Assembly: GCA_030390025.1 (NCBI GenBank)
Contig: CM059432.1
Location: forward strand, 98,892,001-98,956,000
Direction of reading: 5' to 3'
DNA from: Squalus acanthias
Taxonomy: Eukaryota
DNA: 64,000 bases
The position numbers were made by a program, and so were the translations under genes. The notes below the pieces were generated by a model. That model made no database searches, was not told the origin of the DNA, and saw nothing but the letters and a program-made list of their open reading frames with translations. Numbering within the stretch: position 1 is the stretch's first letter; the number at the start of each line of letters is the position of its first letter. This document shows positions 1-64,000 of this stretch, piece by piece.

Positions 1-215
1 TAAACATTTTTTAGCACTGGATCCAGGTCCTTGGGACCACACCTGTGACCATGACGGAGTTAGCTATCTCCTCCCAGAGCATTCTGCAAGTGCCCTTGGA
101 TGGCTTCCTTCCAGCCTGCGGGAACAGTACTGCCTGCCTTCTTTAAATGGCCACAAACAAGGCCTCCAATGCAGCATCCGAGAACCTTTGTGCTTGCTCC
201 CTAGGTTGCTGAGCC
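1..215 (-). pseudogene. Harbinger-type Myb/SANT-like (ORF2) N-terminal fragment, cut by the window edge
   Basis: The reverse strand reads approximately AQRFSDAALEAL...RRQAVLFPQ...WEEIANSV...RTWIQC, the same motif series as the Myb-like genes at 596, 32300 and 38261; it contains stops. Confidence 0.7.
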
Positions 216-595
216 AAGTCTTCAGCCTGACTGACAATGAGGTGCTGCTGCAACAAAGCAGCTCCACTTTAAGTAGTGCAGAGAGCCCAGATGAAACTGG
301 CCATTAGACTGCACTCGATATTGGCCCACCTGTTCAGCGCTAAGCCAGTCAGCAGCACGTTTAGCGCTGAGATCAGCGCCCCAATCATTATAATAAGCAG
401 GCAGCACGAATTTTGCATGTTACCTGGACCACTTTCAACGGACACAGGCAAATAGCGCTTGCCCTTGACACCGCCTGTTTTCGGGCCTAATCCAACTTCT
501 CGGCCTTTTTATCTCCAAGCTGAGCAACGGGTGGGATGCACATTTGCATTGTGTTTAAAAAGACAATTCACAAAGGAAAATTGGAGGTGTTCAGG

Positions 596-2392
596 ATGGA
601 TGGTGGACACAGCAAGGGTAGCACTCAGACTCAATGACACCTCACTGGAATTACTGCTGGGTGCAGTCAGGAGGGACATACTTTTCCCCAGCAATGGAAG
701 TAATAAACCTGCGGCTCTCACCAAGAAGGCGTGGTTGGAGGTAGCTGAGGAGGTGAGCAGCAGAAGCGTTCTGCCCGGGTCATAGATGCAATGTAGGAAG
801 TGGTTTAATGACCTAACCAGGTCAGGAAAAGTGGATACATTTGCTGATTCAACTGCATCCTGTGATTTAAGCACCCCCCCCTGCCCCACCCCTTTCACTC
901 TGTCTTGCTAAGCGTACCACATCACATCACATCACTCCTCATACCCATTTAAGTTTCAGCAGCACCCAGACTTCACTTTCTATGCAGTTATCCATCCACC
1001 GTTGCCACTCACCCCATTCCTTATGCAATGTGATGCATCTGCCTCATAGTCACCCTTACCGAATGCATTGTATCCATCGGGCAAATACCTCACCTTCACT
1101 TACTCACAGGCCTGTCTTTTTGCCCCTTGTGAGAGAAGAGAGTGCACAGCACAAGGGAGAGGGAACAGACTGGAGGTGCCCCACCACAAATAGTGCAGCT
1201 CACTGATGCAGAGGATGAGATAAGTAACACATTCCATCCCTCTCAGTCAGAAATGGAGAGACAGGGAGCTCGCAGATAGCTGGCGACTGAATTAGAAATA
1301 TCTCTAACCCACATATGCTGACTTTATTTCATCAATGAATGAACTATGAGAAGACTGAGTATGGTGATTGTTAAGATTGTGACTTTGCCACGACTAAATC
1401 ACATCACTTTTTTTTTGTCTTTGAGGGCCTTCACGCATTCAACAAGTGTTGCAGGACATCCATGAGGATGATTCCTCAGAGAACCTCATTCTTTCTGAGG
1501 ATGCACCCTCACAGCATGTACAGCCATGCACCAGCACAAATACTCGCACTTTGGTGGGTTCACTTAGGCAGTTATTTGGGTTTTCACCTGGTGATTCACA
1601 ACTCACAAGTGAGCAGGAGCAGACACTGGTGGCAGGGACAGCTGCGGAGAGTCTGTGTTGGGAGGCAAAATCCTCTCCAACCTCTGCTCAGCTGGACACA
1701 GATGCTAAACTCCCGGGGCCTATCATTGAGAAGGAGAATGCTAGAGGTACATTAGCAATTTTGCGAGGTACTGACAGACGTGCCATGCACACTCTCCACA
1801 ATCGTGGAGAGGGTGGAGGAGTCCAACTCAATCGCTGGTTGGTTGGTGGCGCGGGGAATTGCGAGAATGTCTGAAAGAGTGGCCACCTCCATGGAACTTC
1901 AAGCACAGCTCTCAAATGAGTCCATGCAGGCCATGACCGCAGCCATGCAGAATTTGGATGCCAACTTGTCGGCTGCCTCAAACAGGATGACAGATACCTT
2001 ATCCATGCCCTTACAACGCGTCACTGATCTTCACCAAGCGGGTCTGCAGCAGAGTGGTAGAAGTGATGTGATGCTGGCTCAGGAGAGGAATGATGGCAAA
2101 AGGAGACATGGAAGTGGGAACTCCACTCAAAGCGCAGCCCGCTTCTCATCCATTGCCCCCCACCCCAGCCAGTACCCGACAAGCTGCATCATCTCCCGAT
2201 AGCCGAGTCTGCCCCCGCACAGTCAAGGTGGAGCAGTCTTTGGCGGGGCCCTCGGGCTCCAAAATCCAGAGGGAGCCAAAAGCATCTCAGCAGTCTAGGC
2301 AGGAATCTGAGCAGCCTGCCTCTAACTTTGCTGAAGCCACACAGGATGCACCACATAGAAGCGGTAGGAAGCATATGTTCAAGAAATTATAA
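596..2392 (+). pseudogene. Harbinger Myb/SANT-like DNA-binding protein gene (multi-exon, decayed)
   Basis: LELLLGAVRRDILFP...KKAWLEVAEEVSSRS then (W)MQCRKWFNDL. The downstream coiled-coil exon (VERVEESNS...MERVATSME) is homologous to 33269-34234. Stops and frameshifts present. Confidence 0.8.
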
Positions 2393-2699
2393 ATCACCAA
2401 GGGTACGCATATGGGTGATTGACAAAATGTTACGTTTTTAAGTTTCCTTTTTTTTATAATGCCATATAAAATTTATTGATTACCACCACTTCCACATCTT
2501 ACCCAGTATTGCATCCTTAGTGTCAACTCGCCCTTTCACTTGTTTCATGATTAATGTCAATACATGACGGGACCCATTGGGCGGATGTGCAATGTGTGGA
2601 TGAGTGGTTGAAGGACTGTTTAATGCAAAGGGGAGGGGGTGGGGTTGTTGGTGCTGGTGTTGGGAGCAGATCGCGGGATTTTGTTTCTTATGTTTTACA

Positions 2700-4624
2700 C
2701 TAGGTGAACCTTCGTGATATTAGGGCATCCTGGGCAGCAATGTAAGTGGTTGGTCTGGTGATGGGTGCCCCATCTTCATCCTCCTCCTCCTCCTCCTCCT
2801 CCTTTATGTTCTCCTCAGCTGAAGATGATTGATGAGCCCTTTCGTCCTCCTCCACCTGCAATTCTCTCTGCTGCACAATGTTGTACAGGACGCAGCACAC
2901 CACTATATTTCTGGAAACCCTCACTGGCGAGTACTGAAGGGCGCCTCCAGACCTAGCGAGGCACCTGAAGTGCATCTTCAATATTCTGGTGGCTTGCTCG
3001 ATAACACATCTGGTGGTCATGTGGCTCTGGTTGTAGCGCTCCTGCGCATCATTAGTGGAGTTCCTCACAGGTATCATCAGACAAATTTTCAAGTGGGTAT
3101 CCCTTTTCTCGTATGAGCCAGCCCTTAAGTCTGTTTCCTGGAACAAAAATGTCTGGAATGTTGGACTGCTATAGTTTGAATGCATCATGACAGCTCCCAG
3201 GCAATCTGGCATAGACCTGCATGAACCTTCTTTTGTGATTGCACATCAGCTCCGCTTGATGGATGAATATCCCTTGCGTTTGTAAAAATTCCCGGTTGCT
3301 GTGGTGGTGCTCGGATTGCCAATTTCTGTGGGAAGCCAGCCAGGGAGGTGAATGCGAGTGCCTGCTCATTCTGGCTATTGTCATCACAAGTGAAATTTAA
3401 ATAATTGCCAGCCCTGGCAAACACTCCATCAGTGACCTGCCTTCTGCATTTATGTTCAGTGGACTGCGAGACCCTCGATATGTCTCTGGTAGAACCCTGG
3501 AAGGAACCAGAGGCAAAAACATTGATGGCGGTGGTGACCTTCACAGCCACTGGTAATGCATGGTCACCAGGTCCAGCAGGTAGCAGGTCTTCTTCTAGGA
3601 GGCTGCAGATGTCTGCCACCACCTGAGGCGACGACCTCAGCATGTGGAAACACTGCTTTTCCCAGAAGTCAAGGAAGCTCAGCCTCTGTCTGTAAACCCT
3701 ATGACATGGATAGTGCCTCCTGCAACCTCGGCCCCTCTCCCCTGTGCACCTCCCTCCAGTGCACCTCCCTCCAGTACACCTCCCTCCACTGCACCTCCTT
3801 CCAGTGCACCTCTCTCAAGTGCACCTCTCTCCAGTGCACCTCCCTCCAGTGCACCTCCCTCCTGTGCATCTCCCTCCAGTGCACCTCTGTCCACTGCACC
3901 TCCCTCCAGTGCACCTCCCTCCAGTGCACCTCCCTCCACTGCACCTCTCTCCAGTGCACCTCCCTCCAGTGCACCTCCCTCCAGTGCACCTCTCTCCACT
4001 GCACCTCCCTCCAGTGCACCTCTCTCCAGTGCACCTCTCTCCAGTGCACCTCCCTCCAGTGCACCTCTCTCCACTGCACCTCTCTCCACTGCACCTCTCT
4101 CCAGTGCACCTCCCTCCAGTGCACCTCTCTCCAGTGCACCTCTCTCCAGTGCATCTTCCTCCAGTGCACCTCTCTCCAGTGCACCTCCCTCCAGCGCACC
4201 TCTCTCCAGTGCACCTCTCTCCAGTGCACCTCTCTCCAGTGCACCTCTCTCCAGTGCACCTCCCTCCAGTGCACCTCTCTCCAGTGCACCTCCCTCCAGT
4301 GCACCTCTCTCCACTGCACCTCTCTCCAGTGCACCTCTCTCCAGTGCACCTCCCTCCAGCGCACCTCTCTCCAGTGCACCTCTCTCCAGTGCACCTCCCT
4401 CCAGTGCATCTCCCTCCAGTGCATCCTCCCTCCAGTGCACCTCTCTCCAGTGCACCTCCCTCCAGTGCACCTCCCTCCAGTGCACCTCTCTCCAGTGCAC
4501 CTCCCTCCTGTGCACCTTGCTCCAGTGCACGTGCTGATCCCACCACAGCACATTGTCGCTGCCGTGGATGGTGATGGTCTTCCTCTTTTGATGCACTGTC
4601 AAACACATCCAAGGTGCCTCCCAT
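2700..4624 (-). pseudogene. Harbinger (HARBI1-like) DDE transposase, frameshifted, with N-terminal minisatellite
   Basis: VKVTTAINVFASGSFQ; VYARLPGSCHDAF; YNQSHMTTRCVIEQATRILKMHFRCL...GGALQYSP...IVVCCVLYNI; acidic tail. Probable start MGGTLD at 4624. Confidence 0.9.
3744..4530. repeat. 15-bp minisatellite (TGCACCTCYCTCCAG)n, about 52 copies
   Basis: Directly visible; one 1-bp insertion near 4426. Confidence 0.97.
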
Positions 4625-5139
4625 CCTGATCTTGTCAGTTTGAAAGCCTTCAAGGTTGAAAAAAGCTGTATCCGCACAAGAAATCTCTGCCAAACATTGC
4701 CAGAGTAAACTGAGACACAGGCTGCAATAAGTGAGCTTTTATTCAGATGAGGCAACGATAATTTGAAATACCCACCTGAACTGCGGCTTAACCTCGCCTC
4801 TGTTTCACTCATCAGTTTCCCGAGCTTGGGAAACCTGTGCTGCACACATTAAATTTAGAGCGAATTTAAAATCAATTTACAAACACTTCATTAACGTTTC
4901 CTAAGGACATTAATTGCACCAATAACTACCTGCCTGCCTGCAATAATTAAATCCCCGACTTCGGCGAGTGGGTTTCTCGCCAGCATCCAAACACGACTCT
5001 GTGGGAGCGTTAGAGTCGGGTTGCAGTCCCTATTGAGAATTCATTCATTTTAACTGCCCCCCCCCCCCCCCACCCACTGGTTCTTGGGGGTTAAAACTGC
5101 TTCATTTTTTCCTGTATCAGCTTATTATATCCTAAAGAA

Positions 5140-5400
5140 AAATAAAGACTTGCATTTATATAGCACCTGTCCCAAAGCGCTTTACAACCAATAAGTACTT
5201 TTTGGAGTGTAGTCACTGTTGTAATGTGGGAAATGCAGCAGCCAATTTGGGCACAGCAAGCTCCCACAAGCAGCAATGTGATAATAACCAGATAATCTGT
5301 TTTAGTGATGTTGATTGAGGGATAAATATTGGCCAGGACACCGGGGATAAGTCCCCTGCTCTTCTTCGAAATAGTGCTATGGGACCTTTTACGTCTACCT
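5140..5400 (-). mobile_element. Deu-domain-type SINE, 3' portion
   Basis: Reverse complement of the 3' half of the SINE at 59240-59685 (TTCGAAGAAGAGCAGGGGA core and GCTATATAAATGCAAG tail). Confidence 0.75.
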
Positions 5401-6281
5401 TAGGAATGAAATTGGACCTTTTGTTCGAACAAGTCATTAGATTTTTTTGTTTCAATTTCCTGCTTTTAATCTATTAATCTCTGTGGAGCTATGCAGGGAT
5501 TTAAATAGAAAAATCAGATCTAATTGGTTGATACTGATACCCTCCAATTCCAGTGAAAGAAGCTGTTTTTTCTTGTAAAACACTGACCACCTGACAAATG
5601 GGTTAAAATGTCAAATGTCAATTAAAATGCTGATGGTTGGCATGAACAAAGGCTGTTAATTCAATCAAGTGCATAAACCTTGGAACTTTTGATCTTTGAA
5701 CTTTTAAGTAAATGAAACCAGCAATTCAAAAAATTGCCAGAGCTTACCGGTCTGATTTGCAAGTCATGCCCTTCTGGAACACACTACCCTTTTTGTGTGG
5801 CCAATTTCATAATGTTTAAAACATCCAACTACTTCCACCAAATACCTTTTCCCATTATTTGCATATGTTGGGTTTCACCAAAGAAATGTCCTGAATGGCA
5901 ATGTGACTTCTAATAAAGATGGTTAAGTAGCAGAGGTGATAGGGTTCAATTTGTATTCCTAGATTAAGAGTTGGGAGAGAAGTATATTTGACACAATCAC
6001 TGCTGTGAGACAAGAATGAAATGTTTGACTGTATCTTCAGACCCCGGCTTCATAACAAACCTCTCCAGTGCCTCAAGCAAATACTTCCACTCGACCTATT
6101 AATGAGAACTCACCAACCCTAACGGATTTGCTGTCAACATTTTTCAATCAGCTGGTAGGGATTGTTAGCAGTGGGTTAGAAGAGGTTTCCTTGGCTGCTT
6201 GCGTTGGCATCATTGTAAGCATAACGAGAAGAATTCCTCTGTTTACTTTGTAAACAAATGCCTAGAATTTATGTGGGGATT

Positions 6282-7400
6282 CAACAACAACAACAACTTG
6301 TATTTATATAGCGCCTTTAACATAGTAAAACGTCCGAAGGCGCTTCACAGGAGTATTATAAGACAAAAATTTGACACTGAGCCACATAAGGAGAAATTAG
6401 GGCAGGTGACCAAAAGCTTGGTCAAAGAGGTAAGTTTTAAGGAGCATCTTAAAGGAGGAAAGAAAGATAGAGAGGCAGAGAAGTTTAGGCAGGGAATTAC
6501 ACAGCTTCAAGCCTAGGCAACAGAAGGCATGGCCACCAATAGTTGCCCGATTATAATCAGGGATGCTCAAGAGGGCAGAAATAGAGGAGCGCAGATATCT
6601 CGAGTGGTTGTGGGGCTGGAGGAGATTACAGAGATAGGGAGGGACTAGGGATTTGAAAACAAGGATGAGAATTTTGAAATCGAGGCGTTTCTTAACCGGG
6701 AGCCAATGTAGGTCAGCGAGCACAGGGGTGATGGGTGAACAGGACTTGGTGTGAGTTAGGACACGGGCAGCCGAGTTTTGGATGACCTCAAGTTTACGTA
6801 GGGTAGAATGTGGGAGGCCAACCAGGAGTGCGTTTCAATAGTCAAGTCTAGAGGTAACAAAGGCATGGATGAGGGTTTCAGCAGCAGATAAGCTGAGGCA
6901 AGGGCGGAGACGGGTGATGTTCCGGAGGTGGAAATAGGCGGTCTTAGTTATGCTGCGGATATGTGGTCGGAAGCTCATTTCAGGGTCAAATATGATACCA
7001 AGGTTGCGAACAGTCTGGTTCAGCCTCAGACAGATGTTAGGGAGAGGGATGGAGTCAGTGGCTAGAGAACGGAGTTTGTGGCGGGGACCGAAAACAATGG
7101 CTTCGGTCTTCCCAATATTTAAATGGAGAAAATTTCTGCTCATCCAGAACTGGATGTCGGACAAGCAGTCTGACAATTTAGAGACTGTGGAGGGATCGAG
7201 AGAAGTGGTGGTGAGGTAGAGCTGGGTGTCATCAGTGTACATGTGGAAACTGACCTGTGTTTTCAGATGATGTCGCCAAGGGGCAGCAAGTAGATAAGAA
7301 TTAGGAGGAGCCAAGGATAGATCCTTGGGGGACACAAGAAGTAACAATGCGGGAGCGGGAAAAGAAGCCGTTGCATGTGATTCTCTGGCTATGATTAGAT
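6282..7400 (-). mobile_element. L2 LINE 3' fragment (RT C-terminus, (TTG)n tail)
   Basis: YTDDTQLY, LNIGKTEAIVFG, ETLIHAFVTSRLDY, LHWLPV motifs; CAACAACAAC tail. Confidence 0.9.
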
Positions 7401-8005
7401 ATGGGATCCTTGGCTTTATAAATAGAGGCATAGATTACAAAAACAAGGAAGTTATAAACCACTGATTAGGCCCCAGCTAGAGTATTGTGTCCAATTCTGT
7501 GCACTCAAGGCCTTAGAGAAGGTATAGAGGAGATTTACTAGAACGGTACCAGGGATGTGGGAGTTAAGTTACATGGAGAGACTAGAAAAGCTGGGGTTGT
7601 TCTCCTTACAGCTGAGAAGGTTAAGAGGAGATTTAATTTAGGTATTTAAAATTATGAAGGGTTTTGATAGAGTAAATACAGAGAAACTGTTTCCAGTGGC
7701 AGAAAGGTCGGTAACCAGAGGACACAGATTTAAGATAATTGACATAAGAACCAGATGCGAGATGAGGATAATTTTTTTTTACGCAGAGAGCTATGATCTG
7801 AATGCACTGCCTGAAAGGGTGGTGGAAGCAGATTCAATAATTACTTTCAAAAGGGAATTGGATAAATACTTGACGGGAAAAAATTTACAGGGCTATGGGT
7901 AAAGGGCAGGGGAATGGGACTAATTGGATAGCTTTACTGAAGAGCCGGTACAGGCACAATAGGCCAAATGGCCTCCTTCTGTGCTGTATCATTCTATGAT
8001 TCTGT
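7400..8005 (+). mobile_element. CR1 LINE 3' end
   Basis: KGFDRVNTEKLFP...TRGHRFK; 3' UTR ending ATGGCCTCCTTCTGTGCTGTATCATTCTATGATTCT. Confidence 0.88.
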
Positions 8006-8230
8006 ATGAATCCTCTGAGTTGCAGGTCAGGAGCAAGGCCTGCCATAAAAAAAAGAGTGCAGGCTTTCTGCAGGTAGCATTCCTGCAATATAACGGTGGG
8101 AACGGTGAATGGCAATTGTCTGGAGAATATTGACAAGATGTTTTACTGTTTTGCTGCTAAAGATTTTTGTTTCTTGTTTGGTGTTGAACACCTTAAAAAC
8201 CTGAATCCTTCCTGTGGGAGAAGCTTGTAG

Positions 8231-8725
8231 TTGCAGAATACTAAGGAGGTTCCTTTTGTAATCCCACTGTACCTAGCTTGGAGGAGGGGTAGGGGGATGA
8301 TGAAGAGGAGGAAGAAGAACACTTGGATGCTAGGTTGGTTGGGTAGCACATCAGGAGGAGGGCACCTAAGTCCAAGGATTTACTGTATCTGTAGAACATT
8401 TTTAGACCTTACAAAGGAACAGTGCCTTCAAAGACTTTGTTTCATCAGGGAGGTGGTGAGGTTAATTTGTGCCTTGCTGAAGGACAACCTTATGACCCAA
8501 TCCACAATAAGAATGCTCCATTCTCTTGCAACAATCTTTACCACTGCATTGAACTTCTTTGCATTGAGGTCATTTCAGGCTGGCATAGGTGACATATTGA
8601 ACATCTGTCAGTCATCAGTGCATCCAACAAGTACAGATGCCTTGTTTGCAAGAGCCAACATGATGTTAACTTTCCTATGGAAGCCAGGGATGTCCAAACT
8701 AGAGCTCTTGGATTCAACTGAGTAA
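8231..8725 (+). pseudogene. Old Harbinger transposase N-terminal fragment
   Basis: TFLDLTKEQCLQRL...ICALLKDNL...TTALNFFA..SFQ, homologous to 3185-3700. Confidence 0.75.
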
Positions 8726-9189
8726 TGAAATTTCTGGCAAATTTCTTCTCCCTAATCACTAGATAAATGATAACACGGAATGAATGTGGGTCACATATCA
8801 AGCAATGAAGGCAATACAGCCACTTTAAGGTGACATGGGCCTTTAAGGTCTGAACTACAACTTCCATTTTCCTGGGGATCCCGGGCGTGCACCCAATAGC
8901 TGCATAAAACACATGCGCTGCAGCACATGCAGTTCATGCAAATTTTTGACAGGGGCTATGAAATTGGTGAGAGCACTTCCAGCATGCAACACTGCTGTCA
9001 CATTCAGTTGCACCCTCCCCAGCAAAATTGATGCTAAAATTTCCAACTGATGGGGAAAATTTCCTCTGGTTATTTGTGTTAGTGATATAATAAGCCAGTC
9101 ACACCATTTGTCTGGGGTTTCTGCTGATCTTCCACCAAAGTTACAGCAAAAGATATGAAGAACCCACTAGTTACTACGTTTAACCAGGC

Positions 9190-11512
9190 CTATGTAACCT
9201 GAGCTTCACCCCTGTGTCCATTCACATGCGCAATTTGGCTGCCACTCTGGACCCGAGCCTTTCAATACTTTTCCACTTTTTCTCCCCCTTTTCCTTTTCT
9301 CTCAATCCCTCCTTGACCGCTCTCTCCTGTCGTCGTGCCTCCTTTCATCTCTCCTCTTTCGGATACACTGCCCTCCCAAATCCCTACCCTAATCCTTCAT
9401 TACTCTTCGACCTTCCTACTCTCCTGCCACCATCCCAGGCTTGACTCCCTCTTAGATAAGCCTGCAGCTTCCTTCTGTGTCTCTCTTGGCATCCTCCGAA
9501 GGGCCCATCGAGGCACTCATCACTGCAGCTTTACGAGCAGCAATCCCAACTGTCCCGTCCTACTCTCTTGCCGACCATCCCACCCAGTGCGCCTGCAGGG
9601 GTTAATCTTGTCAATCTCCTCCCTGTCCAACTCATCCCCCCCAGCGCTGACCCTGTGGATGCTGGCAGTGGGTCAGCCATCACCAACCCTCTCCGAATCT
9701 CCCTCCAGAATGTCCGTTCACTTGCGAACAACGTCCTTGCCATCCATGAGCTTATCGTGGCTGATTGCATCGACATCATGGCCCTGACAGAAACTTGGTT
9801 GAGGGGTGATGAAACCTTTCCCATAAATGAAGCCTCCCCACCTGGCGATACCTTCTACCACTTGCCCCACTCAGACTCCAGTGGTGGCGGTGTGGCTCTC
9901 ATCACCAAATCACACCTTGGTCTGTCCCCCTTTCTCCTCGTTTGAGCATCTCACCTTATTCCACCTCTCTGACCTCTCTTTTAAAATTCTCATTCTCTAC
10001 TACCCACCCAAGTACCATAAAAATTTTATTACAGAGATATCTTCACTGCTTTCCTCCCTCAGCCTCTGCACTGAACGACTTCTCATCCTCGGTGATTTCA
10101 ACCTCTATCACAATTCATCATGCTCTCTCTCCTCGGCGTTCACTAGCTCTCTCTTAATCTCTCCCTCCTTGTAAACACCCCAACCCATATTCATGGCCAC
10201 CCCCTTGACCTTGCCATCTCTCGGGGCCTCACTCCTCCCATCGTGTCAATCGCAGATAAGGCCGTCTCTGACTACTTCCTCTTATCGCTCTCCACCCACA
10301 TCCCCCTTCCACCCCCCACCCAACCCCTCCCCAACACTACTTCCTTCTGTATCCGCCCCTGGAAAAAACTCTCTCCCAACTCTATTACAGCTGCACTTAT
10401 GAAATCCCAACTGTCAGCCTTTGGCCCTCCATTCACCACAACATTTCTGCAGCTACTGATCTGCTCAACCACACCCTCACCACCACTTTTGATACCCTTG
10501 TCCCTATTAAAACAATTACTCTCTCTCACTCTGGCCATTCCTCCTGGTACGGCCCTCATCTTCGCTCCCTTATGTCCAAGGGATGCAGACTTGAATGGAT
10601 ATGGTGGACAACTGGTTTAGCCATTCAACGACAGATCTGGCTGGACTACATAAAGCATTATCGGGTCCTGTTCTCGTCTGCCAAAATTGCTCACTATTCC
10701 AGAATCATTCTGGAATGCAAAGATAAATCCCGGCATCTATTCTCCACTGCCAACCATTTCTTAAACTCCTCTCCCCTGTCTCCTCCACCCTCACCTCCGA
10801 CAACAAGTGTGAGTAGCTCATGGACTTCTTTGTCTCTAAGATTGAGACCATCCGTTCAGCTGCCTCTGCCACTTCCCTTCCTTCCCCTAGCCCACCGGGC
10901 CAAACTTCCTCTAAGGTTCCCTCCTGCCCTAGCCCTGAACTCACATCTTTCTCCAGTTTCTCTTTGATCTCCCCTCATGACCTCTCCGCGCTCATCCTGT
11001 CCATGAGACCCACTTCTTGCTCCCTCGACCCTATTCCCACCAAACTGCTGACCACCCAACTTCCTTTTCTGGCTCCCATGTTAGCTGACATTGTTAACGA
11101 TTCTCTTGCCTCAGGTACTGTCCCCTCTCCCTGAAATCTGCCATCATCACCCCTCTCCTCAAAAAAGCAACCCTTGACCCCTCCATCCTTGCAAACTACT
11201 GCCGCATCTCCAACATCCCTTTCCTCTCCAAAGTCCTTGAATGTGTTGTCACCTCCCAAATATGTGCCCATCTTTCCCACAACTCCATGTTTGAATCCCT
11301 CCAATCAGGTTTCCGCCCCGCCACAGTACCGAAACGGCTCTCATCAAAGTCACAAATGACATCCTTTGTAACTGTGACAAAGGTAAACTATCCCTCCTCA
11401 TTCTTCTTGACTTGTCTGCAGCCTTTGATACCATTGACCACTCCATCCTTCTCCAACGTCTCTCCACCGTCATCCAGCTGGGTGGGACTGCACTCGCCTG
11501 GTTCCATTCTTA
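9190..11512 (+). mobile_element. L2 LINE, APE endonuclease plus RT N-terminal half (decayed)
   Basis: LQNVRSL...[44 protein letters not shown](I)DH. Confidence 0.88.
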
Positions 11513-13715
11513 TAGCCTTCTCAACTTGTCCAGCCACCTTCAAAGATTTGTGTATGTACACATTTAGGTCTCTCTGTTCCTGCACCATCTTTAAAATTGT
11601 ACCATTTAGTTTATATTGCCTCTCCTCACTCTTCCTACCAAAATGCATCACTTCACACTTCTCTGAATTAAATTTCATCTGCCATTTCACCAGTATATCT
11701 ATATCTTCCTGAAATCTGTTCCTATCCTCCTCACTGTTTACTACATTACTGAGTTTTGTGTCACCTGCAAACTTTGAAATTATGCCCCGTATACTCAAGT
11801 TCCTATATCCAGTTTGTTAATATATATATGAAAAAGAGCATAAAAATAACTGTTATCCACTACTCTCTGCTTTCTGTCTCATAGCCAATTTCGTATCTAT
11901 GCTGCCATTGCCCCTTTAATCCCATGCGCTTCAATTTTGCTAACAAGTCTATTATGTGATACTTTAACAAATGCCTTTTGAAAGTCCATATACACAACAT
12001 CAACCACATTACCCTCTTCAACCTTTTCCGTTACTTCATCAAAGAACTCAATCAAGTTAGTCAAACACACCTTGCCTGTAACAATTCCATTTTGGTTACC
12101 ATTTTTTAACCCTTATTGTTCCACATGATAATTAATTTTCTCTCGGATTATTGTCCCTAAATGTTTCTCCACCACAGACATTAGGCTGACTGGCCGATAG
12201 TTGTTGAATTTATCCCTCTCCCCTTTCTTGAACAGGGCTATAACATTTGCAATCCTCTAGTACTCTGGTACCGCTCCCATATCTAAGGAGGATTGGAAGA
12301 TTGTGGCCAGAACCTCTGTTATCTCAACACTTACTCCTCTCAGCAACCTAGAATACATCCCTTCCAGACCAGGTGACTTTTCTACTTTGAGCGTTTCCAA
12401 CATTTTAAGCACTTCGCCTCTCATCCTCCTCCGCTCTAAAGAGAAAAGCCCCAACTCCCTCAATCTTTCCTCATAAGACCTCCCCCCCAAACCAGGCAGC
12501 ATCCTGGTAAATCTTCTTTGCACTCTTTCCAATGCTTCCACGTCCTTCCTATAGTGAGGTGACCAGAACTGCACACAATATTCCAAATGTGGTCTCACCA
12601 AGGTCCTGTACAGTTGCAGCATAACCTCACGGTTCTTAAACTCAAACCCTCTGTTAATAAACGCCAACACACCATAGGCCTTCTTTACTGCTCTATCCAC
12701 TTGAGTGGCAACCTTCAGAGATCTGTGGATATGAACCCCCAGATCCCTCTGCTCCTCCACGTTCCTCAGAACCCTGCCGTTGACCCTGTAATCCTTATTC
12801 AAATTTGCCCTACCAAAATGAATCACCTCGCACTTATCAGGGTTAAATTCCATCTGCCATTTTTCGGCCCAGCTCTGCATCCTATCAATGTCTCTTTGCA
12901 GCCGACAACAGCCCTCTTTATCTATTTTTATCCTATCTAATATCTCTACTACCTCCTCCTTTACTGTGACTCATTTTTAATGAAGACAGGTGCAAATTAT
13001 TAATTTAGTCCCTCAGCCATGCCCTCTGCCTCCACATGAAGTTCTCCTTTTTGGCCCATAATCGGTCCATCCTTCCTTTGACTACCGTTTACTCTTTATA
13101 TGTTTAGTAAAGACTTTGGGGTTCCCTTTTATGTTACCCACTAATCTATTCTCATACACTCTCTTTGCCCTTCTTATTTCCTTTTTATTTCTCCAATATA
13201 CATTCTGTATTCAGCTTGGTTCTCTACTGTATTATGAGCCTAATATTTATCATTAGCCTCCTTTCTCTGTTTAATTTTAATTTCTATATCTTTAGTCAAC
13301 CAGGGAGCTCTAGCTTTGGTTGCTATTCCTTTTCCCCTAATGGGAATGTGTCTAGTTTGTACCTGAACCCCTCTTTGAAGGCCTCCCATTGCTCATTTAC
13401 TGTTTTAATTTCAATCTTTGATTCCAATCCACTTGGGCCAGATCCCCTTTCAACTCACTGAATGAGCCCTCCTCCAGTTAAGTATTGTCACATTTGATTG
13501 CTCCTTGTCCTTTTCTGTAGCTGCTCTAAACCTAATGATATTGTGATCACTGTTTCTCAAATGCTCCCCCAGTGAAACATACTCCACTTGCCCCACTTCA
13601 TTCCCCAGAACCAGATCCAGCACTGCTTTCTTCCTCGTTGGGCTGGAAACTTACTGGTCAAGAAAGTTCTCATACACATTTCATGATTTCCTTCTCTCTT
13701 TGCCCTTAACACTGT
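11513..13715 (-). mobile_element. CR1 LINE fragment with a second, younger CR1 piece nested at about 12415-12915
   Basis: ISKFAGDTKL, WQMKFNSEKCEVMHFG. The nested piece encodes WQMEFNPDKC...LVRPHLEYCVQFWSP fused to KSPGLEGMYSRLL. Confidence 0.85.
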
Positions 13716-15204
13716 TATTTTTTGGCGGGGGAGTAAAATGGTCATTAGCAGATCAGTCGCCCGTTATAATTTTCCTTTAATTGACTTCAATGGAAAGGAA
13801 AATTGGGCGCGGTGTATAACGGGCGGCAAATCTCCTTCCGATGCAAGTATGTTCCGAGTGATTGTGGTAGTTGAATCTGTCTCATTCATGTGTATCGAGG
13901 TATATCTCTAAGACAAAACAAAAATAAAAACAGCAGAGAAAGGAATAATTTAAAAATTCAAATAAGGATAGGTCTGTGTAAAATGTCTTGCATTTAAACA
14001 TGGTACTTTGTGGCATGCATAATTGGACCACTGACAAGATAAATTATATTGTTGGGTAGTTTTCGCCTTGCCAGCTTCCTTAAGATGTGCCATCTTCTGC
14101 CACATCTGTTCTTAGATGCTATGGACAATGTATACAGTATTAACCCAAGCAACCACTTCGATCCCATTGTGAGCTTTAAATTCTGGTCAGGTGGACTGTG
14201 GTTGGATCCTCTGCCCACCCTGTCCCATGCCAAGGGTATATAGGTGGAGTTCCCAGGTGACACTAGACATTCTTCCCTTTACACCCTTGGAAGGCCTCAG
14301 CAGAACTCACACTACTTGAGACCTGAAGTCAGTCCTTTTGAGGTTTTCTGAAGGCTCCAAACCATCAATAGAATCAGTAATCGATTTTGCCCAATTTGGG
14401 CCTTGTGGGTGGGAGGACTTTGGGTGGAGCAGCAAGTTTTCGTTCCATCTTAGAAAGGCAGATCAGGTTGGGCTGGGGCAAACGCTGCTGAGGCGCCCTT
14501 TGCCGGTGCTGGCAGCCCACACGGGATCTGCAATTGACCCTGTTGCCAGGATTTGGAAAGGAGGCCTTCAGCCTGCGGCAAGGATGAGCAGGGGACAGGT
14601 GCAGTTCTGCTCAACTGTATTTACGCCGGCAGAATGGAGCCCCAGGAATTTCTGTGCCTATGTTGCATCTCATCAGACTCCAAGATAGTCTATTACTGTA
14701 ATTTTTATTGGATATGTTTGCTGTATAATTTATCTCAATCTCAATACACAGGTTCTCAACCTGTCTCAAAATGATGAGCACACCTTCATTTCACTACATG
14801 TGTAATTAAACACACTTTTTCACCTCTGTCCTTGTACAATCTGTCTCAAGACTTTTGTTACCTTAATTAGCTTCTTTGATTTTTATTTGCTTTACTTTTC
14901 TGCTACACAGCGAATAACTGTATCCTGAAGTATTGCTCTAAAAGAGTTCCTAAAGTCACTGCTGAATACAATGATTTTGATTTATTGTGCGATTTTGTTC
15001 TATGTCAGTAATTTTCTATTAAAAAAATCCGTCAGAGCGTATCACCTCTTGCAGATAATGTGAGACATGATTGGAGATATATTATTGACAAAACTTTAAC
15101 TTTGTTCATTGCACATAGAACTTCTGGAGAAACCTGCAGGAAGCTTACACAGGATTTTTTTATGACCAGCGTAATATGTAAAAAAAAATTTTACATTTTT
15201 TATT

Positions 15205-15900
15205 TGTTTTTATGGGATGTGGGCATCGCTGGCAAGGCCAGCATTTATTGCCCATCCCTAATTGCCCTTGAGAAGGTGGTGGTGAGCCGCCTTCTTGAAC
15301 TGCTGCAGTCCGTGTGGTGATGGTACTCCCACAGTGCTGTTAGAGAGGGAGTTCCAGGATTTTGACCCAGCGACGATGAAGGATCAACGATATACTTCTA
15401 AGTCAGGATGATGTGTGACTTGGAGGGGAACTTGGAAGGTGGTGGTGTTCCCATACACCTGCTGCCCTTGTCCTTCTAGGTGGAAGAGGTCGCGGGTTTG
15501 GGAGGTGCTGCCGAAGAAGCCTTGGCAAGTTGCTGCAGTGCATCTTGTAGATGGTACACACTGCAGCCACGGTACGCCGGTGGTGGAGGGAGTGGATGTT
15601 TAAGGTGGTAGAGCGGGAGCCAATCAAGCGGGCTGCTTTGTCCTGGATGGTGTTGAGCTTCTTGAGTGTTGTTGGAGCTGCACTCATCCAGGCAAGTGGG
15701 GAGTATTCCATCACACTCCTTACATGTGCCTTGTAGATGGTAGAAAGGCTTTGGAGAGTCAGAAGGTGAGACACTTGCCGCAGAATACCTAACCTCTGAC
15801 CTGCTCTTGTTGCCACAGTATTTATGTGGCTGGTCCAGTTAAGTTTCTGGTCAATGGTGACCCTCAGGGTGTTGATGGTGGGGAATTTGGTGATGGTAAT
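15205..15900 (-). mobile_element. Non-LTR retrotransposon 3' end (CR1/L2-group RT tail, A-rich end)
   Basis: LSTIYKAHVRSVMEYSPLAW...IQDKAARLI; a second copy lies at 40715-41298. Confidence 0.8.
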
Positions 15901-16309
15901 GTAATAAGATTACATAGTCTCCAAATGTCAGTTCATCATAAATTGCTACAGGATATAAAAGGTTACAAGATTATAACTTTTCTGCTTCATATTCCACAAG
16001 ACTTGTTGAGGGAGCACACAGCAGCAATAGCATGTCAAGAGTAGGTCCAGATATTTAAAAAGGCACTGAGACAAAAGGTAGATAAGATACTAATTTTCCC
16101 AAAAACTGTAAACAATTAGCCTGTCTTAGTAATCGATGAACACGATACATCCATTTTGTTGGGTGCTTGCCCAGGGGAGTCAGCCTTCCTTTTAGGTTGT
16201 GAAAACAGGGAGACAGAGAGAGAAACACACAGGGAGTCAGTCAGGTTCTTAAACAGAAAGCTGCAAAGGCAGACAATTGTTAGGCTCAGAAGTTTAGCAT
16301 GTAAGAGGG

Positions 16310-17371
16310 CAACAACAACAACAATATGTATTTATATAGCGCCTTTAAAATAATAAAACATCCCAAGGTGCTTCACAGGAGCGTTATCAAAAATAAAAAT
16401 TTGACACCAAGCCATATAAGGAGATGTTAGGGCAGATGACCAAAAGCTTGCTCGAAGAGGTAGGTTTTAAGAAGCATCTTAAAGGAGGAAAGAGAAGTGC
16501 AGAGGCAGAGAGATTTAGGGAGGGAATTCCAGAACTTAGGGTGTGGGCAGCTGAAGGCATGACCGCTAATGGTGGAGCAATTAAATCAGGGTTGTTCAAA
16601 AGCCCAGAATAGGCAGAGCGCAGAGGTCTAGGGGGATTATAGGACTGGAGGAGATTACAGAGATAAGGAAGGGAGAGGCCATGGAGGGATGTGAAAACAA
16701 GGTTGAGAATTTTAAAAACAAGGCGTCGCTTAACCGGGAGCCAATGGAGGTTAGAGAACACAGGGGAGCTGGGTGAGTGGGACTTGATGCGAATTAGGAC
16801 ACAGGCTGCAGAGTTTTGGATGTTTATGGAGGGTAGAACTAGGGAGGCCAACCAGGAGTGCATTGGAATAGTCAAGCCTAGAGGTGATAAAGGCATGGAT
16901 GAGGATTTTGGCAGCAGTTAATTGAGGTAAGGGTGGAGACAGGCGATATTACGAAAGTGGAAATGGACAGTCTTAGTGATAGAACGGATATGAGGTAGGA
17001 AGCTCAATTCATGATCAAATATGACACCAAGATTGCGAACAGACTTGGTCAGCCTTAGACAGTCACCAGACAGAGAGATCGAATCAGTGGAAAAGGAATG
17101 GGGTTTATGGCGTGAACCAAAGACAATGGCATCGGTCTTCCCAATATTTAATTGGAGCAAATTTCTACTCATCCAGTGCTGGATGTTGGACAAGCAGTCT
17201 GATAGTATAGAGATGGTGGAGGTTTCTGAGAGATGGAGGAGAGTTAAAGCTGGGTATCATCAGCAAACATGTGAAAACTCCTGTTGTGTTGCCGATTGAT
17301 GTCATCGAGGGGCAGCATGTAGATGGGAAATAGGAGGGGGCCAAGGATAGATCCTTGGGGGACACCAGAGG
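16310..17371 (-). mobile_element. L2 LINE 3' part (split by provirus A)
   Basis: WMSRNLLQLNIGKT, LHWLPV; the GVPQGS motif begins exactly at the LTR junction. Confidence 0.9.
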
Positions 17372-18902
17372 TGTAGAATTCGCAATTATCGCGATTTCAT
17401 TTTATTAAGGAGAAAACACAAGTTTCATTCAAAACAGCTTTTATTTCAGCGGAATGCTGTCAGGTTTAAATTGGACACAAGCAGCCTGTAAAATGGCCGC
17501 CGCACCGCGTGACAGAACATTCGAGACTTTTCGGCAGGCAGACAAGATGGCGTTCCAATAAACATTCTTGCAAGATCGATAACGATTCAGCACAGTGAAG
17601 ACATTACACAGGACATTATGGGTTTACAGTATAAACATCGATACTGGGATCGGTCTCCCAGGTACAAAGGAAAGCCATCAAGGGCCCATCCAAAGGACAT
17701 TAATATGTAAACTCCCAACGGCTCTACGATGAGAGAGCCGTTAGCAGGTAGTTATACAGGACACTTGGAAGCCCCAAACCCCTCCAGGGGGAACACCGAC
17801 CGATTTAACAATGGGAGAAGTATTAGCAGGTACTCAAACATTCAGGAGTAGCCCCGAAACCCATTAAGGACAGAGATCACCCATACAGGACATTTTTGGG
17901 CGCCAAACCGTAAACAAAAGAATGGACATTGTAGTTGGGCGGGAAACGGAAGAACTGTGCACTATAATTGCAGGCCCAAACCGTCCATTCGCTCTCTTGC
18001 TCTTGCTCTTGACTCTTGCCGCTTGCTGCTGTTATCATCGTGGCTGCTCCTGTGTTTTATCCGGTCGATTCGTAACCTCGTGGCTGCTCCTGTGTAAAAG
18101 ACTGTTGCAAGGACCTATGTTGGTAGCTGGCAGCGGAACCAAAGGCCCGAGATGAGATGAGATGAGATGAGAGGAGAAGAGAAGAAGACCTTATCCATCG
18201 CCACGGTCAGTAAATCCCGACCGCGCCTGTAGGTCGATCAGCCAAGTCTTCTTGACAACGGTGCTCCACCATACCTTGTATCCAACCAACAGAGGTCTTC
18301 ACTACAGCGGACGGTCCAGCCGACTGACCGAACAGCAAAAGCAGTAAACAAGTGGGACCAGGAGATCTCCTGACCAACACGTGGGTGCTGCGGTGAAAAA
18401 CATCCGATCAGCTATTCGGGATTTCTCCGAGTTATTACGAGTGGTGAGCATGAGTCTCGGGATCCTACGAAGCTAGTTTTAGGATAGTTATTGATAGGGG
18501 AGGGTTTAAAGATTAAGGATATTTGTAATGTGTGCCCTATTTACGTTGTGCTGGTCGTTCCTCGTTTCCCTAAGAGTGATTATAACTGTTTGTAAGATTG
18601 TACTGTCATTAATCTGTGCATATGACATGTATTTCATAATTTTAAGTATCATGCAATAAAGATTTTCCATTTCGTACCGTTCAAACCAAGTCTACATGAG
18701 TTTTATCTCCATTGCTGCTCTCGCATCTAAGTCCAGTGTCTAGAACCGTAAGGGAGAGTGATTCGAACCACTCACAGGGGTGTCTAGTGTTCCCAGACTG
18801 GCTGGAGACCAGGCCTAGACCCGCACTGACATACAGGCTGCACAGAGCCGCGTGAATCTCACAGGCTACGAGACACGCAGGGTCAGGAGAGTATCCCTTA
18901 CA
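17372..18902 (+). repeat. 5' LTR of provirus A (1531 bp)
   Basis: TGTAGAATTC...CCCTTACA; candidate TATA 17963, splice donor 18444, AATAAA 18655-18660. Confidence 0.97.
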
Positions 18903-18906
18903 GAAA

Positions 18907-20718
18907 ATGGCGACCGCGGCAGGACATTGGCAGCGAGAGGGTGGTGTGTTGGACTTTGGAATGACTGTACGAAATGTTATGCAGGAAAAGATAGCGGATT
19001 ACGTATTTGGAAAGGTTAATCTAACGAAAAAGTGGATAAGCGAACTGTTAGCGGATAAGAGCCCACTAGAGGCAGCTGAAAGGTGGACGGATAGTAAGGA
19101 ACATAAAAAGGCAGTTGAGAAAGCAGTCTGGCTTATGTGCTACAAAAGGCAGGTCCAGATTTCAAACCAGACCAATACAGCGCTAACCGCTCGAATCAAG
19201 CAGTTAGAGGAGGAAATGGAGGAGAAGGTTTCTGGAGGGGAGGTGCTCATTAAGAGTTTAAATGAGTTACGCCAGGAAAGCCAGGAAGTCTCCAGTTACC
19301 TTAAAACAAGGGTAGAGTATCTCGAGTGCCAGATCACTGAAGCAAAATTAAACGAGAATAGGATGAAGGAAAGATGTAACCGTCAAGCTGCCCAGATAAG
19401 AACTCAAGAAGAGAGCTTAATGGGGGTTAGGTCGGCGTATAAGTTGGCCCTTGAGGATAAGTTTCAGGGAGCCGACCATAGCGCCTGCGAAAAAGAGATA
19501 GAGAGCCTCAAAAGGGCCGTGAATAATGCGAACGGCATGGTGTGCCTTATTAATCCGTCGGCACGCCAGCCGCTAGTAAATGAGAGATTTAGAAATTCCC
19601 CACCAAGTAAAGCAGAAGAAGTAGTAGCCACTGCGCCCTCCGCGCCACCCAGCTATTCAGAAACCTGGGTTAGGGAGGAAGCAACGGAAGAAGCGAAAGA
19701 GCCCGTTGAAAAAGAGGTAGAAAAGGGATCGTTGTATCCAGTAACGGGGATTAAAAGGGGCCCAAGCAGAAACGGTGGGGAAGAACCGGGGGATCTCCTC
19801 GGACAGCTGGTGTTGCCTCACAGTTCACACCAGCTGAGGGCCATGATAAACCACGTAAGGAAGCTGACCGAGATAGACGACCCTTCCGTACATTTTAGGG
19901 AAGTTGAGCAAGCCGCAGCCATCAACGGCTGCGATGATGGGGAGACAGCAAAAATGCTGCTGTTCTCTTTAGATAGCTCGGTCCTTCAGTGCCTCTCAGG
20001 CGATAGCAAGAGGGGTAATAAAAGTTATGAGGAATTGAAAAATGAGGTCCTAGAAGTAGTGGGAGCGAACGACGGAGGTCCGTTTGCTAGAGTGGGACAG
20101 ACAGTGCAGATGGAGGGAGAACCCCCGAAGGTTTTTGCCGACAGGCTGTGGCCAGTATATGAGCGCAGCTGTCTAGGTGCGCCCGAGCGCGAAGATGTGG
20201 AAGGCGCCGCTTTAATTCATTGGCTTAGGTGCATAATAGCCAACAGTTTACCAGCCGTTAGAGAGCAGGCAAAAGCCTGGTTCGATCCCAATGACCTCAA
20301 CCTTACGGAAGAGTCGGTCTTGAATCGACTCACGTTAGGTTACCGTAACATAAGGGGTGTGGCAACACGTCCCTTTAAGGGAAGAGTACATGAGGTACGA
20401 CCCGCAGCCCCGGCTCAAAGAGAGTGGCATCAGGAGGGTAATCGCGCCCCACAGGCAAGTAATGCCTGTTACGGGTGTGGGAAGACAGGGCACTGGCGCA
20501 AGCACTGCAGGAACCCTTGGAAGGATTCCAAGGATAAAAATCCCGCGGTCCGAACCCAGGCGCCTGTCCCGGCTAAGGAAGCAAAGGCACCCACCTCTCC
20601 CGAAGACCTCGAAGCAGTGTTAGGAGTCATGCGCAAGATGGTTTTGAATGCGCGTGGACAGGTGGCGGTCGCAACCGGCCCCGTAGGTGCCGCAGGACCG
20701 TCTAATAGTACCCAATGA
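18907..20718 (+). CDS. gag: Gag polyprotein, intact 603 aa (coiled-coil, PSAPPSY late motif, capsid-like region, CCHC knuckle)
   Basis: Uninterrupted ORF directly after the LTR; CYGCGKTGHWRKHC; collinear homology with provirus B gag. Confidence 0.92.
   Translation: MATAAGHWQREGGVLDFGMTVRNVMQEKIADYVFGKVNLTKKWISELLADKSPLEAAERWTDSKEHKKAVEKAVWLMCYKRQVQISNQTNTALTARIKQLEEEMEEKVSGGEVLIKSLNELRQESQEVSSYLKTRVEYLECQITEAKLNENRMKERCNRQAAQIRTQEESLMGVRSAYKLALEDKFQGADHSACEKEIESLKRAVNNANGMVCLINPSARQPLVNERFRNSPPSKAEEVVATAPSAPPSYSETWVREEATEEAKEPVEKEVEKGSLYPVTGIKRGPSRNGGEEPGDLLGQLVLPHSSHQLRAMINHVRKLTEIDDPSVHFREVEQAAAINGCDDGETAKMLLFSLDSSVLQCLSGDSKRGNKSYEELKNEVLEVVGANDGGPFARVGQTVQMEGEPPKVFADRLWPVYERSCLGAPEREDVEGAALIHWLRCIIANSLPAVREQAKAWFDPNDLNLTEESVLNRLTLGYRNIRGVATRPFKGRVHEVRPAAPAQREWHQEGNRAPQASNACYGCGKTGHWRKHCRNPWKDSKDKNPAVRTQAPVPAKEAKAPTSPEDLEAVLGVMRKMVLNARGQVAVATGPVGAAGPSNSTQ
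18908..18925 (+). promoter_or_regulatory. Primer binding site, tRNA-Arg(UCG)-like
   Basis: TGGCGACCGCGGCAGGAC lies 5 nt after the LTR and is complementary to ...GUCCUGCCGCGGUCGCCA, the vertebrate tRNA-Arg(UCG) 3' end as recalled. Confidence 0.85.
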
Positions 20719-21918
20719 CTAGAGCCCACGCAGCCTGCCTACCTGTGTCCTTTTAAAAGACACGCACAGGAGGGGGTCTGCGGTGAGGAGGCCAGGTTAA
20801 AAGAGCAGGCCTTGCGGGAGGAGAACGCCCGCTTAATAAGGAAAATAGATGGGCTGGAAGGGCAGCTTAGAGAGCAGGCCCTGCGGGAGGAGAATGCCCG
20901 AGCAATGGGAAAGTTAGACGTGCTCAGGCTAGAAGGGCAGCTTAGAGAGATAAAAGCAGCCTACAGGGTAGCCAGGAGCAGGGAGTATGAGGATTTAAAA
21001 CAGGATAGAAATCTGCAGCCTCCAGCAGGTGAGATTTCACAGAAACAAGCAGGGGCGGTGGCCTGTCTTAAGGGAGGGGCCAGACCTGCGAGTGGGGAAG
21101 CACAGCCCCAGGTAGGACCACAAGGCACACAGGCAGGCGTAGCAGCTTGCATCAGGGGAAGGGACATCCCGGACGATCATGCAGCGTTTTTCTGGAGTTG
21201 GGGGTTAGATGACGAGGACCCCAGGGTACCCTGGTCAGATGAGGATAGTGCAGATGAGCATAGTGATGATGACGGGTGGTTTCACAGGAACGGTCTGGAA
21301 GGATTGGGGCCGCTAGGTAGAGATCCATACGGGGTGGACACACAAGCTGCAGGTCCCGACAGCAGGAGGAGGGAGCTAGAGGAGGCCGGGCCAGCCGCTA
21401 TGTGGTTCCCAGAGGTGTGGCCGCCCGCTGTAAACGTCCAGTCCTCAGGGGAGGCAGAGTTCGCGAGTGAAGGGCCGCCTGCTGGGCCGAGCAGGGCGGG
21501 GCCCCGAACTGCCAGCCCCGAGGTTAGGGAGGCGGAGTCAGCGGAGGCGGGGCTGGCGCCTGTGATGGAACCCCAGGTCATCCCGTTGAAGGTCTCGGGA
21601 CCCGGTCCGTCCGTCACGGAGCCCCCGCCCATAGCAGTTCCCCGTAGGTCAAGCAGAGCACCCCAGCCCAGGAAGACGTGGTCAGGTCCACAGGATGCCC
21701 CAGGGCGTAAGTTTCAGATTAAGATAACCCGGGTAGAGACAGGCCACATCGAAGCAGTAACAGGCTGCGGCAGATCAGAGGAAAGGGTCAGCGCAGCAAC
21801 AGGCTGCGGCAGATCAGAGGAAAGGGTCAGCGCAGCAACAGGCTGCGGCAGATCAGAAGGAAGGGTCAGTGCCCTCCCACCGTCGGGAAGAGCTCGCAGC
21901 AGCCTTCTCAGGATTTAA
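20719..21918 (+). CDS. Pol-slot ORF in frame with gag (probable TGA readthrough): Gag-like coiled-coil plus low-complexity Pol tail; no PR/RT/IN
   Basis: Open from the codon after the gag TGA (LEPTQPAYLCP, matching LEPAQPVYLCS in B) to TAA 21918; three 39-bp repeats near 21755-21870. Confidence 0.7.
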   Translation, partial: LEPTQPAYLCPFKRHAQEGVCGEEARLKEQALREENARLIRKIDGLEGQLREQALREENARAMGKLDVLRLEGQLREIKAAYRVARSREYEDLKQDRNLQPPAGEISQKQAGAVACLKGGARPASGEAQPQVGPQGTQAGVAACIRGRDIPDDHAAFFWSWGLDDEDPRVPWSDEDSADEHSDDDGWFHRNGLEGLGPLGRDPYGVDTQAAGPDSRRRELEEAGPAAMWFPEVWPPAVNVQSSGEAEFASEGPPAGPSRAGPRTASPEVREAESAEAGLAPVMEPQVIPLKVSGPGPSVTEPPPIAVPRRSSRAPQPRKTWSGPQDAPGRKFQIKITRVETGHIEAVTGCGRSEERVSAATGCGRSEERVSAATGCGRSEGRVSALPPSGRARSSLLRI

Positions 21919-22201
21919 AGGGGCCGCCCTGAGAACGGGCGGCATTGTAAAGTTATTAGTTTAAGGTTTTAAGTTTTAGTTTAAAGTTTTAAGTAGTTTT
22001 AATAAGTTTAAGTTTGTAGTGTTTTTAACAGATAACGACAAATGATGGGAGTTTTAAGGCTAGGTTTAGAGGAAGTCTGTTCAGCAAAAGTTGAAGTTTA
22101 CGTGAGGCGAGGTCAGGGGACCCGCTCACCCTTCACAACAGCCAGAGACTTTTTGCGAGGCTGGCTACCTCATTCTATCTGATCACAGGAACCAAGGAAG
22201 G

Positions 22202-24513
22202 ATGGAACGACTCATAGTATTGCTCGTGGCAATCGGATGTGGATTGGCCTATCGGGGCCTCACCAAGGATGTCGTGGTGTTTGGATGTTCCGGGGACACG
22301 GCCCCCATCGCGGTGGATGGGACCGGAAGACGGAAGGCAGAAGGGACCAGCACCTATTTTCACAAGGGAAGGTGGCCAGGATGGCTGGGAACGAACTCAA
22401 CGGAGTATTCCAGCACATCGGGGTTCGCCTACAAAGAGACTTCTTTAATGTGCCCCAAAGTACGGATCATCGCACCCAGGATCAGCGTCACCGTCGGCAA
22501 ACGGATTTGTTTGACTTGCAGTGGGAATGTCCCATTGAGCCGATGGTGGTGGCTGCGAAAGCTGAGCAAAACTATGAGGAACTCTTCGGTTGAGTGGGAG
22601 CGACTGGGTAATAATACCCATCGGACAATTACGGGGACTGATGGACAAGTGAAAGTCTGTTGGGACAAATGGTGGGAACCAGATGAGGGGATTTATGTTT
22701 GTATGTGGGGGTCAAAGTACGTTTGCCCCAAAGGCATCTCCATATTCTTTATTAACCAGTGGCAGGATAACGGACAGGGGATGAGGTGGGATGCGAGCAC
22801 CAGGGGGTGCGGAGCCCCATTCTCCCCGATCCCAGTGAATGCCACTGAGCTCATTACGCGCCCACGCAAAGCCCCGCCCACGATTCCGGTAGTTCTAACT
22901 GAGGAAGAAGGGTGCCCTAAAACTAGTAAGGGACCCGGGAACGGTTTGGTACTGGTCCCCACAGACCAGATACTATTTCAGGGAGTGCATTACGCGGTGG
23001 CCTCGGTGATTTTAAATCTCACTGAGGTACGGTTACCAGAGTGGTGCCCCAAAAAGACGGAACAGTTGTACCAGGTCCTGTTGACCAAGATGTTCAGGCA
23101 GTTTTACGAGTTCGATTTCGCGGAAATTGATAAGACAAGTTTATACACCGCACCGCAGGAAGTTTTGGACCAAGTAGGGAGGCAAAGAAGGGGTTTGGTG
23201 AACGATGCGTTCACTGCTTTTAACACAGGGACATCTGTGGTCAACGCTCTAGACAGTGTGGAGCTGCAGACCCAGATGAGAATAAAGTGGTAGGGTCGGG
23301 TCTGCACGAGGACCAAGCCATGACACTACACTTAAAAGAGATTATAGCAGAGCTGGAGAAACATGCGCGTACGGTAAATGCCCTGATTAGGGAAGATCGG
23401 AATGCATCCGATCAAGCTGCGCAGAACGAGGTGTGCGTGCTTTACGGGGCGTGGTTACTGGGCGAGGGCCGCAGTAATTTGGAGGATTTAAAACAAGGTT
23501 TGGTCCCGTCCTGGATAAGTAACAAACACCTGCGGGCGCTCCACCCTTTTCAGAATGCATTAAGTCCGTGCCAGCTCAGGCTAGCTTCAGAAGCTTACCC
23601 AGTCCCCGTGGACTGCGGACGTTCAAACCATACTATTATGGGAATAGTATTACGCATGCCGGTTTTGGGCAACACAGCAAAGCCCGCCCCGGTGTATCGG
23701 GTAGAGAACATTGGTGTCATTCAGGGGGGAGCCCACATTCGTTATGCAGCGGTTCCACCTTACGTCATCCGCTGGGAGCAAACGATGACAGGTACAGATC
23801 TCTCTGGTTGTCGTGGCAGGGGAGCACACATAATACTGTGCCCCCAGCACTTGAATGCCTTTTTAACACCACAGTGCGGGTTCAGAACGGCTGGCGCCAA
23901 GTCCATGAATTGCACCATGGAGGCAATGGCACAAGATCATGTGCCTCCGCAGGTAGCATACATCGGGGGTGGAACATATTGTGTTACCACTGCAGCGCAA
24001 CACTACCAGCATGGAAACCGTAGCCGGTGTCCGGTGAGTGACAGCAGTTTCTGTTTTAAACCCAGGGCTGAAGTTCAAGTAGCACAACAGCGAATTATCC
24101 CAATCCCTGAACCATCCACTGTTCATCTCACAGTAAAAGAGAATTTCACCGACTTGCAGCGATTTGTCGCACATTTTGGGTACCTCATTCCCCCTCTCCC
24201 CGAGCATTTAACCAAACTTCTGAAAGCCGTCGCGGTGTCACAAAAGCATTTTTATACCTTAGAGCAGAAAACTGTCGAGATAGGTACAGACATTTTGGAC
24301 ATAGTGGTTCCACCGTGGTGGAATCTGTTCACGAATATTGAAGTGCCCTCATGGGTCAGAATAGCCTCCCACATTTTAGTCGTCTGTCAAGTGTTTATTG
24401 TAGTATACCTTTTGTTCATACATTGTAAAAGAGACAAGCGCCTCACCAAGCATGAGAACACGGGAGAGTGGCGAGAACGTTACGTGCGCGTGCACGATGA
24501 GAGCGCAGTGTAA
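22202..24513 (+). pseudogene. env: Env: signal peptide, Ig-like domain and F-type class I fusion protein; one frameshifting deletion at about 23277
   Basis: Hydrophobic N-terminus; Ig pattern; furin site RQRR 23180-23191; heptad repeat; Cys-rich F1-like core; TM ILVVCQVFIVVYLLFI. Split into ORFs 22202-23293 and 23287-24513. Confidence 0.88.
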
Positions 24514-24930
24514 TGGGAAAATGGCGTCACTCCCGCTCGCCACGTGCGCCGCGGAAGTTTGTACTCAGTGTAAATACGTTGGAAACTCGACATGTTTAAG
24601 AGTTGGGATTTGTTTATTTTGGTGATGGTGTTGATTGTTTGGTTTTTTTTGGGTTTTGTTTTTCCTTCCCTTGAATAAAAGATAAATATACAGGTGATGC
24701 GTGAGGTATCGGCCTGGTTACGCCGGGAAGGAAAACAAGTGGTGTAAGTTTAAGGGCAAATGATGCCTACGGTGATATAAAGTGTGATTTGCTTGGGAAA
24801 TAAGGACGACACAGAGACCCTAGTGAAGTTAAAATTTTATGGGATTAATTTACTGGATTCGGAGTGAAATCGAGATAAGATTGCTCACCACTGAGTTTTT
24901 GATACGATAAGCGGAGTTATTCGCATCAAC

Positions 24931-24939
24931 AGGAGGGAC
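24931..24939 (+). promoter_or_regulatory. Polypurine tract of provirus A
   Basis: AGGAGGGAC abuts the 3' LTR; identical to 54028-54036 in B. Confidence 0.8.
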
Positions 24940-26470
24940 TGTAGAATTCGCAATTATCGCGATTTCATTTTATTAAGGAGAAAACACAAGTTTCATTCAA
25001 AACAGCTTTTATTTCAGCGGAATGCTGTCAGGTTTAAATTGGACACAAGCAGCCTGTAAAATGGCCGCCGCACCGCGTGACAGAACATTCGAGACTTTTC
25101 GGCAGGCAGACAAGATGGCGTTCCAATAAACATTCTTGCAAGATCGATAACGATTCAGCACAGTGAAGACATTACACAGGACATTATGGGTTTACAGTAT
25201 AAACATCGATACTGGGATCGGTCTCCCAGGTACAAAGGAAAGCCATCAAGGGCCCATCCAAAGGACATTAATATGTAAACTCCCAACGGCTCTACGATGA
25301 GAGAGCCGTTAGCAGGTAGTTATACAGGACACTTGGAAGCCCCAAACCCCTCCAGGGGGAACACCGACCGATTTAACAATGGGAGAAGTATTAGCAGGTA
25401 CTCAAACATTCAGGAGTAGCCCCGAAACCCATTAAGGACAGAGATCACCCATACAGGACATTTTTGGGCGCCAAACCGTAAACAAAAGAATGGACATTGT
25501 AGTTGGGCGGGAAACGGAAGAACTGTGCACTATAATTGCAGGCCCAAACCGTCCATTCGCTCTCTTGCTCTTGCTCTTGACTCTTGCCGCTTGCTGCTGT
25601 TATCATCGTGGCTGCTCCTGTGTTTTATCCGGTCGATTCGTAACCTCGTGGCTGCTCCTGTGTAAAAGACTGTTGCAAGGACCTATGTTGGTAGCTGGCA
25701 GCGGAACCAAAGGCCCGAGATGAGATGAGATGAGATGAGAGGAGAAGAGAAGAAGACCTTATCCATCGCCACGGTCAGTAAATCCCGACCGCGCCTGTAG
25801 GTCGATCAGCCAAGTCTTCTTGACAACGGTGCTCCACCATACCTTGTATCCAACCAACAGAGGTCTTCACTACAGCGGACGGTCCAGCCGACTGACCGAA
25901 CAGCAAAAGCAGTAAACAAGTGGGACCAGGAGATCTCCTGACCAACACGTGGGTGCTGCGGTGAAAAACATCCGATCAGCTATTCGGGATTTCTCCGAGT
26001 TATTACGAGTGGTGAGCATGAGTCTCGGGATCCTACGAAGCTAGTTTTAGGATAGTTATTGATAGGGGAGGGTTTAAAGATTAAGGATATTTGTAATGTG
26101 TGCCCTATTTACGTTGTGCTGGTCGTTCCTCGTTTCCCTAAGAGTGATTATAACTGTTTGTAAGATTGTACTGTCATTAATCTGTGCATATGACATGTAT
26201 TTCATAATTTTAAGTATCATGCAATAAAGATTTTCCATTTCGTACCGTTCAAACCAAGTCTACATGAGTTTTATCTCCATTGCTGCTCTCGCATCTAAGT
26301 CCAGTGTCTAGAACCGTAAGGGAGAGTGATTCGAACCACTCACAGGGGTGTCTAGTGTTCCCAGACTGGCTGGAGACCAGGCCTAGACCCGCACTGACAT
26401 ACAGGCTGCACAGAGCCGCGTGAATCTCACAGGCTACGAGACACGCAGGGTCAGGAGAGTATCCCTTACA
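24940..26470 (+). repeat. 3' LTR of provirus A (1531 bp)
   Basis: Direct repeat of 17372-18902 at offset 7568; no differences seen by eye. Confidence 0.97.
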
Positions 26471-27900
26471 GAGGTGACAGTGCAGGATCGGGAAGAGAAG
26501 CCATTACAGGTGATTCTATGGTTATGGCTGGAAAGATAGGAATGAAACCAGGCAAGCGCAGTCCCATCCAGCTGGACAACAGTGGAGAGGCATTGGAGCA
26601 GAATTTTGTGGTCAACCGTGTCAAAGGCTGCAGACAGGTCCGGAAGGACTAGAAGGGTAAGCTTATCTTGGTCGCAGTCAATTAGGATGTCATTTGTGAC
26701 CTTGGTAAGAGCAGTTTTGGTACTGTGGTGGGGGCGGAAGCCTGATTGGAGGGATTCAAACAAGGAGTTCTGAGACAGATGGGCACGGATTTGGAGGCAA
26801 CAAAGCATTCAAGAACTTTGGAGAGGAAAGGGAGGTTGGATATAGGACAATAGTTTGCAAGGACAGAGAGGGTCAAGGGTTGTTTTTTTGAGGAGAGGGG
26901 TGATGATGGCAGATTTGAAGGAAAGGGGGACAATACCTGAGGAGAGAGAACCATTAACAATAACATGGGAGCCAGGAAGGGAAGTTGGGTGGTCAGCAAT
27001 TTAGTAGGAATAGGGTCGAGAGAGGAGGTCGGTCTCATTGACAAGATGAGCTTTGAAAGGTCAAGAGGGGAGATAAGAGATAAATTAGAGAAATGTGCAG
27101 ATTTAGGGTTAGGGCGGGGGGGAAATGGAAAGGATGTAAGGTCTGGTAGGCTAGGGAGAGGGAGGGAGTAGCAGAGGCAGTTGAACAGATGTTGTCGATC
27201 TTTTTAACAAAGAAGTCCATGAGCTCCTCATATTATAGTTGGAGGTGAGGGAGGAGGAGGCAGGGGAGGGTGGTTTGAGAAGATGGTTAGTGGTGGAGAA
27301 GAGAAGCCTGGTGTTATTTTTGCTGTCCAGGATGATCTTAGAATAGTGAGCGGTTTTAGTGATGGAGAGCAGGACCCGGTAGTGCTTTATATTATCTAGC
27401 CAAATCTGGTAATTGATGATTAGACCAGTTGTCCGTCAAAGACATTCAAGTCTGCGTCCCTTGCATTTAAGGGAGTGGAGATGAGGGGTATACCGGGGGG
27501 AATGACTAGGGTGAGAGAGTGCAATGATTTTAGTGGGGACAAAGGCATCAAAGGTGGTGGAGAGGGTGTGATTTACTAAGAAAGTAGCTGCAGAAATGTC
27601 ATGCAGAATTGTAGGCCAAAGGCTAGATAGTTACGAATTCGAAAGTGAAGTGGTAAGGGACTTGAGGGAGAGTTTTTTCCAGGGGTAGATACGAAAAGAA
27701 GTGGGGTTAGGAGGGGGAAGTGGAATATGTGTAGAGAGTGATAGAAAGAAATGGTCAGAGACTGTCTTATCAGTGATGGTTACGGAGGGGATAGCGAGGC
27801 CACGTGAGATGATAAGATCAAGGGGTGGCTGTGTATATGGGTGGGGAAGTTTACATTAAGGGAGAGATTAATGGAGGAAATGAGGGCAGTGAATCTGAGG
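26471..27900 (-). mobile_element. L2 LINE 5' part (continuation of 16310-17371)
   Basis: [10 protein letters not shown]...[11 protein letters not shown]...SCTVTS joins GVPQGS across the provirus. Confidence 0.9.
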
Positions 27901-28594
27901 GCAATTAGGAATTGTCAAGTAAATCAACCCCCTGATGTGGGGAAGCATAGCGTGTTCATTATTTTGTATTATCATGTGGAGACAAGTTGTACTGACTGAG
28001 TTAAGTGAATTTGATCATAACTTTTACTGTGTAGGCTCACTTGCTATTAAATAAAGCAACTTAATAATCTGGCTTTTTCTTGCTAAATCTTTTTTCAGAC
28101 TGCCTTTGAAAGGTATGGAAAGGCACTGGGGGACAATTGTTAAATGCATGACTATCTGATTCAGATTACAAGGGTTACGCTATGCTCTTGGGTTACATTA
28201 TTGTGTGGTTGGATATTGGGCAGTATGGTATACCCCATAAGATGCCCAGACTGATTACGGAGTGACTAACAACGCTGTACCTGAGAGAATATCTAAGGCA
28301 AGATCCTAAACTTGTAACAGAGAGTCTTAAAAGAGACTATAGATGTGCTGCCAGAAATTCTAGGCTCACCTTATGAGCCAGCAAGAGGAGGTAAAGAGCC
28401 AGATTCATTCCAGGAGCCATTCAGTGACATTTATCAGCCAGCTATCTCACTTCCTTCCTCCACTAGGATAGTAGTTCAAAGAAGCACTAGATTACAGCTC
28501 TTTCAAAGAGCTAACACAGGCACAGCAGGCTGAATGGCCCCCTTCTATGCTGTAATATTCTACGATTCTACGATAGTCACCATTCATAGTCATA

Positions 28595-29200
28595 AAGGGG
28601 AATCACCGGGAGAAAAAGCCAGATTTTTCGATGGTACGGGTACCATTTTGTGCCAAAAATGGCGGTCGCACCACACGCGCACACATCTGATACGTGCCGC
28701 ACCAGACGCTATCTTTGTGATGGCGACAGGGTAGGTGTTAGGAGTGCGGGCCGGAAGTATGCAGAGTGCGCAGATCGTGACGTCAATCAGCGTGCAATGC
28801 TGATTTGATACCAACCCTGCAATTTTCATCATCAATGCTGGAGCTAACGCCTTGTCTAACCTCACACAGCTGAACATGCGTTCAGCAGCAGCAAGGACCC
28901 CCACCAACGATATTTAAAGGGATCACCAACCACCCTCAGGTTAGTTGCTGATTAATTTCTACTAGCTATGTATAAGTTTGTAGAAGTCTTTGGTGCTTTC
29001 CAGAGTTGTTTAAAGTTGGTGAGGTGACAGGGATGGTGCTGCAAGTGGAGAAGACCTTGGTTCTAACGTCAAGGGTTCTGGTCAGATCATTTTCTCTCAG
29101 TCATTGGTGTTCCAGTTGTCATTCCCCTTGGCCTGCAGCATGACAGGGAGATGGAGCAGAGGCAGCAAAGAGGACAAGCTGCTCGCAGAAGGAGGGGGAT
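28595..29200 (+). mobile_element. Probable Harbinger-related terminal fragment
   Basis: CpG-rich subterminal-like sequence with TGACGTCA and TTTAAAGG, then a region resembling the start of Harbinger transposase genes; no TIR pair confirmed. Confidence 0.4.
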
Positions 29201-31830
29201 ATATATTACTCCCAACCCCATAAGCCCTTAACTTGCATAACAACCTTTTATGTGGCAACTTATCGAATACCTTTTGGAAATCCAAATATACTACATCCAC
29301 TGGTTCCCCTTTATCTACCTTATTAGTTACATTCTCAAAAAACTCTGTAATAAATTTGTCAAACACATTTTCATTTTCATAAAACCATGTTGACTCTGCC
29401 TAATCATATTATGATTTTCTAAGTGCCCTGTTACCACTTCCTTAATAATGGATTCCAGCATTTTCCCGACAACTGATGTCAGGCTAACTGGCCTGTAATT
29501 CCCTATTTTCTCTCTCCCTCCTTTCTTGAATAGCACGGTTACATTTGCTAACTTCCAATCTGCTGGGACTGCTCTAGAAGCTAGGGAATTTTGGAGGATC
29601 ACAACCAATGCATCCACTATCACTGCAGTCATCTCTTTTAGAACCTTCAGATGTAGGTCATCAGGTTCAGGAGATTTATTGGCTTTTAGTCCCATTAGTT
29701 TCTCAAGTACTTTTTCTCTACTGATATTAATTACTTTAAGTCTCTGCCATTTCCCTAGTCCCCATTATAATGTCACCTGTCTCAGCCTCTAAGGGACCAA
29801 TGCTTACTTTTGCTACTCTCTTCCTTTTTATATACATGTAGAAGCTCTGACAATCTGTTTTTATATTTTTGCTAGTTTACTCTCATTCTATTTTTTCCCT
29901 TTTTGTCAATTTTTTGATCATCTTTGCTTGTTTCTAAAGCTCTATCAATCCTCAGGCTTACTACTATTCTTCGCAACAGTATAAGCTTCTTCTTTCAATA
30001 TAATACTATCCTTAACTTCTTTAGTTAGCCATAGATGGATCACTCTTCCCATGGAGTTTTTATTTCTCAATGGAATGTATATTCGTTGAGAATTTTGGAA
30101 TATTTCTTTAAATATTTGCCACTGCTTATCTACCAGCATACCTTTGAATCTAATTTCCCAATCTATCTTTGCCAACTTGCGCCTTGTACCTATGTAATTG
30201 GCTTCATTTAAGTTTAAGTTCTCATTTCTGACTGAAGTATTTCACTCTCAAAGTCAATGTGAAATTTTATCATATTGGCCCGGATTTTGCGACCCCTATG
30301 GGTGCGTACGAGGTGTGTACGCACCATAGGGGCCGCACAAGTGCTGGGTTTAGGCATGCGAAGCGCATTCGCTAAAACCCGGCACTTGCGATCTGTCAAG
30401 AATCCTCTTGACAGATTGCACGTATGCCTGGGAGATGGGCCTCTGCAGGCAGGGAGTTCCGCTTTCTGCACAACTTCCGCCCTCTGAAAGCCTTTAAAAA
30501 TCTTACGCCTGGTAAAAGCAGGCATAAGGCCTGCTTTGACCAGCAAAAGAGTTGAAAAAAATTTTAAATAAAATTTTTTCACTCATTTATAATTTTTAAA
30601 TACTTTTTAAAAAGGTAAGTTTATTTTTAGCCCCGTAAAAAAACTTTAATTACTTTTTCAAAAAATTAAATTTTTGTTTAAAATATTTAATTTAATGTCA
30701 TTTTAATTAATTTTAAATGTGATTTAAAAAATATATATATTTCATGTTTAATTGTTTTTTAAGTGATCCCCGTTCATACTTTTGACAGATCTGTGCGTAG
30801 AGAACTGTCAAAAGTGTGAAGAGGGATTCCCTTCTTTGATTGGTTCCCCTTGGCCCACGTTATCCCGGGGCACTTGCAAACCGCATGCACCCCGAGGAGA
30901 CCTGGGTCTCTACGCATTTTGTGGAGCAGAGGCCCAGGATCGGAAGTCTCGGGACCTATGGAGCCAACAGGTAAGTACGTAGATTTTTCCCGATTGGAGG
31001 CATCCGCCTGCAGGAAGCCTCCGATCGGAAATTCAGGCCCATTATGATCACTCTTCCCCAGACGATCCTTTACTATGAGATTACTAATTAACCCTGTCTC
31101 ATTACACAATACAAGATCTAAAATAGCCTGTTTCCTGGTTGGTTCTAGGAAACTGTCTCAAATGCATTCCATGAACTCATCCTCCAGACTACCTATGTCA
31201 ATTTGCCCAGTCTATATGAAGATTAAAGTAATAATGATTATTATATTGCCTTTGTTAAAAGCTCCTATTATTTGTTGATTAATACTCTGTCCAACTGTAT
31301 AGCTACTGTTTGGGGGCCTATAAACTACTCCCACCAATGTTTTCTGCCCCTTGTTATTTCTTATCTCCACCCATACTGATTTTACTTCCTGATCTTCTGA
31401 GCCAAGTTCCTTTCTCACTCCTGTCTTTATGAGATTCTTTATTATCAGAGCTACCCCCTCCTTTTCCATTCTGCCTGTATATTCGAAATGTAAAGTACCC
31501 TGGAATATTCAGTTCCCAACCTTGGTCACATTGCAACCATGTCTCTGTAATGGCTAGTAAATCAAAGCCATTTATCTCTATTTGTGCCACTAATTCATCT
31601 ATCTTTTTATGAATGCTTCATGCATTCAGACAAAGAGCCTTTAATTTTAACATTTTACCATTACTCCCTGCTTCCACCTTATTTGCTGATGCACTATTAC
31701 CGTTAAACTCTCTGTCCCTTCCTGTCACACTCTGCTTATCTTTGCCTAAATCGCTACACTGCTCCATTGTTTTGACATTTCTCTTTAGATTCCTAAATTT
31801 CCGCTCACCTAACCCCTCCCCCTACCTTTT
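29200..31830 (-). mobile_element. CR1 LINE (APE plus RT N-terminal half), interrupted by a MITE
   Basis: LLAITETWL, VGVVYRPP, GNYRPVSLTSVVGK, VYLDFQKVFDKLPH. Confidence 0.88.
30277..31040. mobile_element. Harbinger-type MITE (764 bp)
   Basis: Imperfect TIRs GGCCCGGATTTTGCGA / TCGGAAATTCAGGCCC, 3-bp TSD ATT, AT-rich centre; removing it restores the CR1 sequence. Confidence 0.8.
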
Positions 31831-32039
31831 TAGCTTAATGGACAGAAAACAGAGCGTAGGTATAAACAGGTCACTTTCGGGTTGGCAGGGTGTAACTAGT
31901 GGGGTGCCTCAAGGATCAGTGCTTGGGCCTCAGCTATTTACAATCTATATTAATGACTTCGATGAAGGGACCAAGCAATGTATCCAACTTTGCTGATGAT
32001 ACTAAGCTAGATGGGAAAGTAAGCTGTAAGGAGGACACG

Positions 32040-35000
32040 GGGCTCGATTTTAATTCCCGAGGCGGGTTAGAGTCGGGTTGGTGGTGGGCGGGTTCGGGAG
32101 TCGCTTCCAGCGGGATCAGCTGCAGATGTGCAATTTTTATTCAACGAGCTTGTTAATTTCAAGGAGGCGCGCTGGCCGGTCCAATGAGTCGGTCCGGTCG
32201 GCTGGCCACCTCTGATGACGTCATAATAGCAGCTGCTTTTAAAGCTGCCATTCAGCCTAAGCCTTTCTATTGTGGTTTCCTGCACTTGATTTAAACGCTA
32301 TGACGTCTTCCAGAGGCAAGGCCTCCAAGTTTTTGTGGATGCTGTCAGAGGGCGCAGGGAGATTCTCTTCCCTTCTGATGGCCAGAGGAAGCCTTCTCAG
32401 CAGACCAAGGCAGCCTGGCTGTGCATTGCTCAGGAGGTGAGCGCAAGGTCCATTTATGCACGGTCATGGATCCAGTGCCGAACATCAAAAGTGAGTACCC
32501 CATCTCACTTGCCTTCACTCTGCTTCCCTTCTCTTTTCATCACTAGCACTCTGCGTTGTAAGCCTCCTCCTTCACATCCCATCTTAACCTTACTTCCCTT
32601 GCACTCTTACCTATCCATCTCTGTCTCTGCACTGAATCACTTCAGCATCCTGCCTATGCACCCCTTAGACTCGCTCTCACTCTCATGCAGTGACAACAAC
32701 TAATAACGTACAGGGCACCTTACTCCTCTTGGCACCTTACCCCATCTTCGTCTCCCTCAAAGCTTCTATAGTAGGGATTATTCACACTCACACCATCACT
32801 GTGGCTGAAATACCACTTGTATCCCTCCTCGCAGGAAAAGATAACTCACAATAAGAGGGAGAGAGCAATGACTGGAGGAGGAACACCTACACGAGCAACT
32901 TTGACCAGTGCTGAGGAGGCAGCAAACAAGATTGTTGGAGGTGGCGAGGACCTTGAAGTGGGTGATGGAGAGACGGGCACACTAGAGGAAGCTGGTGACA
33001 TAATAGGGTTTCATCCCTCTCAGAAAGCAATGACATATGATGTTCATAGAGAATCGCATTGTATCATCTGTTCAAAAGGATGTGTCTGCTACATCAATAT
33101 CAGATGTCTAGATCATGCCTTTACTCTCACACAGGACCATCGAGCGCCCCCCTCCCCACGATCTAGGATGAAGACCCGGACATCTCCTCAGAGGAACCTG
33201 AAGCCTCTGAGGGAGCAGCGTCACCAGGACTCAGCGCACCCAGCACCAGCGCAGCCGAGGCAACCTCGGTGGGGCCACCGCGAGTTAGAGTAATGTTGGC
33301 ACCTGGTCTATCACAGCGCACAAGTGAGCATCAGCAGATGGTGGAGAGAGTGACAGCAGTGGAGAGTCCTTGGCGGAGGTCGCAGCAATCTCCTAGCTCT
33401 GCTGAGCTGCATGCAGATGCTGTGCCTCAGGGGCCACCCAGAAAAAGAGCGGTTTGTGAAATACAGGAACAAGTGCAGGTGTCTCTGGAAGGGTTTGCCT
33501 CCAGGGTTAGTGTGAGTGTGGAGAGAATGGAGGAGTCCATCTGTAACATCAGCACTGCCGTGGTGGAGGCAATGGTGCTTCAACGCACCACCATGGATAG
33601 GATGGCAACCTCCGTGGAAAGGATGGCTACCTCAGTGGAAAAGATGGCTACGGCCATGGAGGAAATAAGACGCCAGAGTCAGGAAAACATGGTGACTGTT
33701 CAGAATAGAATGACATCTCTGGAGGAGCGATGGGCAGCTATTGAGCAGAGAGACCGAAGCTTCATGGATGTCCTTGTGATGAGGACTGCCAGTGCAGATA
33801 CGGGTCCTCATGGCCCCCCTGAAGTGCAGCAAGGTGTTCTACAGCCACTTGCCAGCACTGAGGTGCAGCTGACCCATGAGAGGGATGTTGTTGGCAGGAC
33901 ACAAGGAAGTGTGGGCTCCTCTCAAAGCGCTCACACGACCATGCCACTGCGCAGCCCTCGGTCAGAGACCCACTTTGCACAGACAACTGAGATGGCCGTT
34001 TCAGCCCCTGCACAGCTGCAGAAAGAGCAGACTGTTGAAGAGCCCTCCCAGGCTCCCAAACCCAGAGGACGCCTGCCAAAGGCGTCTAAGCTGGCGCAGC
34101 ATCCTCGTCAGCAAGGTGCCTCTACATCTGTTGAAGCCACAGGGGAAGAACCATGTAGAAGCACGCGTAAGATAAAGATTAAGCTCCTAAAGTCACAGGG
34201 GGAGTCACTTGGGTTATGTTTCTTCTTTTTCTGACTGTTGCTGATATATTTTGTCATGTGTTGAAGATAAATTATGTCAAACAGTTGATTGTGTGGCCGA
34301 TGTGTTATGGGAAATGGCAAAAGTACATTGAGGGCTCAGGGCGACTTGCTTTTGGAATGCTGATGGTAAAAGTGATAGGAAGTAACAGGGTATAGCAGAG
34401 ATGAAGTATGACGTTAGACAAGTGCCGCCTGCAATTACAGAACCATATGGTAGCCACCTATGGTTAAAGAGTAAGCTTATGCTAATGTAGCATGGCAGTG
34501 TGCATAGCCTGGTTGACGGGCAGCAGTGAACTGGAGGGATGCTGCCTTGGTCACAACAGGGCATGCAAGGCGCCCCTCATCCTCCTCCTACTCCTCTTCC
34601 CAGGAAGATCTGTGCTGAGCCACGCAGCTGCTACTCCCCCGATTATGAGGACCAGGATGAGAGGGCATAAATGTTTCCCATCCCCTCGCTATAGATTTCA
34701 TTTGAGGCAACAATCTTGCAAGCGCACAGTCGAAGTTGCCTGAAATTATTCCATTCATGTCACACTGCAGATGGGTGTCAGCTGGAACAGTCATAAGGCC
34801 AGTAGATGTGCAAAATGTTATCCCATACCTACAACAGCAAAGTTGTTACATTTGAATGTCAGCCATGTTTCAGGGGTGCTTTTAAAGCGCTCCAGCAATG
34901 CATACAAATCATGCCTTCCAGCAACTCGTCTCCTTGAAGCTGGCCTGTTTCTGACAAGTCGGGAAACAGGAGCCAGAAGCACGAAAATGGGAAACCACTA

Positions 35001-35221
35001 TGAAAATATGATTAGCAAGGCAGTTAACAAGCTGTTAACTGCCTTAACTACCTGTCCCACCGGTTCCAGACAGGTCAGTTTGGGAGCGGCTAAACAGACA
35101 CTCACAAAAATTGGGTGGGGGTGGGATGGAGGCGGGTTGGGTGTCTGAAGCCAATTTTTTCCGATTTTCCCAACAGACCCACCTCCAAACCCGCCGCCTC
35201 TGGGCTATTAAAATCGAACCC
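32040..35221. mobile_element. Non-autonomous Harbinger element (Myb-like gene retained, transposase mostly deleted)
   Basis: TIRs GGGCTCGATTTTAAT / ATTAAAATCGAACCC; no clean TSD seen. Confidence 0.85.
32300..34234 (+). pseudogene. Three-exon Harbinger Myb/SANT-like gene
   Basis: Exons about 32300-32490 (RREILFP...AWLCIAQEVS...RSWIQCR), 32835-32994 and 33135-34234, with GT/AG boundaries; one TAG early in exon 3. Confidence 0.8.
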
Positions 35222-36084
35222 AAAGAGCCTGCAAAGGGATATAGACAGGTTAAGTGAGTGAGCAATAAGGTGGCAGATGGAGTATAATGTGAGGTTGTTC
35301 ACTTTGGTAGGAAGAATAGAAAAACATAATATTTTTTAAATGGTGAGAAACTATTAAATGTTGGTATTCAGAGAGATTTAGGTGTCCTCATGCAGGAAAC
35401 ACAGAAAGTTAATATGCAAGTACAGCAACCAATTAGGAGGCAAATGGCATGTTGGCCTTTATTGCAAGGGAGTTGGAGTACAAGGGTAAGGAAGTCTTAC
35501 TACAATTGTACAGGGCTTTGGTGAGAACACACCTGGAGTACTGTGCACAGTTTTGGTCTCCTTATCTGAGAATTGATATACTTGCCTCAGAGGCCGTGCA
35601 ATGAAGGTTCACTAGATTGATTCCTGGGATGAGAGGGTTTTCCTATTAGGTGAGATTGAGTAGATTGGGCCTATACTCTCTATGGTTTAGAAGAATGAGA
35701 GGTGATCTCATTGAAACATATAAGATTCTGAAGGGGGTTGACAGAGTAAATGCTGAGAAGTTGTTTCCCCTGGCTGGAGAGTCTAGAACTAGGGGGCATA
35801 TTCTCAGGATAGTGGTCGGTCATTTAAGATTGAGATGAGGAGGAATTTCTTCACTCAGGGTTGTGAATCTTTGGAATTCTCTACCCCAAAGGGTTGTGGA
35901 TGCTGAATCGTTGAGTATATTCAAGGCTGAGATAGACAGATTTTTGGACGCTAGGGGAATCATGGGATATGGGGATCGGGCGGGAAAGTTGAATTGAGGT
36001 CGAAGATCAACCATGATCTTATTGAATGTCGGAGCAGGCTCAAGGGGCCGTATGGTCTGCTTCTGCTCCTAGTTCTTATGTTCT

Positions 36085-38560
36085 TAAGGACTCTCAGTAG
36101 GAGGACTTATCAACCTAGGGTCTTCTGAGCGCAATTCTCTTACCTCGTCCTGATTCAGGAGCAGTGTGTTAGCTGTCTGCGCTTTTCGAAGGAGGTGCTC
36201 ACAGAACTCTGCCATCTCTGCAGCCTCCAGTGAATGTAATCCCAATTCCACATTCACCAATAGTCCCACACCTCACCATCCCTCTGATACAGACCAACAC
36301 AGTGTCCTCTTGGCTACATTGCTGAAATGAAAGCCACCACAAAACAAACATTCCAATCCAAATATGTACATCAATCCATCCCTGTCTTCCATGGCCTTTA
36401 CCTGTCCTAGTGATCCTACCAAGTGCAACCCCAGTATCTGCATCCTAGCTGGGGGAAGGCTGCTGCCTTTCAATGTGGGAGACTGCAGATGGCCTTGCAG
36501 GAAGACATCGACAGCTCTGGGCCTGGAAGGCCCAGCTGTAGACTGCATGGGTGACAGCATTCTGGGCTGGCTGGCTGACAGGCAGCAGCAAGGGCACTGG
36601 CGGAGTGGCAGTGGTGGGAGGACGAATGCAGTCATCCCGAGAGAGGACAGCAGGTTAATGCTCCATGGAGCACGGCTGCTCCCCCGGGGCGGCGCCTCAG
36701 CAATCCTTGTAATCTCTTGGACAACAGATTGCTGGACTGCTGTGACACCCTGCAAACCCCTTTCAACACTGGTAAACGCAGCCATGATGGCAGCAGTTTG
36801 AGTTTGCGTGGCAGCAAACTGAGCCTGCAGGAGAGCAGCCTGAGCTTGCAACACTCAGACGTTGGGTCGCTTCCACCTGTGCTGCAATGGAAGCTGAGAC
36901 ATCGGCCATCAGACCCTGCATCATGGTTGGGTCCACAAGTGTGCTGATGGAGTTGGCCATCACTTCCATGCTGGAAATCATGGGCTCCAAATTCTGCGCA
37001 AAGCCCTGTGCAAGGTTGGTGCTGGACTCCTCCATGCTCCTTGATATTGCACTCAGGCTTTCTAGCAGATCTACCAGTGCATCAAGCATTTCATTGTGCA
37101 TACGCATCAGCCTTCTTCTGTAGGCCGCCCCATCGAAGTCCTCATCTGAGGTTTGTGCAGCAGAACTCATGTGCAACCTCATCCTCCAGAGAGCTGGCAT
37201 CTGCGTTACCCTTGCCCCATGCCCTGTCTGCAGCCCACTCATGCCCGGTATCGCACCACGTGCAGATTCCACACCTAGCCTATCGTCTAAAGTTCGAGTG
37301 TGAAATCAAGTGACACTGTGTCTTCAAGATCACTGTCTTCCTTCTCCTCCACCAAGGCATGGCCAGATTGCAGTTCTTGGCTATCTGAAAGGAGAAAGTC
37401 ACAAGGGTAAGGTTGTGGTGATGGGAGGTGGGGGAAGCAAGAGGTGCATGCTTATACCATGTGGAGCATGTAAATCAGAAGAGATTGTGGGATGAGGGGG
37501 AATCATGATGTGAGAAAGAGGAGTACGTATGAGCATACCTGCGTCTTGCGTTCTTTCAGCCCCATCGCTGGCCATGGGCTCAGCGATGGCCCTCCCAAGA
37601 ATTGCCAGCACCGTCTCCTCCATAGGGGTCAGGTTATGCAAATGCCACTGTCCCGCACCGGTTAGGTCCAGCTGGCATCGGTTGTAAGCCACCTTTTGCT
37701 GCAAGGGAAAGGGAAGTGTGTCAGTGAGTGTGGTGCAATGTGTTTGGAGATATGCCTGTCATGGTTGAATAGCTGACAGTGTGTGCAAGCTGTGAGATGT
37801 GGGTGTGAGGCTTGCAGCAATGGTAAGTGTGTGAGGGTGAGGTGAAGCTATGAATGTGAGGTATGAGTCGTGTTTGGTAGAGATTGTTGTTAGGTGACTG
37901 ATGGGGGTGTGGTGAATTGAGCAGTGTGTGAGGCTAGTGGTGCAGTTAGTGGGATATGGCATTTGAAGATAAATTAAGAAGATAAGAACATAAGAAATAG
38001 GAGCAGGAGTAGGCCATTCGGCCCATCGAGTCTTGACCTTGACCACTCGTGCTGTCATTAAACTTCTTCCTGCACTGCAGCCAGGTCCTCGGGGCTAAAC
38101 TGCTGGCATTGACAGCTATGGCTATCTACTCCCATTGGCATTTGCAATATTGCCTGGAGGCCTCCTTCCCCCTGTGGAAACAGGTCCTCTTTCCTCCTAT
38201 TCACCTCCAGTGTTGCTTCTGAAAACCTTGGTGGACGCTCTCTGCCCTGTTGTGCCATCATTAATTCTTGTGCCTACACACCCAGCCAGTTGAATGAGCT
38301 GCTGCAGGCAGAATGCACCTCCCCTTTAAGAGGTGCAGGCTGCCTTTAAGAAGTGCAAGCTACCTTTAATTGGTGCTGGCCTCGCAGGAGCTTGTGCCAC
38401 CTGCTGAGTGTTCAGCCAGTCAGCAGTGCATTCAGCGCTGGGCTGAACGCCGCAATCACGGTAATCAGCAGGCAGCACAAAGTTCACGTGCTGCCTGCAT
38501 TCCTTTGAATGAGTGTGGGATGATCGCACATCATGATTCCCGCACCCATTTTCAGGGGCA
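36085..38560 (-). mobile_element. Harbinger fragment with a decayed Myb/SANT-like gene
   Basis: MAQQGRERPPRFSEATLE at 38261; QKVAYNR...LTPMEETVL exon; SRSMEESSTN coiled-coil exon; small CR1 tail inserted at about 37975-38030. Confidence 0.78.
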
Positions 38561-39528
38561 AACCTATTTCTATGCCACCAAATTAGTAATTTTTTTTTGG
38601 AAATTGGATTTTGGCTTTGTACGGAAAGTTTATTTGTACTGAGACAGACTTTAATAGCAGGAAATGCATGGGTAGGTATGCAAAGTGGTTGGGATAATAT
38701 ATGGTGTTTGGAGCTCTGTTCAGAACATGCAGTCAGCAATGCTTGGAGTGACTTTTATTTTTAATTGACATTGTTGTGTATTAGTTGTTCCTGGATTTGT
38801 CTTCTTTCTCGCATCTCATGTGCATCTGACAGCTTTTCAGCCTGAGACTCTCTTTGTCCTCTTCTCATTCTCCTTTTCCATCTGCTACATGGTGATTTCT
38901 ATTTTTAAACCATAATTGTGAAGCATTCAGCTCATCACTATCTTTTTCATGCCTGTGATCAGCTCTATTTTTATTCTTGTGAAGGCATTATATTTTCTGG
39001 TTAATGGATTTTGGACTGGCACCGTGAGCCACAGCTCACGAGGGAATCCATGGCCCCCCAGGATTCATTTGTCTGGTCTTAACATTCCCTTAACTGGAAT
39101 TTCTTGGAAACTTGCGTCAAAATAACGGAATAAGTACAGTGCAATAACAATTTTCAGCACAGAAGATTGAGTGCATTCGTGCTTAAGTGGCTTAGGATGG
39201 TTTTTATGCTACACTTCAATTTTTTGCGTCAATTCAGCAAAATCTCTGCCAAGACCCTCTGCCGTTCATTAACATAACGAAGACCAGAGTCTACTGCATT
39301 TACTCCAGTTCTGAACAGGCTCTAAGTTTAGTCAAAAAATTGTAGGCGCACCAGGACCCAAAGTCGGAAATCTGTCTTTTCTGATGATTTTTTAAAGCAA
39401 TTTTTAAACATTTCTCCTCACTTACAGCCTCCACTATATTGTTGCATCTTTGAATGCATTTTCATGGCATCAAAATGAGTTACATTAAAAATGGAAAAGC
39501 TTCCACAACAGTGTTTTCTTAAACATGA

Positions 39529-40700
39529 TGGCCCAGAGTTTCCGCTAGTCGCCTAAAATCCATCGAACCAACTTCAAAGATCGAGGAATTTTAAGCGCAT
39601 TTTACAGCGAGAGTAAATCGAGTTTCCACGATTTTTAATGTTGCATTAAAAAAACATTGTGCTGGAAGCCAGCCCCGCCCACAAAAATGGCCATGCCCCC
39701 AGATAGAAATAATCAGCATGGCGAGTTTCCGGCGAATGCGGCCATTTGTGGCCATTCAAGAAGGCTCTTCAAATTAAGCTAATTTTTTTTAGGCGCAATG
39801 GCACTAGTAGGCACGTTTTATAAGTTTTTAATATTTAAATATATTTAATTTACTAAGGGGGAAAAATTCGGTTGGTTAGCACCTCCTATTAGCGCCTCTG
39901 GGGGGGCGCTAGGAACTTTGCGCCCTGAGCGCGACGATTTTAGCGCCGCTCACGAAATTGACCAGTCATTTTGCGGGGGCGCTAAACACTACTGCCATGA
40001 TCTCCTGCGCCCGCAGATCATGACGTCAGTCAAGCGTGCAATGCCCCGGTAGCGCCCCAGACCGAATACTGAGTCATGCCTCCTACCTTAGCGCCTGCCA
40101 CTAGGAACGACAGGTAGAGGGGAACGTTTTCAAGTCGGGAAGGGGCTGGGGGAGTGCTATTTAAAGGCGGGCGCTTCCTGCTTTTTCTTGTCGGCAAAAT
40201 TTTTGGTTTTAACGCTGTCCTAAGGTGTTTTGGCCCTCAGTACCACTTTTGAGGTTCCTAAGCATTGAGCTCTTTCCCTGGGCCTATCCTTAGTGCTTCC
40301 AACACAATTGCTTTTGAGCTCTCTTCAGGCCGAGATTCAAGGCTGCAATGAGCAGGGAGTGGCTAGCCAGCAAGATGGCCCCTCCCCTTTAAGAACTGGA
40401 TGGCGCTAGGCTGTCTGGATTCCATGGTAACTGGCATCGCCTGAGCTTCGGTAGCGTTCTGAGGTAGCGCCTCACTCCCTGATGTTTGCGCCTTAAGAGA
40501 GGTGTGTAGCGCCTGATTTAGCGCTCAAAAACACTTCCGGGGGGCGATAGAGGTGAATTTTGCAGTCAGAGGCGATAATAATCACGGGGTGCTAATTTTT
40601 CCCCCTAAGAAACTGACTAGTGTACACCAATGAAACTAGTAAATGATTAAGTATAGTTTTTAAAGTCATTTTCAATTATTTAAAATCAAGCTACTCACAG
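39529..40700 (+). mobile_element. Non-autonomous DNA-transposon-like repeat (host of the nested MITE)
   Basis: Both flanks of the nested MITE match the reverse complement of 62780-63203. Confidence 0.7.
39857..40605. mobile_element. Harbinger/Tourist-type MITE (749 bp)
   Basis: Perfect 12-bp TIR GGGGGAAAAATT / AATTTTTCCCCC with TAA TSD. Confidence 0.9.
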
Positions 40701-40714
40701 GTTTTTTTTAATCT

Positions 40715-41298
40715 GTTTATGGGATGCGGGCATCCCTGGCAAGGCCAGCATTTAATGCCCATCCCTAATTGCCCTTGAGAAGGTGGTGGTGAGCTGCCTT
40801 CTTGAACCGCTGCAGTCCGTGTGGTGAAGGTACTCCCACAGTGCTGTTAGGGAGGGAGTTCCAGGATTTTGACGATGAAGGATCGGTGATATACTTCTAG
40901 GTCAGGATGGCGTGTGACTTGCAGGGGAACTTGGAGGTGATGGTGTTCCCGTACGCCTGCTGCCCTTGTCCTTCCAGGTGGACGTAGTCGTGGGTTTGGG
41001 AAGTGCTGCCGAAGAAGCCTTGGCGAGTTGCTGCAGTGCATCTTGTAGATGGTACACACTGCAACCACAGTGCGCAGGTGGTGGAGGGAGTGAATGTTTA
41101 AGGTGGTGGATGGGGTGCCAATCAAGCGTGCTGCTTTGTCCTGGATGGTGTCGAGCTTCTTGAGTGTTGTTGGAGCTGCACTCATCCAGGCAAGTGGAGA
41201 GTATTCCATCCCACTCCTAACTTGTGCCTCATAGATGGTGGAAAGGCTTTGGGGAGTCAGGAGGTGAGAAACTCACCGCAGAATACCTAGCCTCTGAC
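40715..41298 (-). mobile_element. Non-LTR retrotransposon 3' end (same family as 15205-15900)
   Basis: MEYSPLAWMSAAPTTLKKLDTIQDKAARLIG. Confidence 0.8.
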
Positions 41299-41722
41299 CT
41301 ATATAAGAACACAAGAAATAGGAGCAGGAGTAGGCCATTTGGCCCTTCGAGCCTGCTCCGCCACTCAATAAGATCATGGCTGATCTTCTACCACATCTCC
41401 ACTTTCCCAAACTATCCCCATATCCCTTGAATCACTTAATATTTGAAAATTTATCGATCTCTGTCTTGAATATACTCAACGACTAAGCCTCTACAACCCT
41501 CTGGGATAGAGAATTCCAAAGATTCACCACCCTTTGAGTGAAGAAATTTCTCCTCTTCTCAGTCCTAAATGGCCAACCCCTTATTCTGAGACTGTGACCC
41601 CCTGGTTCTAGGCTCCCCAGCCAGGGGAAACAACCTCCCTGCATCTACCCTGTCAAGCCCTGTAAGAATTTTGTATGTTTCAATGAGATCACCTCTCATT
41701 CTTCTAAACTCTAGAGAATATA

Positions 41723-42015
41723 AAAATGAGAAGTCGCACAACACCAGGTTATAGTCCAACAGATTTATTTAAAATCTCATTGTCTTGGCTGTGCTCTTGG
41801 TGTGTCTTTGATGTAAGGAAAGATTGTATCTCTGCATTTTCTGTGTTTATATTCTGTGAACTTTTGTAGATTCACTCATTGTAACTTTACCTGAAGAAGG
41901 GGCGATCAATAGCTCCGAAAGCTTGTAATTTTAAATAAATCTGTTGAACTATAACCTGGTGTTGAACGACTTCTCATTTTTGTCCACCCCAGTCCAACGC
42001 CGGCATCTCCGCATC
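41723..42015. mobile_element. Penelope-like element remnant with inverted pLTR ends
   Basis: Inverted GAGAAGTCGCACAACACCAGGTTATAGTCCAACAG repeat; TSD of about 12 bp (CTAGAGAATATA). Confidence 0.8.
41887..41928 (+). ncRNA. Minimal hammerhead ribozyme motif
   Basis: TTAC-CTGAAGA-AGGGGC...GCTCC-GAAA-GC-TT-GTAA. Confidence 0.75.
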
Positions 42016-42984
42016 TAGAGAATATAGGCCTAGTCTACTCAATCTTTCCTCATAGGACAATCTCCCCATCCCAGGAACCAGTCTGATGAACCTTCATTGT
42101 ACTCCCTCTATGGCAAGTGTATCCTTCCTTACGTAAGGAGACCAAAACTACACACAATTCTCCAGGTGTGGTCTCAACAGGGCCCTATATAATTGCAGTA
42201 AGACTTCTTTACTCTTATACTCAAACCTTCTTGTAATAAAGGCCAACATACCATTTGTTTTCCATTTTGCTTGCTGTACCTGCATGTTAACTTTCAGTGA
42301 TTCATGTACAAGGACACCCAGGTCCCTCTGAACACCAACATTTCCCAATCTCTCACTATTTAAAAAATACTCTGCTTTTCTATTTTTCTTACCAAAGTGG
42401 ATAACTTCAGATTTCTCGACATTATATTCCATTTGCCATGTTCCTGCTCACTCACTTAGCCTGTCTATATCCCCTTGAAGGCTCCTTACATCCTCCTCAC
42501 AACTTACATTCCCACCCTGCTTTGTATCATCAGCAAACTTGGATATTACATTTGGTTCCCTCATCCAAATCATTGATGTAGATTGTGAATAGCTGAGGCC
42601 CAAGCACTGATCCTTGCAGTACCCCACTAGTACAGCCTGCCAACCCGAAAATGAACTGTTTATTCCTACTCTCTGTTTTCTGTCCGTTAACCAATCCTCA
42701 ATCCATGCTAGTCTATTACCCCCATCCCGTGAGCCCTAATTTTGTTTAATAACCTCTTGTGTGGCACCTTATCGAAAGCCTTCTGAAAATTCAAATACGC
42801 CACATCCACTGGTTCTCCCTCATCTATTCTGCTAGTTACAACCTCAAAAAACTCTAACAGATTTGTCAAACACGATTTCCCTTTCATAAATCTGTGTTGA
42901 CTCTGCCCAATCCTATTATTATTTTCTAAGTGCCCTGTTACCACGTCCTTAATAATAGATCACTAGAAGGAGACACACTATAAG

Positions 42985-43250
42985 GAGGTCGGGACCCAGG
43001 AGTGAGGACGGGGCCCAGGAGCGAGGTCGAGGCCCAGGAGCGAGGTCGGGACCCAGGGGCGAGGACAAGGCCCAGGGGCGAAGATGGGGCCCAGAAGCGA
43101 GGTCGAGGCCCAGGAGTGAGAACTGGGCCCAGGAGCGAGGACGGGACCCAGGAGCGAGATCGAGGCCCAGGAGCGAGGTCGGGACCCAGGAGCAAGGACG
43201 AGGCCCAGGAGCAAGGACGAGTCCAGCAGCAAGGTCAAGGCCCAGGAGTG
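42985..43250. repeat. GC-rich tandem repeat of about 18-19 bp (GGCCCAGGAGCGAGGTCG-like), upstream of an RTE
   Basis: About 14 degenerate units are visible. Confidence 0.85.
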
Positions 43251-43479
43251 GCGTAGCGTGGACCAGCAGTGGGTTCGGGAGGACCACACTGCAGCCTATG
43301 AAATCCAGGCAGAGAGGACCTGCGGTAAGGAAGGAGGAGGACAGTAGGAGTATGTTTGTGTGTTTGTGCTAGGCCGATGTAGCAGAGCCTGGTCTCCAAT
43401 CATCTTGGATCCCCTTGCCATTGGACCAAAGTGAGAAGTCGCACAACACCAGGTTATAGTCCAACAGTTTTATTTGAAA

Positions 43480-43517
43480 TCACAAGCTTTCGGAGCTGCT
43501 GCCCCTTCGTCAGGTGA
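43480..43517 (-). ncRNA. Minimal hammerhead ribozyme motif
   Basis: Reverse complement reads TCAC-CTGACGA-AGGGGCAGCAGCTCC-GAAA-GC-TT-GTGA. Confidence 0.75.
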
Positions 43518-43940
43518 AGTGAAGGAATACGAATCGGCAAAGTATATATAGACAGAGAACAATGCCTGTGCAGCGTACAATGTCAGACGACTACAGTTAA
43601 TCTTTCTGACTGCCTTTTATCACACCTCGGCAGAGAAACAATCAGGTCAGTCAGGAAGACGTTATATCAAAGACATAGCAAGATACAACTAAGACAATGA
43701 GGTGGGGTCACAGGGGGTCTAATGTGTCAAATGCAGTCTGTATGGAAAACCATAAACTTTAAACTTTTTACTTTTTTTTACTGGAAATCACATCTGTGAA
43801 CAAGCCAACGACGACTCGAGTCTGGATGACTCTACGTCATGTAGCGTGACATGAACCCAAGATCCCGGTTGAGGCCGTCCTCATGGGTGCTGAACTTGTT
43901 CTCTGTCTATATATGCTTTGCCGATTCGTATTCCTTCACT

Positions 43941-43978
43941 TCACCTGACGAAGGGGCAGCAGCTCTGAAAGCTTGTGA
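43941..43978 (+). ncRNA. Minimal hammerhead ribozyme motif
   Basis: TCAC-CTGACGA-AGGGGCAGCAGCTCT-GAAA-GC-TT-GTGA. Confidence 0.72.
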
Positions 43979-44647
43979 TTTAAAATAAAACTGTTGGACT
44001 ATAACATGGTGTTGTGCGACTTCTCACTTTTGTCCACCCCAGTCCAACACCGGCATCTCCGCATCATTGGACCAAGACCTTGCTCTGTCAAGCCCGTGTG
44101 GTAGCTGGTGTACAACGGCCACCCCACGTTAAAAGAATTCACGCACAGGCATCTTCCACCCCTTTAAAATGAAGTTCGGGACCTGGATCATCAGGACCCT
44201 CATGGACAACCCCAACAGCGACAGACCGGAACGCCATTCTGCTATTGTTGCCCGGGAGCTCAGACGTTTCGACATAGACATCGCCGCCCCAAGCGAGACC
44301 TCGCGGGCAGGGGAAGGCCAGCTCAAGGAGCAAGGCGCTGGTTACACCTTCTTCTGGAAAGGCAAACCTGAAGAAGAACGCCGCCTCCATGGGGTAGGCT
44401 TTGCCATAAAAAATGAGCTAGTTGAACGTCTCAGAGACTCCCCTTGTGGAATAAACGAACGCCTCATGACTCTATGGCTCACCCTAGCCCGAAACCAGTG
44501 CGCTATGGTCATCAGTGCATATGCCCCAACACTGGAAGCCACAGACGAGACCAAAGAGGAATTCTACTCCAGCCTTGAACAATCCCTGTTCCGAGTCCCA
44601 ACGGGCAACAAGCTGATCCTCCTTGGCGACTTTAACGCCAGAGTTGG

Positions 44648-46040
44648 TGTGCCTATCCTGCCAATGGATTTGCAGGATCTTGCGGAGGCAGCGTTGGTGG
44701 TACCTCTCCAGTGCTTTGAGGTGCCCGCTGTACATGGTCCATGTCTCTGAAGCATACAGGAGGGCGGGTATCACTGCTGGTCTGTCGACCATGAGCTTGG
44801 TGCTGGGTTTGAGGTCCTGGTCTTCAAACACTCTCTTCCTCAGGTGACTGAAGGCTGCACTGGCACACTGAAGGCGGTGTTGGACTTCGTCATCGACATC
44901 TGCCCTTGTTGACAGTAGGCTCCCGAGGTATGGAAAGTTGTCCACGTTGTCCAAGGCCTCGTCATGGATTTTGATAATCAGGGAGCAGTACTGTGTGGCG
45001 GGGGCGGGTTGGTAGAGGACCTTTGTTTTACAGATGTTTAGTGTAAGGCCCATGCTCTCGTACACTTCGGTGAAGGTGTTGACGATGGTTTGGATTTTGA
45101 CCTCAGAGTGTGCGCCGACGCAAGCATCGTCTGCATAATCTAATTCGATGACAGAGGATGGGACGACCTTGGATCTGGACTGGAGGCGACGGAGGTTGAA
45201 CAGTTTCCTGTTTGTTCTGTAGATTAGCTCCACTCCAGCGGGGAGCTTACTGAGGATGAGATGGAGCATTGCAGCCAGGAAGATCGAGAAGAGCGTTGGT
45301 GCGATGACACAGCCTTGCTTGACCCTGGTCCATATGTGAATTGGGTCTGTGCTGAATTCGTTGGTCAGGATTACGTCTTGCATGTCGTCGTGAAGCAGGC
45401 AGAGGATGGTGACAAACTTTTGAGGGCAGCCGAATTTGAGGAGGACACTCAATAATCCCTCAAGGTTGATGGTGTCGAAGGCCTTTGTGAGTTCAAAGAA
45501 GGCCATGTACAGCGGTTGGTGCTGTTCCCTGCATTTCTCTTGTAGCTGATGCACGGTGAAGATCATGTCCATTGTGCCCCTTAGTGGGCAGAATCTGCAT
45601 TGCGACTCTGGGAGGAGCTCTTCAGCCACTGGGAGAAGGTGATTGAGGAGGATTCTTGCGATGACTTTCCCTGTGGCAGACAGCAGGGAGACTGCTCTGT
45701 AATTACCGCAATCGGACTTGTCACCTTTCTTGAAGATGGTCATGATTACGGCATCTCTGAGATCCCCTGGCATACTCGCCTCCTTCCAGATAAGAGAAAT
45801 GAGTTCATGTATTCACGCCAATAGTGCTTCTCCACCATGTTTTAGTGCCTCGGCAGGGATTCCATCTGCTCCTGAGGTCTTGTTGTTCTTCAGTTGTCGG
45901 ATGGCCTTTTCAACCTCATGCCGGGCTGGGGTTGTGCTGAGGTGGTGGCGGGTAGCATGCTGCAGGATGGAGTTGAGGACACTCGCGTCGAAAACAGAGT
46001 CTCGGTTAAGGAGATCTTAGAAGTGCTCCTTCCAGCAGGA
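44648..46040 (-). mobile_element. RTE LINE reverse-transcriptase region, inverted relative to the adjacent 5' part
   Basis: CGNYRAVSLL, KAFDTIN, VKQGCVIAPTLF, LDYADD, FPYLGS. Confidence 0.9.
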
Positions 46041-46646
46041 GCCAGAAATTATACTGTGTGTCTCCCCAGCACGCCTTTGACTATTAGCAGAATGGCAGCT
46101 AGATAATCCCATTCAATAAGCAGGAAGTAATCTATATACCATGAGTAAACTTCATCAATTCTGCAACAACAGCATGTTTCATATCATCACATCTTTATGT
46201 GTTACAATTTCCACCTTTGGTAATTGCTGTTTTCTGAGAGGATAAAATGAGACTAAAATGCTGATACGGGCATCAAAGCCTGAAATATCTGCTCTTGCAA
46301 AATAAAGGGATACAGTTTTAACCGCAACACAAGAGTGAGAATATTCACAACCCTACAGCCCTCCATAATGAATATTTGTGTAGCAATAACAGGCTGTGCA
46401 CTGATACATTAAATTGTTTATGCAAGACATATTGGTTGAATTTAAAACCATAATAAAACACAATTGTGCACTTCCAGCTTTTCCTACCTAGAAACTGTGC
46501 AAGTTTTCCCTCATAAGCCTTTTTGGGGCAACATAAACTATACTGGTTTCTCTGAAAAATTAATCTGAAGGCAAAATTGTTAGGGCGATGCAGAAAGAGC
46601 AGGGGAGTGCAACTAATAGGATAGCTCTTTCAAAGAGCCGGGACAG

Positions 46647-48344
46647 TGTAAGGATTCCAAAATTTACAGATCCCCAAAACCTAAGGATAAAGGACTTTGG
46701 AACTACCTCAGAGTGATAAAAATGCATTTGGGCCTAACCTAAGGAATTTAAGACCAGAAACCAAGTTTTGGCATTATAAAAACATGTCTGGGCCTGTAAA
46801 AGGAGAAAAGGCTGTGAAGGAAGTTGGGTTCGACCTCTGTAAAAGCAGTTTTGGTTATTGCAGTTAATTGCACTGTCTGGGGACCGGGATGACCCTACTC
46901 AAGCCCCAGCAGGCATTAACATTTTGACAATAGACCCTAGGAGAAGACAGTCCCACCCAAAACAACAGGTCCCATCAAACCGATTACAGGGCCCATCAGG
47001 AAAAATGCATAATACAAATCACCCAGGACCAGGCTATAGAAAAGACTGAGTCCAGCCTAGAAACCCAAAACATGAAACCAATCACCAGTGATCAGCCAAG
47101 GAGATCGACAGGATGCAAACCATCCCAAAACCCATTTGACACTTACAGAGCAGTTTCTGGTAGCAGGCCCGCCAAATTCAGACAATGAACTGAGCAGATT
47201 TGGCGGGTAGATAAGGCCATGTTCAATGGGTGAGATTGAAGGCCTGTTAAAACCCAGTTAACGTGCTAGTAAGTCATTACCAATTTAAGAGCCCGTCAAA
47301 ACTAGACAATGAACCGAGTAGATTTGGCGGGTAGATAAGGCCACTTCAATTCTGTATAATTGAAGGCCCACCAAGCACACACGAGAGAGACAACACAGTT
47401 CAAGGTCATTGGGTCGAGCAGTCAGTCGCAACCGATGGTCATCAGAAGGAGAAGAGACCAAGAAGAAGAAGGCCCGAGCTGGAAGCGAGTCGGCATCGCT
47501 CACCACTCAGACACACCTGAGTCCAGCTCGCGAAGACACCACCTCGACGGACCTCCAACAACGGCCCCAACACAGTCACCCAGAGCAACAAGCAGCAACA
47601 AGTCACCGACGGCTCCACGAGGTCGACCGACACACAAAACAAGGCCTAAAGCCATCGCGGAAACCAAAGGCCTCACGAAACCAACAACCGCACATTACCC
47701 CCAACTGACCGGGTAATAGCAGGCCACCGCGACCAACAAAGACCAACTCCAGGGAAGAAAACCCGAAGAATCGCAAAGTTTCCACACCACAAACTACTCC
47801 TGACTTACCCCTGGGTAGGATTTTCCCCAAAGACTCTAAACCCTACTGCTAAACTAAAGAAATTGGGTACTCACCAGATAAATCCAAAACGACATCCTAC
47901 CGCATCAGCGGACTCGCGAAGACTGACCAGAGACCCAGGAGAAGTCCTCTACCGTGTACGGGGTACGGCAGACACTAATCGCCATAAACAACGAACCCCA
48001 AAACCGCGATTTAGCCCAACTGTCAAAGGATTGGTGAGCATTATCCCTGGTCCTTCAAAACCTAACTTAGCTAGTAAAGTGGGGTTGGGAGGGTTGAAGT
48101 ATTGTTCTACTGTCATTTCCCTCGCTTGTACCGAAGTGTTCCCCACCTTTAGAGTGATAAGAGTGTTATTATTTGTATCTTACCTTTTAATAAAGATTGA
48201 AGTTCTTTCATCAAACTCAGTTGTCTGCTGCACCTTTTGTATCACAACCCCCAATTAAGTCCATGGTCCAGAACCATGGGAGTGGGAGCAATTCGAACCG
48301 CTCAGAAGTCAGAGGTAAAGTTGACACAAACCACCACCCCTACA
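46647..48344 (+). repeat. 5' LTR of provirus B (1698 bp)
   Basis: TGTAAGG...CCCTACA; TATAAT 47355, donor 48034, AATAAA 48189-48194. Confidence 0.96.
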
Positions 48345-48346
48345 GA

Positions 48347-50107
48347 ATGGTGACCGCGGCAGGACCGCGGCAAAAGGGATGTGATGCAGTGGACACTGTT
48401 TTTGAAGAGAGAACCAAGATGGAGGAACGGATTTCCTCCTATGTGTTCGAAAAGGTGAACATAACTAAGAAATGGGTACTCAGTCAGCTAAGTGGATTGA
48501 GAGCAAAGACCACAGGAAATCTGTGGAAAAGATACAACTATTGGACAAACGTGTAGAGACACTCAAAGCAGAACTGCAGGATTCTGCTCAGCTGTATCAA
48601 ATAAGGGCCCTAGCAGGGGAAACATTATTGAATGAACTAACAGCCTGAGATCAGGAAAGGAGGCAGTTAGTGGAAGCACACAGGAACAGTCAAGAGTATT
48701 TTCAGTGTCAGATCACCGAAGCAAAAACCAGTGAACTAGTGTTGAGGGATGAGAACACCTGCCTTGCCAGGCAAGTAAAGGAACTAGAGGAGAGGTTAAG
48801 AGATGTCCAGGCAGCTTACAAGGTAGCAAGCACAAGGGGGTATGAAGCCGGAGAGCACGGCCCCTGCCAGAAACAAATCGAAAGTTTGAACATTGCTCTG
48901 TCTAGAGCCAAAGGCATGGTGTGCCTGTTAAGCCCGGGTACGGCCCGGGTGGACCTGGAAGTGCAAGTGGAAACTGTTCGGACGCCACCTGTGGCGCCGG
49001 GGAATGACCCGGTTGGGCAGCAGGAGGGAAGGGCGATTTGTGAGGCTGGCAGGGAGTGCACACCACCACCTGTGGCGCCAGGTTTTAACTCGGTTTGGCA
49101 GCAGGCAGGGGTGGGCAAACCAATGCAGGAAAGGTTGGAGCCGGGGCCAATGTGCCCGGTTCCGGCAGCAAAAGTTTGGCCCACCTGGGGGTGGTGGGGG
49201 TCAAGGACCCCTTGAAAGCCAATTTGTGGCTCCCCACGGTACCCAACAGCTTAGGGCTATGATAAGTCACCTGGGTAAGCTCACTCAAGAAGGGGACCCC
49301 TCAGTCCACTTCATGGAAGTGGAACAGGCAGCGGGCATCAACGACTGTGATGATGCCGAGATGGCAAAAATGCTCCTGTTCTCCCTAGACAGTAAAATCT
49401 ACCAGTCCCTCTCCGCAGAGAGTAAAAGAGGGCAGGGTGGATATGCTGCCATCCGAGAGGGAGTTCTGGAGGCCATGGGAATGAACGATGGTAGTCCCTT
49501 CTCCTGGGTGGAGAAGACTACACAGCTAGTAGGGGAGACCCCACACGCTTTCGCAGACCGACTGTGGCCTGTGTACAGGAGTGCCTGTAATGGGGTTCTC
49601 GACCGGGATCGCCTGAATCAGGACGAGCTGGCCCACTGGCTCCGAAGCCTAGTGGCAAACAGCTTGCCACGGATCAGGGCCAAGGCTGAGCTGTGGTTTG
49701 ACCCGAAAGACCCCCGGGTCACCGAGGAGACAGTGGTCAGACAACTGACCCTGGCTTACCGGAACGGTAGAGGGACAGAAGAGCACCCACCTAAGGGAAA
49801 GGTACACGAAATAAGGCCTGGTAAAAGGAAAGAGTGGCACCAGGAAGGGGGTAACCCTTCTGACACGAAGCGTATCTGTTTTGGGTGCGGGAAGAGTGGA
49901 CATTGGAGAAAAGACTGTAGGAACCCGTGGAAGGGTAACCTAGGAAAGAATTCCCCAGCCCCTGCCCCAAAGGTATAAACCCCGACCTCTCCCCACACGT
50001 TAGATTCGGTCGTGGCTGCGATCCGAGCTCTAGTAAACGGCCCAGGGAGAGTAGCCACCGCCACTGGTGCTCTAAACCCATCTGCCCCCCCTAACACAGA
50101 CTTATGA
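48347..50107 (+). pseudogene. gag: gag (frameshifts, premature stops)
   Basis: YVFEKVNITKKW, DPSVHFMEVEQAAGINDCDD, FADRLWPVY, CFGCGKSGHWRKDC; the ancestral stop is TGA 50105-50107. Confidence 0.9.
48348..48365 (+). promoter_or_regulatory. Primer binding site (tRNA-Arg-like)
   Basis: TGGTGACCGCGGCAGGAC, one C>T change from the PBS of A. Confidence 0.82.
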
Positions 50108-51205
50108 CTAGAACCAGCGCAGCCTGTCTACCTGTGTTCCCCGGAATACGATGGTAAGATGGGGGTGGAGACGGTGCAGGGGAGACATTTGGTGGACACC
50201 GGAGCTTCCAGCATGGTGGTCCATTCGGAAGACCCGACCAATTCACCCAGGTCTAACCAGGTCCCATTTCGCCTAATGGGGTTCACAGGGAACGAGCAGG
50301 CTGGGGCAATGTCCAAACCTTTGGACATAGATTTAGGATCCCTTCATACCACGTGAGAGGGTAACCAGAAGACCGACAAGTTGGCCAAGCAGGGGGCCAG
50401 GGAAGGAGAGTTCTGGGATCCCTATAAAGCTTTGCCCCCGGACTTAAAGCAGGTCCAAGCCCAGGATCCCGTCCTTAAGGCCATCCTGGTAAAGAGAGAG
50501 AATGGGGAGTCCATAGAAGGTCCGTTCAGGGCAGCGGACGAGATTTTAAAACAGATTCACTGGCAAGCAGCCAGTAACCTGGGGAGCCAACACCAGAAAA
50601 ATCGTCTGCTGTTAGAACCTCAGAGAACCCACGAGTGGGAGATTAACCAATGCAAGCTGTTTAAACCCGAGAAAAGGGAACAGTCAGCAAAGGTGGACCA
50701 CCCCAAAGTTAGAAATCCCCAGCCAGCAGCTGTGGCAGACGCACAGGCTGCAGCGGTGGGGACAGTGGCTTGTATCACAGGAGGGTACACTCCACCGATT
50801 ATGTGGGACTCAGGCACACCCCCAGTGGCCAGAGTCCTGAGAAGGTCTCCTCGCACACCACAGCCTAAACTGCCGTGGTCACCGATACATCAATGGGTCA
50901 GCCCAAAAGGGGCTGCAACCCAAAAAGGAGTGCCCAAGGCCAGGGAGCGTTCAAAGGTTAGGGATCCCCAGCCTGCAGCCTCAGGCTGCAAGGAACCCAC
51001 AGGACAGGACAGGTACTCAGCAGCCACACCAAAGGGGGCAGTGTGCTGTAGCACAGGAGGGGACACTCCCGGGATTGTCAGGGATTCAGGGAAACCCTCA
51101 GTTGTTTTAAGAAGGACTCTCAGGGTCCTGCGGTACAGGCCACCTTACACCCAGGCGTACAGGCTGCTCAGAAGCTGCCCAAGAGAGAGGCCATACAGGG
51201 ATTGA
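50108..51205 (+). pseudogene. pol: Internally deleted pol: protease N-terminal half, RNase H end, integrase-flanking pieces, tail
   Basis: HLVDTGAS; EGNQKTDKLAKQGA; DLKQVQAQDP. All in the gag frame, with a single TGA at 50354. Confidence 0.8.
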
Positions 51206-51418
51206 CCTGGCTGTCCGGAGACGGGCGGCGAATGTACAGAGTTTTAGTAATTTTAGGTGTTTAACAGTTTGGTAGTTTTAGGATTTTTAAGGATTCTAGT
51301 TTTAAGGATTTTAGTAAATAAGCTTAAAAGATCTCAAGAATTGATCACCTGTCCAGCCTGAGAACCTTCTCGGGACATGGTTGTCTGTTTTGTGTGTCCC
51401 TACAGAGAGGAAATCGGC

Positions 51419-53747
51419 ATGACCAGGGTTCTGCTCCTGCTCGCCCTGGTAGGGGTGAGCATCGGTGACCGAGGTGACGTGGAGGACTCCCACATCTATG
51501 AGTGCTCGGGAGAGAGAGCACCGGTCGTCACCGCAGGGGGTGGCGAACGGGGAGTGGAGGAGCTCGCCATCTACTTCCACGAGGGAAGGTGGCCAGGGTG
51601 GCTGGGGTACACCTCCACAAAATACTCCAGCCAGACCGGGTTCACGTACGGGAAGGCCTCCCTCCCATGCCCCAGAGTACAGGTCGTTGCCACAAGGGTC
51701 AGTGTCACCGAGGGGAAGCGTGTGTGCCTTACCTGTAAGGGACGAATTCCCCTGAATAGGTGGTGGTGGCTCAGGAAGCTGAGCAGAGATGCAGGGGACC
51801 ATACAGCCGACTGGGAACGACTAGGGAACGACACCTACCGGACAATCACAGGGACCCATGGGGGAGTGAGTGTGTGTTGGGATAAGTGGTGGGAGTCGGA
51901 ACAGGGAGTCTATGTTTGTATGTGGGGGTCAGAGAAAGGCTGCCCCACAGGCATATCCATCATCTTCTCCAGGCAATGGCAAGATGCCAGGGAGGGGATG
52001 GGGTGGGATTCTAGCCTACATGTGTGCGCGCTCCCACACTCCCCGACCCCAGTCAACGCCACCGAACTAGTAGCCCGCCCCCGAAAGCCCCTGCCCGCGA
52101 CCACGACCTCACGGACAGTAGAGGAGAGGTGTCCTACCACCACCAAGGGACCAGAGAATGGACTAGTCATAGTACCGACCGAAAAGGTACTGTACCAGGG
52201 GGTACACTATGCAGTAGCTTCAGTAATATTAACACTTACCTAAATGGTGTCCTAAGGAGACAGAACAGCTATACCAGGCCCTGCTAAAGGAAATGTTTAG
52301 AAAATTTTATGAATTCGATTTTGCCAACGTGGACAAAGCAGAACCGAACAGATTACACCCTGAGCGCACCATGGGCGCAGGGAGACAAAGAAGGGGGACC
52401 TGGAACAATATTTTCACAACATATAATACAGGATCCTCAGTAATAAATAGCCTAGATGACATAGAGCTACAAACACAGATAAATGGTTTAAAAACCCAGT
52501 TGAGGAAGATCCTAACGGATGGGAACACAGTGGTAGGCTCAGAGCTACACGAGGACCAAGCTATGATGGTCCATCTAAAAGAGATTATTGCTGAGCTAGA
52601 GAGACATGCTAAAACAGTGAATGCACTCATACGGGAGTTCAGGAATGCTTTGGATCAGGCTGCACAGAATGAGGTGTGTGTGCTATATGGGGCATGGTTG
52701 CTGGGCGAGGGCCGCAACAACCTGGAGGATTTAAGACAAGATTTAGTCCCCTCCTGGATTAGCAACAAACACCTCGCAGCCCTCCACCCATTCAGCAATT
52801 CACTGAGCCCGTGTCAGCTCCGCCTAGCCTCTGAAGCCTACCCAGTCCCAGTAGATTGTGGACGTTCCAATCACTCTATCATGGGGATAGTAGTGAAGAT
52901 ACCGGTCATGGGTGGGACAGCCCGTCCCACACCGGTATACAGGGTGGAGAACATTGGGATCATTCAAGGGGGTGCACACGTCCGTTTCGCAGAGGTCCCA
53001 CCTTATGTCATAAAGTGGGAGCACGCTATGACAGGTACTGACCTCTCCGGGTACCGGAGCCGGGGTTCACACATAATATTGTGTCCCCAGCACTTGAACG
53101 CCTACTCTAAACCACAGTGCGGGTTTAAAGCTGCTGGCGCATGACCTATCAACTGTACCATGGAGGTAATGGCACAAGGCCATGTTCCCCCACAGGTAGC
53201 ATTCATAGGGGGTGGGACATATTGTGTCACCACAAGTGTGCCCCACTACCAGCATGGACAGCATTTCTGGTGTCCGGTAAGTGACAGCAGTTTCTGCTTT
53301 AAACCCGAGGCAGAAGTTCACGTGGCCCAGGAACGGATTGTCCCCATTCCTGAACCCTCAACTGTTCACCTAACTGTAAGGGAAAACATTACCAACCTGC
53401 AAAACTATGTCACCTTCTTCGGCTATAAAATTCCTCCTCTACCCGAACACCTTACCGTCTTACTAAAAGATGTACAGGCATCACAAAAGCATTTCTACAC
53501 CCTAGAACAAAAGACACTCGAGATAGGGGCTGAGATTTCGGCCATCACGGTTCCACCCTGGTGGGACATTTTTGAAAATGTAGAGGTTCCTTCTTGGATT
53601 AGGATGGCCTCACACATCTTAGTGGTTTGCCAGCTCGGGATAGTCTTGTACTTACTGTGTACAAAGTGCAAGGGGAAGGACAGAATGCTCCATTCCCGAC
53701 ATGAGAAAGCCTGGGAAAAACATTACAATAAAGTTTACCAAGTATAA
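51419..53747 (+). pseudogene. env: env (Ig-like domain plus F-type fusion protein), frameshift at about 52240 and stop at 53142
   Basis: Collinear with env of A: signal MTRVLLLLALVG, RQRR, TM HILVVCQLGIVLYLLC. Confidence 0.88.
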
Positions 53748-54036
53748 AACAAGCCTGAATCAATTCTAAAAATAAAGAAGTTTTGTGATCGTGTATTATT
53801 TTTACTATGTATGCACTGTGTCTTCCAAGTGGTGCAGGGGTGTTGGACCCACTCCGTGCTTGGATATGAATGTAATTGAATTCTTACCTGTATGTATTGG
53901 AATACTACACCAAAAAGGGGAATGTATGTTTTTGGGTTTTAGTCTAGGTAATAGAGGGGAAGGTTGGGTTTCGAGGATCAGGAATTTTGTCCTCCCAGGA
54001 CGATACTGTAGTGAATTAAAGTATCGCAGGAGGGAC

Positions 54037-55735
54037 TGTAAGGTTTCCAAAATTTACAGATCCCCAAAACCTAAGGATAAATGACTTTGGAACTACCTCA
54101 GAGTGATAAAAATGCATTTGGGCCTAACCTAAGGAATTTAAGACCAGAAACCAAGTTTTGGAATTATAAAAACATGTCTGGGCCTGTAAAGGGAGAAAAG
54201 ACTGTGAAGGAAGTTGGGTTCGACCTCTGTAAAAGCAGTTTTTGTTATTACAGTTAATTGCACTGTCTTGGGACCGGGATGACCCTACTCAAGCCCCAGC
54301 AAGCATTAACATTTTGACAATAGACCCTAGGAGAAGACAGTCCCACCCAAAACAACAGGTCCCATCAAACCGATTACAAGTCCCATCAGGAAACATGCAT
54401 AATACAAATCACCCAGGACCAGGCTATAGAAAATACTGAGTCCAGCCTAGAAACCCAAAACACGAAACCAATCACCAGTGATCAGCCAAGGAGATCGACA
54501 GGATGCAAACCATCCCAAAACCCATTTGACACTTACAGAGCAGTTTCTGGTAGCAGGCCCGCCAAATTCAGACAATGAACTGAGCAGATTTGGCGGGTAG
54601 ATAAGGCCATGTTCAATGGATGAGATTGAAGGCCTGTTAAAACCCAGTTAACGTGCTAGTAAGTCGTTACCGATTTAAGAGCCCGTCAAAACTAGACAAT
54701 GAACCGAGTAGATTTGGCGGGTAGATAAGGCCACTTCAATTCTGTATAATTGAAGGCCCACCAAGCACACACGAGAGAGACAACACAGTTCAAGGTCGTT
54801 GGGTCGAGCAGTCAGTCGCAACCGGTGGTCATCAGAAGGAGAAGAGACCAAGAAGAAGAAGGCCCGAGCTGGAAGCGAGTCGGCATCGCTCACCACTCAG
54901 ACACACCTGAGTCCAGCTCGCGAAGACACCACCTCGACAGACCTCCAACAATGGCCCCAACACGGTCACCCAGAGCAACAAGCAGCAACAAGTCACCGAC
55001 GGCTCCACGAGGTCGACCGGCACACAAAACAAGGCCTAAAGCCATCGCGGAAACCAAAGGCCTCACGAAACCAACAACCGCGCATTACCCCCATCTGACG
55101 GGGTAATAGCAGGCCACCGCAACCAACAAAGACCAACTCCAGGGAAGAAAACCTGAAGAATCGCAAAGTTTCCACACTACAAACTATTCCTGACTTACCC
55201 CTGGGTAAGATTTTCCCCAAAGACTCTAAGCCCTACTGCTAAACTAAAGAAATTGGGTACTCACCAGATAAATCCAAAACGACATCCTACCGCATCAGCG
55301 GACTCGCGAAGACTGACCAGCAACCCAGGAGAAGTCCTCTACCGCGTACGGGGTACGGCAGACACTAACCGCCATAAACAGCGAACCCCAAAACCGCGAT
55401 TTAGCCCAACTGTCAAAGGATTGGTGAGCATTATCCCTGGTGATTCAAAACCTAGCTTAGCTAGTAAAGTGGGGTTGGGAGGGGTGAAGTATTGTTCTAC
55501 TGTCATTTCCCTCGCTTGTACCGAAGTGTTCCCCACCTTTACAGTGCTAAGAGTGTTATTATTTATGTCTTACCTTTTAATAAAGATTGAAGTTCTTTCA
55601 TCAAACTCAGTTGTCTGCTGCACCTTTTGTATCACAACCCCCAAATAAGTCCAAGGTCTAGAACCAAGGGAGTGAGAGCGATTCGAACCGCTCAGAGGTC
55701 ATAGGTAAAGCTGACACAAACCACCACCCCCTACA
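54037..55735 (+). repeat. 3' LTR of provirus B (1699 bp)
   Basis: Direct repeat of 46647-48344 with about 55 differences counted by eye; preceded by PPT AGGAGGGAC. Confidence 0.96.
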
Positions 55736-56239
55736 ACAGGCACAATGGGCTGAATGGCCTCCTTCTGTGCTGTAAAATTCCATGGTTCTGACCTATAACA
55801 GGACCCCCAATGGTAGCATCTATCAGAGGGTGAATGGAAGTGATTCCTCAACAACACAGAAGGCTAAAATGAAAGGCGCTGAAAACAGGAAAAATGAGGT
55901 TAACAAAATGGTACATCCTGCATTTTGCTCATCAGTTGTATTGTGGAAGTAACATGTTTAGTTAAAAATCAAAATTACTCCATTTTCTTTGTAGAATTTC
56001 ACAAAAAGCTATGGATGTAGTTATGCTTTAGAGGAGGTTATGAGTAACATGTAACTTGACAACAATGCTGGGGGCAAGAGAGATGGGATCAGGTTTACAA
56101 TTCACAGACATCAGATGGGCAGGACATAGTTTTCATCTAATCTATTTAAATGTCCCATTTAAGGTTTTACAATTTCTTCAGTTTTGTATTGCAAGCAATC
56201 ACTTTTGTATATTCTGCTATTTCTCCCTATTGTATTTTT

Positions 56240-58686
56240 AGTGCCTTTTTAACCTCATGCCGGGCTGGGGTTGTGCTGAGATGGTGGCGGGTAGCATGCT
56301 GCGGGATGGAGTTGAGGACACTCGCGTCGAAGACAGAGTCTCGGTTAAGGAGATCTTCGAAGTGCTCCTTCCAGCAGGCACTGACTGCCTCTCTGTCCTT
56401 GATGAGTACCTCTCTGTTCTTGGCCCGCAGTGGGGTAGGGCCTTGGGTGCTTGGGCCGTAGATGGTCTTGACTGCGTTAAAGAATCCACGCTAAAGAATT
56501 CCCGCCACACAGTACTGCCCCCCGATTATCAAAATCCACGACAAGGCCTTGGACAACGTGGACCACTTTCCATACCTCGGGAGCCTACTGTCAACAAGGG
56601 CAGACGTCGATGATGTAGGGGGTGGTGGTTTTGTGTCAGCTTTACCTCTGACTTCTGAGCGGTTCAAATCGCTCCCACACCCTTGGTTCTAGACCCTGGA
56701 CTTATTTGGGGGTTGTGATAAAACGTGCAGCAGACAACTGGTTTTGGTGCAAGAACTTTGATCTTTATTTAAAAAAGTAAAACACAACACAAACAATCTT
56801 AACACTCTAAAGGTGGGGAACACTTCGGTGCAAGCGAGGGAAATAACTTTAAAAGAATACTTCACCCCTCCCAATCCCACTTCTCTAGCTAGGTTGGGCT
56901 CTGGAGAACCAGGGATAATGCTCACCAAACGAATCCTTGACAGTTGAGAGTTAGGGTTTAGAGTCTTTTGAGTAAATGTTTCATAAGGCACTTGTTGCCG
57001 CGTGGTGTCCGATGGTCACTGAGGCGGTCGCTCTGGTTTCTTCTTGCATGTCGGCCTGCTTCTGGAGCTGTTGGCCTTCTTTGTTGAACTTCTTTCTGTT
57101 GAACTCTACCTCTGTTTAAACTGTCTTCTTCCGAGCTGTGGAACTGCCTTCTTGCAGAACTGTAACTGTTGTGCTGGAGAACTGGAGAACTCCCTTCTTA
57201 CTGAACTGTCTTCTTTAACTGCCCAACTTGCTTCTCCTGAACTCTGTAACTCCAGCACTGACTTCTGCTGAAAACAGGCTTTCAATTGAACTCCAAACTA
57301 CAGAACTGCCTTCTGTTGAACTTGAACTGTTGTTACTGCTGAACTGTTGAGAACAGGCCTTTAATTATACTAAATTGAAGTGGCCTTATCTACCCCAAAT
57401 CAAATCCCGGTCATTGTAAGACCTCGTTAATAGTAACGACTTTACTAGCGTGTTAACAGGTTTTTGGGATGGCTTGTGTCCTGTCGATCTCCTTGGCTGA
57501 TCATTGGTGATTGGTTTCATGTTTTGGGTTTCTAGGCTGGACTCGGTTTTCTATGAGTGATTTGTATTATGCATGTTTTCTGATGGGCCCTGTAATCGAT
57601 TTGATGGGACCTGTTGTTTTGGGTGGGACTGTCTTCTCCTAGGGTCTATTGTCAAAATGTTAATGCGTGCTGGGGCTTTGAGTGAGGTCATCCCGGTTCC
57701 CCAGACATTGCAATTAACTGCAATACCCAAAACTGCTTTTACAGAGGTCAAACCCACCTTTTTTTCCTTTACAGGCCCAGACATAGTTTTAAAATGCCAA
57801 AACTTGGTTTTTGGTCTTACAGTCTCTTAGGTTAGGCTCAAATAAAATATTATCACTCTGAGGTAGTACCAAAGTCCTTTTTTCTTAGGTTTTGGGGATC
57901 TGCAAATTTTGGAAACCTTACAATGACAAAGTCCAACACCGCCTTCAGTGTGCCAGTGCAGCCTTCGGTCGCCTGAGGAAGAGAGTGTTTGAAGACCAGG
58001 ACCTTAAACCCGGCACTAAGCTCATGGTCTACAGAGCAGAAGTGATACCCACCCTGCTGTATGCCTCAGAGACATGGACCATGTACAGCAGGCACCTCAA
58101 AGCACTGGAGAGGTACCACCAACGCTGCCTCCACAAGATCCTGCAAATCCATTGGCAAGATAGGCGCAGTAGCGTCAGTGTTCTCGCTCAGGCCAGTATC
58201 CCCAGCATCGAAGTTTTGACCACGCTCGATCAGCTCCGATGGACGGGTCACATTGTCCGCATGCCCGATACGAGACTCCCAAAACAAGCGCTCTACTCGG
58301 AGCTCCGGCACGGCAAGAGATCCCCAGGTGGGCAGAGGAAATGCTTCAAGGACACCCTCAAAGCCTCCTTGAAAAAGTGTAACATCCCCATCGACACCTG
58401 GGAATCCCTGGCCCAAGACCGCACAAAGTGGAGGAGAAGCATCCGGGAAGGCGCCGAACACCTTGAGTCTCTTCGCCGGGAGCAAGCAGAAGCCAAGCGC
58501 AGGCAGTGCAAGGAGCGCACGTCAACCCAAGCACCCCACCCACCCGCCCCTTCAACCACCGTCTGCCCCACCTGTGACAGAGACTGTAGGTCCCGCATTG
58601 GACTCATCAGTCACCTGCAAACTCATTTTTAATGTGGAAGCAAGTCATCCTCGGTTCCGAGGGACTGCCTAAGAAGAAGAGAAGAT
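56240..58686 (+). mobile_element. RTE LINE 3' end with an inverted 5' piece (about 56240-56500), split by a solo LTR
   Basis: RADVD|DKVQHRLQCASAAF is continuous across the LTR; C-terminal CPTC...HLQTH; (AAG)n tail. Confidence 0.88.
56614..57922 (-). mobile_element. Solo LTR (1309 bp) of a provirus-B-related subfamily
   Basis: The ends are reverse complements of the B LTR ends; TSD ATGA (56610-56613 and 57923-57926). Confidence 0.93.
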
Positions 58687-59239
58687 TTTTAGTGCAATGT
58701 GGAATGTGATTTGTGCTCAAACCAACACGTAAATTTAGGATCAGTGAAGACTGTGACCAATTTTTTCAGAGAAGGATTACTAGCTGATATATTAGATAAA
58801 AACTATTTCTGCAATGAACCATGTCAACATATAAGTAAGATTGTGCCAAAATTAGAAAGCCGGAGCTGGTACTTTAAGGACATGTCACAAAAATGCTGTG
58901 ATTATAGAATCCTTCCTCTAACCCAGTCAGCACACAGAAATATGATTAACAGCTGCCAGAATAAGGTTGTGTTATGAAATTACATTTCTTGAAAAGCCAG
59001 AATAAAAAATTAAGAAATAAAGATGACAATTATCTTGTAATAAATTACAAACATGCATACGACTTATATCTCTCTGGAGTGATTTGGTAACTGCTTTTAT
59101 TTATTTAATGACACCTCTTTTGATTGAAGTCCTCCAGGTCTTTAATGCAGATGAGAAAGAACATGGGATAAGCATGCTTCCCTGAGGGACGCTAACACGA
59201 TATTTTCATCCTCCGAAGAGGTTGTGTGTGTTTAGTTCC

Positions 59240-59685
59240 ATAGTTGGCAGCACTCTTGCCTCTGAGTCAGAAGGTTGTGGGTTCAAGTCCCACTCCAGAG
59301 ACACGAGCGCAAAAATCTAGGCTGAAACCCCAGTGCAGTACTGAGGGAGTGCTGCATTGGCAGAGGTGCCGTCTTTTGGATGAGACGTTAAACCATCTGC
59401 CCTCTCAGGTGACTTAAAAGATCCTATGGCACTTTTTCGAAGAAGAGCAGGGGAGTTATCCCTGGTGTCTGAGCCAATATTTATCCCTCAATCAACATCA
59501 CTAAGACAGATTATCTGGTTATTTTCACACTGCTGCTTGTGTGAGCTTGCTGTGCCCAAATTGGCTGCCGCTTTTCCTACATTACAACAGTGACTACACT
59601 TCAAAAAGTACTTCATTAGCTGTAAACTGCTTTGGGACGTCCAGTGGTCGTGAAAGGCGCTATATAAATGCAAGTCTTTTTTCTT
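59240..59685 (+). mobile_element. tRNA-derived Deu-domain-type SINE, near full length
   Basis: B box GGTTCAAGTCC, central GAAGAAGAGCAGGGGAG core, L2-like tail GGCGCTATATAAATGCAAG. Confidence 0.8.
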
Positions 59686-60539
59686 TAGTTCACAGATATG
59701 CAAATTAGACCAATTTTTAAGTGAGATCAAGATGCTGTTACTCTGCTAAAAGCTTCAAAAGTTAGCACTAGTACAATGTACTCTATCGAAAACTCTAGAA
59801 ATGCCAAGGTCTAGTGTTTTAACTTTATGCTGGGAATTGAATTGATTTCTGGACCATGGCGCTTTGAAAATCATAAGTCAACTAATTTGTTTCGAAGTCA
59901 CAGTAATGATCAGGTAGTAGATTGTTCAGATTATGTTGTTGGAGTCAAGCAAGCCAGCTGATTCTGCTATTTCCGCAAGAAAATGCACCCTACCATTAGC
60001 ACAAACATGAATTCCACCCTTGCAAATCATAGTGGGGCTGATTTTACTGGCTGCCCTCTTTCCTGGCACGGGACAGGAGCAGAGCCACTGAAAAGAGCTG
60101 CTCCTGCATAGGAACACTGGTATGACCCAGGGATACCCCTAGCATAGGCCAACCACCTGGCAGGGCCAACAGTCTAAAAAAACAGGTGTAAATGTAAGTA
60201 TTGAGTTTCCAAGAGCGTAGCATTCCATCAGCAATGAAGAGGCCCTAGTTGGTTCAATTCTTCCAGGGATAAGGGACCATTTGTCAAAAAGCAAACAAAA
60301 ACTTATCTGCTTGCCTTCAGTCTGACCTGGAGCCTCTACCAACCCTTTGGACAGAAGAGGTCCAGGAAACAGGTCATAGTGTCAGATTTCACTGGGGACC
60401 CCGTCACAGAAATCTCAGGGGCAACATGAAGTGGTGGTGGAGACTCAGTTAAACAGGTCTTCGCCACCTTTCTTGACATTTGCACCCAGTAAAGTGGGTG
60501 TTTCTGAAAGGTTAATGTCAGGAAAATTGGCTCCTATAA

Positions 60540-60925
60540 GACAGAACTTGCATTTACAAAGCATATTTCATGACCTCAGAGGATCATAAAGCACATTACA
60601 GTCAGTGAAGTACTTTTGAAATATCGTCATTGTTCTAATGTAGGGAAACACAGCAACAGATTTGCACACAGCAAGGTCCCACAACAGCACTGAGATTACT
60701 GATCAGACAATCTGTTTTTTTTTAGTGATGTTAGTTGAGGGATAAATGTTGGCCAGGAGCCTGGGAGAACTCCCCAGCTCTACTTTGAATAGTGCCGTGG
60801 GATCTTTTACATCTACCTGAAATGGGAGTCAGGGCCTGAGGTTTAACATATCATCTGAAAGACAGTACAGTACTTCCTCAGTGCTAAAGTGTCAGCATAG
60901 ATACCACTGAGCCAAGGTTGACACT
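60540..60925 (-). mobile_element. Older Deu-domain-type SINE copy
   Basis: Degenerate reverse-complement match to 59240-59685. Confidence 0.65.
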
Positions 60926-62709
60926 GCAAGTTGCAATGTATGAAACAGAGGAGCAGATTGTTCCTCACATAGAACTTTCAGAACCTGAACTTGTACTATT
61001 GATACTATTTAACTTTCTTGTGCTAACTAGATTTGCTTGATTGGTTTGCTCCAAATCAATGTAACTTTTGATAACTGACCCTGGATTTCCGATGACAATT
61101 CACCAAATACAGTGGTATGTTTTCCTTTATTATATTCACTTCACACCCACTTAATACTCATTTCATCTTTTTTTACTAACAGTCGCATACAAGATAGTGT
61201 GTCCTGGAGGAAGAATTGCTCGGTTTGTTTTGTGTACCAACAACATAAATACACTCACAAAAACTGGCCTTGATTTATCTCCAAAATCGGAGCAAAAGGT
61301 AGGAAAATCAGACAGTGAGGCCACTCATGTTTCTGCCCAAATCTTAATTTCCCTCTTCCTTGCCCTCACCGTAGTGGACACTGGCTGCCCCTTGCCCGCT
61401 CACCACATGTCAATCGCAGCGCGAGGTGAGGTCCAGCAAATCGCCCCATTTCACAGCCTTTTGTCACTAATTCTACTGCTCACAAAGACTGTCAGGAAAG
61501 AGGTAGCAGTGGCCCTGGGAAGCGGGAAAAGGCAACCCCCCCACCCCCCTGACCCCCCGCTGCGTAACCCCTTTTAGAAGGACAGGGTCCACATTCGGCC
61601 TCAAACTCGCACCTTTTTAGGCTGATGTCTAAAAACCACAGGTCCTCTCCCTGATCTTTGAGGCTCATTGTGTGCTTACTGCTAGAATTTTCCTTCATAA
61701 CAGTAGCAGACTTCCTCTTGTTGTCTGAGATTCCAATAGTAGTTCACACTGCATTAGTAATGAACCCCAACTCAGAAAAATGGGTTGGAGTCACAGTGGG
61801 GTGGGCATGGCAAGCAGAAGTGTTACACCAATCCAGGAAGAGGAGAATCCAGACCGATAGGTCAACAATGCTGCGACACATAGTGACTAAAGCAAATCAT
61901 CACCCCACCTCTAAGCTGGTATTCAACAGCTCTGCCTTCAACAACAGTGATTTGACATATATCGCCACTCTTAAACAGTGTCCAGTACTGGATTTGGGCT
62001 AATACAAGAAACAGATTTGATTCTTTGATTCAATCCATGGAGATAATCTGACAGTTTAGGATAGAATATTTTCTTGTTTCGATTTAAAGATTAGGGGAGG
62101 GGATTACCTCTGTGTGTTAGGTGTATTGTAAAATTGAAACACATTTGTAAAAAGATTATTTGTGATTTTGCTCCAGCGAGTGCACAAAGCTTCTTCCAAG
62201 ATTCTTTTGTTTTGACTCTTTTTGATCTTTGCCATTCACCAAAACATTAGACTTATGCAGCACGTTTATATTGATGTTATTTGGTTGGTAAACTTTAGCA
62301 GTAGAACATTTCTCCTATATGAAGAAATAAATTATTGGTATTTGCATTTTTAACAATTGATTGGGCGGGGATTATCTAGAAAGTGATATTGAAGACATAT
62401 AATGATAATATATTTCATTAGTAATGACATTGTGCTTTCAATTACCATAAATTTTTGACAGTTAAATAATTGAAAGAGTCATAACCATTAGCAATCAATG
62501 AACTTGTTTCAGTTATTGTGATTTTAAATCTATAATTTCTCCTTTAGTTTCTTGTTGAGTTCACATTCTTCTATTATTTATACCCTAATTTGAAGTTAAT
62601 TTCTATTTTTCAACACTACAGTGACAGAAGTTCATTAAATCATGAATCTGAGTTCATTGAGCCATGAATCTATGAAAACAAGCTGTTGTTAAAAAAAATA
62701 TAAATGTTG

Positions 62710-63203
62710 GGGTAGAGTTTCTGCTTTGGGCGCAATCGCAAAAAAACCACATTTTTAATAAGTGTGTCAAGTCCTCCACCTGTGAGTAACCTGATTTTAA
62801 ATCACTGAAAATTATTTTAAAAGACTACTGAACCATTCATTGGTGTACACTAGTCAGTTTCATAGTAAATTAAATATTTTTAAATGTGTAATATCTTTTA
62901 AAAAATGCCTTCAATGCCTTTGCACCAAAAAACACGCGCTCAATTTGAAGAACCTCTTCCAACGGCCGCAAATGGCCGAAATCGGCGGAAACTCGCCATG
63001 CTCATTATTTGGGGGCATGGCAAGTTTTGTGTGTGGGGCCAGCCTCGAGCGCAATATTTTTTAAACCAGCATTAAAGATTGCGGAAACTTGATTTACCCT
63101 TGACGTAACTTATGCTTAAAATTCCATGATTCTTTGCGTTGGTTTGGCCGAGTTCAGCCGGATTGTGCTGATAAAATCAGCACAAACTAGCGAAATCTCG
63201 AGG
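62710..63203 (-). mobile_element. Non-autonomous DNA-transposon-like repeat (empty-site paralogue of 39529-40700)
   Basis: Shares GGAAACTCGCCATGCT and TTGGTGTACACTAGTCAGTTTC in reverse orientation. Confidence 0.7.
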
Positions 63204-63223
63204 CAGTTAACTTTAAATCATGA

Positions 63224-63428
63224 TACGGAGATGCCGGTGTTGGACTGGGGTGGACAAAAATGAGAAGTCGCACAACACCAGGTTATAGTCCAACAGTTTT
63301 ATTTAAAATTACGAGCTTTCGGAGCTGCTGCTCCTTCGTCAGGCTACCTGACGAAGGAGCAGCGCTCCGAAAGCTCATAATTTTAAATAAAACTGTTGGA
63401 CTATAACCTGGTGTTGTGCGACTTCTCA
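63224..63428. mobile_element. Palindromic Penelope-like remnant with two back-to-back hammerhead motifs
   Basis: Long inverted repeat centred near 63344; TSD TTTAAATCATGA. Confidence 0.82.
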
Positions 63429-63526
63429 TTTAAATCATGAGTGAAAGAAGTCTTTATGATTCAGTGCCAATTTGCTGGACAGTGGAAAAACATAGGAAGA
63501 TATTTTATAAGATAATTCAAAAAAGG

Positions 63527-63679
63527 TTTAAGAACATAAGAGCATAACAATTAGGAGCAGGAGTGGGCTCTACGGCCCCTTGAACCTGCTATGCCATTCA
63601 ATAAGATCATGGCTGACCTTTAACCTCAACTCAACTTTCCCACCTGATCTCCATTTTCCTTGATTCCCCTAGAGTCCAA
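63527..63679 (-). mobile_element. CR1 3' end
   Basis: TAAGAACATAAG tail and 3' UTR as at 41302. Confidence 0.75.
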
Positions 63680-64000
63680 GGGCTGGATTTTGCCAGTGTG
63701 GGCGGGCTGGGGCGTGTCAGGTGGCATTCGTGTCAGGACCCCGACTCCGATGTGAAGTGGGGAAAAAGTGCAATTTTGCCCTAATTGGGCACTTGATTTC
63801 CAGCGTGTGGGAACCCCTGGCCCAATGAGTCTTTTCATACAGAAAGTCGCCTCCGGTGACGTCATCAATGCTGCTGGATTTAAGGCCTGCAAGCAGCCTT
63901 GCCTCTTCTGGAGACTGCAAACTTTATGGTGATTATAGTAAGGAATTCATTGATCGACTATGTCCACCAGCAGGCAAAAGTGTGCTCCACGCTTCGATGA
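63680..64000 (+). mobile_element. Left end of a probable Harbinger element, cut by the window edge
   Basis: GGGCTGGATTTT terminus, GGCGGG subterminal motifs and TGACGTCAT box, as at 32040-32240. Confidence 0.6.

Follow-up and report, generated by a model that had tools for sequence, protein, structure and literature searches.

Two pol-less gag-env endogenous retrovirus families in Squalus acanthias, each with its own pol-bearing sister family

The chicken element EAV-HP is deleted for pol and keeps gag and env. Its dependence on a helper is confirmed in the accessible literature. In Arabidopsis, according to the available text of PMC2410132, pol-less Athila families with gag and env-like frames are under purifying selection and recombine with pol-bearing families, so that pol-less gag+env families as such are already known. 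The elements described here resemble them in having LTRs, gag and an env or env-like frame, no pol and multiple copies, both frames being under purifying selection in Athila; they differ in that Athila, as presented there, is a plant Ty3/gypsy group in which an entry role of Env is unproven, whereas here a vertebrate retrovirus has an Env predicted to be a class I fusion protein, 1,210 and 394 matches to its two pol-loss junctions and a near-identical cognate pol-bearing family (helper). For types C and D of bovine ERVK[2-1-LTR], the accessible part of PMC10924933 reports co-packaging by four-gamete tests and mobilisation in trans. As in that pair, and in recKoRV/KoRV, ETn/MusD and IAP I-delta-1 cited in the same source, a central segment has here been exchanged for a piece of another retroelement and the flanks kept; the bovine D-type copies, however, are described as lacking intact ORFs and having portions of gag and env only, whereas gag is open in 8/8 A-type copies here and env spans its full length. 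The zebrafish BHIKHARI elements Bik-1 and Bik-2 are young and pol-less, with an intact coiled-coil Gag and a need for a partner to provide RT and IN (bioRxiv 10.1101/2024.03.25.586437); as portrayed in the available part of that preprint they differ in having Gag without env, tens of proviral copies, a relationship to lokiretroviruses and no identified partner. In the literature searched we found no report of pol-less gag+env families at the present scale in a vertebrate retrovirus; Repbase may already name them.

The two elements, A and B, lie on the + strand of the analysed 64,000-nucleotide stretch of DNA (the window). The original prediction, which treated 17372-55735 as one span, described complete integrants of about 9.1 kb with LTR pairs, 4-bp target site duplications (TSDs), primer-binding sites and the same polypurine tract, CAGGAGGGAC; this description stands, with the limits corrected so that A ends at 26470 and B starts at 46647. 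Provirus A (17372-26470, 9,099 bp) lies between copies of the TSD GAGG (left 17368-17371, right 26471-26474), and its 5' LTR (17372-18902, 1,531 bp, TG...CA) has the same sequence as its 3' LTR (24940-26470). The primer-binding site (18908-18925) overlaps the earliest ATG in the gag frame; the 18-nt site of A and B corresponds to the 3' end of a tRNA-Arg(TCG) gene located in the same genome, with one mismatch in B. The gag of A (18907-20718) is open over 603 aa, its product having a coiled coil at the N-terminus, a capsid-like region and a single CCHC knuckle, and it terminates at TGA-CTAG, from which we infer a putative read-through context. In frame past this stop come the first ~10 codons of the protease (20719-20750), a 334-bp segment in place of pol (20751-21084) and, again in frame, an integrase C-terminal tail common to A-type helpers (21085-21918). 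The env (22202-24513) comprises a signal peptide, an Ig-like head, an RQRR cleavage site (residue 327), an F-like ectodomain and a membrane anchor, and is frameshifted around 23,270-23,290 in the window copy; the polypurine tract follows at 24930-24939.

Provirus B (46647-55735, 9,089 bp) is flanked by the TSD ACAG (left 46643-46646, right 55736-55739). Its LTRs (5' 46647-48344, ~1,700 bp; 3' 54037-55735) are 96.8% identical (K2P 0.033), and its primer-binding site is at 48348-48365. The gag (48347-50107) ends at TGA-CTAG and is broken by two frame changes and two stops. It is followed by a pol remnant (50108-50642) in which a protease start, an RNase H end with linker and a late integrase piece are joined, by an integrase C-terminal tail (50643-51205) ~93-95% identical to that of B-type helpers, by a full-span env (51419-53747) with one frame change and one stop, and by the polypurine tract (54027-54036). 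A B-type solo LTR on the - strand (56614-57922, TSD ATGA), 85-87% identical to the B LTR, sits in a LINE copy.

As predicted, A and B lack RT and an integrase core: tblastn with the full helper Pol over the whole window matches only the protease start and the RNase H end of B. The B piece GNxxxDxLAKxGA, read earlier as a retrovirus-type RNase H end, comes indeed from the end of the helper Pol's second RNase H, the one of retroviral type, and the LTRs of A and B are alike only in short blocks (one of 49 bp at 76% and two of 16-17 bp). The claim that both elements keep gag and env is correct as to span and fails as to intactness, since the env of A is frameshifted (its gag being open) and both genes of B are broken, so that 0/2 window copies have gag and env intact. 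Likewise, the RT/integrase core is gone, as proposed, but in A there is no plain deletion: a foreign segment has taken its place and the integrase tail is kept in frame. This tail closes a 399-codon open frame downstream of the A gag stop, which is open in 12/13 A-type pol-less copies. A conserved protein from this frame was considered and rejected (pN/pS 0.90 in the insert and >1 in the tail); selection for an open frame per se after the gag stop is possible, although the matching B-type remnant has a common frameshift in 4/14 copies.

Decay of single copies after insertion had been named beforehand as the outcome that would speak against the prediction, and B did decay in place, with an LTR distance of 0.033 and broken gag and env. 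Both deletion structures are nevertheless multi-copy: the A junction has 1,210 matches in the genome (control, 0) and the B junction 394, spread across many contigs and with differing TSDs in the copies checked. A contig of another public sequencing run covers the whole A insert with 1 difference in 464 bases, which argues against an assembly artefact, and decay and artefact can both be regarded as refuted. Eight of 8 A-type pol-less copies have their own flanks, with a TSD of 4 bp in six and 3 bp in two, and their LTR pairs are 99.85-100% identical; 2/2 B-type copies checked also have their own flanks, and the B junctions are common to 13/13 other B-type copies. Env was found by exact match at 33/42 junction loci and in 5/5 loci fetched among the other nine. 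The A-type gag end has 2,378 matches, and the pol-bearing sister family, which has gag and env in common with the pol-less form, ~1,170, a figure obtained as the difference between two pattern counts. An exact negation pattern for these helpers gave 1 match because they differ from A within the anchor, and they were identified instead by sampling non-junction loci: 6/6 contained PR-RT-tether-RH-IN, and among further loci the protease start was present in 6/6 and the integrase end in 5/5. On one contig with 92 A-type gag ends, 58 showed the helper spacing to env, 31 a short spacing and 3 were unpaired. With 329 matches to the B-type RT, pol-less and helper forms are near 1:1 in both families. 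The A-type env pattern has 3,583 matches, exceeding the gag ends, which counts against the explanation preferred below. The elements thus combine cis signals without an RT/integrase core, a repeated junction and a cognate pol-bearing partner, as members of the non-autonomous LTR retroelements do, and the proposal of non-autonomous elements that borrow Pol is borne out by the amplification of both structures with differing TSDs.

A single satellite lineage, as the original prediction had it, is not what the comparisons indicate. The pol-less copies are 93-98% (A-type gag) and 87-93% (B-type) identical in nucleotides to their own helpers, whereas A and B share only ~41-52% of Gag amino acids and 67-75% of env DNA; each pol-less family is nearer its own pol-bearing sister than the other pol-less family, and the pol-less architecture therefore arose twice. 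One could still imagine one old lineage whose single pol-less ancestor, perhaps of a third family (C-type), persisted and took on A-type flanks in one case and B-type flanks in the other. Both replacement segments are nearest the C-type family: the A insert includes a piece of Gag coiled coil, duplicated in part, that shares 79-81% identity with C-type gag, and the B remnant is 82-88% identical to C-type pol at the nucleotide level (67% aa to B-type helper Pol). Moreover, B-type copies and 4/5 divergent A-type copies return to helper sequence at the same point, the integrase motif NQCK. The segments, however, derive from gag in A and from pol in B, have no sequence in common and differ in their 5' junctions; gag, env and LTR track the cognate helper in each family; and a conserved block ahead of a variable tail is where a switch between diverged families is expected. 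We disfavour this scenario as very improbable. The explanation that we consider likely is that A and B belong to two non-autonomous morphs that arose separately in two sister ERV families and are sustained through helpers and recombination.

Under this explanation, the middle of pol would have been replaced in each family by a short third-family-like segment, with LTRs, primer site, gag, integrase tail, env and polypurine tract retained. The pol-less RNA would be co-packaged with helper RNA in particles with helper Gag-Pol, and helper RT and IN would copy and integrate it. Helper Gag-Pol would come from read-through of the TGA-CTAG stop; in foamy viruses pol is expressed separately from gag. 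Template switching would repeatedly transfer the pol-less cassette onto current gag/env haplotypes, and pol loss would behave much as a defective-interfering allele at ~50% frequency in a recombining swarm. The junctions are amplified, the insertions independent and the pol-bearing families cognate, and alleles are shared between pol-less and pol-bearing copies. Polymorphic sites of the A-type pol-less copies recur in helpers at 30/52 positions in gag (six helpers) and 25/61 in env (four helpers), and there are no fixed gag differences between the two forms. In a four-gamete test of allele against pol status, all four combinations occur at 40/82 informative env sites, a count that may be too high where mutable sites have mutated repeatedly, and the identical pol-loss junction is found with env haplotypes that differ by up to 12%. 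Mobilisation in trans is suggested by this recombination.

A dN/dS near 1, the other outcome named beforehand as adverse, was not found: among the eight A-type pol-less copies pN/pS is 0.16 for gag and 0.06 for env, far below 1, in small samples (13 A-type pol-less copies, 8/13 of them chosen for likeness to A, and 4-6 helpers per gene). Variants private to pol-less copies give 0.15 and 0.08, respectively, which fits both direct selection in the pol-less line and unsampled helper alleles. The earlier statement that pol-less copies "supply" Gag and Env does not follow, as low dN/dS is no proof and alleles already purified can enter through exchange with helpers; since gag and env alleles are common to pol-less copies and helpers, recombination can explain the low ratios. 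A cooperative division of labour, with pol-less proviruses selected for working Gag and Env and half of the genomes acting as structural-protein donors in a two-genome virus, would agree with the low ratios (private variants included), the presence of env at most junction loci, the open gag in 8/8 copies and the ~1:1 abundance in both families, and the same idea was raised by the Athila authors in the available text of PMC2410132. We nevertheless think it rather unlikely: allele sharing with helpers accounts for the ratios without cooperation, env is broken in 5/8 young copies (against 0/8 for gag; p=0.058), and the helpers have gag and env genes of their own, leaving no evident need. Within the helper-sustained explanation, Gag would, on balance, also aid its own RNA in cis, and Env is, a little more probably, retained mainly via recombination and complemented in trans. 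The families provide a very large, very young record of helper and defective retrovirus genomes near parity, twice-arisen in sister families. With ~1,200 copies per form in one assembly, selection can be computationally tested against helper refreshing of gag and env; low dN/dS among defective copies, the usual test, can be confounded by helper recombination.

The helper Pol has the order PR-RT-tether-RH-IN, with Pfam matches to PF17917/PF17919 and then PF00075, indicating a dual RNase H (tether plus RH); this feature is common to all retroviruses, lokiretroviruses included. The proposed lokiretrovirus-like character holds for the F-like Env and is not supported as to membership. The helper RT has the motif LPQGFHNSP, which occurs 0 times among the Loki rows listed in the available supplement of PMC7947760, where PFGY(A/S)NSP, a Loki motif by our reading and not by a stated definition, occurs at least 69 times. 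In three quick trees (no bootstrap; Loki rows picked by motif, not label; no foamy rows) Loki-type RTs and the helper fall in separate clades; in two of these trees the Loki-type clade has support of 99-100 and the helper groups with Retroviridae (orthoretrovirus, class III and snakehead lineages) with SH-aLRT of 98 and 99. A grouping of the helper with Loki-type sequences is rejected on RT+tether+IN (AU test, p=0.024) and unrejected on RT alone (p=0.088). Pairwise IN scores are highest with amphibian elements, followed by class-I-like and Loki-type elements and then by snakehead retrovirus (169-202 bits against three Loki-type INs, 131 against snakehead retrovirus). Descent from lokiretroviruses, which would make these elements the first such in cartilaginous fish (none is reported in the genomes screened in the accessible part of PMC7947760), would accommodate the unrejected RT grouping, the IN scores, the dual RNase H, the coiled-coil Gag and the F-like Env with an RxRR site. 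The same source allows further likenesses, namely the tether plus RNase H, the furin site and an aquatic vertebrate host, and one further difference, the smc gene described there being absent here. Against the derivation stand the RT motif and tree position and the Loki Env motifs that were tried, the three most specific of which are absent from 49/49 Env homologues, and we regard it as highly unlikely. The helper Pol falls on the Retroviridae side, in an unclassified lineage near amphibian and coelacanth elements, its nearest Pol relatives (RT identity 45-54%). ERV4 membership was also considered and rejected: ERV4 elements, per the available text of PMC4299795, have a TSD of 5 bp and a Gag that lacks a zinc finger, whereas those here have a TSD of 4 bp, or sometimes 3 bp, and a single CCHC knuckle.

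The Env is predicted to adopt a paramyxovirus-F-like fold. An AlphaFold2 (AF2) model from a 37-row alignment (pLDDT 74.5; the single-sequence model, at pLDDT 33, was unusable) has the F proteins of hPIV3 and RSV as its best Foldseek matches (E 1e-11 to 1e-10), and Env compares with PF00523 clusters at Atlas 0.93, with no direct match to Pfam PF00523. When the Gag and Env frames of the window itself were searched against Pfam and PDB sequences, no family matched Env and the only hits, all weak, were to CCHC, protease and Ig; the two best PDB sequence matches of the Env profile are 8rm1 (E 0.004) and 8rm0 (E 0.023), entries named 'Envelope glycoprotein gp130'. The foamy Env shares the paramyxo/pneumovirus F core and differs in having, in the available account (PMC11468914), a receptor domain inserted between the subunits, the Ig-like domain lying ahead of the F core here. 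As foamy viruses and snakehead retrovirus also have an F-like Env, the feature is not Loki-specific. The Env of snakehead retrovirus is homologous (hhalign probability 88%, E 3e-6, 286 columns) and its RT is likewise of the LPQG type (43.5% identity; locus L042, matching the SnRV row in the available supplement of PMC7947760). In the accessible descriptions (PMC6001957, PMC4422223), snakehead retrovirus, clade Huo and CmiERV lineage I also have one gag-pol frame split by a stop and a CCHC Gag. Snakehead retrovirus differs in its stop (TAG rather than TGA-CTAG), in a far longer leader before gag, in a Gag of weak similarity (probability 35%) and in its position, since it groups with the helper in neither tree: the two form an unresolved fork on RT and are split by a branch of 97 on RT+tether+IN. 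An F-like Env in a lineage on the canonical side of the retroviruses, with homology to the snakehead retrovirus Env, weakens the view, as expressed in the available part of PMC9040795, that canonical and Loki envelopes were gained from different sources. A broader and rather unlikely picture is that of a swarm in which pol has been lost repeatedly and its loss has reached about half of the genomes, since the short genomes remain useful through a working Gag and a fusogenic Env; the virus would be a two-genome entity with ~2,400 germ-line copies, and an F-type Env, common to snakehead retrovirus and foamy viruses on the canonical side of the tree, would be ancestral for retroviruses, with no Loki-only gain. 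A search for Gag homologues returned one protein, from a skate.

Two LTR pairs were found when the window was compared with itself. They bound two endogenous retroviruses that carry gag and env but no pol: A (17372-26470), with identical LTRs of 1,531 bp and the target-site duplication GAGG, and B (46647-55735), with LTRs that are 96.8% identical and the duplication ACAG. In both, the tract CAGGAGGGAC precedes the 3' LTR and the 18-nt primer site matches a tRNA-Arg(TCG) gene; a pattern for this tRNA end had 429 matches in the genome, and the one locus fetched was identified as tRNA-Arg(TCG) by ARAGORN. The same tRNA end also recurs in extended tandem arrays whose period is 1,623 bp (G000:C26:38.99-42.2 Mb). 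With the Pol of related, pol-bearing families ("helpers") as query, no RT or integrase core was detected in the window. The gag of A is open (603 aa), ends at a TGA-CTAG stop and is followed by an in-frame 399-codon frame, and its env is frameshifted near 23,270-23,290; gag and env of B have their full-length span and are both broken. The LTRs of A and B have only short blocks in common. At 18907-18925 (A) and 48347-48365 (B), the gag frame and the primer-binding site overlap at the first ATG, as they do in the helpers; the start of the skate homologue P0001 corresponds to this ATG, and another conserved Met is found 24 codons downstream. A leader this short leaves no space for a packaging signal upstream of gag. 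Identity between A-type and B-type elements is 89-94% over the 36 bases that include and follow the gag stop (20716-20750, 50105-50140), against only ~63% for gag DNA as a whole, a difference that suggests a recoding signal.

Both elements belong to amplified families. When 25 of 7,513 candidates from a genome search with the internal region of A were scored, 24 of the 26 places listed matched end to end, namely A and 23 others at 97-98%, and all 40 scored matches of the B junction region spanned it (B and 39 others at 83-90%). The 5' junction of A, as a 31-base pattern with up to three mismatches, had 1,210 genome matches (control, 0) and the protease-RNase H junction of B had 394. Flanks differed in 8/8 A-type copies checked, six having 4-bp and two 3-bp duplications, so that the original prediction of pol-deletion structures shared by many copies with different target-site duplications is borne out. 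The junctions of B are common to all 13 other copies examined, and a contig from another public run spans the A insert with one difference in 464 bases. LTR pairs of the eight A-type copies are 99.85-100% identical, and the LTR distance of B is 0.033, which makes the B wave look older than the A wave. Pol-less A-type matches recur at ~7.7-kb spacing (G000:C1:143656041-143673437, C1:204985239-204995065), probably as tandem proviruses sharing LTRs, and B-type RT matches recur in a cluster on C6:46.8-47.2 Mb; arrays of this kind raise the pattern counts.

Each family has pol-bearing relatives of its own. The A-type gag-end pattern had 2,378 genome matches, about twice the A junction count. Six of six loci with this gag end and no junction have PR-RT-tether-RH-IN, five of them stop-free across the 3.3 kb fetched, and further such loci have the protease start (6/6) and the integrase end followed by env (5/5). 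Contig C1, over its first 231 Mb, has 92 exact matches to the gag end: 58 lie 5.1-5.3 kb from env, 31 at less than 3 kb, and three have no exact env match. Gag of the A-type helpers is 93-98% identical to that of A; LTR sharing between A and these helpers was seen only across ~65 bases. B-type relatives with RT, a pattern for which had 329 genome matches, share the LTR, gag and env of B at 87-93% (3/3 fetched). The Pols of the A-type and B-type helpers are 81% identical in amino acids. Since the sister of each pol-less family is the helper family of the same type, the architecture arose twice, and the candidate satellite lineage of the original prediction is not supported. An A-type env pattern (22643-22673) had 3,583 genome matches, ~1,200 above the A-type gag ends; other families pairing this env with a different gag end may exist.

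The sequences that replaced pol point to a third related family, the C-type. In A, 334 bp (20751-21084) separate the tenth protease codon from the integrase tail, and this insert contains a Gag coiled-coil piece that is partly duplicated and has 79-81% identity to C-type gag; of 27 matches to the C-type pattern, 24 continue into protease (two copies fetched). The remnant in B consists of pol pieces joined in frame that are 82-88% identical to C-type pol and, at the amino acid level, only 67% identical to B-type helper Pol; from the integrase motif NQCK onwards, the sequence of B becomes B-type (95%). Divergent A-type pol-less copies also rejoin at NQCK (4/5, the fifth with one residue changed). 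The same kind of replacement, with part of another retroelement standing in for a central segment, is described for bovine C/D, recKoRV and ETn (PMC10924933). RT is absent from one of the two C-type copies: locus L070 (G000:C12:92472650-92479250) has gag, protease, integrase and env, with no RT or RNase H, and is possibly a third defective morph.

For gag, the eight A-type pol-less copies that are closest differ by 34 synonymous against 19 non-synonymous variants, giving a pN/pS of 0.16; the corresponding figures for env are 50, 10 and 0.06, and the insert (13 copies) has a pN/pS of 0.90. Ratios far below 1 in gag and env pass the dN/dS check of the original prediction, but they are not decisive, because alleles are shared with the helpers. 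Polymorphic sites of the pol-less copies are in common with helpers at 30 of 52 positions in gag (six helper copies) and 25 of 61 in env (four), no gag difference is fixed between these pol-less and helper copies, and some helper gags are 0.8% from a pol-less copy, nearer than pol-less copies are among themselves. When 1 kb of env was compared among 13 pol-less and four helper copies, all four combinations were seen to occur at 40 of 82 informative sites and the tree requires three changes of pol status, two of them forced by strong branches; the identical junction was found on env haplotypes up to 12% apart. Variants private to pol-less copies are mostly synonymous (synonymous to non-synonymous, 13:7 in gag and 23:6 in env), env is retained at junction loci (33/42 by exact match, and 5/5 fetched from the other nine), and frame breaks in the eight copies fall in env (5/8) rather than gag (0/8; p=0.058 against gag, 0.017 against gag with the following frame), all of which counts against pure passivity. 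In A-type helpers, env is broken in 3/5 and gag in 1/6. One in-frame env stop occurs in 6/12 B-type loci, both pol-less and pol-bearing, which either inheritance or repeated mutation could explain.

Of the lokiretrovirus-like affinity in the original prediction, an F-like Env is supported by structure prediction, and membership of the Loki lineage is not supported. A model built from 49 homologues (mean pLDDT 74.5) has parainfluenza and RSV F proteins as its top structural matches (E 1e-11 to 1e-10, TM ~0.4), and the Atlas agrees with this assignment. The Env profile has weak matches to the gp130 entries 8rm1 and 8rm0 and aligns, with 88% probability, to Env from the viral contig L042, the RT of which matches a supplement row labelled SnRV (PMC7947760). 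Since an F-like Env is also indicated by the L042 match and reported for foamy viruses (PMC11468914), it is not a Loki marker. The helpers sit with Retroviridae (support 98 for RT, 45 rows chosen from 108; 99 for RT, tether and integrase, 50 rows), whereas RTs bearing the Loki motif form a separate clade (99-100), in quick trees with foamy rows left out. Constraining the helpers to group with Loki-type rows was 23 log units worse for RT (p=0.088) and 48 for RT, tether and integrase (p=0.024). Among 115 matches, the top relatives of helper Pol are a contig protein (82%) and amphibian, coelacanth and other elements (41-50%); the single Gag homologue found is from skate (51%), which makes a cartilaginous fish the probable host. 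Endogenous retroviruses of cartilaginous fish are reported to be mostly class III (PMC11089739). Env opens with an Ig-like domain (22202-22750), with weak Pfam Ig_3 matches and a V-set in the homologue P0150, and the L042 Env frame begins with a similar-looking stretch.

The A/B system is real, large and testable, but it does not amount to a new kind of system or to a satellite lineage of lokiretroviruses. The data show amplification, integration at independent sites, a cognate helper family for each and allele sharing. From general retrovirus biology, read-through of TGA-CTAG, a stop conserved in A, B and an A-type helper, would yield helper Gag-Pol; helper particles would co-package pol-less RNA, which helper enzymes would copy and integrate, and template switching would shift the pol-less cassette between gag and env haplotypes. 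The pol-less genome, shorter by ~3.3 kb, may be more readily copied or packaged. A partly cis-acting Gag would account for gag remaining open, and Env, acting at the particle surface, could come in trans. A known parallel is Athila, whose pol-less LTR-gag-env elements are described as being under purifying selection and as recombining with pol-bearing kin (PMC2410132). Recombining pairs of defective and competent endogenous retroviruses are described in cattle, koala and mouse, the cattle defective form having no intact frame (PMC10924933), and Bik-1 and Bik-2 differ in keeping Gag alone (bioRxiv 10.1101/2024.03.25.586437). In a literature search that had subscription journals and Repbase outside its range, we found no report of this lineage, nor of a vertebrate retrovirus family with whole gag and env and no pol at such copy number.

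The LINE copy into which A inserted (16310-17371 and 26473-27871) has related pieces at 6282-7434 and 10154-11712. A B-type solo LTR on the minus strand (56614-57922; duplication ATGA) lies within a LINE copy related to that at 44133-45812. A 15-bp unit repeated 52 times in an array (3731-4530) is open in more than one frame and reads as a Ser/Pro/Ala-rich repeat. Frames at 32775-34234 and 36273-36854 resemble what we take to be a Harbinger-type accessory (Myb/SANT-adjacent) protein, and two short inverted-repeat elements (43422-44067 and 63220-63431; arms 96% identical) are probably miniature DNA transposons.

Follow-up and report, generated by a model that had tools for sequence, protein, structure and literature searches.

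Helper-dependent endogenous retroviruses that keep a fusion frame are known from the mouse IAP family, where one deletion is involved. The closest functional precedent for the element described here would be, by analogy, mouse IAP 1-delta-1, which in the accessible text of the reports on it is a highly successful non-autonomous internal deletion with an open fusion of Gag to a Pol remnant that acts in cis, with a helper acting in trans (PMC6466679, PMC7411935). As far as the same text goes, part of gag and pol was deleted there to give a direct fusion, and env is absent. Mouse VL30 and ETn, mobilised by MLV or MusD, are also helper-dependent in the accessible part of this literature (PMC6466679). 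In zebrafish, BHIKHARI Bik-1 and Bik-2 are non-autonomous relatives of lokiretroviruses with an intact Gag that carries an N-terminal coiled coil; Bik-2 has gag only, with no pol and no env, and the accessible text of that preprint describes no patched readthrough frame (bioRxiv 10.1101/2024.03.25.586437).

Here we describe element A, found in a 64,000-nucleotide stretch of Squalus acanthias DNA (the window) set in a 3.7-Gb genome. Like IAP 1-delta-1, as far as that is described in the accessible reports, it is non-autonomous and, judging from shared tails and gags, probably helper-dependent, and it keeps an open fusion frame across copies (63/70 copies; 10/10 length classes). Unlike IAP 1-delta-1, it has gag and env whole in most copies, needs readthrough of a stop, has lost four enzymes and has the gap filled with a piece of a foreign Gag. 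It shares this probable helper dependence with VL30 and ETn, and an intact Gag with an N-terminal coiled coil with Bik-1 and Bik-2. VL30 and ETn are largely non-coding, whereas element A keeps a coding gag and, in most copies, a coding env. In the A family of about 1,000 copies the intermediates are preserved step by step, the donor can be identified and a helper coexists, and a second satellite lineage, element B, kept the frame without the coil; why defective retroelements go on translating their pol slot thereby becomes testable by population genetics and simple reporters. A literature search, outside which lay most subscription papers, bioRxiv supplements and Repbase/Dfam, found no paper on this element.

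Layout and integrity of element A

Element A occupies window positions 17372-26470. The order of its coding parts is gag, TGA CTAG, a 399-codon frame (20719-21918, here called X) and env, with the following features:

17372-18902, forward strand: 5' LTR, TG...CA, identical to the 3' LTR
18907-20718, forward strand: gag, with N-terminal coiled coil, capsid, CCHC knuckle and TGA end; conserved Met at 18979
18908-18925, forward strand: primer-binding-site-like 18-mer, overlapping the first in-frame ATG
20716-20722, forward strand: gag stop in UGA-CUAG context, a predicted readthrough site, common to helper, B and C elements
22202-24513, forward strand: env, with putative signal peptide, RQRR site and putative C-terminal membrane helix; F-glycoprotein-like by language-model features
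24940-26470, forward strand: 3' LTR of 1,531 bp, identical to the 5' LTR

The paired 1,531-bp LTRs show no difference, and there is a 4-bp target-site duplication, GAGG. Contigs spanned the junction between gag stop and insert in 4/4 public runs examined, so the arrangement is not an assembly artefact. X gave no Pfam enzyme match and element A has no protease, RT, RNase H or integrase; in an alignment to a helper-type copy, the match breaks off at pol codon 11 and resumes in the post-integrase tail. The env of the window copy is interrupted by a frameshifting deletion, and most sampled copies have one long frame there.

Some minor features of the window may be mentioned at this point. The 18-mer presumably matches tRNA-Arg. 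Immediately 3' of the LTR (window 18903-18925) the first in-frame gag ATG overlaps the primer-binding site, and the Met at 18979, common to gag in all three lineages (A, B and C), comes 24 codons after that ATG. The N-terminal part of Env (window 22463-22702) has a weak Ig_3 match, under the cut-off (E = 0.17). Window 3606-4848 is a tandem array (15-bp period) in which long frames open up on either strand.

Parts of frame X and origin of its coil

X was resolved into these parts:

20719-20751, forward strand: X residues 1-11, kept pol start, matching the pol start of enzyme-bearing relatives
20755-21000, forward strand: X residues 13-94, coiled coil of lineage-C Gag, internally deleted and later duplicated
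20803-20949, forward strand: tandem duplication in the coil, 23-codon period, second unit longer by 2 codons; 1-3 units among copies
21001-21081, forward strand: X residues 95-121, linker, by sequence comparison like a unit of the B-type post-integrase tail
21082-21918, forward strand: X residues 122-399, native disordered post-integrase tail of A-family Pol, up to the natural stop
21643-21681, forward strand: R-R-S-x-R-x-P-x-P-x-x-x-W motif, conserved at the protein level in lineages A, B and C
21760-21876, forward strand: 13-codon repeats near the end of the tail, variable in copy number

The initial annotation had read this stretch as the pol slot of a provirus: a 399-codon frame without stops, with 11 residues of the original pol start, an internally duplicated Gag coiled coil closer to the Gag of B than to A's own, and a remainder matching the post-integrase tail of B. 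The frame was borne out, since all 399 codons of X are free of stops and in the same frame as gag behind TGA CTAG, and X residues 1-11 indeed match the pol start of enzyme-bearing relatives. The duplication of the coil was confirmed as well, with a 23-codon period and two more codons in the second unit. The likeness of the remainder to the tail of B is real and distant (about 25-45% at the amino-acid level, in local pieces), and its source is A's own pol tail: the C-terminal 70% of X is the helper's tail of about 280 aa, which, in the best of 12 helper-type copies, is 88% identical in DNA over 855 nt. The idea of a recombinant new frame yielding a Gag-X fusion of about 1000 aa holds in that X is recombinant and kept, and the product is predicted if the TGA is read through; it does not hold in that X is not mostly new, about 70% of it being helper Pol tail.

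Modelled as a single sequence with AlphaFold2, X shows one helix at residues 20-97, with pLDDT mostly >90, and is disordered elsewhere. Among 85 copies, the coil has one unit in 7, two in 77 and three in 1, and the extra two codons are present in 73/77 two-unit copies, which gives a 25-residue period. Such a period is a tolerated stutter in coiled coils. In place of the linker at X residues 95-121, other copies have the final residues of the helper integrase, and in some copies the coil is joined straight to the final residues of an integrase. The R, S, P, Q, P and W columns of the tail motif are invariant or nearly so in 61 copies. It is written with other codons in B and C; within lineage A its codons are nearly invariant at the DNA level too, and a cis-acting RNA element could contribute. 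We take the motif to resemble nucleosome-binding arginine-anchor motifs such as the CENP-C motif, with spacing off by one; a literature search on this likeness found nothing. In one subfamily (loci L250, L252, L262/L288 and L287) the frame does not end at the usual stop and reaches 519-559 codons. X used as a protein query gave no match among 8,000 candidates of 219-699 aa, a range that leaves fused forms outside its scope.

A stem-loop behind the gag stop, a candidate readthrough signal, was also considered. A crude shuffle gave z = -2.6, and the rebuilt stem-loop gave z of -0.3 to -2.1 with dinucleotide shuffles and inconsistent folds (17 insert types of 42); for 8 helper-type copies the range was +1.1 to -1.3. 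The stem-loop is not supported.

Regarding the donor, local alignment of X residues 13-94 scored 54 with A's own Gag, 76 with the Gag of B and 154-162 with three Gags of a third lineage, C. The coil is nearer to B than to A's Gag, as was proposed; however, B as its donor is rejected, as the score of C is about double that of B and the window's B has no DNA match to the insert. Among 1000 register-preserving shuffles, with means of 33-39, the score was reached 2 times for A Gag, never for B Gag (0/1000) and never for each C Gag (0/1000), which shows homology and not generic coiled-coil bias, the refuting explanation that the initial annotation had put forward. The B counterpart is homologous to the insert:

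48718-48850, forward strand: Gag coiled coil of element B, homologous to the insert, not its donor

At the DNA level the window insert is 78-81% identical to lineage C. One older copy carries a longer C-Gag piece, 89% identical to C over 226 nt and 98% over 55 nt, and 10/47 parsed loci retain such a piece, through the end of the N-terminal domain into the start of the capsid; these older forms were found by a search with a single-unit copy, in which 3/50 loci were unparsed. Alignment to Gag variants, proposed in the initial annotation as a way to find the donor, did find it (89% over 226 nt), and by sequence comparison the coil insert derives from the Gag of lineage C. Sampled lineage-C copies are mostly decayed. 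A pattern for donors in which a DH motif follows the coil, and two exclusion patterns for the insert on B- or C-type gags, gave 0 matches each.

LTR pairs of copies with the longer piece (6 of 9 seen) are 96-99% identical, and those of most two-unit copies 99-100%. The forms found imply a series of capture, internal deletions, loss of about 46 codons, linker swaps for the helper integrase end, the 23-codon duplication and the 2-codon gain, with the order read from LTR identity and common features rather than a rooted tree. When old and young copies are compared, pS is 0.03-0.19 in the insert and 0.31-0.46 in their gags; the insert has thus passed between gag backgrounds. The backgrounds sampled are all A-type, 72-99% identical, and none is B or C. 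The best gag match was A-type (72-81%) in 45/47 parsed loci, of the others one having no match and one no upstream DNA.

The probable helper and satellite element B

Exact matches to two insert-junction patterns numbered 901 and 953, both lower bounds. These matches, with the identical LTRs and target-site duplication of the window copy, denote multiple independent recent insertions, and element A, present in at least 900 copies, would be a helper-dependent satellite with env. An intact integrase-end pattern had 1,093 exact matches; all of the copies fetched with this motif (12/12) have full pol spacing, and 6/12 are open from the gag stop to the end of the tail, about 1,500 aa. Above Pfam cut-offs, this helper has RVT_1, two RNase H domains (RT_RNaseH_2 at 470-558 and RNase_H at 650-793, each over the cut-off) and rve; the protease match is weaker. 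The helper, which coexists with element A in the genome, has gag, env and cis sequences in common with it. Full-length gag matches of helper type have 84-98% DNA identity to A's gag, and the missing enzymes would be supplied by this helper in co-assembled particles.

We found that tails are exchanged between insert copies and helpers, judging from sequence identity: with 32 helper tails as reference, the median identity of 60 insert-copy tails to their nearest counterpart is 98.5%, 43/60 have a helper counterpart at >=97%, and labels change 19 times on the tail tree (an untested FastTree). Since the tails are interleaved with those of helpers, the open tail and its kept motif are in part inherited and do not count as independent evidence. 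In 8 helper copies piN/piS is 0.12 for RT against 1.10 for the post-integrase tail, of which the frame and one motif are kept. Because the helper tail starts near a string resembling the sequences at other Pol domain borders, it may be released by cleavage as a fast-evolving protein of its own. When 30 copies were sampled by the tail end, 21 run into integrase and 9 are pol-less, and all of the latter are of the insert type (9/9, one interrupted); this sample is blind to deletions lying more than 1.5 kb upstream.

By its traits, and not by placement on an RT tree, the helper is lokiretrovirus-like. It shares with lokiretroviruses, in the accessible text of their description, a tether plus a second RNase H and a coiled-coil Gag N-terminus (PMC7947760), and language-model features make its Env a candidate for their F-like type. 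Its best named Pol matches are NYNRIN-like, from frogs and coelacanth, at 43-45% identity; for the RT-RNase H region 4/16 matches are named NYNRIN-like. We take NYNRIN to be the same as CGIN1. PDB scores for its RT are alike for Ty3, MLV and foamy RT. Env had no Pfam or PDB sequence match; its first match in the ESM Atlas was a Fusion_gly cluster (score 0.93, 205/256 features), and its AlphaFold model is of unusably low confidence (pLDDT 31). The Env cleavage site, RQRR, is furin-type and not a literal RXKR, and hydrophobic segments lie at the N- and C-terminal sides. The accessible text of the founding paper reports lokiretroviruses in 0/6 chondrichthyan genomes, places their 'smc' coiled coil ahead of gag (smc-gag-pol, in one sequence header) and not in the pol slot, and has 0 mentions of readthrough in the main text (PMC7947760). 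The insert of element A, which lies behind the gag stop and comes from Gag itself, is not an ORF of this 'smc' type. If the helper is a lokiretrovirus, the clade would extend to cartilaginous fish with Squalus acanthias, a group in which the founding paper counted none.

Element B (window 46640-55500) belongs to a second large pol-deleted, env-bearing family, with 3,980 first-look candidates:

50108-51205, forward strand: pol slot of element B, an independent pol-deleted frame without Gag insert, with one internal stop in this copy

In B-type elements the multiply deleted pol-slot frame is open and the motif is kept, with no coil, in loci picked partly for long frames. This would argue that the coil is not required for a satellite lifestyle. 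Scraps of the RNase H end and integrase in B are 78-88% identical to the lineage-C Pol piece in most of 8 B-type loci and 68% in two, against 47-64% to those of A; B is thus closer to lineage-C Pol and also a mosaic.

Selection on frame X and readings of its role

For the analysis of selection we took an unbiased sample of 70 copies in genomic order, retrieved with a pattern of the stop and first 11 codons only (drawn from the first 100 listed, skipping some already sampled or tandem). In 63/70 the frame of X is open up to its natural end, and in 54/70 the last 500 gag codons are open; the seven breaks in X all differ from each other. In similarity-biased sets X is open in 28/30 and 139/150 (the latter counted by eye). 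Stops and frameshifts in other A copies, which had been named as a refutation, are therefore not what the 63/70 open copies show. Shared length classes are in frame in 10/10 cases for X and 4/12 for the adjacent spacer (Fisher p = 0.0017), where the anchors missed 4, 6, 13 and 17 of the 70 copies and one ambiguous anchor was dropped. Counted by hand, about 11 junction or indel events are peculiar to the insert lineage, and every one of them keeps the frame. Junctions that arise when templates are switched from one coding sequence to another may be biased towards staying in frame. The absence of shared stops within the insert taken by itself does not reach significance (2.6 expected, P = 0.08).

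The residues behave differently. In the unbiased set piN/piS is 0.42 (0.35-0.50) for gag, 1.16 (0.93-1.45) for the X tail (61 insert copies) and 0.74 (0.41-1.36) for the coil, as pairwise counting estimates that ignore phylogeny and recombination, with repeat-unit bounds about 2 codons off the true 23-codon period. A value of 0.35 (0.17-0.76) for the coil of 49 single-unit copies comes from a set retrieved by protein similarity to the coil, so piN is lowered by construction. The shared-allele ratio of the first unit is 0.44 (0.22-0.83) in 125 copies, old-versus-young insert pairs have pN about equal to pS, and one core position of unit 2 is L, S, A or E. The frame of X, then, looks to be under selection and its residues mostly do not; of the check on frame and dN/dS suggested in the initial annotation, the first half came out in favour of constraint (63/70 open) and the second showed no clear constraint (tail 1.16, coil 0.74).

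Our leading explanation, to which we would give slightly less than an even chance, is that element A is a pol-less, env-bearing satellite, that X is a patched pol slot and that occasional readthrough Gag-X favours the copying of its own RNA in cis. The UGA-CUAG gag stop would be occasionally read through to yield a Gag-X of about 980-1,000 aa; this context permits readthrough in the accessible text of one preprint (bioRxiv 10.1101/2021.04.18.440353), and we infer readthrough from it and from the helper having no other evident route to Pol. Gag-X would join particles via its ordinary Gag part and likely benefit copying of its own RNA, a cis effect proposed on the likeness to the report on the IAP 1-delta-1 Gag-Pol fusion. 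Selection would keep translation going from the gag stop to the tail, together with the short basic-Pro-Trp motif, and the coil would mainly be an in-frame spacer of variable length. Gag-X is a predicted product, and an effect of the protein and one on RNA stability would fit the data alike.

A tenable though less probable explanation is that the act of translation alone matters: nonsense-mediated decay of the RNA would be prevented by ribosomes reading through the pol slot, with no role for the Gag-X protein. A block of this decay by readthrough is reported for Moloney MLV reporters, in the accessible text of the source (PMC4917968), and would lend this explanation a precedent. It would account for a frame kept while residues drift (tail 1.10 in 8 helper-type and 1.16 in 61 insert copies, coil 0.74) and for a slot whose content is interchangeable (long, short, with 1-3 units, with an integrase end, or a B-type frame). 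However, more than 3 kb of env and LTR would still be untranslated past the stop of X, and it leaves unexplained both the protein-level conservation of the motif in three lineages and why one insert lineage makes up 9/9 pol-less copies in the tail-anchored sample.

Two explanations give the coil itself a function. In the first, which we hold to be unlikely, the captured lineage-C coil would be a mimic of Pol, the readthrough Gag-coil-tail product oligomerising in helper particles and, bearing the motif, giving the satellite an edge; the cassette would have crossed waves of helpers with gags differing by up to 28%. The second, more doubtful still, corresponds to the adaptor for co-assembly suggested at the outset: the coil would be a working oligomerisation module that binds helper Gag/Gag-Pol or itself and improves recruitment of helper enzymes. 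The continuous helix predicted for residues 20-97, the survival of the coil when the remainder of the captured Gag stretch was lost, its later duplication, the register-restoring gain of 2 codons in 73/77 two-unit copies and the ratios of 0.35 (0.17-0.76) for single units and 0.44 (0.22-0.83) for the first unit would be in agreement with it. Nevertheless, 0.35 comes from the set chosen by coil similarity and the unbiased ratio is 0.74 with an interval spanning 1, pN is about equal to pS in old-versus-young pairs, and the core position of unit 2 accepts L, S, A or E. Moreover, most sampled copies of lineage C, the source of the coil, are decayed, and B-type satellites were amplified without a coil. 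Gag-X already bears a near-identical Gag, 87-98% identical in DNA to the helper's, so that an adaptor is not needed. With a coil of 1-3 units and no clear amino-acid constraint in the unbiased sample, an adaptor role has at best the modest support of the coil's retention, duplication and codon gain.

It is improbable that the open frame is a neutral by-product, that is, that a recombinant in a young family happened to be in frame and was renewed by exchange with helpers, and the data already disfavour this. Many copies are indeed very young (LTRs 99-100% identical), tails are exchanged with helpers and amino-acid selection on X is weak or absent. Yet the insert, which has no helper counterpart, took about 11 events in frame, the older forms (LTRs about 96-99%) are already open, and the neighbouring spacer freely accepts out-of-frame lengths.

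Lastly, Gag-derived restriction factors are known, and a foreign coil fused to Gag could upset the lattice. The initial annotation had also offered a dominant-negative; one that poisons helper assembly and is retained by the host is, however, very improbable, as the element is not a single fixed locus: its copies, at least 900, are dispersed and still being amplified, and they need the helper. The helpers are about as numerous and young, a joint expansion to about 1,000 young copies each.
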